Assembly (NCBI GenBank): GCA_965644295.1
Contig: CBFFRP010000111.1
Span: 126,074 to 190,073 of the forward strand
DNA: 64,000 nucleotides
From: Paraphysomonas bandaiensis
Taxonomy: Eukaryota; Protista; Chrysophyceae
Direction: 5' to 3'
Shown here: piece by piece, positions 1 through 64,000 of the stretch
How the letters are laid out: the number at the start of each line of letters is the position of its first letter
Position numbering within the stretch: position 1 is the stretch's first letter
Translations under genes and position numbers: made by a program
Notes under the pieces: generated by a model
The model's input: only the letters and a program-made list of their open reading frames with translations
The model's database searches: none
What the model was told of the DNA's origin: nothing

Positions 1-930
1 CGTTGGTCTTGAAGAAAGTGTAGGAGAGAGTAATAATTTTAACATTATCCATTGATGGGTCATCTGCAAATTCTGGGTCTATAAAGAAAAATACTGGCAT
101 GTCAATTTCTTCATGAGGTCCAATTCTCTGTTCTTCAAAGCAAAAGCACTGGATCTTGTTAAAGTATATTCCAGCTTTGGGAGGAAAGACATTATAAGTG
201 GCGACTCCCGTGATGGGTTTGTTAGTGGTATTTTTGACAGTGTAAAACGCTAACGCAGTTTCTCCTGGAACCAGCTAACAAACCATTGAAAAATGAATTA
301 TGCATCAATTAATAATACCTTTACGTTGGACTGAGTGGGTCGGAACTTCCAAGGAAGGGTGGAGTGAACAGATCCATCAAAATCAACACGAATCACACGA
401 CCACCAACCACCTTAGCACATATTCGAAATAAAGTAGTCAGAGATACTAATCATTTGAGCTTACCGGCTTAACAGTATTAGCCTTTGCCTCATCGGCTCG
501 TTGAGTGGTTCCACCAAACCCTGTCATCTAAAACACAATAAGGTATGTCTCATATGTACTAAAGTCAATCAAACGTACTTGACAGAACACCTTATACAAA
601 GGTACCGATGCGTAGGACACCCCAAATGTAAAGACTACGAATGCAGCGGCAATATACGCAACCTACACACAATCATAAGATACTAATCCGTAATACACAT
701 GACTTATCAACCTTTTTATGTTTCTCATTAATACTATCACTGTTTGGACCTTAATATACGATTCAATTAGTTATAATTCTATATATCTTATACATACCTG
801 ATGAATAGCAACGTCTGTTTCCCTTAATTATGTTATGTATAGTACTGTGTCCACGATACTTATGTATCACAATGCCACCTTTGCATTGACTAATAGATAC
901 ACGACGGAAAATAGGTCGTATTGTTAGCAT
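1..930 (-). CDS. COX11: Cytochrome c oxidase copper chaperone COX11 (multi-exon; 3' end runs just off the window start)
   Basis: Minus-strand translation of 1-275 gives GVATYNVFPPKAGIYFNKIQCFCFEEQRIGPHEEIDMPVFFFIDPEF...ITLSYTFF (CFCF copper motif). An upstream exon reads VGVSYASVPLYKVFCQ. ATG at 930 opens an Arg/Ser-rich mitochondrial-type presequence. Short GT-AG introns. Confidence 0.95.
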
Positions 931-1423
931 TCTATCTATTTACAGTATGATATATTGTTCCTTGGCAACTACTTTAAAATTAATTACATATGTCTAATTT
1001 TTATAAGTACTTGACAACACTACGCCTCCTGAAAATCCCTATTTTCTAGCCGTAGATTTCTATAAATGTTTAGTTTTGATGCTATGTACTCTGTATGTGA
1101 ATGGTATGGACATACAGTATTTTATAATACAAGTTGTAATTATCCAATCAAAACTATATATTACAAAATAAACTATTATAATTTGCTAATCATTCTTTCC
1201 CATCCAAATATACATACATATATGAACCATTCGACATGTTGGTCGTATTTAGGTAGGTGTGTATCACGTATCAATTGGTTGGTTCGTGATCCCTCACATC
1301 ACTCTGTATATATTTCTACGTATATCTTCATATATAATCTCATTGAGTGTTATTCATTCACAATATATAGACATATACATTCAATTATACTTTAAATAAG
1401 ATAGAAATTAAAGTAGTATAGAC
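931..1423. promoter_or_regulatory. Probable bidirectional promoter between divergent COX11 and NOP56
   Basis: About 490-bp AT-rich intergenic region between two head-to-head start codons. No specific element identified. Confidence 0.5.
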
Positions 1424-3451
1424 ATGTCGAGCACTAGTTTCAATGTGCTCTTTGAATCATCTGCTGGGTATGCATTATTCTCTATATTAGAGAGTGAAGA
1501 GATTGGCAGTCTGGTGAATGAGGTATACCCCTCATAATACATGTATTTATTAATTAAATATCATATATTTCCTTATAGGTTCAAGCGGGTATGACAGATT
1601 TATCAAGATTTCAAAGAATTGTTAAGATGACTGCATTTACTCCATTTTTAACGGCTGAGAATGCATTAGAGAATATTAACGCTATCTCTGAACATGAAAT
1701 CTCTGATGAATTACGAGTAATACCATTATGTATGACAATAACTATGTAGTTTATATAGTATGTATTGTAGTCATTTCTTGAATCGAATCTTCCAAAGGGA
1801 AAGAAAGCTACCAAGCATCCTCTTGGAGTGGTATGTGGTGTGTTTTCTCTTGTGTGAGCTGTAATTTGGGATATGCTTTGTTACAGATTGAGCCTGTGCT
1901 TGCCCAAGCCATTCAGGAGAATCTGGACATAGCATGTCGCTCGGACGAGACGGTTAGGGAGCTGATTCGTGGCATTCGCATGCACTTCACAAAGTTCGTG
2001 AAACCACTTGCTGGGGGTAACCTCGAGCAGTCTCAGCTCGGTCTTGGTCATTCCTATTCACGCTCTAAGGTACACACATCATGCACTATGTTACTACATT
2101 CTCAGCACAATAGATGCACTGTTTGTTTGCGCTTTACATGTTTATTTTATTCGTGTTTCACTTTAACTTGACCTTTAAAACAGGTCAAATTCAACCCCGG
2201 TAGGGCGGACAACATGATCATACAGTCCATTGCACTTCTAGATCAGCTTGATAAGGATCTCAACACTTTTGCAATGAGGGTGCGAGAGTGGTATGGCTGG
2301 CACTTTCCTGAGCTCAAGAGCATTGTCAGTGACAATTACCTTTATGCTCGTTGTGCGGCATTCATTCAGGTGAGCACATGTAGGAATGTGTAACTTTGAA
2401 TTTAGTACACGCTTTGTCTGTTAGCAGTATGCTAATTTGGTTCTGTCATTTTCTGTAGGACAAGTCCACACTTACAGATGACAAGATCCCCGGTTTAGAG
2501 GCTATTTTGGGAGAGGAAGCGGATGCGAAAGCCATTGTAAAGGCAGCCAAGGCATCTATGGGTATGGACACCTCTGAGCAAGACATGGCCAATATTCTTG
2601 TCTTCACCGAGCGTATGGTGGCTCTTGCGCAATATCGCAAGGAGCTCTACGCCTATCTGGAAGAGAAGATGTCCACTGTGGCGCCCAACCTCTCTGCACT
2701 GATTGGGGAAACTGTCGCTGCTAGATTGATCCAGAAAGCTGGTTCTCTCACCTCGCTTGCGAAGTGCCCGGCTTCCACGGTACAGATTCTTGGAGCAGAG
2801 AAGGCTCTTTTCCGGTGCGTGTTTTTGGCTGTTTTATATATTACCTATCGTATTTATCATAATGTCGATTTCAATTGACTTCATTTTTACAGTGCTCTGA
2901 AGACTAAAGGCAATACCCCCAAATATGGCATTATATACCATTCGTCATTCATCGGTCGTGCCTCAGCCAAGAATAAAGGCCGCATATCTCGTTACCTGGC
3001 CAACAAGTGTTCTATCGCCTCCCGTGTAGATTCCTTTATTGATGAGCCGACCAGTGCCTATGGTAACCAGCTTAGGGAGCAGGTCGAAGAGAGGCTTAAT
3101 TTCTATGACACCGGTGCCGCACCGCGCAAGAATGTAGACGTAATGACTGCAGTCTCTCAGAAACTACGCGAACTATCAGGTGACGCCGGGACCGACGACA
3201 AAAAGAAATCAAAGAAGAAGAGGAAGGCTGATGAGATTGAAGAAGTGGTGCCTGCTGTGGACGAGTCGAAGGAAAAGAAGAAGAAGAAGAAAAGCAAGGA
3301 GGCTGCTGTCGTTGAAGTTGAAGTGACTAATGAAGAGCCAAAGAAGAAAAAGAAGAAGCCTACTCCAGAAGTTGAGGCAGCTCCTGCTGTTGAAGAGTCT
3401 GCGAAGAAAAAGAAGAAGAAGAAGGTACGCTCTCTGGCATCCCAAATGTAG
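1424..3451 (+). CDS. NOP56: Nucleolar protein 56 (box C/D snoRNP core), multi-exon
   Basis: Exons encode [30 protein letters not shown]|[59 protein letters not shown] and [16 protein letters not shown], plus a KKE/D-rich tail. The GHSYSR/VKFN pattern favours NOP56 over NOP58. Confidence 0.95.
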
Positions 3452-3839
3452 GTCGTAACAAACATATGTAGGACAAAAGCGCTTAATTCAGCGAGACTCA
3501 CTATTTTGCTGAAATGACGCAATTTTAGTTTTAATGAAATACTGATTCACGCCGTGAATTTATTTTCGTTGAACCTATCACTTGGAGTACAGAGCGATGG
3601 ATCAAAATTCGTTCGTCAAAATTCGTTCTGATATTTCTCGCGCCATATAGTAGCTATACAGTTGTAGTCAGTTGGTAGGATAACTGTATTTCTGCAAGAA
3701 TCGCTCTGTGTTGAGTGAATGCAATAACTTTAATTGGATTTATAATAAATAATTGTAGTTTCCTCAAGAGAATCGGCGAAGTATTGATCAAACGTAGCAG
3801 CGTGCTGCAATGAAATTATACAAACATACAGAGTTAAAC

Positions 3840-6088
3840 CAGGGCCTGGTTACAATTAGTGGTAGTCCAGCTCCCGGCAATTATAATGGCATTTCCAATA
3901 ATGTCTAAGTAGACAATACCGATCATATAGATTCGTAACTACTTCTCGCTCTCTCCTGGCACATCAGGATCTTCTTGCAGGGCTTCATGGAGGGCATAAG
4001 CATCCCAACATGTAATTGGCTCGTAGGAATAGCAACGATTCTAGACGATATGGATTCATGTTTCTACGCTCATATGTCATAATTAACTTTGAACGACTAC
4101 AGCCCCTGAACAACAACATTTGATTGTGCTTCGATAAGAAGCAAGCAGCGGTAGCTGGACTCATATAGATACCAAGTCGAGCTCTCTTGGTGACCTCGGC
4201 GCTGTCCAGAACACCCTGTGCAAAAGCAAATTGTCACTCTTAAACATCTTTAGATCTTTCATCAAGGTATGCCAGTTTTCTCGCGCTCAGTGTCAGAAAA
4301 CAAACAAACGAAGGAAGGTGACTCGGTGGCCTGACGAATTCACTCCCCTCAACAAAGTCGGACTCGCACCTTTTCGTGGTGTTCTGGGGGATAAGTACCG
4401 GAGAGATTCTCTCTGGGAAACTAACGTGAGCCGCAAACATAGTCAGCAGATATTGTTCTGCCCACTCATAGCCAAATGCTTGTGTGGTACAAGGGACACT
4501 AATAAGTGTCACTTGTGTAGACGTCTTTGGGCCCTGACGAATAAACAGGCATCCGGGAATGGGCCCACCTCAAGGGCATCCGGGACAGGGCCCACCAGAA
4601 GGGTAACCGGGGTATTGGGCTGCCTGCTGAAGTTAAGCATCCGGGATGTTCACCTTAAGAACTCAAAACACCTGAAGTCAGCAGATGTCAGGTATATCAA
4701 CATTCTGCTTGCTCCCTGCGTTTGCTTTGAGTGATTGATGCTGAGTATGAGTTCACATTATTCGGTATCTGTGTGGCCAATGACCGAGGTAATGCGTCAA
4801 ACTTTCCTCATGGATGCATGGCAATGGCAATGATGTGATTAGACCTGTCATGTCTTCTCACACGTCTACTGCCTAGTCTTGGTTTCTCCTGACCCAGGTC
4901 ATTGAGATTATATCAAGGCTCTGGCACTGTTCTCCAAGCAGTGTCAGGTACATTTGTGATGCTTTTATGTTATTCTTGCTTAGTAGGTTTTCATCCGAGC
5001 GGGGAAGGTGCACGGTTTCCTACTAGTGTAAGTCACTCGGGAGAAGAGTGCAAGGTGGATGCATGTGCTGGACGAGTGCACACAATGGAGGGAAGATATT
5101 GGAGTCAGCTTGAATTTGTAACAGATTTTGGTAGATGTCTGTTTCATGCGTCAGTGTGCAAAATTGCACCAGTGAGACCGCTTCGTGACCGTGGGAGGAC
5201 CCGGCGCTATAGAGCTACTTTATTCTCCCTTCCAGACTACCTGCTGCTGTGAACACCACCTTGAAGAGGGCCCTAAAGATCTGCCGCATATACAGGAGAC
5301 ATATGCCGAAGACACCGACCGCAAGTTGTTTGTGTTAGGACAAGTAGATTGGGCAGGAGCGTATGATCCGGCTTAAACACGCAACTCGTCGTATGCCCAT
5401 GTAGCTAACTAAATCGTGTTGTATAGTTGAGCACTTGTCGGTGCATGCAATAGTAACTTGATGAGAGTCATGTTATGCATAGTGTCGCGCGAGTTGTTAG
5501 GTTGGTCGCGGCAACGCACAAGCTTGCGCTTCTTAATAATCAGATTTTCAATTGACGAATTCACTCAGAAAAAGGCTCTGTATGTTACACTGCCGTCAAT
5601 TTTTATGGCCATCATCATTGCTTATTAATATATGGTATAATTACAAAGTACAATTATTTTGTTTAGTTGTGTACTGCATCTCCTTTCAACTTTGGGAAAA
5701 ATAATATTTTTATGAATGTTTGCTTCAACGTGAAATGTGCATATTTTGAGTATGAGTAAGTTGCTCTGTTGTTGCTCAGGAAGCTATTTTCTAATTCTTA
5801 TAGCATTAAAATTGCCTCTGCTGATACTGAATAAAGTTACTACCAAGTAGCTGTAGAGTTGCATGAACATTGCCGGGACATTTCTCAGTAATGCCATTAT
5901 AATTGCTGGGAATTGGACTACCATTGATGGACCATTAATGGCATTCCATTAATAGAATGTACTGGTACTTGATATATATATGCTATATATAGAACTAAGT
6001 GAAATCTAAACAATATGCTACAATTATAATGGCATTACCATTAATGGCCATTAATGCCATTACCAGTAACGGTTACTAGTAGGCCCTG
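3840..6088. mobile_element. Degenerate hAT-like TIR DNA transposon
   Basis: Ends are CAGGGCCT...AGGCCCTG. A subterminal inverted segment (tggtagtccagctcccggcaattataatggcat near 3860) matches its reverse complement near 5890-5925. The flanking 8-mers agttaaac/agctatac match 6/8, like a decayed 8-bp TSD. No intact ORF. Confidence 0.45.
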
Positions 6089-6612
6089 AGCTATACATAT
6101 TGAGTTTTGGTCGTTAAAAGAAGTTATGTCGTTAGAAAAGGTAGATCATTTTATGTCAACCACTGATAAACTTCCGTATCATGAATCGTCATGATACTTC
6201 ATATTCACAGTAGCTATATGGTATTTTTTGACTAGTAGTGAATGTCTGATTAGGCGTCGTTTAAGATTCAAATCAATTTAACATACTACTGTTTAACTCT
6301 GATATCCTACTATTTAACACTACGAAAGCTGCTTCTGCGTCACCGCAAGCACCAGCAACAACTTTCGCTCTATCACTCAAAGCAAACGCACTGAGCAAGC
6401 AGAATGTTGATATATTGACATTTTCAGACTTCAGGATTTTTGAGTCCTTTAAGTGAATAGCCCGGATGCTTGTCTACAGCAGGCATCCCGATACCCCGAG
6501 TGCCTGTTAATTCGTCAAGGCCCAAAGACGTCTACATTAGTGACATATTTGTGACTCTTGTACCACACAAGCATTTGGCTATGATAGGGCAGAAAATTAT
6601 CTGCTGACTAAA
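4440..6612. repeat. Diverged inverted repeat pair (~4440-4740 vs ~6365-6612) of an unclassified dispersed repeat
   Basis: agtcagcagata...gccaaatgcttgtgtggtacaag...gtagacgtctttgggcc...gcgtttgctttgagtgat appears in reverse complement at 6365-6612 with many substitutions and one indel. Confidence 0.8.
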
Positions 6613-7134
6613 TGTATGCAGTTCAGGTTGTTGAAGGACACAGCAAGTCACTTCCAGTTTCGTCCAGCCACTCATTCTTCACCTCAGCAGAGAGCAGAGA
6701 TATCCTGGGTCGCTAATGAACTCTGCTAGGTATTACAGCGACTGCTGGAAGAACTGAGCGATGATACTTTTAAACGGTATAGTCCGATACTGTGGGCTGT
6801 TGTTCTGATAATGCCAGTGTAACAAACACTCTGTGCAGATGAAGATATCAACAGTGCCACAACCGTCAACCTTTCTCGCACAGGCTTTCACACCTGTTTG
6901 ACGTTAACTTAATTATTAATTATTATCAGATATATTGCATATTGCATAGCTTCACCCGTGGAGTGAACTCAATACGTTAAGTTATAATAAATTCTCGCAT
7001 AGTACTGCAAGGAGTAATACCACAATAAAAGATATACTTTAATTATCATCATTAAACATAGCTATATATAACATAATGTTTATAAGACGGTATCACAGCA
7101 CAGTCATTTTAATGAGTACAATATCGCAATCAAA

Positions 7135-8979
7135 CTATCTGAGCGCATACGGCGTATACGTCGACAGTATACTGTCATGAATCAAATTACTTAGGAACCG
7201 ATGATGGGCTCTTTCTGCACCAACTTCTCCACGTCCTGTACAAAGAATACATATCAAAACAACACAGTATATATAAGCAGAGAGTGTACTTAGTTTTTCC
7301 CCTGACATCCACCGCATTACTCAGATCTTCTAGAAAATCTGCAATCTAAGACAGTTTACGACCATTGGTGAGGTTCAATGTAGACTTAGCGAAAACATAT
7401 TCTCAATACACCGCAATACATACATAAAGCAATAAATATTCAAATTATAGGGCAATATATCACTCTACCTGCCACATTTCAACATCTTTGAGGTCATCAA
7501 TAAAAGACCCACAATCTATCGCATTTTCTAACATAACATGTTAGAAAATATGAATAAGAATTTAGAAATAGGTCACTCAATTTACATGTCATGGTATTAC
7601 TAGTATCCTCACCTGGATGGAATATATATGACATCGGCGAATTATCAACTATGATGCACTGTGATATCTCTCGGTTAAGAAGGGATAAGTCCTTCACATA
7701 GTGCCCTAAATAAAGCCGAAATGATGTCATTACATTTACTAAGGTAACAAAACACCTTCAAAATATACACAGCTCTCTCTGAATAAACGAGTAGATATGA
7801 CATTGTGAATATCCAATTGGTCCAGAAGTGGGTCAGCGTATTTACTCAATGAAGCTGTATAAATGACGATCTGAGAAAGGTCACAAACAAAGGAGGGTAA
7901 GCACATGGCGCTCTAAAAGATCTATGATAACCTCATATTTCTCGCCCATTCGTCGCATAAACTCGTCTACACCTGCAGAAAGCGTTCATGCAAAAGTATC
8001 ACTAAAGTGCCTCCTACCTGGGCGCTTCAGAACATATACATTGTGTACGACACCGTCGATATTTACTGGAATAGTGAAGTCAGCGTTCTCAACGTACTGT
8101 TGAAAACGCGTTGGAACAGTGCATGAACACGACAGCAATATTGGATACCTCAAATGAGCTGTGCACTAGGGTTTCATCGAGATCGAGAGCAAGACATTTT
8201 TTTCCAGCGAATTGGGGCGACGGATCGCTCATCAGCTGGGTCTGACCAGATATACTCGTTCTTTTTGACCTGAATATCAGTTGCTGAGAAACCGGCGGGC
8301 ATAGGATTGAGCAATGATTGTATTGACGGAAAGTACCTTGAATGGGTAATGCGCGGAGCCTTCACTAGTTGAGTACTGCGTTTATTAGTCCCTTTGTCAC
8401 GGCAGAAGCAACAAAACATCTGTTTCCATAGGGGGTGTTTCGGCGGCGGAACGTTGTCAACTTTATCACTATCCACCGTTTTGTGCTGAAAGAAATAGCC
8501 GTCAAAGCGTATATGAATCGTCGATATCAGTACCACTCGTACAGACTTTGCTTTCCCGTCCTTATCAGTCTGTGTGATTATATCTGAATCGTATGGTATC
8601 GTCTGTGCATTCGAATTGGTAGACGCCTTATATCTGCTCTTATCTATTATCATAAATCAGAAGAAAAATACAATTTCTGCAGTTTCAAACCATCCGCAAC
8701 ATCCGCAGTACGGCCTATAGAAGAAATGAAAACATATGAGAGGCATAAAAGAGGTTCACCAGTCGACTCTGTGGCCGTATCTGAGATATCATCTAGTTGA
8801 CGAGAAAATATAACTGGATTCACCATTTCTGATAAGATTATCACACATTTATTTATATAAATCATTAGAGTTTATAAGTACCTTCATTATCTGTCTTAGA
8901 GGGGGATGTTTTAGTACTTTTTCTCCCTGTTATGAGTGGATTTAAGTGGTATGAACATATATATACACTAACCGGACAT
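7135..8979 (-). CDS. CTD small phosphatase / NIF (FCP1-SCP family HAD phosphatase), multi-exon
   Basis: Exons encode [17 protein letters not shown] (DxDxT), VYVLKRPG|[21 protein letters not shown] and [35 protein letters not shown] palmitoylation-like motif lies upstream. Start codon and last exon are approximate. Confidence 0.9.
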
Positions 8980-9643
8980 TATATCAGGAAAAAACCTGTT
9001 GTAGTATGATGATACTAAGTGATATACTTAGTAATGATGAGATTGTATTGTATTGTGATTGGTAATGCAATTGAATTGGTAGGAGATGAAATAGTTTGCA
9101 ATTGGCTCAACATTGCACTGGCTATAGTATATATACAGGCGTTTACAGTATATAAACACCTGTACAGATACATATACATGGTCACGTACACATACACATA
9201 CACCGTCCACTACATACACTGCTGTGTGTACAGAGAAGATATCTATCCAACACTGTATACATTCAGGAGTACCATATATATATTCTAAATACTCTAATTT
9301 TAGAGTACTAAATAGTTGAAAACCCACCTTTTCAGTGTTTAAGTATAGAAAACTAAGGAAATCCGGCTTAAACTTCAGTTTCTACACTTTGTATTGAGGC
9401 CACTAATTATGGTGAAGACATAAAACAAAAAGACAAAAGACATTTTTTCAGCAGAATTGTTTTTGTCCAGGTGCGAATGGAGCTGGAATTGCGCAGACAG
9501 AAAGACAAAAGACAAAAACATGGATTTTGTGTTTGAATTTGAATTTCTGTTCATTCATACTCGCTTGTTCTCACTGAATGCATTGTGAATCAGAGCATTA
9601 GCATTATAACACAAGTCACAAGTGACAGTGTAAAGTTTATAGT

Positions 9644-10723
9644 ATGATATTTCGCGTGGGTACATTGTCCCGAAAGTACTTAGTATACAAAAAGGAGAAA
9701 ACATCCTTCATCAAACAGCTTGTGAAGAAAACTCGAGCGTCCTCTGAGGATCGTATAATTGCAAGAAGAAATGTGTATGAACGTATTGACTACGATGACA
9801 CGCCATGGGGCCTCCTGCTGAGGGATGCAAGGATAAGAGACCCAACAACTCGTGAAGGTATGACTTCTGGTACTGTTTTATATATCACGTGACTCTGCAT
9901 CAGGCAAGCTTTTCAGAACGCGTTTTCGAGTTCCGTATCAAATGTTTCAAGAAATAGTCCTATGGGCTAAAGATTCCTCACTTCGTAAGAATAAGTTAAC
10001 AGGGCAACCCATCGCTGATACTGACGCGATAGGTATTTTCCTGTTTAGAATATTTGAGGTTGTTTGAACTGTGTATTCTAGGTCGTAAAAGTGAAGAATA
10101 CACATGACGACAACGAAGAGGAGATAAAGGGTTTATATTTCATTTGTGATGGAGGATATCATAAATGGAGGTGCATGCAGTGTCCAGTTAAAAATACATC
10201 TGCCCATGACCTCAGAATCTGGTCAAAGTGGCTAGAATCGGTTCGCAAGGACATCGAATGCACATTCGGTATACTCAAGGGGCGTTTTCGAATTCTAAAA
10301 ATTCCTATTCTGCTTCAAAGTAAAGAGGAAATTGACAATGTATTTTTCACATGCTGTTGTCTACACAATGAGATCATGAGGGATGATAACTTGTTTAAGC
10401 TGTGGGAGCAGGGTGTGGAATGGAATGGACCAGATGGATTTCATGATTTATGCGACATAGATAAAGCATTTAAAGTTCACAGAGAAAATAACGGTAAGTT
10501 GAAAGAAGTTGTGCTTAGAGTACAGAGAGACACAGATCTAACAGATCCCAAACATCGATGTGGTACATTGTTTGATACAGTTGAAGCTGTACGTACTGAA
10601 GTTGAAAATGAGCACACTGTCCTCAGAAATAAATTTGTTAACCATTTCATGCGTATGTGTAGTGATAAAACTGTTAACCATTTCATGCGTATGTGTAGTG
10701 ATAAAACTGTTGTATGGTCATAA
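9644..10723 (+). pseudogene. Harbinger DDE transposase remnant
   Basis: GLYFICDGGYHKWRCMQCP...WSKWLESVRKDIECTFGILKGRFRILK...VFFTCCCLHN, with N-terminal KLFRTRFRVPY. The segment between these that should hold the first catalytic Asp is missing. There is an in-frame 36-bp tandem duplication near the 3' end. Confidence 0.85.
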
Positions 10724-10930
10724 TTAAAAACTGATTTGTTTCATAAGTACAGTTGATTACTTAGCTCATGCAATTAACATAGCAAATAGCATATTATTAT
10801 GCAGTAATTATAGTATAGCTGATGCCAACATGTGATTATATGCTATAACTAGAATTGCATTGGCATTTTGATAATCTTTCAATCGGAAACGATATCCGAG
10901 AGGTCCACAGAGTTCTCAATGACAGAAGTC

Positions 10931-11590
10931 TCAGGAGAGTCGCAAGTAAATTGCAGCATGTGAGGTGTGCTGCTCGTTGAGTTCGATGTTATAGTAAACA
11001 TAGTAAACCGGAAACATAGTAAAATAATATCTGAACTCCTCCATACGATTGTGACGGGCTGTCATTCTGACCTCATATTCTCCTATGCTATTAGAATCTC
11101 CTTCCGAATAACCAGACTCCTTCAAGCTCTTATTGCGCTGCTCCTTTCTTCATTTCGAACCTTTTGGTATCTTTTCTTGGGGTTTCTCACTGGAAGGACC
11201 ATTACCGACAATAACTTTGAAACCATCCCAATAATGTTCCCCAGCTGGTAGGCCTACTTGCATGAACACAATAAAATCGATCGGACCAAGATAACTACCA
11301 TTGGGGTCAAATGGCTTGGGGTTGCTGTCATTATTATCATATAACTCGCCTCCCGAATTTGTGCTAGAGCTCTCCTTTTCACCCTTTCAGCTTCTTTACG
11401 ATTCCAGGAGAGCTCCAACGTCTTTATGAGCAACTCCCTCATCTGTACGCCGGACGGTATTGTTCCGTTGCTCTGCAATCGTCGTGGTCTTGACACCATG
11501 GGTCTCCATGCCTGCCAAAGCAATAGCAAGCTTCTGCCAATGTTTGAGACTGTAAATCATTGCGATCTGTGCTGTTTATCAGGCATATAA
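10931..11590 (-). pseudogene. Harbinger second (accessory, putative DNA-binding) gene remnant
   Basis: Convergent ORF fragments with stops and frameshifts inside the TIRs (GTIPSGVQMRELLIKTLELSW...). A two-gene layout is typical of PIF/Harbinger. Confidence 0.55.
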
Positions 11591-12354
11591 GCCCTAATTA
11601 GTGCTCTATTGTGTAAAAATGTCTTCCACTCTTGATTTATGTCTTCGAAGACAAAAAGACATAAATTTGCTCATATTTATGTCTTTTTGTCTCCCGAAGA
11701 CAGAAAGACATTTTGTCTTTTGGTCGATTTCTGTCTTTTGTCCTCCCATAATTCCTGCTTTTCATGCCAGGAAGACAAAATGTCTTCCGTCTTTTTGTCT
11801 TTTGTCTTCACCATAATTAGTGGCCTGATAGAATTCTATACAAACATAAAATTCTAATAAAAAAAATTGGTGTACAGTTCTGTGTATGTGTCTATGTATA
11901 GTGTAGCGTACTGTACATGTCGACTCTCCCTGTACTGCTGTACAGCAGTGTGTATATGTACAGATTGACAGATGTATATGGGACTCTATGTACTGCTGTA
12001 CAGGAGTATGTATATGTAGAGATGTACATATAGATGTTCCATTCCTATTGAACTCTCACTATATATACATACACACACTGCATATAACATCACCCCCCCT
12101 CCCTCCCTCTCTCTCTATATATAAGCAACATCATATTAATCAGATCTATTTTCAATACACTCTATACCCCTTAAACCTCATGTTCTAACTACCCCTCTCT
12201 TAATCTAATCACCACCTCTATCATCTCCATACATATGACTGTATACACACCTTAAATAACACTCATATCACAATCATATAACCATAATCTCATAATTCAA
12301 TTCAATACTGTGTATATATCTATAAATAAGGGAAAAATAACAACAACAAACAAT

Positions 12355-13080
12355 ATGAATCATACATTAAGAAATAGTGTGATAAGATACAGTGAAGCAC
12401 GCAGTGGATTTCGTCGTAGACTTCAATTGATCGCTTTAGCATGCTGCAGTAGCACACTTTTAATGTTAATGTTGTATGCATACCTTTTTGACTCTAATAA
12501 TGATAGTAAAGAAACTAATGGGAAGAAATCTCCAGAATCGAACAAATATTTCTATGTACTGTTACTGGTGTTGTTTGTATCGTTATCAGTCGTGAACATT
12601 ATTCGACAAATATATCTGAGATTACTTGGACAGATGGAAGCAGAAGGAAATAGTGCAAGTCATAATGTGGAATATCTGGAGGCTCAGAGTATTGGGCGAT
12701 TACTGAGGATGAATAGTCGCGACATGCTAGGCCCACGCGGTATCTCCCGCTTACACCTTGCCCTTATGAGACGGCAGAGGGACTTCACTGGAGATGATTA
12801 TGAAATGTTGCAACAGTTGGACGAAGGGGTCACTACCGGGAAGCCGAAAGGTGCTACTGAAGGTGAATTATTACGGTTTCCCACACATACGCTGACTGCT
12901 CGAGACGTGGAGTCTTCTCATGCAGAGTCGAAAGAGTGTTCGATTTGTCTGGAACCATTTGAGCAAGGAGAAGTGGTCAAAATTATTCCTTGTCTACATA
13001 GGTTTCATCAGAATTGTATTGACACTTGGCTTAGAAGTCAAGCAATATGCCCTGTCTGTAAATTCTCTGCCGTAGAGTAG
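12355..13080 (+). CDS. Transmembrane RING-H2 E3 ubiquitin ligase (SDIR1-like architecture)
   Basis: Two hydrophobic segments, RDFTGDDYEMLQQLD, and a C-terminal CSICLE...IPCLHRFHQNCIDTWL...CPVCK (C3H2C3). First ATG at 12355. Confidence 0.9.
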   Translation: MNHTLRNSVIRYSEARSGFRRRLQLIALACCSSTLLMLMLYAYLFDSNNDSKETNGKKSPESNKYFYVLLLVLFVSLSVVNIIRQIYLRLLGQMEAEGNSASHNVEYLEAQSIGRLLRMNSRDMLGPRGISRLHLALMRRQRDFTGDDYEMLQQLDEGVTTGKPKGATEGELLRFPTHTLTARDVESSHAESKECSICLEPFEQGEVVKIIPCLHRFHQNCIDTWLRSQAICPVCKFSAVE

Positions 13081-16000
13081 AAGTTACCGTATACGACTGT
13101 ATAGATACGATTTTGTTCTGTTGTAATTTTTGTCTCGTACAAATGTGACGCAACTGTATTTGGTACTATGTATCGAATTGTTAAGTATTTCTATATTTTT
13201 GGTGTAATTTTGTCTCAACGATGTAATGTAAAATTCCACCCGGAAGGAGTGGCCATGGATGTTTTGATGTACAGACATACAGCAAAACAAAATTGTACAT
13301 ACAGATTAAATCAATTAATTATAATTCTTCGTAGACGAAGAGTTGAAGCAAAGTAATGTGATACTAGGATGCCTTGTCCTAGCTTCATAGACTTTGCCCA
13401 CGATTCTAATCTGATCTACATAGAGTGTTCCCAGATCCTAGAGGAAGAGTAACATCATCCAATCAGTATTTTATTCGCCGTACTGACGGACCTTCGCAGT
13501 TGGTATTTTTTTTCATTCTTATTTGTTTAGTATAATAAAGCAAATGATATCAGCATGTGTGTTTACTTTCTTTTACTTGTGTCTTACAATCTCCATGTGT
13601 TCCTACATGCATAAGGATGCATATTAGAGTAGCCATATATCAGAATACTGTCAAATATCTACTAGTTATGAAGTCATTTTGGGCTAATATATATAAGAAA
13701 GCTTGTAGTACTTCAACTCTTTAGGAGATACATATGAATGACCTTTTAATAGTTTCCTCTATCTTTGGAATAGCTATACTTCTACATATGTTATGACATA
13801 GCTGAGGTGTAGATAAAGAAAACTGCAAATTAGTGTGGCAAAACACTAATAGTTCTAGTAATTTATTTATCATGCACACTTGTTGTGGTCGTTCTAAAGA
13901 TTCAGTACACTAAATACCATCTTCATAGTGAAAGCGTAAGAGTCAATGATATATTGTAGTGCTTTGTTGTGTAGTATACGTATAGTATGACTCCATTTGA
14001 TTTGCAAATCAGTCGCAATGGACACAACTCATAATGAAATATCCGATACAAATTTGTGTGTCAAAAACTTCAGTCATGTACAGCAGATGTACGCAAGGAA
14101 GTTTCGTGAGCTGTATGAGTGTGCTGTTACGGCTATATTTCTATTTGAAATCAACTCCATAAACGAACTATTATACCACATGTCTAGATGTTAATGTGAT
14201 GTTACTTGAATTTCGCGTCAATCCCTGTGAACATCCTACCCAATGATATCAAAGAAACACATATTCATAGGTATAAAGATCATAAAACCATCATCATCAG
14301 CAGATCAAATATATCATTAAAACAGGGTTTTTCGTATTTTTAACAATAAACAAATTATAAAAAAGGGTTATTTTTAAGTCTATATCGAAATAGGGATCTG
14401 GAACATACTCTACATCGAGATACTGGACAGCAGCATATGTATGTGTACATATGGTTTGTACATACGACTATACAGCAGTCACAGTACGTTGAACTAACTC
14501 TCCATATATACATATACATACATACATACATATCGTCAGCAGGTCACATCATCACATTCACATTCACTCACTCACAACAAACTGCATTTCATAGTATTTC
14601 ATTAATCAAACTAATCATATCATTCATTCACTCATCTCATAATTAATCTACTTGTGTTTACATATACTCATACCAGCTAATGAAGTACTAGTATATACAT
14701 ATATATACACAGTCATATGAACCGTATCTGAAAGTAGTTATCATATCCATTTGTGTTGTTATGATTGGTACAAATTTAACAACTGAAATTATTATATTTT
14801 GTGCATTTGGTTCACTACTTTGTTGTATTGTTTATCATTTTTTTAGAAGCACAAGATATCAACACAGTGGCCATTCACGTGTCAGGTTTGTTAGCATTCA
14901 TGTTATATTATCTTATGAGATATGAGCTAATTATAGTTTTCAGTCCACTCTTATTTAGGGGAACTCCAACGAGTGCAGTCCAAAATAGCAACAGAATTAA
15001 TTCACCTCACAGTGCGGTTGATGTTAGAGATGATTTCGATGGGTGCTACGATATTGTGCAAGTGCAAAGTTATGATGATAGTTAAACCTCCAGTCTGAAC
15101 CTTAGCATATGGGCATTTTTATTATGTATGTGTACATTTATGTGTTACTTGATAGCAAACTTATGCAGTTGTGTGGGTTATTATTTATATATCGGCCGCT
15201 ATAATTGCGTTTTATCTCTTATGTCGTATTGCTTAACTGTTTCTACTTTTGCTATGTATAATCAACGTAATTTCCCACTGAAATTGAGGGATATAATCAT
15301 GAACCATGTTCCGTTTAGTGTGCAATATGTTGATGGCACATCTGTCATGTCTGTGTCGTTTATGCTGGTTCCAAAGCTGCCGGGAGCAACAATAAATCAG
15401 CTATTTTGTACAAGTAACTACAATATATAGTCAATTCAGTTTGTCATAATTTTATTGCCATCACAATTTACCTGGTGTTCTTAATTATTAGGGATCTATT
15501 ATTGGCCCTAGTCAACTGGGTGTCCTAACTTAGTCACACCAAAATTGGTGTAAAAACGTAGCCAAGTGGTTGAAATACTCAGTCATTAAATAATTCATAT
15601 TTTCAGTTTACAATGACTAGTATGTGTTTATGGTATTCATTCAAATATGGGAGAATAGTCTAGATATCGGCACATCACATTTCATCCTTACAGTGGGTGC
15701 ATTCGTAAGCACTTTAGCATAGCACATACACCCCTATGACCCAATTTCTATGGAAACTGCTCCATCTGTAGCCTCTTACTATACTTTCGAGCTTTTAGCC
15801 GCTGAAATTCCTGTTTCTTCATTGGCGGCGTAAAAATTAGCACATTCGTACAGTCCTCGAAATCACTTCCGTCATCAAAGTCGGCATTTTCATCGTCTGA
15901 AGATAAATGTGGTCGTTATTCCAGGAAACTTGGAATATCTAATGATATATGTGAAGTTCTATCAACGACTTTATTGACCATACCTTCTTCCTCAGAGAAC

Positions 16001-16870
16001 TGAATAAAGGAATTCATAAGTTATAGAAAGCTATATAACTGTATTGTTTCAAGTACTATATAATATGTATTAATTGATGTTGGAATGTTTTTTTAAATGC
16101 TCTTCGAGGCAGTAATGATGTAAGGAAGTATCTTGTACAGTCAGAATGATGTATCAAAATCCTTTCAAAATGCGGTTTGTATTCATTCATATTTAGTATA
16201 AACTATAAACGCGAGTGCCACTAATATCATGATGTTTCCAAAGGGAACTACCCCATTCCAATAGTGTGGCTATAGTGTAGGCTCGCTGGTACACCACATA
16301 TGACACCAAGATTTTGCGCTGATTCTACATAGCCACACACCCAACCGTTCACCATCACTAAAACTAAAAACTAAAAAACATACTTCGAAGGGTCTATATT
16401 CATACTTGAGCGGTGCAGTCCTGCCTATATCTTTTCTGTTCTCTGCTTTTTTTGACTTGATCTATGCTGCATTGGCTTCACTTTACCTGCAGTGCGACTT
16501 CACTGTTCTTTAACGTGTAGATGCCTAGTTATATGCTAGTACAATTTATGACAAGGTTTATAACTAAAACTGACTAGGTTGAATACTATTTTCTTATTAT
16601 CTATTTAACAATAGTTGTATTACGTAGTTTGATATTTTATTTAGCAGTGCACTCAACACGGGTTAATAACTCCAGTTTATGAATATTCTTTATCATTACG
16701 ATTGACATATCAAGCCTTTCACCACTCACTCAATACATTTAATCGACGAATGTGGCATTGATGACCAGGAAATAAACACCTATCAGAATTCATAGTACCG
16801 CGTATTCAACCACTTCACTACATATTTATCATTCAGCTGCAAAACTAACTCAACACGAAATAACAACATG

Positions 16871-17634
16871 TCACGGACTACTATATGATTCATATACAGT
16901 ATTTTGTGGCTGAGATTTAATTTCATCAGACATGACGGATATCCACGTATCTCTTTCAGCCGCTGTGTCGCATATAAAAGTTTTGTTCACCGAATCAGTT
17001 GTTCTTAGTTGAAATGAATACTGCAGGAAGAGTATAACATTAGGGAGGCAACATAAACAAATAAACCACATACCGAGTAATCTCTTGTGGCAGAATTTTG
17101 GGTCACCGTCGACTTCCGAGGTATTTGAATGATAGATACAGCAGCCTTCGCAATATCTGAATCATACCCGTACAATCGTACGGGTGCTGTCGACGTCGCC
17201 GGCGCTAATTTGAAATACTTTCTACGGTTGGTTCTATTGCCGGTCTCTGTCAACCATCCCTCGTGTAGGTACGTACCATTTGCTGTTATAGGACTGTGCG
17301 GTGATTTGTGCTGATGGGCTTGGTCCAATTTATCTCCAAACATTTGCTTTAGAGTCCGTTGCTGACGCTTTAACATTTCATCATGTTCAACAGTTTTGTT
17401 GTGTATCGCCGGAATATGGGACTCCTTCTCTCGTAAATCCATTTCTATTCTTGCCAACCGTTGATGAAATGTATCCAACCATTCTTCATGTTTATGTTTC
17501 ATGTTTAAAACATCGAATTCTCTGTCCATTTGTGCTGCTTTCTCCTTCACTTTACTGTCAAGACTCTGCACTAATGACAGCTTCTCATTCAACATATCAC
17601 GCCAATTATATGCAGGTTTATTTCGTGATTTCAT
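16871..17634 (-). CDS. Coiled-coil plus PH-domain protein (one intron near 17030-17075; 5' end uncertain)
   Basis: HEGWLTETGNRTNRRKYFKL...LYGYDSD...YSFQLRT...KTFICDTAAERDTWISVM (PH C-terminal helix with the conserved Trp). Confidence 0.8.
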
Positions 17635-18011
17635 TATAAAGGTTTATGCTATAGTAAAGATCGAGTAGTAGTATACACACCTCAGTTCAATAGCATCATC
17701 AATTTAAGGTCAGTAAATCTTGCAAGTTAACAGTTACAGTTAAATATTAATACTCAATTGAATGATGTAATCCGTATATTATGAAATACAAATGAAATGA
17801 ATATGTATAATAGTGATATATATGATGAAATTATAGTTATATTAATAAGTAATGCACTGAAAGGACAGCAACTGCATATATACAATCTAGAAATGAGATC
17901 CCAAACCATCACACAACACAGTTGACAGTTGGGATTATGGTATACCATACCTCCCTACTATACACACAATATCCATATCAATTATACGTACCTATGTAAT
18001 AAAATACGTAG

Positions 18012-18156
18012 ATACATACATACATACATACATACATACATACATACATACATACATACATACATACATACATACATACATACATACATACATACATACA
18101 TACATACATACATACATACATACATACATACATACATACATACATACATACATACA

Positions 18157-18187
<31 letters not shown>

Positions 18188-18822
18188 GTACATACATACA
18201 CACATACATACATACATACATACATACATACATACATACATACATACATACATACATACATACATACATACATACATACATACATACATACATACATACA
18301 TACATACATACATACATACATACATACATACATACATACATACATACATACATACATACATACATACATACATACATACATACATACATACATACATACA
18401 TACATACATACATACATACATACATACATACATACATACATACATACATACATACATACATACATACATACATACATACATACATACATACATACATACA
18501 TACATACATACATACATACATACATACATACATACATACATACATACATACATACATACATACATACATACATACATACATACATACATACATACATACA
18601 TACATACATACATACATACATACATACATACATACATACATACATACATACATACATACATACATACATACATACATACATACATACATACATACATACA
18701 TACATACATACATACATACATACATACATACATACATACATACATACATACATACATACATACATACATACATACATACATACATACATACATACATACA
18801 TACATACATACATACATACATA
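18012..18822 (+). repeat. (TACA)n microsatellite, ~810 bp
   Basis: Directly visible and nearly perfect, with two small interruptions near 18185-18205. Confidence 0.99.
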
Positions 18823-19090
18823 GAGGGGCATCAGTTACACAGGGTAGGGTAGGGTATGTGTGTATGTATGTATGTGTGTGTATGTAAGTGTGTATTAGAG
18901 CAGCTCTGTTATCGCTCTGTAACTTAAGGCATATATATACACACCACACCAACAAACAAGATGTTATCATCTGAGTACATCTGATATCATCATACTCTTG
19001 TGGTGCATACATTAACGCATCTGATCATAAGCCATACATACATATATACATACTCATATATACATACTCATCCATATATATATCTATATT

Positions 19091-21020
19091 ATGGACAGAC
19101 TCGTTAAGAAGATCAAAGAACAGTTCTCTCATGAAGCGATTATTGAGATATATGTCTTAGATGAGACGGGTAGGCCGATGGAGCTGTATTCCGGTCTTCC
19201 CAGTGGACTGACCCCTTCCTACTTACATGAGGTGCTGTACACTGCTATATACACACTGTTATAGTCACGCTGTTTCATATACACACTGTTATATACACTG
19301 TTTTATATACATAATGTTTTATTGATATGGACTAAAACGGCAGCACAGGTTTTAAAAGATCCGAGTACATTTTATGTTTTCAGCGTAGTTGGTATTGATG
19401 AAAATTTTGCTGATTTGATAGATATTCATAGAGATAAAATGTCCCGAAAAGAGTTTTGCTGGCTGACAGGTATTTTTTGAAGCTATAGTATGTTGAGTGT
19501 GTAGTTATTGTTTCCTGTGTCGTGTATTTAGATCCTTCGCCTCCCCAAGCTGTTGACAGAACATCCACTACTATCTCATTGAAGTGGGATCCCGTGAATT
19601 TTTGTGGCGTAGATGTTTCTGTCGTTGCTGATTCCATTACTTATACACTTGAGGCATGCGAAGGTCAAGAGTGGCGTGGGGGATTAGCCTCTAAGTTTGT
19701 TACTGATCTGTCGGCTGATGATTACCGAGTGATGTGTAAGGGGTCACAAGTGGTTAGTGTCACTGTAGAGGATCTGAAGCCCGCTCAGTGGTATCACTTT
19801 CGCGTTAGTGTTCAATATGCCGGCACGGTCGTCACAAGCTCCTCGCGAGCTGTGTCAACCCTCACTTCACCACCAAGTAAACCATCTCAACCTAATATAT
19901 ATCTTATCATGAACGAAAACGATATGTTTGTCAATCGTGATCGATGGGAGCCACAAGTCCGTTTGACATGGGGTCCTCCCACGTGCAATGGTTCACAGAT
20001 TCGGAAGTACCATATTCAATTGAAGGAATACTATTCTTGTGCCTCAGATATGGTGTGGTCTCGAGGTAGTCCAAGCCGTGAGTCTGACGATGAAGATGAT
20101 GGTCACCATACTAGTCGCAATACAGTCACTAATATTGCAGGAGAAAACCTCGTCTCAGACAAGTGGCGTACTGTATATTGCAATCTGGTTCGCAGTCACC
20201 TTCTTGACCCTCCAAGGTTTAAATGCAAAGCATGGGGAATTCGACTGCGTGCTATGAATGCGTCAGGCTGGTCTCCTTACTGTGACGTCATGATCCTCGA
20301 CCACCGATCGCACCCGAAGCTTTTCACAACTAGGAAACCAACAACCGCCAGTAAGCTCCCTCCCTTACAGAAGTCTCCGTCAAGATGGTCCCCGAAGAAT
20401 TCGACCCCTTCAAATAGTCAAATGTTAACTCGAAAATCATACGGAGACGTGCCCACTAAGAACTCCTTCTTTTCCAATCAAGAAGGAATAGAAACACATA
20501 CAGATAATGTGGACGTATGGACTGCGCCAGACGAAAGTGATAAACAGGATTCACAAGAAGAGCTGCAGAAGACCTTCTCATCGGCAATTAAGAATTTGCA
20601 GGAAGAAAGCAAAGAGGACACGACTTCTTCTCGAGCGCAGAGTGCACCCAATGTTCGATTCGAGTCATCACGCTGTAAGACTCCAAATTTTCTTCTGCCT
20701 GCCAATCACAAAGACCGAGAGAGAGTTGGAAAAGTCCTTGCTGTGGATGTTTCGCTGAGTCCAAGACGTAGTATTGCGGGTAAAAAGTCCGTAAATTCTA
20801 CTCATGGCAGTACCACATCATGGGCGTCTGAGGTCCAGGAAGACTATGACCATTCTATTGAAAGAGAAATTGACAGGTTAGCGCACGACATACATTTCAT
20901 ATTCGTCACTATATTTTTTCTCTATTTATGTGGTTTTACTGTAATAGAATATGGGAAAGAACATGTTTCAACAGAGAATTCATCAGAGAAGTTATACAAA
21001 ACATTTCTGCTGACGCTTGA
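19091..21020 (+). CDS. Fibronectin type III domain protein with low-complexity C-terminus, multi-exon
   Basis: TTISLKWDP...YTLEA...VTVEDLKPAQWYHFRVSV and VRLTWGPPTCNGSQIRKYHIQ...IRLRAMNASGWSPY give two FN3 repeats. ATG at 19091. A probable last intron at 20877-20948 gives a stop at 21020; the unspliced ORF would end at 21108. Confidence 0.8.
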
Positions 21021-21369
21021 ATGCGCCATTATGAATCGTCGAAACGGTGATTACGCAGATTACGGCGAATTGGACACCTTGAGAATAGTTGTTGCCGATG
21101 CGCACTAGGGTAAAATAATATGTATGTACATTGATAATGCATTGAAGAGATAAAGTTCATGTCAGAAGTTAGTTTTTACAGTGATATCATATGTTAGTGT
21201 TTTATTATCATATACTTACGTAAAGAACAATATTCAAGCTGTACACAGATTTGCTAAGTTTGAACATATTACTGAAGTTAGTCAACGTTGTTCCTAACAC
21301 TCACTTTGTTGTACATAATGTTTTTGTACTTCCAAGAAAGAATTATAATTGTTAGTAATATTAATGAAG

Positions 21370-22665
21370 CACCTGACGAACAAAAAACGAAGGGAGAGAG
21401 ACAAGGACAAGCCTTTTTACCCCCAAACCCCTAGGGGCTTCTTCTCTTCGAGTGTTTCCAATTACAACCTTCGGTCGTAAGTCCTTGCAGTTTGTAAGTT
21501 CAACTTATAACTCATTATGAATAAGTTATAATTACTTTATATATTATTTATATTCTTAAATAAAATTAATAACTTTATATATTTTTTATAATGTTTATAA
21601 TAAAAAGTAATATAGATAGTAAAGTAGATTTAATAAGTAGATTTAATAGTAGATATAGAGAGAGGAAAAAAATAAAATGAAAAATAATTTAATTTGTAAG
21701 GTTTGTAAAAACCCCGGGATTCTACCATTAAAACTACTTATTAAATCTACTTTGTTATCTATATGACTTTTTTATAATAATGTATAATGGCAATGCTTTA
21801 AGCTCTGGAATGTAGTTGTAGTGATATAATGGCGAAGCTTTAAGCTCTGGAATGTAGTTGTAGTGATATAATGGCGATTTATATAAAAACCCTTAATTTC
21901 ACAATTTTATAAAAATATATAAAACATTTTTTAATATATAAAATCATTTAAAAAAATAATTATATATATATAATATATATAGTTATGACAAAAACAAAAT
22001 CTGAGATCAATGGTGAAAAGATTACAAAAGAAGAGAAGGAGCAATTTATAGGTAAATATTTACAACTTTACAAAGACAAAGAACTTAAAAGATTATATAA
22101 AGAAGAAGTTGATAATTATGAAACATATATAAATAAGAAAGTCTCTGAAACTGTAGGAACGTTAAATACAAAGATAAGAATAAATGAAAACACAATAAGA
22201 ACAGATATAATTAAGAAACTAGAAACAGAAGATTATGAAAAAGTTTTCCCTAAGTCAACAACTTACATTAAACAAAATATATTCCATGGTTACGATAGTA
22301 TGTTTTACGTATTAACAAAAAACCCAGATGGTCATATACTACCATATGAGTATTCACAAACTAATTTTATAAACACATTTGGAAAGTACTTTCCCGATCA
22401 TATTAAAGCATGGTTTAATAAATACTCTGATAAACATACTTTAGTATGTGATAACACAAAACCCAGGATATTTTCTAAAGGTGATGACGACTTCTTAAAT
22501 TTGTTTTCAGGATATAAATACGATAAGAACTCAAAGAAAGATATGAAGAAAATTGAGCGAGGTAAAAAAGGAATGAAGTTCATATGGAATCACATTAAAG
22601 AAGTGTGGAATTCAGGGAATGAAGTTAATTATAAGTATGACAAAAGCTGGATAAGAAAGCTATAA
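21370..22665 (+). mobile_element. Endogenous virophage / Polinton-like-virus fragment (AT-rich terminal region plus first gene)
   Basis: Abrupt shift to very AT-rich sequence, inverted and tandem repeats upstream, and an intronless Lys/Asn-rich ORF resembling a viral D5-like helicase N-terminus. The left boundary is approximate. Confidence 0.6.
21985..22665 (+). pseudogene. Truncated D5-like / SF3 helicase N-terminal region
   Basis: ...PRIF...FLNLFSGY...FIWNHIKEVWNSGNEVNYKY..SWIRKL resembles the segment just before Walker A in phage/virophage primase-helicases. The ORF stops where unrelated, GC-richer DNA begins. Confidence 0.6.
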
Positions 22666-23617
22666 CAACACCCGGTTTGATAACCAGGGTGTTGGCTCGT
22701 AAACAATAGTACTACTATAACACCTACACTGAACCAACAAGCACAGTAATGACGGTATTATTATTAAAACACTTTTCCAAGTTTAGACCTAAACTCAGTT
22801 AGTGACTCCCGCGAAGAGTCACCGCGCAATGGTATACCGCTGGCACCCAAGATCACTAGCACCAAGCTTTGGTCTAACTTAAAACAAGTGATAAACACCA
22901 TAGAAGCATATATGCACACACACACACTCCTAACATGATGGTGCAACACACGTGGTGTCATCACACCACCACAGGTTGCGTAACTCTTCAATCAAAAACT
23001 GAAAAATACACAGCAACCTGATAGGGAGTGACTCACCAGCATATGCCGAGAGTACACCGTATACTACGTATCTATACCCTACCAGAGACTGAAAACCCCC
23101 TAATCCAGGAAAATTATTTAGCCCGCACCGCAGGTGCGGGATCCCGCACCCTTGTTTTTACACAAAGGCCGCACAGCAAGTGCGCCCATCGAGTGATCCA
23201 ATCAGCAGAGTGCATCATAGCATAGTGCATCATATCACATGCATCGAGTATATGTATATAGTAATATGACGAGGCAGCCATATGCAGCAGATACACGTTA
23301 ATGAGTGCTTGAATGATAGGTGATAACATGTTGCTACCATCTTATTTCATGAAACTGTGAGATGAGATATGCAGTTACTGGACGAGGTTTATAAGGCTGT
23401 ATGGAGAGGAACTGTGAAGGGCTGTATATTATGGTATGAAGTGATATGATATGGATATCAATGATTGAATTCCAGGTGGGAGCATCATGCTCCCATCATC
23501 CTATTTAAAGTGTCAGGTATGCAGAGAGATGAGAAGTGGTACATTTGAAGGAATAGAAGGCTGTATATCATGCATGCACTATGTTGTGTGATGGTATATG
23601 AGATGCTGAATGTTGTC

Positions 23618-24003
23618 ATGGTTTATTATGCTGTTGTAGGCGCAATGACGTTTATACTTACCGGTGCAAGAGGGATGCCTAAGCGACACAAGCGCCCGGC
23701 TGCCCCTGTACCATCTTGCAGTGAATATGTGTCATGTTGTGTAAGGGTATGCAGTATGGCTGTATGTGATAAGAATTCTGAACGGTGTGGAATAATAAAA
23801 TGCTGAAGGCTGTGATGGTTTATTATGCTGTTGTAGGCGCAATGACGTTTATACTTACCGGTGCAAGAGGGATGCCTAAGCGACACAAGCGCCCGGCTGC
23901 CCCTGTTCCATCTTGCAGTGAATATGTGTCATGTTGTGTAAGGGTATGCAGTATGGCTGTATGTGATAAGAATTCTGAACGGTGTGGAATAATAAAATGC
24001 TGA
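23618..24003. repeat. 197-bp tandem repeat x2 inside the Crypton-like element
   Basis: atggtttattatgctgttgtaggcgcaatgacg... at 23618 and 23815. Also present twice in copy 2 (about 53680-54065). Confidence 0.95.
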
Positions 24004-24537
24004 ACGCTGTGATGGTTGATTATACTGTTGTATGCTCTGTAAATAATGATACGATGTATTCCAATTACTAATGAATCATTAATTATAAGGGTACAGTATA
24101 AAAAGTTGATGGAGTGGTTATAAATGAATACATATAGGCATTCTACAGATTACTAACATCAGACTGTGTCGAATAATAAAATGCTGCACGCTGTAATGGT
24201 TGATTATACTGTTGTATGCTCTGTAAATAATGATACGATGTATTCCAATTACTAATGAATCATTAATTATAAGGGTACATTATAAAAAGTTGATGGAGTG
24301 GTTATAAATGAATACATATAGGCATTCTACAGATTACTAACATCAGACTGTGTCGAATAATAAAATGCTGAACGCTGTAATGGTTGATTATACTGTTGTA
24401 TGCTCTGTAAATAATGATACGATGTATTCCAATTACTAATGAATCATTAATTATAAGGGTACATTATAAAAAGTTGATGGAGTGGTTATAAATGAATACA
24501 TATATTGGCATTCTACAGATTACTAACATCAGACTGA
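24003..24537. repeat. 184-bp tandem repeat x~2.9 inside the Crypton-like element
   Basis: gctgt(g/a)atggttgattatactgttgtatgctctg at 24006, 24190 and 24374. About two units in copy 2. Confidence 0.95.
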
Positions 24538-24613
24538 AGTTTCCTTTTCTTTGTCCTTGGAATAATGTTACCATCACTGTCCCTTCGTGCACTCATTGCA
24601 TCATATATACTGT

Positions 24614-26322
24614 TTATGTATTTCTTAGAGGCTTTTTTTTGGGGTGAAACTTGTCGTAATTTTCCTGACCAAATAAATCAACAATAACACGCAATTCAAC
24701 CTTTTCAGCTATGCATTTTAAATTACTCTTCCATTCTCTGTACGAAGTAGACTGACTTGCCATACAGGGTTTCGGCTCATCAAGAAAACGTTTCTCGTCA
24801 TCGTACAATAGGCCGAGTCCTTTAGTCAATACTCGATTTAGTTTTTTCTGTTTGTTGACGTTGTCTACCATAGGGTATCTCTTTCCTACAATTTCATGTA
24901 ATTCATAATCAAAATAGTCAATAATAACTGTTGATAAGCATAATTTTTCGAGAGTTTTATATTGAATGAAGGATATATGGGGCATGCGCTGCATGTTAAC
25001 TCTCATGTATTGAAAAACATTTGTCGTAGTAGTGGATGGACCTTTGGAAGGTCCTTCAGTAATCGGAGGCAAGACTGTAGGCGATGTAGGTATCCGTGAT
25101 ACAGTCTCTGAAGTTGGTATAGTGGTATCCGTTGGAATATTTTTCAAGCCTTCTAGAATATCAGCCACAGCAGTGTCTAATTTCTTGTGCAGATCAGCTA
25201 TTGCAATAGTTTGGGTGTCACACTTTCTATGAAGCTGTTGTATTTGGTCTCGAAGAATGCGATTCTCCTGGTAAATTTCGTCTACATTTCTTGTGTCTAC
25301 AAAATTAAGGCGAAGCCATTCCTCCTCAATCGCAGCACTCCATTGCATTATGTCATTCCAAGTGAAATGGTGGCGCATCATGTTGTGCTTGAATTTACAA
25401 ACCACTGCATGTTGTGCCGTGTATTTAGAAACAAATGATGGTAACCTCATAAGGAATGTAGCAAACACAGAGAGTTTAAATTGAAATAGACAGCCATCAA
25501 CCCCAAATTCTGGGTAAGTGAGTGGATAACATGTTTCGATTAACGCCATCACTTGTTCTCGGTTTCCATTGTTGATAAATACACACTCGGGTGGATATAT
25601 CTTATTCCTGGGATTAGAGTAGCCACTTAAAATTTTTCCACCCACAGCAATAGTGACATCTAGTCCCATGATATACTCAAAAATGCTGCACTCTCCGGAG
25701 AAGTCCCATCCTCCACGCATAATCGCATGGAAGATGCCGCCTGACTGACTACTGGCTATGTCAGTTGCAGCCCCGACTCTAAGACCCTTGCCTGTTGTTT
25801 CCCCACTGGACTTGTTTTCTCTGATATACGCACTCCTTGTGCGATACACCGCTTGATAATATGCTTTGATACTGCCGCTCTCACATCTTTGTACCACAGC
25901 TCATTGGAGCTGCTTAATAACTCATTTCTTTTAAATCGCTTCGTCAGCGCAGTCTTCGTGTCTGACAAATACTGCCAAGCAGTACCTAGGGTCAAAGGCT
26001 TCTTCGTTGTTCCATGGACGGCGTGATCGATCAAAAAGCCACCGAAACATTGAAATAGTTCTACATTTATATCACTGTCTATGAGTTCCTTATACCTCTT
26101 CTTCCCGTCGAACCGCATCTCCAAGTACTTCGCAAACTGAGCTAACGCAGAGGAGTTACGATTTTTGGTTTCCCCATCACCGACTTTTCTAATGCCCCCT
26201 GTGGTAGTTGATTCCGTGGTAGTTGATTCCGTGGTAGTTGATTCCGTGGTAGTTGATTCCGTGGTAGTTGATTCCGTGGTAGTTGATTCCGTGGTAGTTG
26301 ATTCCGTGGTAGTTGATTCCAT
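24614..26322 (-). pseudogene. Tyrosine recombinase (CryptonS-like), split by a deletion/frameshift near 25797
   Basis: An N-terminal part (MESTTT repeats...GTAWQYLSDTK...EKTSPVGK) is fused out of frame to TTGKGLRVGAA...RGGW...FEY. The box I region is missing. A further probable frameshift lies in an A-run near 24635. Confidence 0.7.
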
Positions 26323-27091
26323 GCTACTATGATATGTTCTCGCTGTTATTATGTTCTGTATGTATGATACCATGCTGTGATGAGAGAGCTCCTCCTTCAA
26401 CACCCACCTCCCTGGATCTATTACTCACCAGCAACACCATACATACCACTGGTCACTCATCATCACCACTTATATAGTTCCACACCATTATGGTGCGGGC
26501 TTGAGTACGGTACCTTCCACATTTTACAGAAAATACATAAATACGGTACGTATAGTACGTATAGTACGCACACCACATTTGCAATCGAACCCCAATAAAA
26601 GCCTTGCATAAACACTCGTGCACCTCAAGTGTACAATAGCGACTTCTCTCTTATGATGGTCACATGTACTTGCCCCCCTATAGGGTAGTACGGGTAATAC
26701 CTGTATGTATGTATATGGAAGTATATACTGCAACTGCTATACAGGAATACGGGCCCACATAACTTTGATATAAATTTGCAGCAGGTTTCACATCGACCGA
26801 AGTCACCAGCAGCAGATCATAGTCGTACATCATCATCAGCAGATAAAATTGGACATCATACCCGAGCGTTGGCTCAATATGTAGGTACACTGTGGTACAT
26901 TACCAATGTCCAAATGGTGTTGCATAATATGTATCCTGAACACAATGAAGGTCCTAAAGCAATATATAGGGTCCTGATATAGGGTCCTAAACCAACATAG
27001 GGTCCTAAAAGTCAATGTAACCATGCATGTGACTCAATAGCGTGATACTATAGCCACGTAGATAGGGCATGGGAAATGCCACGTGGTCACA

Positions 27092-27507
27092 CTGCCTCCT
27101 CCCCCGTTTTGGTTGTCTACAGAATAGCATGCCTCCGGTATTCACAAATGCCAACGGGACTAGGTGTTACGTAGCCGTCAAAACGAAAATCCCCGGAGAA
27201 TTATAAGTTATATAATAATAATTTGATATGGAATAGAATTGAGAGAGCAATAAGAATAATATGTGTCTAGCGTGGAACTTAATAAGACGCACGGACCTGC
27301 TTTTATTTTGCTTCTCTTACTTTCCCCCATAATATTGTTATATCACAGAGATTGAGTACTACTTATTAAGTAATATTACTGTATGGGTATACACGTCTAC
27401 CATACACACATAAATATGCACTCCTGTACGTACTCCACACGGAAAGTGCGAACTAGATAAGATCCAGTCGAGTGTTTATACATTGAGCTCTGCCGCACAT
27501 AGCTACA
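27092..27507 (-). mobile_element. Truncated Gypsy-derived fragment: 128-bp LTR-like segment, leader/gag start identical to the full Gypsy, then a PPT
   Basis: 27297-27382 is the exact reverse complement of 43342-43427. 27380-27507 reads TGTAGCTAT...ATACA on -. The purine tract gggggaggaggcag is followed by TGTGAC at 27091. Confidence 0.6.
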
Positions 27508-27512
27508 CATAT

Positions 27513-27700
27513 ATACATACCTACATACTGTACATACATACCTACATACAGTACCTACCTACATACATACATACATACATACATACATACATACATACAT
27601 ACATACATACATACATACATACATACATACGTACATACATACATACATACATACATACATGCAATACATACATACACATACATACACATACATACATACA
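27513..27700 (+). repeat. (TACA)n microsatellite, imperfect
   Basis: Directly visible. Confidence 0.95.
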
Positions 27701-27841
27701 TGCACACACACAAGCTACGAAGGTTCCTACCTACAGTATCTACTTCGTATACATATCTCGTACTCTGTACAAATATTCTGGACGTGCCCAGGCCCCGCAG
27801 ATGGATGTACCACACATAGCCCTTATATTCTCGAATGCTAA

Positions 27842-28315
27842 GGCCGTTCCTTACGGTTGGGTAAAAAAAAAATGAAATTTTTTTTCTTCCGCATTCTCAA
27901 CACGGTTGGTCAAAAAAAAAGATAACATACACATGATGAAAGCACCCATTTCTATAGGAGAAACTGTCAAAAACCAGTGTTTTGTAAAGAAAAGGGGGTT
28001 TCATGCCATATATATTGAAAAGTTAATGTAGATATATTGGATGCATTATGCTGGTTCCAGGACACCGTTTGAATCACAACAAGCGCTCAGCCTACTCGAC
28101 ATAGACTTGGTAAAACTCGTGATAACAATAATATGACTCGAGGTTCCTAATATAGGCCGCAATATTATTTCTTACCATACCATGTATGTTGGAAAGAAAT
28201 GAAATCATTTCTTACCATGATCCAAAATAATTTTTTTTTTGACCACCGTAAGGAACGGGAAGAGCAAGAAAAAAAAAATTCATTTTTTATTTTTTACCCA
28301 CCGTAAGGAACGGCC
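27842..28315. mobile_element. Tourist-like MITE (PIF/Harbinger superfamily)
   Basis: TIRs ggccgttccttacggt(t)gggtaaaaaa / ttttttacccaccgtaaggaacggcc, TSD TAA on both sides, 474 bp, non-coding. Confidence 0.9.
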
Positions 28316-28366
28316 TAAGAAATCGATTTATTTCAAAAACAAGTGAAGTCGAAATGTTTATATCTC

Positions 28367-28426
28367 CTACATACATACATACATACATACATACATACAT
28401 ACATACATACATACATACATACATAC
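28367..28426 (+). repeat. (TACA)n microsatellite
   Basis: Directly visible, about 130 bp upstream of the SLC12 ATG. Confidence 0.95.
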
Positions 28427-28558
28427 TTCTTCTATTCATTGTATTGTATAGTAAGAAGAGTCTTAGTAGTTAACTCTGATCACTATCATCATCATATTAT
28501 TAATATGATACATCACACTTAACTCCATCATATTCTACCCTCATTCATTACATTAATT

Positions 28559-31500
28559 ATGAATACTAGTGTAAATTATGAAGATGATTATGATAATGAT
28601 ACTATATCTGATATATCATTTGAAGATGTTGATAATTTCTATAATCGTGATGATGTTATCACAGCCAAAAGGACAGCATCATTTGCATTTATTCCAACAG
28701 CAAGTAATATCACTGATCAAGTTGATATAGAACAACAAAAGACACCACAACGTGTGATTACTGATGCATTTACACCACCACGTCTTGGAACAATACATGG
28801 AGTACTTATACCATGTTTATTATCTAATATGATGGGTGCTATGCTATTCATGCGTCTTCCTTGGATTACAAGTCAAGTTGGAGTATACTTAGCAGTTGTA
28901 ACATTCGTTCTCTCTTCTGGTTCTACATTATTGACGTTTATGTCTCTTGTTGCAATTGCTACTAATGGGAAGTTGAAAAAATCCGGTGGTCTTTATGTTC
29001 TTATTCGAAAACATCTAGGCTTAGAGTTGGGTGGCTCCATTGGTTTGCTTCACTTATTTCAGAAAATGCTGGTGGTGTCAATGTACTGCCTCGCTGCTTC
29101 TGAATCAGCCCTCAACTCCACTAACAGCATTGGCATGATGCCCTATGATGTGCCCATATTCGCCATTGTGTTGTGCGTTCTAATGACATTTTTGCTTTTG
29201 CAACCACGCTTATTAAAGAACATCAACGATGCTTGCCTGGTCATACTTGTAGGTGCTATTCTAACTGTGCTCTGCTTTGTTGTGGGTGGGATAGCTTTTA
29301 GTGCGAATAGTTGGAATGGGAAACTTACTGATGATGACCGCAAGTACGTAGACTGTCTCACTCCAGCCTATAAGAAGGATGAGGATACCAGTGTCACTCC
29401 CTCTTTTTTTACCCTCTTAGCCCTGTATTATGCCTCTGCGAGTGGTTTCATGGGGGCGTGCACAAGATCAGGTGGTGTATGCTATACTGTGTAAATATAC
29501 ATGTATCACTTACTTCTTTCTTTTGCAGGTAATCTCTTGGCCAATCCAGGGCGCTCGATTCCTCTGGGTACTTTGTCCGCCACTCTTGTTGTCTCCTGCG
29601 TCGTCCTGTTTATTATATTTCTCTGTGGATTCGCGATCAACCGCGAGACTCTACAGGAAGAGAAACTAGTTCTCGCGATGCTCTCCTGGCCGTCTGTGGA
29701 AGTAGGCCAGGTAGGCATCACGCTATGCTGCATTGGCGCGGCGATGGTTAACTTCAAAGGTATTCCGCGATTAATATTCCTGATCGATAACGACGGTGCG
29801 GTACCGTTTTTCCGGCCGATATTGCATCACCATATGTCACATTCACATGATGTGCAAACAGTTCGCTCTGGTGCTTCTTCTGGTCATATGCAGGCTGCAA
29901 CCTGTGTCGTGTTTTTAACATTCTTAGGAGTCTCGTTGCCTTGTTTGACGGGAAACATGGACTATCTCGCACAGTTCGTGGCCTTGCCAAGTCTTCTTGT
30001 GCACGTTTCAGTGAACTTCTCGTGCTTTCTTTTGGCTATTGTTAAAGCACCAGGCTTTAGACCGCATTGGCAGTACTTCAGGTATTAATTCGTTCGTTAT
30101 GATTGTAGGGTGGATTTGGTGTTAGCTGCGTGTGAAATTCGCCTATTGTTTTTGCTTATATTAAAGGCTCATTTTGCATTCATGAATACAGTTGGCATAC
30201 AGCCCTGCTGGGTACGTTATGGTGTTTTGGTATGATGCTTCTGATCAACTGGTGGTTGAGCATTCTGTTCACCGTTCTACTGCTCGTGCTGTTTGTAATG
30301 GTATCTCGAAGCACTGCTGGCAATGACTGGGGTGATGCACTCTCCGGACTCATGTACCAGCAGGTAGGCATCACTACTGACAGCACTTCCTGTTGCATCG
30401 TATGCGTACTTGAAATTAGTTGGGGAAGAGCTCACTCAACAAACGAGCTGTCTAATGTCGTAGCATCATACAAAACCTGCAGTGTCGTTGAGGTTGCATT
30501 GTAGTCATGCGGTGTATTTATCAGGCGCGAAATCTTCTATTGTATATGAGTGGCCCTGCCTCAAGTTCTCGACGATCTAAAAACTGGAGACCACAACTAA
30601 TGGTAATATGTTTATTGTGATGTATATGTTGGCAAAAGAATTATGGTCCCGACATTGCGACATGTGTGGTTAACATATGAATTAAGGTTGTTACTCATAT
30701 ACGAGAAAAGCGGACGGGTGATTCCCCAACTCGGTTTCTTCATGAGTCCTTGATCCGGCTGGCAGGACAAATGAAGAAAGGAGAGGGGCTGACTATGGTT
30801 GCTGCCCTTCTTGAGGTATTGCTTTGCAGAAAATGTTATCATAATTCTCCGCGATACTGTTTAAAACTCTATTGATACTGTCCATTCTTATAACGCCATC
30901 TGTATACCAGGGAGAACCAGCCTACGTGCATCCTCAGGTCTGCGATGAAATTCAGGATGACTTGGAGGCATTCATGCGCAATGAGGGCATTTATGGATTT
31001 GCAAGGTGGGTACATATATATAGAACTCTGCGTTTCCACATGTTCGAACTTGTACAGTTAATAGGTTGAATTGATTCCCTGTATGAATATGTTTTGTATC
31101 GTGGTGCTTGCCGTTATACTCGTTTGAGGGTGCTTTATTGCGCAGGTGTTGTGTTACTCGGACCCTTGTGGATGGATTCGACACTGTCGTTCAGATGGCA
31201 GGCATGTACTACCCAAGCGGTTTTGTATTATGAAAATGATACCTCTTGTTAGTTATGTAGTGTGTGTACTTACGATGATGCCTAATACACCCAGCGCTCA
31301 TACGTATATGACAATTGCGTTGTAAGTAGGTGTGGGAACAATGAAACCGAACACACTCATTTGCCAATGGCCAGATGGACTGGAAGATATGTGTTACGAC
31401 GACGCACGTGAGCATGTTGAGAGGGTACGGACATCATTTGATTGGTCTAATGGCTAGCTACTTTTTAATACTTTTATCATAAAGTTATATGTAGAAGTCA

Positions 31501-33184
31501 TATCATGCTGATTTGGATTATGTTACATGCACTCATGTGCTTTGTTTTTTTCTTATAGTTTCGCGTTGTTGCGACATCCAAGAAGGCCCTGATTGTAGTT
31601 AAGGGAGCCAACGCTCTTCCCTCTAATCAGGCTCGCTATCGTGGGTACATAGATGTGTGGTGGGTGGTAAACGTTCATGATGGGGGACTTCTCATTTTAC
31701 TTCCCCATCTCCTGTGGCTCCACAAGGTAATTTCATTGATTAAACGTTATGTGAATAGTGTTCAGTGTGAAATAGTATGATATTGTTCACACGAGTGGCG
31801 ACCAGATGTACATACCATCGCTTGTATTGTACGAGATATTTATGTATTGTGTACTAGGTGTGGCATCATTGCCAGCTTCGGTTGTTCGTTGTAATGACGA
31901 GCCCCGGCGACAATCCCGTCAAGCTAAAGCGTCGGGCTGAAGAGCACCTAGATCATGTAAGTATTGTCACCAATGATTTCTATAGATATTTCACTATTGT
32001 ACATCTTACTCTTTCGTGTTATGTGGTTTTGTGTGAACTCATACGTGTGAGGCAGGAGAGAGTGGATGCAACAGTGGAAGTTGTTGACTTGTCCGCGTCG
32101 TCACATGGCGTCTATGACTTCACTCTCGATCACAAGTGAGCAACACAAGTTTTATATATTATTTTGATGGGAGGGTGATTGTTCTGTGATGCTGGTCCAT
32201 CTGATTATTTTGAAGTCTTGTTAATTGCTTCAGTTTTTAATTGGTGCAATATGACTTACCTTCTGTTTTAGTGCGCGTAATCAGCTGCTGATGACACTCA
32301 ACAATCCGCATACTCTTTCCGTAGCGCTACGACAAGGTATCTACACATCACACTTTTTCGCAGTTTGCCGATCATGATGTTTGCAGACTCCGACTACAGA
32401 CTTAGTGTTGCCAGAAAGTCTCATCTGGCAGAAATATTTAGAAGTGTATCTCCATCAGGGGAAGTACCTAAAACTAATTCGGATAGCCTAATGCGTAGTC
32501 CAGACCACTTCACACCACATACAAGTCCTGAAAGGCCAGATACCAATGACCGTGACCACGGTGACATAAACGGTTCTCATGACGAGGTACTTGTTACTGT
32601 TGATTTCTGTGTACTATGAACATTGTTGTTCTGTCGATTCTAATATGTACCCTTCAGCTCCGTTGTGATGATGGTGGATCAACTGATGGAATAGTACTAG
32701 ACACAATAGAAATGTCTCAGGTAGATTTATCTCCCCCCTGTATCGAGCATCGACCCGATGAAGCCTTCATCGCCAATTGCATGCAGGTACATATCCCCGA
32801 AGTTTATTTTTCTCTGTAGTTATGTATTGCATGCGCATATCTGCGTATATTTATAAAAACTTGATTACCTGACGGTTGAATGGTGCTGTACAGATAGCGG
32901 TACAGTTTAATGCCCTTCTCAGACAGCGGAGTAAGGACTCTAAACTTGTTGTGCTCAATTTCCCTCCGGTATGATACATATATGCATGCTGAGAGATGTT
33001 TCTAATAAACTGAATAGTTACACAAAATGGATGATGCAGACTTTATTAACTACACTGCGACACTGACCAACAACCTTCAGCCGGTATGAACTGCGACTGG
33101 ATTATTTCATACTGGTGACTAAATCATTTGCAGGTGCTATTAGTGAAAGGAACTGGACAGGAAATTATCACATCCTATAGTTAG
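28559..33184 (+). CDS. SLC12 cation-chloride cotransporter (KCC/CCC-like), multi-exon
   Basis: RLGTIHGVLIPCLLSNMMGAMLFMRLPWI, AIATNG...GGLYVLIRKHLGLELGGSIG, RSG|NLLANPGRSIPLGTL, APGFRPHWQYF, WGDALSGLMYQ, KNWRPQL, GTMKPNT, GYIDVWWVV...DGGLLILLPHLL, ending VLLVKGTGQEIITSYS*. Confidence 0.93.
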
Positions 33185-34648
33185 ACAGTGTATTCCGTGG
33201 GCTATATATATTATGAGTTAGTAGTTTGATAAACTCTGTATTTTGTTTTGATCGAGTTTTGATATAGATGGTCAACTGATTTCTCTTCGGTTTCAAATTA
33301 GTGAAAGATTATAAGTGTAAGAGAGAAGCAATAATGGTGGTAAACTGAATCATGGCGTTGATATCTATTTGTTGTGCACCCTTCACTGCAACCTTGAATG
33401 AAGATTAGGAAATTAAAGTGTAAATGCTGAAGGTCAAATAACTTACCCAGCAGTGTTGAACAACTATACGTTGAGTTTTTCGTATTTGTAATCTATTAAA
33501 TGCGTTAAAGTGCTTATTTTACGAATACAGTTGATATGCATTATGTTCGACGTTAGACAAACTAAAATTAGATCGTGTCTATCTAAGATCTGATAATATT
33601 GATTGGTAGCCGAGAGAAAATAAATTTAGTGAATACCTATGAATGATGAGAGCTGTTGATAATTTTACTAATTGATTATTGAGTGAGTTCATTCTTCCGT
33701 TACATATAGGTTTACTGGTGTACCCACGTATCGGCAGTCTGCATCATAGTTTTCGGAAATAAATGGAAGCAAACTTATTCTAGTATATTCAGTATGTCAC
33801 TTGAAGACAATGTACGAGAATACAGTGAAATATAGTGATGATATTGAGAAACTGAAATAGTTTGATCTTTCGAGATATGTTCAGTAACGAGAGGTTCGCA
33901 TATGTAGGATATTATGCATGGATTAAAATGAGTTAGTGTTGTTTATCACAACTTCGTGTAAACGTTATTAATAAATATATCTAGTCTGACTACAAATTCT
34001 CTCTGTGATCTAGCTTAAAATTAGCAATTTCCAACACAATACAACTACGGCTGGAATACAGGTAATTGTTGTCTCAACATTAGAGGCATCTTTGAACAAA
34101 AATATACAAAGGATGCCGATACGATAGAGTGAAAGTACCAAGGACAAGATAGCTAACTTAAAGTAGCCACTATCTATATAATATGTGAAGCAGCAAATCG
34201 CACCTTTTACAATAGTCTGTTTTGTTGCGAGGTAAAAAGAATAAGTTATACAATTATTATTGAACGGTAGATTGTGTGAGTGTGATTGCTATCGGCACAT
34301 CCGATCACAAATGAAATCATCCAAGAGTCTCATTGACGATTGACGAGAGTGATCAGTATTAGGATTCATCTTAATACAAGATAATTATGTGTGAATTATG
34401 ATGTTCAATGAAATATATCATGTACTGAATTAATGTGTATCTGTTGAAGATACTTGATCATCATCAGAACGATCGTCATAGTCAGTTATACTTCTAACTA
34501 TTCTGTTGTGCATGACAGTTATGTTTATATTGTTATTCATATTCTTCACTTCACTTTGTTTATCACTTACATTCTAATAATCACAACATTTTTTCAATTC
34601 TTTATTATCAGTGAAAGCAACTTATTATAATATGAAAAAAATGCACGA

Positions 34649-36399
34649 TCAACGGTTATATGACTTAACGAAATACATGCATACAAGAGCTATGTGAATG
34701 ATGATCCAAAAGGAACACAATACCCCAAAGCAATACAGATCATATATAGAGTGAATCATTTCCTGCAAAACTAAATACCAGTAGCCAGTGAATGTAGCGG
34801 TCATTTTCGATGCACTTTCGACAGGAAACGGAATTTCACCAATATTTTCTGCAGGAAGCACCCGGCGTCGTGATGCAGTACAGACGTGAATGATCAAAAC
34901 TATCATAACAATGTACGAAGCATGGAGATACTTATCCAATAAAGTGACATAAGATATTTTTGGAAGTCTATCGGAAATGATAAATTTGAGTGAAATAAGC
35001 ATAAGCCACGTCCTGTTCAGAAAATGCATTAAGAAAAACATTAAGCTCAATCAAACAGTACAAATGTAGGAATACATTGAAACGTCAAATACAGACCACA
35101 GTATATTTACTAACTTACGTAAATATTATGGAGAGTCTATCCGACAAATTTTCAGGAGGAATGAGAAACAAAGAGAATGATGACAACACGATTGTGAATG
35201 TGGTGAAGAAAACGTTATTTATATACCATCCAGGTTTCCTGAGAGCATGCAAATGACATGCTATACTGGCGTAGATTATGCCTATTTTACAACACAACAC
35301 AATAATTAGCAACGCGTCGATAGCAGTAATAAAATTAAATCGACTACAGCAGAACGCAAACATAACATCGCATCTTTCAATTTCCCAGGTATTGAAATAA
35401 TCATACCTGATGGCGGCGGTTCGATAGACGAATTACAGTTTAAGTATATCTTATTGTACCCCAGTGGATTCAATTTCCATTCACTGCTCTCATCCTTTTC
35501 CTTATGAATCATGGGTACGCGATGAGGATGTTGCACAAACGCCATCACCTAAAAGACGGCTTAGTGAGCCAATCTACTCACACCACAACTGCATTTATCA
35601 TACGTTGCCACACACAGCAAATAGTATCTTCATAGCATAGCACTTACTTTCAAAGGATGCTCACTCAGTAATTTAATAACAATTTCTTGACTGTCAAATG
35701 GAAAATCATGAAGCTTTAGCGTCTGATGAATAGTCGCTTGAACGTGATGATAAGAATGAACATGACCAGTTTCAATATTCTTAAGTGACGTAATACTCTT
35801 AACAATTTCTACGTTACTCGAGTGAAGAATTTTCCATGCAGGATTAAACACATTCTTCCCTACTTCGAGCTCTTCAGGCCATGTTGTGTAGTCAGCACGC
35901 CCAAAACTTGGGTTATGACTGTGAAGGTAAGATACAGTATGTTACAATATGATTAATATATTGCATATATACGTGCATGCATGTATGCATATATTACTCA
36001 TCATATATATATATATATACAGTACACTACATACACTTATACAATAACTATATATTCATACCGTACAACAGCAGGATGAGTTGAATAATATCCTTTTAAT
36101 TTATTAGCAATTCCAGGATCATTCCATTCAAATGTAAGTCCAAAATCTATTGTAAATTCTTCCGCTGAACTATCAATTTTATGTAAACGAAAGATTTGTA
36201 TATTCACTTGTACATTAATGAGTGGTTTAATATCTTTATATTTATATAATACTTGATTATTTGATGTATGATTTGAGTGATATGATGGTTGGTGGGTTGT
36301 ATTCTCTATAGATTTAGATGGAAGATATTGACGTAAACGATGGACAGTATCTTCAATTGAATATTCATATGAATTAGATGATAGTTTATTGATATACAT
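34649..36399 (-). CDS. Pentameric ligand-gated ion channel, Cys-less (Pro-loop) type, multi-exon
   Basis: VNIQIFRLHKIDSSAEEFTIDFGLTFEWNDP, FNPAW, LHDFPFDSQEI (Pro-loop with no flanking Cys), LRKPGWYINNV (pre-M1), DRLSIIFT, DRLPKISYVTLLDKY and an M4-like helix. Confidence 0.85.
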
Positions 36400-37030
36400 T
36401 AGAGGATAGAATGTAATTATATGATAGAAGGAGGAGGGGGGGGGGGGTATGTTAATACTATGAATTATGTATGTATATATATAGAGAGAGTGAGATGCAG
36501 TCCAAGATCATATACATGTATATGCAAAGATTACGTGTATATATATACTGTATGTTCCATACATATATGCAAGAGGGGACATACACTTTACTTTGTATAC
36601 TCGACTCTGGATGCATACCAGGCATACTGCTGTCAAAAAATAGGCATCGTAGATCGTTGGTTACTCATCCATCATTTTTTTAAATGATAAAATGTGGCAT
36701 TTTGAATGGTTTTTTTGTGTAGATGGCTCATTTTCTATATAATTGATTGCACAAAACTTTGGTTTTTATATAAAAATACTAATATTAGGATAAAATGCTG
36801 ATATTATGTAAAAAAATGCTTATTAAGGCGAGAATATCCTGATAAATTGATAGGAACTTATATATCGGTTGAGACTAATCTGGTAACCATGCAAGAGCAT
36901 GCATACCATACCACTAGCTGTTAATGCAATTAATATCATATATTATGCAATAGAGTATGTAAATACGACATGGGAGTATTTCATTGTTGATACTACGAAT
37001 ATATTACCACCTCTATTGTTCATTAAGGAT

Positions 37031-37494
37031 ATGAAATCTTTTATATTTCTATTGATGGTTAGCATATGCTGTGCAACATATCACATGAAGTCAAAGGATG
37101 CCTTTAACGTAGCATCAAGATGGACTTATCGTGGTGGAAGTTCGCTTCCTAGAGAAGAGATTAATAATATAATGAAGCTGAAGTCTAAATCGTCGACTAA
37201 GGACCACATGTGGCTTATGATACGGTCGTTTTGGCTGTCAATGATAGATCCCACTTACTATACTCAAGTTCTAAAGAATGAATTCAAAACTTCAGGTCCT
37301 ATTAAGTCCCGTCATTTTGGACGCTCCTCAAAGAAGTCACGGTATGCAGACTTAAAAATATAACTTCATATTTAAATGGCGTACACAGATCTGAGAGTAT
37401 GTATGTACCCCTTGGCTCTAGTCTTCCAACCGGCTTAACCCCTGACAATTCACCGCCTCCTCCGTCATACTGTACTGCTGATGGGTGTCAGTAA
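37031..37494 (+). CDS. Small signal-peptide protein with C-terminal PPPPSYCTADGCQ (possibly SelK/SelG-like, Cys form)
   Basis: Signal-like MKSFIFLLMVSICCA and IRSFWLSMIDP. An intron near 37342-37388 (GT-AG) joins to SESMYVPLGSSLPTGLTPDNSPPPPSYCTADGCQ*. The family guess is weak. Confidence 0.55.
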
Positions 37495-37975
37495 TGTATT
37501 TGTATATATGGTTTATTTTATTTTGATAAGTGTGAGATTAGTCTTCCCACTCTGCACTTTCTGAGAATTTAACTCAAGCACATTTAAAACTTACCTTGTT
37601 TGTTTATATTGAAACGCATATCAGTGTCATCAGCAGTTTACACCACTGAGGTCGTTTTTCTAGTGATACCGACTACACATACCTGTAGCGTAGTGTGAAT
37701 GAATCATTATTCTAACTATGTATTCTACCTGCGTATACCAGGGCTTGGCGTGGGAAAAAAACATTGCAACATATATAGTACAGAGCACAATGTGTTCATG
37801 AAGTTTAGGCGTGGGTAATTTGTGGAAGTTAAACTTAAGTATCTGAAAATACGATGTACGACTTGAGGAAGACATTACAACATCTAACTGGTATATACGT
37901 ATATACAGGTAGTAGAATTTCTGCAATGCATTTTAAAAATATCTCTACGAAAATAAGTATCTACAGATCACAATA

Positions 37976-39570
37976 CTATTCCATTCCTACTCTAATTTTG
38001 CTATCGCCGGTGGGAATATCCTTTCGACACTGCACAACAGCGGTATTAAGCTTCCATATATCATGAGTCGGTCTTGAATTCTTTGAGATCACACATGGGG
38101 CATTATGGACATAAGATATATCGATTACCCCAGTGCCTTGAACATGACTATTTGATGATTCTGCGACAGGAAATTCTGGTTCATCTATGCGCCTCAATTT
38201 CCTGGGAGGAGGGTTACTTTTTTGCGCACCACACTCTCCCAAACTACCAACTAGGAAGTCCCAGGTTGAGGTCAACATAGATGTTGTATTGTCTGTCTGA
38301 GGAAATTTGGACTTAATCCGCTCAACCATCTGTGGGAAAAACGAAGGTCAACACAAAGCATGCATGTAGTTCGCAAAATAACCTTAGCAAACACCGTATC
38401 GATACTCTGACACGACATGTCCGATTCTCCACCGTCCAGACATGACACTGTAAAAAAGGGAGCTCCCCACGCATCAGCCAACGTCTGGCCTTCTGAAATA
38501 AGTGTGCTTCTACAGGATGCCGTGGTGTCGCATTTGTTACATACAACAACACTGCACATTCGCGATAGCACAAGATGTCAAAAAAATCCCAGACGTAGTT
38601 TTACACAAGATCCAAATACAACTACACGTGAACGTACATTGGTAAATCATACAGCTCTGCTCCAGCGCACTGGACAATCCGCCGCGCTTGAACTTTCTCC
38701 AGTTCTACTAAGGAGTGTATGGAGTCTGCACTATACACCAACACCATCCCATCCAGCCGTGGAACCCATTCCTTCATGACAATATCAACATCTGGGCCAC
38801 TACTAGGTATCTCGACGAGTTCTACGAGACAGGCGGAGGTTTCCTCACTGGCTGTATAATCACTCACAACGGGAGAGAATATCATCGTGGAGACGCTTAC
38901 TATGTAAAACAATAGTGAGTAGGGAGATGTCAATAGGGTCCAATTATAATATATTCAAAAAATAATAATATAATATCACTAGTGGTCAGGTACCTGTCGG
39001 TCTGTCTACGCATACGGGTTCAGAGGTATGCTCTGAATCCTCATCAGCACTTCGTACAGAGGACGGCGACATTGGTACCCTTGAATTCTCCCTTGAAATG
39101 CTTTTGTAAGAGTCATCAGTTCTCGGTCGAATGAAAGCAACTACAACAGGTTCAGTGGAGATCTCCATCTCCCTTCGTATGACCTCTGCAGCTTCAGGAG
39201 GCCCGAGTCGAGCAAGACTCGTCTTATTTATAGCCACAACAATATCATCCACTTGAACTCGTCCATCCATTTCAATTTCAGGTTTACTTCCATCAGGAGA
39301 TCGAACAAATGATTCAACACAAGAGAAATCTTTCAATTGATTATGTTTTTTTAATCGTATACCAACAGGTCCACCACACTTTAATACCACACAAATAGCA
39401 TCTGAATGAGAATTATCAACAGAATCTAATATAGTATTAGTGGATGATATACGATCATGATGAATATTAGATGATAAAAGACTACGAAATGTTGATATTA
39501 TTGTTGTTTTACCACAATTAGAGGGTCCTATAAGTGCTATACGATATTCATCTAATGATTCAAGATCCAT
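37976..39570 (-). CDS. Ras-like small GTPase-fold protein with an internal PDZ domain, multi-exon
   Basis: G1 is YRIALIGPSNCGKTT. The PDZ-like segment is GPVGIRLK...VESFVRSPDGSK...DGRVQVDDIVVAINKTSL...AAEVIR. Later exons give LDGMVLVYS, VVVCNKCD (G4) and APFFTVSC (G5). Confidence 0.75.
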
Positions 39571-42500
39571 ATGTTGTAATGTAATATTCTATCCATCTAA
39601 TAGAAGGAATATATATGACATTAACCACAGTAGAGTCTTGACTCTTAATCTGTGTGTTATTGATAATAGTCTAAGAGAAAATTAAACTAGACTATAAGGT
39701 ACTTAAGCTGTGTGGAGGACTGACTCTATACACCTATATACGTATATATAGCAGTGTAGTTGTAGGAATTGTATTGTAAAAAGAATGACACTTCTAGACT
39801 TTCCTTCAAAAATTTTATTGAAAATTTTAGCTATTTCAGTGAGATTGTATGTATATTTCGGGTATTTCTAAATTTTTAGGGGTAAAAAATATAAAAATTG
39901 AGAAAATTAAAAAATATTTCTGAAAATCGGTCTTACTATGATTCTATGAGCGAGATGCATGTGGGAACTCGCTATAGAGCCCTCCAGAGTGTACATTACG
40001 AACATACTCTATGAATATGTAAGAGTAAACTATATGAAGGCACTAGAATGTCGGTGTATGATTACCGTCGCTTTTCAATCACCTGGATACCAACAATTTC
40101 GACCTCAAACTCATTGTTTGACTGAAGAACGATAGTTAAGTTCTTCAATATAATAAACCAGCAGTGAACTTTATGTGCTAAGCATCCTATCAGCAATCTA
40201 ACAGGCTTAAGAAATTTGTGTTACTAAGTATTGTGAGTGCATGATATGATGCAACCAAGATGAGTGTTAAAAGTTAAAAGGTGTGTCACTGGGTGGGTAT
40301 CTTTACGAGGGTAAAGATATGCATCATGATTACTTTTTGCTACTTTTCTCTATCAATAGTGGAACATATTTGTGCTTAGCCATTTAAGTGTGATGTAATA
40401 TGCAATTGACAGGGTCAATTATCAATTAACCACGACCATAGTTCTAATACATAGGACTTCAGTCATGTGCCTAAGTAGCTGATTTGGTGATACCTAGCTA
40501 GTTATATATTGATTGCTAATTGCTAGTTAGAGTAATTATTTAATATAATCGAAAATTCGAATGAAAGGCTTTGGCAATAAAGCAATAACAGCTCAACGTG
40601 AAAGCAATAACAAAGGCGAGAATGTGTGATAGAAAATGAAATGCACACATTAATTGAGAGTAGAAAAACTATATAGATGGATGTCTCGGCGATTGTTGTA
40701 GTGAGCAGACATTGGTTCTTCTAGTATTGCCACATACCACTCGTTTGTGGTAGTATTGATCCCTGGTGCCACCTCTGCTGACGGTTTTGGCATATGGTCA
40801 CCAGGTCGTCCAGCGTGGGGCCTGCAGCTACTTTATTTCTACTTGCTTTATATTGAAAGTCTTTTTTAGTCTTTTTATTTAGCAATAGGCGTTAAGAATC
40901 TGCACCAATCTAGTGGCTAGTTGAATGCTAGATATACTATTTAGACCGCTACCCATAACTAATTAGCACAAATTCTATTATCCTACTATTTAACGCTACT
41001 ATCCAGAAGCTTCTTGGGCGTCGCCGCAAGCAAGGTTACCCGTTCTCCCTGCCCGTTTGGAGTCCACCTGCAAACTTCTTATTCTGCTCCTCTTACTGTC
41101 GCACTCGTTCAAATGTGTTATAGAGCACACAGTGCCCGTGTGTCAGTCCTACCCGCAATAGTGCCCTCCAGCTGTCTTCGGTTGGTGGGTCGGCGCAGAA
41201 TGTCCCTTCAAACCCAAGTGTTGTCAAACCACACACTAGTGAAATGGAGTTGGCGTACTGATGACTTTATGTTGATATATTCATAATTTTATCGTCTAGG
41301 ATAACTTGGCATTGCTCTCGTTCCATAAGAGGGATATCTTGCAATGTATATTCAATCCAATATCATCGTTTAGCATAATAAAATCGTTTCGGAGAGTGCA
41401 CAGTCTATTAATATCTTGTACCTGGTAGTGTATTTAAAGAGTAGATTTCAACTATGAGAAGTAGAACAGGGAACAAGCGTATTGCCTGGAAGGAAAGTTT
41501 GTGATTTAATAGTTCGTGATTTGTTGGTGCTATAATTCAAGAAGTAGTGACTGTCAATTCACAGGAACTGCGTTTCAGTTCACAACTTTCTCCCACGTTC
41601 TATTGAATCATGAGTATTACGTATTACATATAGCAGATATACGTCGACGACAAGGCTTCTTACCACTGGACTTCTTTTAATAAGCATTGAAAATCTTAAC
41701 AACTCAGTTGAAATTTCTCAACTATTTGCAAAAATGCACTGTAATCTAATATATATCAAGAACTATTCACCTGCTGTGAAAGTGGAACCACTTCTCGATA
41801 TTATACAACGATAGCGCCATTTAGGTCAATTGATTGTTACCATTCTCCTAACTATAATCGCAAAAAATGTGTAGCTAAGTAGCGCAGCGTTGTAAGGCAT
41901 TAAAAAACCGTAGTAGATAATAAGTAAAGATAGCCCATATTGTTATATTTACTTGTATTCACAGACTACACTCAGACCACATCACGGACACCAATATGCA
42001 CTTACACTCTACAAAGCTACCAAGACACTGCACATCATATTGAACTGTAGAATCACACAGTCATCATGCACAATATAATAGTATACTCCGGTATAATACT
42101 GCTATCATACCGTAGCTGTCTCACTGTATACTATATACCAACTGTATTGTGCAGTATACAGTATACAGCTGTATACTGTAAGTCAAACCTTCACTCCAAC
42201 GACAATCGGCATCTTACAGGTGGATGACAGACCTACCCAACACACTTCTATAAAGAGGAATTCTGAGCAATGTCGGAGTTCGTAGTGATAGGGTTCGTTG
42301 TCCAGTGCCGACTCCATCTCTCTCCACTGGAGGCTAATGTATCTTCCACTGATTTCCATCTGCAAAAGACTTTCCACCCCCGGAATACGTCTGATATAAA
42401 TTTCTTTCCACTGGAGCTGCGGAATATGACACGTAGTAGGAGAGGGGCACACAGCATGGGAAATGAAGCGCTAAGCAGAGCGCGTGCTCCACCCACCTGA

Positions 42501-43027
42501 TCGCCAGCAATGTCAGCGAGGAGTAGAGCAAAAAACACCGCCATGAGATCCACCTACGCATTTTCATCAGATACACAACACGTAGCCACAAACAAATCAA
42601 GACGTTTATTACATTTTATATACAACACGACGGACATTATTAATGGGCATAAAGAGAACAACGTAGAAAATATTGTAATACAACTGAAAACTCACACGTA
42701 TGAGTTATTTAGAACAGAAACCGGAAAAGGAAGAGACGTACCGTTGACCACATAGCCTTCATAGGGCCACGACACACCCCATTGCATTCGTACTCTAAAA
42801 CTTTGCCATATTCTGTAGCCCCCACGTAAGTAAGCCCGCTGGGTACCACTCCACTAGAATCAAACATACATACTGCATCCTTAGAAACCTCATTCTTATG
42901 TCTCTCAGAACGCAAGTATAAATACCGACCGATAATTATATGCCACATATGGGTTGTTATACAGACAGAAGTAGCTATAATAATACAGCACAATGGACTC
43001 GCAATACCGTAGGTCATCAATACCGAG

Positions 43028-43344
43028 TGTAGGACTATCCACTTACATATAGAATATATAAGTGTACATGTCCTGTATTATATGATTAGTAGTACAGTAC
43101 TGTATTGTATACGTGTACCATGTAGTTAGGAATACAAACTGTAGGGAATGTGATTGTTGGGATTAGCAATAGCCGTTGATATTGTAGACAGTATTATTAG
43201 CCGTTGATATTGTAGACAGTATTATTAGCCGCTGATATTGTAGACAGTATTATTCATGATTCATTATACGATAATAATCATTATTTTGTACTTCTGTACT
43301 TGGGTATTGCTTTGCACACATACACATATGTATGCAAGCCCACA
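43028..43344 (+). repeat. 5' LTR (contains a 28-bp repeat x3)
   Basis: tgtaggactatcc...gcaagcccaca, with agccg(t/c)tgatattgtagacagtattatt three times. Confidence 0.97.
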
Positions 43345-43393
43345 GTAATATTACTTAATAAGTAGTACTCAATCTCTGTGATATAACAATATT

Positions 43394-46300
43394 ATGGGGG
43401 AAAGTAAGAGAAGCAAAATAAAAGCAGCTCCTCAAATAGAGGAATTGTTAGCTGCTTCGGGTTCTTCGTCTAAAAAGACGAAAAGAGAGAGAGAATCCTC
43501 TCGAAAACGAGCAAGAGATGCAACAACATCATCTCAAATGCAATCTTCTCCTCAAACTGAGACATCAGTAGAGGCGGAAGGAGAATTGAGTGGAGTATCA
43601 TTTCGTGAGCTCTCTTCTTCTCAACCAAAGAGAAAGAAGCAAAGGAGTGGAGATCCGCACCCCAACAGGAGTGAGCGCATTGACTTGAATGAAGTCATTG
43701 CAACGGAATCCACTCCACATGAAGTAATCAATACCGACTCTATTCCCTACTTAGGTAGTGTGCAAGATGAGGATATCATCGAATTTTGTGAAAATCTCTC
43801 GAAAAGAGATCCTAAAGGGACAAAATTCATAAGGTCAGAAATCATGGCACCAACAGTGCGTGATATGCTTCAGTTTCAGCGACAGCAGGATTTTGGAGAT
43901 GAGTCTGACGAGGACTGGCTAGATCCTAACATTGTAACTACTGAGGAATTGATTCAGTGGTTAAAGCAAGCCTTTCTAGAGGAAGAGGAGCGATACTCTG
44001 ATACATTGGAGCCTCTTCCTAGGTTCATAGATAATATCATTGGACCAAAAGTTAAGGTGGATATTCATGTTCCTAAAGTATTCTTAAAAGAATATGGACG
44101 TCTGAATGAGCTTTATAAGCTCATTCCGGAGGCAAGTCTCACAGAGGTAGCCTCGGATACCATAGTCAAAACCCTCAAGAAAAACATCAAACTTGTGGGC
44201 GGACATTCCTTCAGAAAGGATGCCAAAGAGAAATTTATAGCGGATATAGGCCAAGGTCAATCTGCACCAAAAGATTTCGGAGCATTCTGTAGAAAGGTGC
44301 GAGAGCTTAACAATGACTATAGTCAAGCTGTGAGAAAAGTAAAGAGGATGGAAACTAAATTGGATTCCAAAGAAACGTCTAAGTCTAACAAGTCTAAGAC
44401 TACAAAAACTTCATCCTCCAGCTCATCCTCAAGTACTAAAGCAACAACTGATACTAAGGAAGCATGTTGGATATGCGGTAATCTTCATAAAGGTGACTGC
44501 ACCCGCAAAACCTGTGCATGGGCTAACCATGAAAAGAAGCCATGGAAAGATTCCACACAGGGCAAAAAATATGCGGTTATGGGTTGGAGTACCTGCCCTT
44601 ATGTGGAGAATCCTGATGGTCCTCCAAGATCGAAAACAAGTAAGTTATCATGCCCTAAGTGTTTATATATAAATGCTATTGACATGAATAATGATATGCT
44701 CGATGTCTTTGTATATCCTAAAGCTGATGTCAATGTACAACAGGTAAAGGAAAATCTAAGAGCTAAAGCCTTATTGGACACGGGGGCTACTGGGAATAAT
44801 TTCATTAACCAAGAACTTGCTGATATGTTAGTTGCTAGGTATAGAATTCCATTGCACGAGTGTAACATTAAAATTTGTAGTGCGCTTGATAATGCTTGTT
44901 GTAGTAGCAAGCAATATATGATAATAACTATAAGATTAACTGATGAGTATAACAATACTCTTGATATTGAGTTGCAATGTTTGATAATAGATAGCACCTT
45001 TGATATCATAATTGGTAGAGAAACTATCAAGAAATATAGATTAGTTGATCATTTTCCATCTCACTTTATGGAAAGAGAGTTAGCAGGGAAAATGCTAGCT
45101 ACGGCCGCGGGCCATGCTGAGAAGACTCAGCTTCTCTCGGAACATATTAGTGAGAGAGCCACATGTTATAATAACATGGAAACATTAAGGCGCCAAGCTA
45201 AGGAACACCTTAGTTATAATAATAATTTACTTACAAGTAATAGCTTGGTTAGTACTATGTATTCACCTCCAATATCATCCATGCGTATAAGTGCATATGA
45301 AAAGGAAGATATAGGCGAGATTAGAGATAACTATCTGGAGTCAATCCCAGAAGAAATAGTTACAAATACTCAGGAAAAAGTAGAAGGTACTACGTTACCA
45401 ACTAAAATCTCTGGTCCCGAATCTTTACAAAGGAGGGTGAGAGAAATCCATGAAATCTATAAGGATAGATTTAGAACCACAGTGTCGGATATGCCAATGG
45501 ATGTTCCACCTTTTGAATTAGAGGTAGATAGGGATGCTTGGGAACAACCAAAACATTGTGGTCCGCCACGAAAGATGGATCGAGTACGACAGTATGCTTG
45601 TAAAAAGCAAATCGATACATTTGTGGAGCATGGAATAATACAACCAAGTACGGCTCCTTATTATAGCCAGGTATTATTAGTTCCCAAACCAAATGATAAA
45701 TGGCGATTCTGTGTAGACTATAAAGGTCTAAACAAGCACACACAGAGGGAACGTTGGCCAATACCTAACATCAAAGAAATGTTAGAACGTATTGGGTCTA
45801 AGAAACCCAAATACTTCATAATTCTGGATTTAGTATCTGGTTATTACCAGGCTAAAATTTCAGAGTACTCGAGAAAGTGGACGGCATTTATAACCTTCTG
45901 GGGAGTATTCGAATGGCTCCGACTACCCATGGGTTTGAGTGGTGCTCCATCATACTTTCAACGAGTATTAACAACAATTGTGCTTGCCGGGTTGATTATG
46001 TTCATATGTGAATTATATCTAGATGACCTGATTATATATGCTTCTACAGAAGATGAACTAATTGAAAATTACGTTAAAGTTCTAGAACGCTTCAGGAAAT
46101 ACAATGTTTACATTAATCCTGAGAAAGTGAAAATAGGAGAGTCCGAAGTACAATATGTAGGACATACTCTAAATGAGGAAGGGTTACACTTTACTAGAGA
46201 ACGTCTGGATAGTGTATTAAATTTCCCAAAGCCTGAAACTATGAAGGGTCTAAAATCTTTCCTCGGATTGGCAAATTATTTTCGGGATCACGTGCACAAC

Positions 46301-48226
46301 CACTCCTTAGTGGTGAGACCGTTAAATAAAATGCTTCTCAACTATCATAGACGTAAACGTCTACAATGGACAGAGGATGCCAATGAAGCATTTGAAAAGA
46401 TCAAATTGATGATCCATGAATGTCCAACATTATTTTTCATTGATGACGAGTCACCAATATATTTATTGACCGATGCATCTGATTATGGAATAGGAGCATA
46501 CCTCTACCAAGTAGTAGATGGTGTAGAACGTCCAATAGGATTTCTCAGTAAAACATTCGATGAAAGAATGATGAATTGGGATACACCTCAGAAAGAAGGA
46601 TATGCTATATACTATGCCTTAGATAAATGGGACTACCTATTAAGGTATAGATACTTTACGATCAAAACAGATCATAAAAATATTACTCAGTTGAGAACTG
46701 ATTACGCTAAGGATAAGAAAGTTCAGCGATGGTTGAAATGTTTCCAAGCATATGATTATGATCTATGTGATATTAAAGGATCTGATAATGTTGTTGCTGA
46801 TGCATTTAGTAGACTATGTGCATTAGAATCTAAAATGGAAACAAAATGTGCTTCCCTAATTCCCGATATTAAAGTTCCAAACAAGGAATGGGAAATTATC
46901 AAAAGATTTCATAACAATGTTACAGGTCATCATGGTATTGATCGTACAATACAAAAATTACGAGACAATGGTCATAAATGGTCAAAGCAAGGGGCACATG
47001 TGACAAAATTTATTAAAACTTGTCCTTGTTGTCAAAAGATGAGTAGAATTAAACCAATAATTAATGCTCATCCCTTTACTGTCTCAACATATGGCCCGAT
47101 GCAAAGAATAGCAGTGGATTTTATTCAGAGTCTGCATCCAGATGAGGATGGATACACTAATATATTAGTGATTATCGATTCTTTTTCTAGGTGGGTAGAA
47201 TTAATCCCTACTAAGAATCTCACTGCCATGGCGGCGGCAAAGGGATTGCTTCAACACCTGGGTAGATATGGAGCACCTATTGAGATTCATTCGGATCTTG
47301 GACCAGCATTTGTGGATGATTTAACAAAATCATTGATAGAAATGGTTGGAAGTAATCAATCATTTTCGATGGCGTATTCTAAAGAAGAAAATGCTATAGT
47401 GGAACGTGCTAATAAAGAAATTTTAAGGCACTTAAGAAATATTATATTTGATAAAAATGTACTAAATAATTGGTCAATGTATCTACCTTTAGTACAAAGA
47501 ATTATGAATTCTTCTAAACATAGAAGCACCGGCGTTACTCCCGCTAGTATTCTATTTGGGAATGCAGTAGATTTAGATAAGAGTTTATTCATTGAACACA
47601 ATGAGAACTTGGACGGGAACGAACAAAAGCTATCACATTGGATAGATAGAATACAAAAGGTTCAGTCCACTATTATGGATGTTGCAAGACGAAATCTTCG
47701 CAAACATGATGAAATCCACATGGCAACTGCACCAAATATACAAACAAAAGAATTTCCAATAAATTCTTATGTGTTAGTTGAGCATAGACAAAATGCTTTA
47801 CGTCCTGGACCGGCAAGTAAGTTATTACCATATCTTAAAGGTCCAATGCGAGTAGTCAATGTTATTGGAGACAAATATACTCTTCAAGATATTGTTACTA
47901 AACGTAATAAAGACTATCATATAAAGAAATTAAGGGAATTTAATTACGATCCCTCTACTATTGACCCCTTACAAGTGGCATGTAAAGATGGTGGAAACTT
48001 TTATGCTATTGACCATATTTCAAAAATAAAAGGTCGAGCTAAAGGTCCGAAAAGTCAAATAAAATTTCTAGTACATTGGATAGGGTATGAAAAACCTACA
48101 TGGGAACCATGGGCTAACGTTAGAAAAACGTATGCTCTACAAAATTTCCTAACTCAACATCCTGATGAAAATGTAAGAAATTTACTACCTCGAAATGTGG
48201 TTTATTCTTCTGATGAAGAAGATTAA
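43394..48226 (+). CDS. Gag-Pol polyprotein (Zn knuckle, protease, RT, RNase H, integrase, chromodomain)
   Basis: CWICGNLHKGDC; LLDTGA; WRFCVDYKGLN, LPMGL, YLDD; TDASDYGIGA; HHG...CPCC with D-D-E; C-terminal FLVHWIGYEKPTWEP. Gypsy domain order. Confidence 0.97.
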   Translation: MGESKRSKIKAAPQIEELLAASGSSSKKTKRERESSRKRARDATTSSQMQSSPQTETSVEAEGELSGVSFRELSSSQPKRKKQRSGDPHPNRSERIDLNEVIATESTPHEVINTDSIPYLGSVQDEDIIEFCENLSKRDPKGTKFIRSEIMAPTVRDMLQFQRQQDFGDESDEDWLDPNIVTTEELIQWLKQAFLEEEERYSDTLEPLPRFIDNIIGPKVKVDIHVPKVFLKEYGRLNELYKLIPEASLTEVASDTIVKTLKKNIKLVGGHSFRKDAKEKFIADIGQGQSAPKDFGAFCRKVRELNNDYSQAVRKVKRMETKLDSKETSKSNKSKTTKTSSSSSSSSTKATTDTKEACWICGNLHKGDCTRKTCAWANHEKKPWKDSTQGKKYAVMGWSTCPYVENPDGPPRSKTSKLSCPKCLYINAIDMNNDMLDVFVYPKADVNVQQVKENLRAKALLDTGATGNNFINQELADMLVARYRIPLHECNIKICSALDNACCSSKQYMIITIRLTDEYNNTLDIELQCLIIDSTFDIIIGRETIKKYRLVDHFPSHFMERELAGKMLATAAGHAEKTQLLSEHISERATCYNNMETLRRQAKEHLSYNNNLLTSNSLVSTMYSPPISSMRISAYEKEDIGEIRDNYLESIPEEIVTNTQEKVEGTTLPTKISGPESLQRRVREIHEIYKDRFRTTVSDMPMDVPPFELEVDRDAWEQPKHCGPPRKMDRVRQYACKKQIDTFVEHGIIQPSTAPYYSQVLLVPKPNDKWRFCVDYKGLNKHTQRERWPIPNIKEMLERIGSKKPKYFIILDLVSGYYQAKISEYSRKWTAFITFWGVFEWLRLPMGLSGAPSYFQRVLTTIVLAGLIMFICELYLDDLIIYASTEDELIENYVKVLERFRKYNVYINPEKVKIGESEVQYVGHTLNEEGLHFTRERLDSVLNFPKPETMKGLKSFLGLANYFRDHVHNHSLVVRPLNKMLLNYHRRKRLQWTEDANEAFEKIKLMIHECPTLFFIDDESPIYLLTDASDYGIGAYLYQVVDGVERPIGFLSKTFDERMMNWDTPQKEGYAIYYALDKWDYLLRYRYFTIKTDHKNITQLRTDYAKDKKVQRWLKCFQAYDYDLCDIKGSDNVVADAFSRLCALESKMETKCASLIPDIKVPNKEWEIIKRFHNNVTGHHGIDRTIQKLRDNGHKWSKQGAHVTKFIKTCPCCQKMSRIKPIINAHPFTVSTYGPMQRIAVDFIQSLHPDEDGYTNILVIIDSFSRWVELIPTKNLTAMAAAKGLLQHLGRYGAPIEIHSDLGPAFVDDLTKSLIEMVGSNQSFSMAYSKEENAIVERANKEILRHLRNIIFDKNVLNNWSMYLPLVQRIMNSSKHRSTGVTPASILFGNAVDLDKSLFIEHNENLDGNEQKLSHWIDRIQKVQSTIMDVARRNLRKHDEIHMATAPNIQTKEFPINSYVLVEHRQNALRPGPASKLLPYLKGPMRVVNVIGDKYTLQDIVTKRNKDYHIKKLREFNYDPSTIDPLQVACKDGGNFYAIDHISKIKGRAKGPKSQIKFLVHWIGYEKPTWEPWANVRKTYALQNFLTQHPDENVRNLLPRNVVYSSDEED

Positions 48227-48291
48227 TAACAAAGTTTACAGAATTGAGTGTCAATATAACACATTAACACATCAATTATAAGGGGAGGTAG

Positions 48292-48608
48292 TGTAGGACT
48301 ATCCACTTACATATAGAATATATAAGTGTACATGTCCTGTATTATATGATTAGTAGTACAGTACTGTATTGTATACGTGTACCATGTAGTTAGGAATACA
48401 AACTGTAGGGAATGTGATTGTTGGGATTAGCAATAGCCGTTGATATTGTAGACAGTATTATTAGCCGTTGATATTGTAGACAGTATTATTAGCCGCTGAT
48501 ATTGTAGACAGTATTATTCATGATTCATTATACGATAATAATCATTATTTTGTACTTCTGTACTTGGGTATTGCTTTGCACACATACACATATGTATGCA
48601 AGCCCACA
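48292..48608 (+). repeat. 3' LTR
   Basis: Matches the 5' LTR and is preceded by the PPT. Confidence 0.97.
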
Positions 48609-51600
48609 CGAGCAATGATGGAGAATGTTCGACATAATCACACCAGCTCCAAGTACTTTTCGGTATTCGTACTTGTGCGGGCGGTTTGGCCATAATATAC
48701 TTGGTATGAGTGTAATAGCCGCGTCCCATTTCTGTGTATTAGTGAATTGTATAATCAATGCAGCAAGCAGAGGCTGAAGAAACGCAATCATAGTATACGT
48801 CAATATAAACACCGGTATGAAATTCCTAAGTACAGCCGATGAGCACTGGTAAGAGTACGTGTACGGAGGTGTAAACGAAGTGGAAAGACTCACAGAGTAG
48901 TAGTTGGTACACTCCAGGTCACCATTAATAGCGTTGCACAGTTTGTAAGTACCACCAGTGCCTATATCTGCTGTACCAGTAAACAACTCCACGAAGCAGC
49001 TCTGATCTGTCATCGCACTTGCTAATATTGGAGCAACGATACTATTGAACATCATCAGAATCAAATGTAGTCGAATGCGCACCTTAGATCGCAATAAATG
49101 GGGAAACAAACTAATTCCCTTCGTGAGTACCACTGAATTGAAAACGATATCAAAAATAGAGAGGGATGCTTGCATGAACCCCGCAGCCACTTGCGATACA
49201 TCTTCCCAGATCAATATGTACACATAGGACCCTTTCACTCCCAAGACTACGATACAATTAATGAACACCACAGCAATTATATATACGTATGAACGAAGAT
49301 TTGAGCTCGTTTTTTCATTTGATGTTGCAATCGCTACAGCATCTTCAATACCTTGCGATACGTCGTTGTTAGTATCACAGTACTTTGTATCTGAGTGTAT
49401 TACAAAGCTCAGGAACCCTACCATTGCGAGGAACACCAGACAGAGCAATATATATGCACTGGTGGGTCCAACAAGAAAAGCTGCTGAGTATAGGTATCGA
49501 TACTGATAAGTGTGTGTGCCCGCACCGATAGCAGTTTTAAGAGTGACGTAAGCGATCATGAAAGTAATAATTATCATCACAGACATATTGATCACAAGAA
49601 CGCGCATTTCACGTAGACTTCGTAAGAAATTTCTCAGTTCTGGATTAATAGATGAGTTCACATTGCTGGCAACATTATGCCATTTCCTGAGAGTTGAAAA
49701 GTGCTGGATAATGACATCAAATATTTGATTTCCACGGAAGGCAAAAATTATCCCCAAAGTACCACAGACACTAGCACATAGACATGTGAAAAGGAGGAGT
49801 GAATAGTCGACACGGTCGGACCCACATGAGTATGTCGAAGATTCAGGGTCACTGTGAGGAAGGTGATTCGTATTCCGGCAATCAAACATATTTCCAGCAA
49901 GAAGGTTGATATGAGAAATTCCCTTCACACTTTTTGGTACGTGTCCTGACAGACGATTTACACTTAACGATAATTTCACGGGCTGCTGAGATTGCTCTGC
50001 TGAAATGTATCCCTCAGTATTCAGTTCATCGCATGTACCCGACAATCGGTTATGACTTAGGTCCAGCTTGTGCAAAGGAGATTTACGAAGCGAAAGAGGT
50101 ATACTACCTTCCAGAGTGTTATAGGCGAGGCTGAGGTCGGTTAACGATATGATGCCAGGAGGGTCAGGTATGGTACCTTCTAATAAATTCCCTGTTAAAT
50201 GAAGGGTCTTTAAATTAGGGAGGTCCCATATACACGCGGGAATCGTACTACCCTTGGAGGATGGTATGTAAGCCGGCTTTAAAGCAAAAGGATTCCAAAT
50301 AGATCTACGACACTCTTTACCTGAGTGCAATCCTTCCAAAACGATGGTTTCCAATGTACTGGATTCGCATACCGACGAAGGAATGGGTCCACGAAAGCAT
50401 CCACCAGTTGCAGCGACATATCGAATATTCACCAAGCTAAAAATAGCATCAGGGAAGGCACCAGAAAATCGATTTTGTGATATATCTATCGCCTGCAGGA
50501 GGGCAAATATGGAATCACCAGTGCTCGTAAAAACGTCATTCAAATCGCCTGTCAGTCTATTATTCTTAAATAATATGGTCTGTAAGGAGGAGCAGTTGCG
50601 GAGAGAATAGGGTAGCGTCCCAGTCAAATCATTGTTATACGCCGATAGCTGCTGAAGGTACCGCGCATCCCCTATGCTAGATGGCAATGGTCCCGTGATG
50701 TCGTTGCCGTGAATGTATATATATTGCTTACTCCCCTGGAACAGCTCAGCTGGTAGAGTTCCAGTAATTTCGTTGTCACCAAGGTTGAGAAGAAACAAGT
50801 ACGGTAAATTGCATAATTCTAAAGGTATAGTGGACGTAAAGAAATTACTATCCAGATGAAGTTGAATAATATTTGGAACATTAGAGTAATCAGTTGGCAC
50901 AGGTCCAGACAGTAAGTTATTCGAAACATCTAGTTCGAAGGGACGTTTTACAGGAAAAGAGCAGTTAAATACCAAAGGTCCTGTCAAATAGTTATCACTT
51001 GCTGCTAAGTGGGTCATCTTTATACCCATATATATAAATCTAATGGGTCCAGATAAAAAATTATTTGAGATATCCAGCCACTTCAGTAAAGGCATTCCAA
51101 GAATAGTATCCAGAAACCCGGTCAAATAGTTACTACTGAAATCCGCAACACGTAGTTTGGTGTAGGCACTAATTGTGTTGGGTATGCTGCTTGAGAGGAA
51201 ATTCGAAGATATGTTGAGTGTACTTAGCTTTGATAAATCACCAAGCGTTGAGGGGATACCACCATGAATACTGTTACCTCCCACCTCAATACTGTAAACC
51301 TGACACCCCCCACTGCACCAATAAGTTGGCAAATGTCCGGACAGCATATTTTCTGATACATCAATAGTCTGCAATTGCTGAGGTAAAGGAGATAGAACAG
51401 GCCCTGTAAAATAGTTGGAACGCAGTGCTACACTGACAATATTGGGCATGAAGGATAGCCCAGTGAGAATGGTTCCTGTTAACATGTTGTACCGCATATC
51501 TATAGCAGTGAGGGAACTAATACCTACAAGTGACGACGGCATGGGACCACTGAGACAATTCGTTTGGAGAAAAAGAGAAACTAACGATGTTGGCAGGGGG

Positions 51601-52175
51601 GGAATATGTCCGGATAACAATGCCGATGATATATCCATAACATACAACTGAGTCAGTTTAATAATTGAAGATGGAATGGTGCCTGTGATTGCATTATTAT
51701 CAATATACAATGTAGAGAGTGTATCAATATTGCCAATATCATCTGGAAGTGATCCCATCAGACTACAATTAGATAAACCTAATGATATAACAGTGCAATT
51801 GATTGATTGACAGGTCTCTGAGTCATATCCACAGTCCACATGAGCCCATTGATCAATACATGGATCACTTCCATCAGTAAAATTCCAATTTGTATTACAT
51901 GATTTACTCCATGTATTACCTGATGTAGAAATGAATAAAGAATGAAGGGCTGTGTATTGTTGAGTAGGTAAACAACTGTATAATGGGACGATATATATAT
52001 ATATATATGAGATGAACCATAAAGCACGTAAAGACATTATTGAGAAACTATGAGTGAGGGGTTACATGTTGTTATATACTGTGTAATCTGAGATATCGAT
52101 CTAGTCACAGATATGTGTTGGAAGCAAGTATGTTTATATGTTGCTACTCACAGTGTACAGTGCGTGTACAGCATC

Positions 52176-52293
52176 GTATGTATGTATGTATGTATGTATG
52201 TATGTATGTATGTATGTATGTATGTATGTATGTATGTATGTATGTATGTATGTATGTATGTATGTATGTATGTATGTATGTATGTATGTATGT
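52176..52293 (-). repeat. (TACA)n microsatellite on the minus strand
   Basis: (TATG)n on +, about 140 bp upstream of the LRR gene ATG. Confidence 0.95.
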
Positions 52294-52330
52294 ACTGTAC
52301 GTTTCTGTCAACTTTTATCCACGCACTCGT

Positions 52331-54579
52331 TTTTCTGTAAAATGTGGAAGGTACCGTACTCAAGCCCGCACCATAATGGTGTGGAACTATATAAGTGGTG
52401 ATGATGAGTGACCAGTGGTATGTATGGTGTTGCTGGTGAGTAATAGATCCAGGGAGGTGGGTGTTGAAGGAGGAGCTCTCTCATCACAGCATGGTATCAT
52501 ACATACAGAACATAATAACAGCGAGAACATATCATAGTAGCATGGAATCAACTACCACGGAATCAACTACCACGGAATCAACTACCACGGAATCAACTAC
52601 CACAGGGGGCATTAGAAAAGTCGGTGATGGGGAAACCAAAAATCGTAACTCCTCTGCGTTAGCTCAGTTTGCGAAGTACTTGGAGATGCGGTTCGACGGG
52701 AAGAAGAGGTATAAGGAACTCATAGACAGTGATATAAATGTAGAACTATTTCAATGTTTCGGTGGCTTTTTGATCGATCACGCCGTCCATGGAACAACGA
52801 AGAAGCCTTTGACCCTAGGTACTGCTTGGCAGTATTTGTCAGACACGAAGACTGCGCTGACGAAGCGATTTAAAAGAAATGAGTTATTAAGCAGCTCCAA
52901 TGAGCTGTGGTACAAAGATGTGAGAGCGGCAGTATCAAAGCATATTATCAAGCGGTGTATCGCACAAGGAGTGCGTATATCAGAGAAAACAAGTCCAGTG
53001 GGGAAAGAACTAATGAAGCGCATAGGTGAATACATTATACATCGGGCATCTGATTTCTCCGGTAAGTGGACATACTTCACATATCTATGATTTACTGTAT
53101 ACCCTATGGTAGACAACGTCAACAAACAGAAAAAACTAAATCGAGTATTGACTAAAGGACTCGGCCTATTGTACGATGACGAGAAACGTTTTCTTGATGA
53201 GCCGAAACCCTGTATGGCAAGTCAGTCTACTTCGTACAGAGAATGGAAGAGTAATTTAAAATGCATAGCTGAAAAGGTTGAATTGCGTGTTATAATCAAC
53301 CATTACAGCGTTCAGCATTTTATTATTCGACACAGTCTGATGTTAGTAATCTGTAGAATGCCTATATGTATTCATTTATAACCACTCCATCAACTTTTTA
53401 TAATGTACCCTTATAATTAATGATTCATTAGTAATTGGAATACATCGTATCATTATTTACAGAGCATACAACAGTATAATCAACCATTACAGCGTGCAGC
53501 ATTTTATTATTCGACACAGTCTGATGTTAGTAATCTGTAGAATGCCTATATGTATTCATTTATAACCACTCCATCAACTTTTTATACTGTACCCTTATAA
53601 TTAATGATTCATTAGTAATTGGAATACATCGTATCATTATTTACAGAGCATACAACAGTATAATCAACCATCACAGCGTTCAGCATTTTATTATTCCACA
53701 CCGTTCAGAATTCTTATCACATACAGCCATACTGCATACCCTTACACAACATGACACATATTCACTGCAAGATGGAACAGGGGCAGCCGGGCGCTTGTGT
53801 CGCTTAGGCATCCCTCTTGCACCGGTAAGTATAAACGTCATTGCGCCTACAACAGCATAATAAACCATCACAGCCTTCAGCATTTTATTATTCCACACCG
53901 TTCAGAATTCTTATCACATACAGCCATACTGCATACCCTTACACAACATGACACATATTCACTGCAAGATGGTACAGGGGCAGCCGGGCGCTTGTGTCGC
54001 TTAGGCATCCCTCTTGCACCGGTAAGTATAAACGTCATTGCGCCTACAACAGCATAATAAACCATGACAACATTCAGCATCTCATATACCATCACACAAC
54101 ATAGTGCATGCATGATATACAGCCTTCTATTCCTTCAAATGTACCACTTCTCATCTCTCTACATACCTGACACTTTAAATAGGATGATGGGAGCATGATG
54201 CTCCCACCTGGAATTCAATCATTGATATCCATATCAAATCACTTCATACCATAATATACAGCCCTTCACAGTTCCTCTCCATACAGCCTTATAAACCTCG
54301 TCCAGTAACTGCATATCTCATCTCACAGTTTCATGAAATAAGATGGTAGCAACATGTTATCACCTATCATTCAAGCACTCATTAACGTGTATCTGCTGCA
54401 TATGGCTGCCTCGTCATATTACTATATACATATACTCGATGCATGTGATATGATGCACTATGCTATGATGCACTCTGCTGATTGGATCACTCGATGGGCG
54501 CACTTGCTGTGCGGCCTTTGTGTAAAAACAAGGGTGCGGGATCCCGCACCTGCGGTGCGGGCTAAATAATTTTTCTGGA
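52331..54579 (+). mobile_element. Crypton-like element, copy 2 (larger internal deletions, catalytic region absent)
   Basis: Near-identical inverted copy of 23104-26533. It has 4 rather than 8 ESTTT units and keeps KELMKRIGEYII..., which copy 1 lacks. Deletion joins near 53099 and 53292. Confidence 0.8.
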
Positions 54580-55057
54580 AAAATGTCTTCTGAGCATGAA
54601 AAGCTGTAGTTATAGGAGGACAAAAGACAGAAATCCGTCGAAAGACAAAATGTCTTTCTGTCTTCGGCCGACAGAAAGACATAAATATGAGCAAATTTAT
54701 GTCTTTTTGTCTTCAAGGACAGAAATCGAGAGTGGAAGACATTTTTACACAATGGAGCTTCATTAATAGTTATACACACTGATGAACAGCACCAGGCGCA
54801 ATGATTTATAGTCTCAAGCATTGGCAGAAGCTTGCCATTGCTTTGGCAGGCATGGAGACCCATGGTGTCAAGACCACGACGATAACAGAGCTTGGAGAAA
54901 TATGTCTGTGAAACTTCTTACGACACGCCGCACTCCTGACAACAATGAAAGCACTGACATCTACATCAGTGAAACCGTATCCCTGACCGAGTATATTCCG
55001 GCAGGAACCATAACTATTATCAGATTGTGGAAGGTGAAGATGTGTGTTGATTTAAAC

Positions 55058-55088
<31 letters not shown>

Positions 55089-56748
55089 CATACATACATA
55101 CATACATACATACATACATCCAAAGGACTCTTTGGAATCAACTCTGAAACTATTTGGAAGAAATAAACAACACTGGAAATAAAGAAGGAAATCAGTCATT
55201 AATGAGTTCACTCCAGATTTTGTTATCCTTTTGAATAAGGTATATATATCTTATAATGTTATTCAATAGTAATATTTGTTGATGCAGGACGAAACAATAC
55301 CGCCAGGCGTGCAGATGAGAGAGTTGCTCGTCAAGACGGTGGAGCTCTCCTGGAATCGTAAAGAAGCTGAAAGGATAAGAAGAGAGCTGGCACAACTCTC
55401 GAAACAATGACACTAACAGCAACGCCAACCAATGGTAATTATCTTGGTCCGATTGATTTTCTATTATCCATGCAAGTTCTATTTGTTATATACATATGTT
55501 GTTACTATATTATACACGTTAGTTATAATGACGTTTGCCAGTGTCAGTTTTAAATTCACAACTTTGTTTATTACATTGACTAATAATTATCACATGATCT
55601 AATTGTAAGATGCATTTAATCTTGCATGTAATCACAGATATATTGAATGGGATCTAACTACACAAACAACTGAAATGTAATGTGTGTTGTACATATAACA
55701 TATTGGCAACATATTGTAATAAACTAAATATACACATTCAACTTCAATATTGGGTTAACATAAACTCACTTCTATCTTAGTTATCAATTATGATATTGGC
55801 AGTCATATGTATAGATATCGTTATATTACACAATTATAGAGAAACCACAATGATGAGTCAACTATCAAAAGGAGTTCATCAAACACTTCAAGTCATCATC
55901 CATCTTTCGTCTGATGTGGAAGATAATAATGATGTCAGTGCATGCGATCTATCTTCATAACCTGGACTTCGAAACAAGTTCAAGAATATTGCAGGAGAGT
56001 TTAAGTGCCATATCTGATGCTATATAGGAAGTTAAGGGCAGTAACACCCAGCTCTTTCAACCCAGCTCTTTCAAGGTGTCCGTCACTACGTCGTGCGTAT
56101 CAGGATTGTGCGCCTCATCTTACTATCATTCAAATCAGGTGCACTCGCAGAGATTGAGCGTGTTTATATAAATGTGATGATGATGCTAATCAAGGCAATA
56201 AAAAGCATCGTGCTTGAAACATTTGATACGTAATTCGAAAACGCGTTCTGAATTGCTTGCCTGATGCAGTGTGACATGGTATATAATACAATACCAAAAG
56301 TCATACCTTCACAAGTTGTGGGATCTCTTATCCTTGTATTCCTCAGCAGGAGTCCCCATGGTGTGTTATCGTAGCCAATCCGTTCGTAGACATTTCTTCT
56401 TGCAAAGATACGATCCTAACTGGACGCTGGAGATTGCTTCATGAGCTGTTTGATCAAGGATGTCCTGCACAGACAACTTCCGGGACAATGCACACACGCG
56501 AAATATCATGCTATCAACTTTACACAGTCACTGTCAATGCTTAATGCTTTGCTTCGCAATATATTCAGTGAGATCAAGCGAACAGAGAATGAAAAGAAAT
56601 TTGAATTTAAACACAAAAACACTGTTTTGTCTTTTGTCTTTCTGTGTGCACTATAATTACGGCTTCGTTTGCACCCGACAAAAACAATTCTGATGAAAAA
56701 AAATGTCTTTTGTCGTTTTGTCTTTTGTCTCCACTATAATTAGTGGCC
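54580..56748 (-). mobile_element. Diverged second PIF/Harbinger copy, one TIR missing, with unrelated filler
   Basis: TIR tgtctccactataattagtggcc followed by TTA at 56749. 56215-56748 is homologous to 9398-9950 and 54580-55478 to 11260-11780. 55480-56210 is unrelated. Confidence 0.85.
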
Positions 56749-56751
56749 TTA

Positions 56752-59700
56752 TTACATATATACAATGCGGGAGTACGTGAAATTCTGTCACACTCATGTA
56801 TACTTTTCAGTTTGTGTCGGTTGTAGATGTGTGTTTTTGGAATACCGTGTTGTATTATGTGAAGTGTGTATGTATCATATATAACGCATCTCTTCATATG
56901 TTACTTTAAACTATCAACAGTGCCATGAAAGGAGGTGATATCCACACCAAAAACAGAAGAATATCTTCTTCACCGTCGTGTTTCTTTCAACCTCTGCTCT
57001 GAAGCGATCCAGGTTCTTGTATGTATGTGAGGGTGACTGTTAATAGAGCTACATACCCTCTCACATACATACACATATACACCCCTTGAGACAGGCACAC
57101 ACGTACATACCCGCCGTAAAATAACAAATATTAGTTATATTATGGTGATAGCGTGCCACTTCACCTATTCTTATTTCACGTATATGAAGGAAGGAGGATT
57201 TGGTTATTGTTTGCTTAACTGAGTGAACTACGTGCCCTCTTCTGATTGCCATTCACACGCGCTGGTACACCACAGTGGCCAAGGTCTTCTGAATTAGTCA
57301 CAGTACCTCTCTGTATTGCTTTATTTCCCTAATTTTCTGGAAACTACGAATATCTTGAAACTTGAAAATAGACCCTAATATATATCTAACAGTGGTTTTC
57401 GTAGCTGGCTTATATACAATCAACTTTCTTAGTCAAAAATTTACATATATATACAATGCGGGAGTACGTGAAATTCTGTCACACTCATGTATACTTTTCA
57501 GTTTGTGTCGGTTGTAGATGTGTGTTTTTGGAATACCGTGTTGTATTATGTGAAGTGTGTATGTATCATATATAACGCATCTCTTCATATGTTACTTTAA
57601 ACTATCAACAGTGCCATGAAAGGAGGTGATATCCACACCAAAAACAGAAGAATATCTTCTTCACCGTCGTGTTTCTTTCAACCTCTGCTCTGAAGCGATC
57701 CAGGTTCTTGTATGTATGTGAGGGTGACTGTTAATAGAGCTACATACCCTCTCACATACATACACATATACACCCCTTGAGACAGGCACACACGTACATA
57801 CCCGCCGTAAAATAACAAATATTAGTTATATTATGGTGATAGCGTGCCACTTCACCTATTCTTATTTCACGTATATGAAGGAAGGAGGATTTGGTTATTG
57901 TTTGCTTAACTGAGTGAACTACGTGCCCTCTTCTGATTGCCATTCACACGCGCTGGTACACCACAGTGGCCAAGGTCTTCTGAATTAGTCACAGTACCTC
58001 TCTGTATTGCTTTATTTCCCTAATTTTCTGGAAACTACGAATATCTTGAAACTTGAAAATAGACCCTAATATATATCTAACAGTGGTTTTCGTAGCTGGC
58101 TTATATACAATCAACTTTCTTAGTCAAAAATTTACATATATTTCAAGTGCAAATAATATATATACTGTAGTAGACATACATACTGCGTATATTATTACTA
58201 CTTAGTATAATATTGAATAGTACTCACTTACCTCTACTACTAGAACATAGCCTACTATAGAAACTGCCATAACTGAAATCTGAAATTACCAACATCCTTA
58301 CATTCCATTCCTAACTCCCGATACAATTCTTTCAAAGCACTTTCATATACTCTACCAAACTATTAGGATTCAGCTTACAAATACATGATGGCCTCACAAT
58401 ATGGCACCTCTGCAGTTTTTATTACTAGTGACAGCTACTCCGGTTTTTACTCTCAGTGTGTATAGTTCATATTCTCTCTATTATCTACGGTTCACTGATT
58501 ATTTCATTGAGGGGGCGTATTAGGATTCAGCTTAATACAAGATTGGAATCGCATTTCAGTACACTCCCATGCTCGTTTAAGAAGGAATTCTATTGTCTTT
58601 CTTGCACGTAGATGAGAATCATCCCTATCAGCTTTTGTCAAAGCTTGAAGTCCACATAAAAGCCGATATGGTTGGATCCCTTCTTGTCCATTACCAAAAT
58701 GTCAGAGGTCCCACAAAGTCTTCACACTAATGCACTATAGCCTTTAACATGTAATGCACTGTAGAGGTCCTCCTGTCATTGGGTATATCATTTGGTCCAT
58801 CTAATTTCTTCCGGTCGTTAGCTGTATTGCACTGAACCCCAAAGAACTCCATCACTCGGTCTTTGTTGGCAGAAATTATCAGCTTATCTTCATCATCCAA
58901 CCTTTCAGGATAATGAGAACAAAAGCACTACGTCATATGCCTCACTTTGCCAGTATACATTGCCTTTGTTTTGGCATGAATTAAGAGAATGAGAGACGTT
59001 CTTGAAGTCGATGAGGAGGAAGCTCGAGATGTAGCAGGAGAAGTATCATCTGAGAGGACCCATGGTATTAAATACAGACAAGATATTCAATGTAGGTTCG
59101 ATATTAAAGTGAATATGGTTTCTACGCAGATCACATATATCATACAGATACAACCTTGTATCTTTTGCATACGATTTCTACGTAGAAATCTCCGGAATTC
59201 TACTGTATTCTACATAGAAATCTCCGGAATTCTACTGTATTCTACATAGAAATCTCCGGTATTCAGTGTGCCATGATAATTTCACGTAAGGTAAAAATCT
59301 GATATTTCAGTTTTATTTTGTTGATATTCCAGGCGTAGGTGAAACATAGTCACACGCTACCCAAAAAATACTGCCACAGTATTTCACCTACGGTGCATAT
59401 ATATACAATGCGGGAGTACGTGAAATTCTGTCACACTCATGTATACTTTTCAGTTTGTGTCGGTTGTAGATGTGTGTTTTTGGAATACCGTGTTGTATTA
59501 TGTGAAGTGTGTATGTATCATATATAACGCATCTCTTCATATGTTACTTTAAACTATCAACAGTGCCATGAAAGGAGGTGATATCCACACCAAAAACAGA
59601 AGAATATCTTCTTCACCGTCGTGTTTCTTTCAACCTCTGCTCTGAAGCGATCCAGGTTCTTGTATGTATGTGAGGGTGACTGTTAATAGAGCTACATACC

Positions 59701-62700
59701 CTCTCACATACATACACATATACACCCCTTGAGACAGGCACACACGTACATACCCGCCGTAAAATAACAAATATTAGTTATATTATGGTGATAGCGTGCC
59801 ACTTCACCTATTCTTATTTCACGTATATGAAGGAAGGAGGATTTGGTTATTGTTTGCTTAACTGAGTGAACTACGTGCCCTCTTCTGATTGCCATTCACA
59901 CGCGCTGGTACACCACAGTGGCCAAGGTCTTCTGAATTAGTCACAGTACCTCTCTGTATTGCTTTATTTCCCTAATTTTCTGGAAACTACGAATATCTTG
60001 AAACTTGAAAATAGACCCTAATATATATCTAACAGTGGTTTTCGTAGCTGGCTTATATACAATCAACTTTCTTAGTCAAAAATTTACATATATTTCAAGT
60101 GCAAATAATATATATACTGTAGTAGACATACATACTGCGTATATTATTACTACTTAGTATAATATTGAATAGTACTCACTTACCTCTACTACTAGAACAT
60201 AGCCTACTATAGAAACTGCCATAACTGAAATCTGAAATTACCAACATCCTTACATTCCATTCCTAACTCCCGATACAATTCTTTCAAAGCACTTTCATAT
60301 ACTCTACCAAACTATTAGGATTCAGCTTACAAATACATGATGGCCTCACAATATGGCACCTCTGCAGTTTTTATTACTAGTGACAGCTACTCCGGTTTTT
60401 ACTCTCAGTGTGTATAGTTCATATTCTCTCTATTATCTACGGTTCACTGATTATTTCATTGAGGGGGCGTATTAGGATTCAGCTTAATACAAGATTGGAA
60501 TCGCATTTCAGTACACTCCCATGCTCGTTTAAGAAGGAATTCTATTGTCTTTCTTGCACGTAGATGAGAATCATCCCTATCAGCTTTTGTCAAAGCTTGA
60601 AGTCCACATAAAAGCCGATATGGTTGGATCCCTTCTTGTCCATTACCAAAATGTCAGAGGTCCCACAAAGTCTTCACACTAATGCACTATAGCCTTTAAC
60701 ATGTAATGCACTGTAGAGGTCCTCCTGTCATTGGGTATATCATTTGGTCCATCTAATTTCTTCCGGTCGTTAGCTGTATTGCACTGAACCCCAAAGAACT
60801 CCATCACTCGGTCTTTGTTGGCAGAAATTATCAGCTTATCTTCATCATCCAACCTTTCAGGATAATGAGAACAAAAGCACTACGTCATATGCCTCACTTT
60901 GCCAGTATACATTGCCTTTGTTTTGGCATGAATTAAGAGAATGAGAGACGTTCTTGAAGTCGATGAGGAGGAAGCTCGAGATGTAGCAGGAGAAGTATCA
61001 TCTGAGAGGACCCATGGTATTAAATACAGACAAGATATTCAATGTAGGTTCGATATTAAAGTGAATATGGTTTCTACGCAGATCACATATATCATACAGA
61101 TACAACCTTGTATCTTTTGCATACGATTTCTACGTAGAAATCTCCGGAATTCTACTGTATTCTACATAGAAATCTCCGGAATTCTACTGTATTCTACATA
61201 GAAATCTCCGGTATTCAGTGTGCCATGATAATTTCACGTAAGGTAAAAATCTGATATTTCAGTTTTATTTTGTTGATATTCCAGGCGTAGGTGAAACATA
61301 GTCACACGCTACCCAAAAAATACTGCCACAGTATTTCACCTACGGTGCATATATATACAATGCGGGAGTACGTGAAATTCTGTCACACTCATGTATACTT
61401 TTCAGTTTGTGTCGGTTGTAGATGTGTGTTTTTGGAATACCGTGTTGTATTATGTGAAGTGTGTATGTATCATATATAACGCATCTCTTCATATGTTACT
61501 TTAAACTATCAACAGTGCCATGAAAGGAGGTGATATCCACACCAAAAACAGAAGAATATCTTCTTCACCGTCGTGTTTCTTTCAACCTCTGCTCTGAAGC
61601 GATCCAGGTTCTTGTATGTATGTGAGGGTGACTGTTAATAGAGCTACATACCCTCTCACATACATACACATATACACCCCTTGAGACAGGCACACACGTA
61701 CATACCCGCCGTAAAATAACAAATATTAGTTATATTATGGTGATAGCGTGCCACTTCACCTATTCTTATTTCACGTATATGAAGGAAGGAGGATTTGGTT
61801 ATTGTTTGCTTAACTGAGTGAACTACGTGCCCTCTTCTGATTGCCATTCACACGCGCTGGTACACCACAGTGGCCAAGGTCTTCTGAATTAGTCACAGTA
61901 CCTCTCTGTATTGCTTTATTTCCCTAATTTTCTGGAAACTACGAATATCTTGAAACTTGAAAATAGACCCTAATATATATCTAACAGTGGTTTTCGTAGC
62001 TGGCTTATATACAATCAACTTTCTTAGTCAAAAATTTACATATATTTCAAGTGCAAATAATATATATACTGTAGTAGACATACATACTGCGTATATTATT
62101 ACTACTTAGTATAATATTGAATAGTACTCACTTACCTCTACTACTAGAACATAGCCTACTATAGAAACTGCCATAACTGAAATCTGAAATTACCAACATC
62201 CTTACATTCCATTCCTAACTCCCGATACAATTCTTTCAAAGCACTTTCATATACTCTACCAAACTATTAGGATTCAGCTTACAAATACATGATGGCCTCA
62301 CAATATGGCACCTCTGCAGTTTTTATTACTAGTGACAGCTACTCCGGTTTTTACTCTCAGTGTGTATAGTTCATATTCTCTCTATTATCTACGGTTCACT
62401 GATTATTTCATTGAGGGGGCGTATTAGGATTCAGCTTAATACAAGATTGGAATCGCATTTCAGTACACTCCCATGCTCGTTTAAGAAGGAATTCTATTGT
62501 CTTTCTTGCACGTAGATGAGAATCATCCCTATCAGCTTTTGTCAAAGCTTGAAGTCCACATAAAAGCCGATATGGTTGGATCCCTTCTTGTCCATTACCA
62601 AAATGTCAGAGGTCCCACAAAGTCTTCACACTAATGCACTATAGCCTTTAACATGTAATGCACTGTAGAGGTCCTCCTGTCATTGGGTATATCATTTGGT

Positions 62701-64000
62701 CCATCTAATTTCTTCCGGTCGTTAGCTGTATTGCACTGAACCCCAAAGAACTCCATCACTCGGTCTTTGTTGGCAGAAATTATCAGCTTATCTTCATCAT
62801 CCAACCTTTCAGGATAATGAGAACAAAAGCACTACGTCATATGCCTCACTTTGCCAGTATACATTGCCTTTGTTTTGGCATGAATTAAGAGAATGAGAGA
62901 CGTTCTTGAAGTCGATGAGGAGGAAGCTCGAGATGTAGCAGGAGAAGTATCATCTGAGAGGACCCATGGTATTAAATACAGACAAGATATTCAATGTAGG
63001 TTCGATATTAAAGTGAATATGGTTTCTACGCAGATCACATATATCATACAGATACAACCTTGTATCTTTTGCATACGATTTCTACGTAGAAATCTCCGGA
63101 ATTCTACTGTATTCTACATAGAAATCTCCGGAATTCTACTGTATTCTACATAGAAATCTCCGGTATTCAGTGTGCCATGATAATTTCACGTAAGGTAAAA
63201 ATCTGATATTTCAGTTTTATTTTGTTGATATTCCAGGCGTAGGTGAAACATAGTCACACGCTACCCAAAAAATACTGCCACAGTATTTCACCTACGGTGC
63301 ATATATATACAATGCGGGAGTACGTGAAATTCTGTCACACTCATGTATACTTTTCAGTTTGTGTCGGTTGTAGATGTGTGTTTTTGGAATACCGTGTTGT
63401 ATTATGTGAAGTGTGTATGTATCATATATAACGCATCTCTTCATATGTTACTTTAAACTATCAACAGTGCCATGAAAGGAGGTGATATCCACACCAAAAA
63501 CAGAAGAATATCTTCTTCACCGTCGTGTTTCTTTCAACCTCTGCTCTGAAGCGATCCAGGTTCTTGTATGTATGTGAGGGTGACTGTTAATAGAGCTACA
63601 TACCCTCTCACATACATACACATATACACCCCTTGAGACAGGCACACACGTACATACCCGCCGTAAAATAACAAATATTAGTTATATTATGGTGATAGCG
63701 TGCCACTTCACCTATTCTTATTTCACGTATATGAAGGAAGGAGGATTTGGTTATTGTTTGCTTAACTGAGTGAACTACGTGCCCTCTTCTGATTGCCATT
63801 CACACGCGCTGGTACACCACAGTGGCCAAGGTCTTCTGAATTAGTCACAGTACCTCTCTGTATTGCTTTATTTCCCTAATTTTCTGGAAACTACGAATAT
63901 CTTGAAACTTGAAAATAGACCCTAATATATATCTAACAGTGGTTTTCGTAGCTGGCTTATATACAATCAACTTTCTTAGTCAAAAATTTACATATATTTC
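56752..64000. repeat. Tandem array, period 1952 bp (A-A-B-A-B-A-B-A; A=691 bp, B=1261 bp), running off the window
   Basis: Identical ORFs at 57061/57752/59704/61656/63608 and at 58989/60941/62893. The units appear essentially identical. Confidence 0.97.

Follow-up and report, generated by a model that had tools for sequence, protein, structure and literature searches.

Two inverted repeats in the Paraphysomonas bandaiensis genome as probable deletion derivatives of a very young Crypton-type element

Two inverted repeats in the window (the whole 64,000-nt stretch of Paraphysomonas bandaiensis DNA that was analysed) are best read, with a probability of roughly 0.85, as internally deleted, non-autonomous members of a very young family of Crypton-type DNA transposons. 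It is a candidate new family of the known Crypton class rather than an element of a new kind. In the genome it was represented by 41 left ends and 40 right ends of an inserted unit of ~3.87 kb. The 82 matching pieces listed from the genome assembly were 91-100% identical (99-100% outside the first 740 bases), 5 substitution columns were counted among 14 aligned full-length copies, and the catalytic exon was 100% identical at 15 loci. Full-length copies numbered 14-15, and a complete reading frame was retained in five, the full-frame version having a run of 9 A. Deletion classes were found at several loci with different flanks (2.54-kb at 11, 1.07-kb at 3 and 2.245-kb at 2), a spread that, as read from the assembled copies, indicates mobilisation in trans.

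The window contained inverted arms of 1289, 473, 273 and 195 nt that were 99-100% complementary. An earlier sequence-only reading of the window had placed two inverted copies at 23104-26533 (minus strand) and 52331-54579 (plus strand). Their existence and places held and the end sequences had been quoted correctly from the window; the outer TGGA (23104-23107 and 54576-54579) proved to be flank, since the element stops at the core. With both cores included, the copies are bounded at 23108-26533 and 52331-54575, and their parts and neighbours were located as follows.

22660-23112: left part of the 1.2-kb host repeat that holds copy 1; the repeat resumes at 26529-27299
23108-26533, minus strand: copy 1 of the Crypton family, 3426 bp including both cores
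23108-23112, minus strand: right (3') core of copy 1, with the target-type sequence TTTCC, between the element's AATAAT and the flank TGGATTA
23122-23150, minus strand: 3' motif cluster of copy 1, GGTGCGGG-AT-CCCGCACC-TGC-GGTGCGGG, just inside the 3' end
24614-26322, minus strand: recombinase gene remnant of copy 1 (ATG at 26322-26320, stop at 24614)
26492-26499: partner motif CCCGCACC of copy 1, just inside the 5' end
26529-26533, minus strand: left (5') core of copy 1, with the element-type sequence TTTTC, after which the element continues with TG-TAAAATGTGG
52293-52335, plus strand: outermost part of the inverted terminal repeat belonging to a DDE_3 transposon ('B'); this part is the left flank of copy 2 and adjoins (GTAT)n at 52176-52298
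52331-54575, plus strand: copy 2, 2245 bp including both cores
52331-52335 and 54571-54575, plus strand: left and right cores of copy 2, both TTTTC
52365-52372, plus strand: 5' partner motif CCCGCACC of copy 2
52542-53061, plus strand: exon 1 of the recombinase gene in copy 2, with the ESTTT repeat x4
54533-54561, plus strand: 3' motif cluster of copy 2 (GGTGCGGG, CCCGCACC, GGTGCGGG), just inside the 3' end
54571-55020, plus strand: repeat family 'D', with paralogues, which is the right flank of copy 2

Copy 1 carries a 470-bp internal deletion (reference positions 711-1180) that is unique to it and leaves it without the last part of exon 1, the intron and the box with the first catalytic Arg; it is therefore non-autonomous. 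Its gene remnant contains eight units of the 15-bp ESTTT repeat, a deletion joint near 25794-25802, and the remaining exon 2 from LRVGAATD through to the stop at 24614. Copy 2 is without the catalytic domain and lacks reference positions 801-2104 and 2300-2590, a deletion pattern that it shares with one further locus (L030); its GT donor lies at 53062 and the deletion begins within the intron near 53100. In a full-length copy the 8-mer of the motif clusters has those four occurrences only (three in the 3' cluster, one as the 5' partner), the GGTGCGGG motif being confined to near both ends. Bracketing by two inverted copies could also mark a single composite element of 31 kb (23104-54579), moving as a unit with the copies as its arms, but this is hardly credible: each copy has a complete end pair, ~35 other copies are solitary, the outer flanks come from unrelated repeat families, and the interval between the copies is taken up by unremarkable genes and further repeats, among them a fragment of an amino-acid permease, an LRR protein and an LTR retrotransposon of Ty3 type.

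The full-length element contains one gene with a single intron of 58 nt, and the ~730-aa product is predicted to comprise, besides Cre/Flp-like core-binding and catalytic domains, a coiled coil and a domain at the C-terminus. An AlphaFold model (mean pLDDT 82) was matched by Foldseek to Cre throughout its top matches (probability 1.00), and VIA-align ranked Flp (Z 15.5), Ndc10 (15.0) and Cre (15.0) before XerH, Tn1549 integrase and lambda integrase, with residues 48-352 aligned to Cre 35-319. Relatives numbered 379, and among 57 sequences the conserved columns were R216 (56), K244 (57), R324 (56), W348 (52, with H in 5) and Y359 (57). At the His position of the R-H-R-Y tetrad this protein has Lys, while its relatives have H, T or K. 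The protein is predicted to have a two-domain tyrosine-recombinase fold with an R-K-R-W-Y set. The proposal that the element's enzyme is a tyrosine recombinase was upheld by the fold (Cre, Flp, Ndc10) together with R216, K244, R324, W348 and Y359; of the R-K-H-R-H/W-Y residues, the R, K, R, W and Y were located and the His was found to be Lys.

Sequence searches were less productive. Pfam gave no family match for the exons or the full protein, and no GCR1_C match in the protein; PF00589 was reached by 1 of 57 relatives (9.8e-5). A search of PDB chain sequences returned weak chance matches (E above 0.6) with exon 2 alone and coiled-coil only with the family profile, and a word-indexed protein search returned the protein itself only, to which a profile search added one Skeletonema protein only. 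The nearest ESM Atlas protein clusters were from Oomycota, a full-length relative was found in the diatom Skeletonema menzelii, and some relatives, together with the Skeletonema protein, were alignable as far as the C-terminal region. Tyrosine recombinases are also used by DIRS/Ngaro retrotransposons, and a GC-rich palindrome ~25 nt from the 3' terminus with no classical target-site duplication recalls Helitron-like rolling-circle elements. It is nevertheless very unlikely that the element is either of these and not a Crypton, as neither ORFs nor Pfam matches in the 3.87-kb element gave a reverse transcriptase, RNase H or Rep/helicase (nor a DDE transposase), split or inverted long repeats were absent, and the palindrome motif is present at the 5' end too, inverted.

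The Crypton reading was examined further at the ends of the family copies. The terminal direct repeat is 5 bp (TTTTC), with no terminal inverted repeats and no long terminal repeats; only 8-bp inverted motifs lie just inside the ends, which bears out the earlier description of short terminal direct repeats with no classical TIRs. The TTTTC core was read at 30 of 35 left ends and 35 of 37 right ends, and these 5 bp were all that both ends had in common (35 left and 37 right flanks). CTG stands directly 5' of TAAAATG in 35 of 36 left ends, the TG behind the left core being element sequence and not target, and the right flank varies from +1; a 7-bp TTTYCTG core, as had been suggested, is in this way cut back to 5 bp. 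The target logo that the sequence-only reading had called for was built from family copies with flanks and showed, relative to 194 background TTTTC sites, a preference for T at -1 (p = 1e-7) and for A at +5, +6 and +7 (p = 3e-10, 2e-6 and 1e-7). These favoured bases mimic the element's own joint. Beyond TTTTC the sites have only the T at -1 and the three A at +5 to +7 in common, so that the element is only weakly sequence-specific. Sequence-specific integration, as first claimed, accordingly stands as insertion via a short core, with a specificity weaker than TTTTCTGGA or TTTYCTG would imply; TTTTCTGGA is not a family-wide target.

Three independent empty sites were read, in the host repeat of copy 1, in transposon B and in repeat D. 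The 1.2-kb host repeat occurs at least 40 times with 95-99% identity, and in 10 paralogous repeats the copy 1 empty site is gtaTTTCCtgg (gtaTTTCCtggatta), not TATTTTCTGGATTA as had been reconstructed; the filled site reads gtaTTTTC-TG... and ...AATAAT-TTTCC-tgg. Transposon B (3.38 kb, with a 191-bp inverted repeat) is unrelated to the Crypton family. Copy 2 is flanked on the left by the outermost 38 nt of this inverted repeat, a Crypton insertion in B has the matching empty site cactcgTTTTTCcacaaaaac with a single TTTTC, and the remainder of B was searched for in the window and was absent. Paralogues of repeat D, the right flank of copy 2, gave a near-palindromic empty site, gaagacaTTTTTCtggaaaaatgtcttc, also with a single TTTTC. 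Joining the flanks of copy 2 had been taken to restore one empty site, but the left and right flanks come from different repeats, and on this comparison copy 2 appears to be chimeric. In at least four copies, copy 2 among them, the two flanks do not match each other, which could be due to recombination between copies or to assembly error. The empty-site cores read TTTCC-TGGA (copy 1) and TTTTC-TGGA (right flank of copy 2), so that the CTGGA common to both copies is a local coincidence.

A 5-bp target-site duplication, made by a DDE-type transposase acting in trans with the recombinase-like gene as a passenger, would also leave a short direct repeat of fixed length at the ends and empty sites with a single TTTTC, as found in B and D. 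This explanation is very improbable. The left core of copy 1 is TTTTC although its empty site has TTTCC, and the resulting inequality (TTTTC left, TTTCC right) speaks against a target-site duplication and for an element core having crossed over with a target core. In seven of ~36 copies the left and right cores are unequal, although 5 substitution columns were counted among the full-length copies; a target-site duplication would not be expected to give this in so young a family. The element is moreover without terminal inverted repeats, its one long ORF encodes a recombinase that has the R-K-R-W-Y catalytic residues, and its insertion sites resemble the element joint beyond the core, which fits pairing of sites and not a staggered cut. 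Taken at the level of these junctions, the evidence argues for insertion by recombination at the core, not for target-site duplication.

In the mechanism that we propose, the recombinase would pair the element joint (AATAAT-TTTTC-TGTAAAAT) with a similar genomic site (T-TTTTC-NNNN-AAA) and strands would be exchanged inside the 5-bp core, so that the inserted element would be left between two cores, a target or hybrid core on one side and an element core on the other. Cutting and joining would presumably be carried out by the family's own protein at cleavage positions within this scheme, and the intermediate may be a circle, the joint of which would read AATAAT-TTTTC-TGTAAAATG. Such a head-to-tail or circle joint was absent throughout the genome assembly. 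Metagenome contigs contained neither the joint nor a control end sequence, so that this blank carries no weight.

The variant cores bear on where the exchange may occur. Variant left cores deviate at core positions 1-3 (5/5) and variant right cores at positions 4-5 (2/2); one copy (L018) has the core TTGTC, with a flank that is unique within the assembly. The pattern fits one crossover point, with 6 of 128 arrangements under random segregation of a 5-bp heteroduplex (p about 0.05), and in no copy was the element's TGTA carried to the right end. That strands are exchanged at a single fixed core position (TTT|TC), with no heteroduplex overlap, is a conjecture that we consider doubtful. By analogy with integron cassette insertion, one route to a fixed-position exchange could be exchange of one strand followed by replication. 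Excision and reinsertion, if precise, does not by itself account for ~40 copies from a tyrosine recombinase.

CryptonS elements were described from oomycetes and the diatom Phaeodactylum, with terminal direct repeats of 5-6 bp that are mostly TATGG, and the circle and attachment-site mechanism of Cryptons was proposed by analogy (Kojima and Jurka, 2011; PMC3212892). The present family resembles CryptonS in its single tyrosine-recombinase gene, the length (5 bp) of its terminal direct repeats, its lack of terminal inverted repeats and its stramenopile host; the extra C-terminal region and the lack of a GCR1_C match may be further likenesses, and the Oomycota clusters and the diatom relative are indirect leads towards this group. 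It differs, as compared by description, in its core (TTTTC instead of the TATGG of most described elements) and in the Lys at the tetrad His. With Cre-loxP and Flp-FRT it shares, in the predicted protein, the two-domain fold and R-K-R-W-Y catalytic set, and, in its joint and targets, a run of T and a run of A arranged as an inverted pair about a short spacer; the spacings of the catalytic residues appear close to those of Cre. Unlike those systems, the targets here are loose (a 5-bp core and its context) and tolerate single core mismatches, and the crossover point is at the left margin of the symmetry, not in a central spacer of 6-8 bp. The integrases of Tn916/Tn1549 and IntDOT insert circle-borne elements at many T/A-rich sites that resemble one another only loosely, and heterology in the overlap is tolerated. 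Among these conjugative-transposon integrases, that of Tn1549 was a structural match (Z 11.4). In contrast to the present element, the Tn916/Tn1549/IntDOT enzymes are bacterial and need accessory factors and conjugation, and variable coupling sequences of their kind were not seen at the ends of this element.

As a discovery the family is modest, being a candidate new family within a known class. We know of no biochemical study of Cryptons, and with its full-length copies, mobilised derivatives, base-exact ends, target logo and verified empty sites the family offers a practical system in a marine protist in which the mechanism can be tested. Judging from the chimeric copies, elements of this kind may also cause rearrangements in the genome of the host. 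If exchange at a fixed position followed by replication were true, transposition would be replicative, which could explain the burst to ~40 near-identical copies.

The window, on contig C111 of the searched 62.5-Mb assembly (669 contigs), carried two internally deleted Crypton copies, listed here with both cores counted.

23108-26533, minus strand: copy 1, 3426 bp
52331-54575, plus strand: copy 2, 2245 bp

Arms of 1289, 473, 273 and 195 nt were inverted and 99-100% complementary between the copies, bearing out the sequence-only reading of one repeat present twice in opposite orientation. The end sequences had also been read correctly in both (element orientation: 5', TTTTCTG-TAAAATGTGG; 3', AATAATTTT(C/T)CTGGA). 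Because the 26 kb between the copies hold an amino-acid permease fragment, a Ty3-type LTR retrotransposon and an LRR gene, the copies were rejected as arms of a single element. The retrotransposon (43026-48589) has direct repeats, each 300 bp or longer and spaced at 5264 bp, and an ORF of 1610 aa that is intact and encodes reverse transcriptase, RNase H and integrase; the 90 nt directly after its 5' repeat recur inverted at 27293-27382. A 470-bp deletion unique to copy 1 takes out the intron together with the end of exon 1 and the first Arg box, and recombinase production is impossible from either window copy.

Across the whole assembly the search listed 82 pieces matching the element at 91-100% identity, those beyond the first 740 bases of the element being 99-100% identical. 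Exact-end patterns matched 41 left and 40 right ends, and a reversed control pattern had zero matches in the assembly. Full-length copies measured 3860-3876 bp. Only five substitution columns were present among 14 aligned full-length copies, three of which separate two subfamilies of seven copies each; further variation lay in the number of a 15-bp repeat and in one A-run. Each 15-bp unit codes for ESTTT where the recombinase begins; copy 1 has 8 units (26201-26320), copy 2 has 4 (52545-52603) and full-length copies have 5 or 6. Deletion derivatives of 2.54 kb (11 loci), 1.07 kb (3 loci) and 2.245 kb (2 loci, including copy 2) each occurred between different flanks, and defective copies have therefore been mobilised in trans.

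The recombinase gene was delineated in the full-length copy L002.

L002 532-1081: exon 1, followed by a GT..AG intron of 58 nt
L002 1140-2689: exon 2

Exons were searched separately, without joining, and whole-protein analyses used the database protein P0001 (742 aa, 99% identical, spliced sequence DFS-EVKK present). No Pfam family was matched by the exons or by P0001. A full HMMER scan returned 379 relatives at E <= 0.001, the best at 25-35% identity across ~330 residues. In a 57-sequence alignment, R216 (56/57), K244 (57/57), R324 (56/57) and Y359 (57/57) were conserved, W348 was present in 52 sequences and replaced by H in the other 5, and the classical His column held K in the Crypton protein and H, T or K among relatives. 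The conserved tyrosine is Y359 and not that of the LSGY motif picked out earlier. An AlphaFold2 model built from this alignment (mean pLDDT 82) was compared with known structures: all top Foldseek matches were Cre (probability 1.00), and VIA-align gave Z scores of 15.5 for Flp, 15.0 for Ndc10 and 15.0 for Cre, followed by XerH, Tn1549 integrase and lambda integrase, with residues 48-352 paired with Cre 35-319. These matches confirmed the proposed tyrosine-recombinase fold, with core-binding and catalytic domains; a coiled coil and a C-terminal domain follow it. This complete tyrosine recombinase is the only enzyme of the element; genes for reverse transcriptase, DDE transposase or Rep are absent from its full-length form. 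Close to its 3' end, the recombinase gene has a polymorphic A-run (L002-L016; about 24630-24645 in copy 1): 8 A in 9/14 full-length copies, where the frame stops at ...KKKPLRNT, and 9 A in 5/14, where the protein gains 34 residues, among them a basic patch, PRTKKRKL, resembling a nuclear localisation signal. Each subfamily contains both states, and the run has therefore undergone repeated slippage.

Insertion was reconstructed from empty sites. The repeat interrupted by copy 1 is 1.2 kb long and has at least 40 copies; in 10 paralogues the empty site is gtaTTTCCtggatta. At the occupied site, gta-TTTTC-TG... stands on the left and ...AATAAT-TTTCC-tggatta on the right, which makes the left core element type and the right core target type. 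The net product of insertion is one unit plus one core, and the two cores of one insertion can differ. Such a pattern would be expected from a crossover between two similar cores; target-site duplication, which would not yield TTTTC on the left and TTTCC on the right, was rejected for copy 1. The host repeat (22660-23112 and 26529-27299; copies 95-99% identical) often occurs as same-strand pairs ~7.5 kb apart, which would fit retrotransposon long terminal repeats or a tandem unit.

The remaining empty sites lay in two other repeats.

L061 (contig C32) 347-3722; window trace 52176-52335: transposon B, 3.38 kb
Window 54571-54750; paralogues L056-L060: repeat D

Transposon B has perfect 191-bp terminal inverted repeats, a DDE_3 (Tc1/IS630-like) transposase ORF and at least 12 copies, several adjoining (TATG)n runs. 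Repeat D begins with the near-perfect 28-bp palindrome GAAGACATTTTTCTGGAAAAATGTCTTC, is rich in GACAGAAA/GTCTTT words, has dozens of copies and is probably a small non-autonomous transposon. One Crypton copy in contig C433 sits within an inverted terminal repeat of B, and the other inverted repeat of a neighbouring B carries the empty site cactcgTTTTTCcacaaaaac. Several B repeats have been entered by the Crypton at a TTTTTC inside the inverted repeat: two lie in C433, and the others belong to the chimeric copies of C58, C259 and the window. The right flank of copy 2 is repeat D, whose paralogues give the empty site gaagacaTTTTTCtggaaaaatgtcttc, and its left flank is the outer end of a B inverted repeat adjoining a (GTAT)n run; the remainder of B was not found in the window. 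Copy 2 thus combines B-left, element and D-right in one chimera. Non-matching flanks were also present in three further copies, two in C58 and one in C259. An assembly error could have produced the copy 2 chimera; recombination between two copies is its most likely origin. Tail-to-tail Crypton pairs were observed in C58 (L011/L032, 213332-218812, 58 bp between 3' ends) and C346 (L024/L025, 91318-96531, ~140 bp). On both outer sides the C58 pair is flanked by the inverted repeats of a single B copy that has lost its interior, an arrangement that looks like a rearrangement driven by the Crypton element.

Cores and flanks were then compared family-wide. The left core (the five bases before TG-TAAAATG) was TTTTC in 30 of 35 unique left flanks, the others being TATTC (n = 2), CTTTC (n = 2) and TTGTC (n = 1), and the right core (the five bases after AATAAT) was TTTTC in 35 of 37 unique right flanks, the others being TTTCC (copy 1) and TTTTT (n = 1). 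From +1, the base next to the core, the right flank is variable. The TG that follows the left core is therefore part of the element, the two ends share only 5 bp, and the 7-bp TTTYCTG core proposed from the window does not hold. Against 194 other TTTTC sites within the window, insertion sites were enriched for T at -1 (23/35, p = 1e-7) and for A at +5 (26/37, p = 3e-10), +6 (24/37, p = 2e-6) and +7 (26/37, p = 1e-7). The element's own joint would be T-TTTTC-TGTA-AAA, and targets thus mimic the joint. Both local targets do read TTTYC-TGGA, which brings the target reconstructed from the sequence alone close to the mark, but TG at +1/+2 occurred at only 4/37 sites family-wide versus ~2 expected by chance; the local observation was correct and the target drawn from it over-specified, the logo from the 35 left and 37 right flanks retaining the TTTTC core, T at -1 and A at +5 to +7 and no wider fixed target.

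We propose that the recombinase would pair the element joint with the target and that strands would be exchanged inside the TTTTC core. All deviations of variant left cores fall at core positions 1-3, and those of variant right cores at 4-5. With a 5-bp heteroduplex segregating at random, 6/128 arrangements would give this pattern (p about 0.05); the fit to one crossover point, TTT|TC, is suggestive only. The motif GGTGCGGG/CCCGCACC occurs four times in the element, each time just inside an end, and these occurrences are candidate accessory binding sites. The head-to-tail (circle) joint was not found in the assembly, and in metagenome contigs the joint and a control sequence were both blank.

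In the account by Kojima and Jurka (PMC3212892), CryptonS elements of oomycetes and a diatom lack a GCR1_C domain, share a conserved region at the C terminus and carry terminal direct repeats of 5-6 bp, TATGG in most. Compared by description only, the present family fits apart from its core, TTTTC in contrast to mostly TATGG. The nearest ESM Atlas clusters of the recombinase were Oomycota, then NDC10_II and DUF3504 clusters, and a Skeletonema menzelii protein aligned across residues 114-718 (E = 1e-29). Within the known class Crypton, the element forms a new family. Older, stop-ridden relatives of the recombinase, 33-76% identical, were observed in the same assembly (C396:835-1239, C281:368686-369155, C106, C63 and C237), and the recombinase lineage has therefore been resident in this genome for some time.
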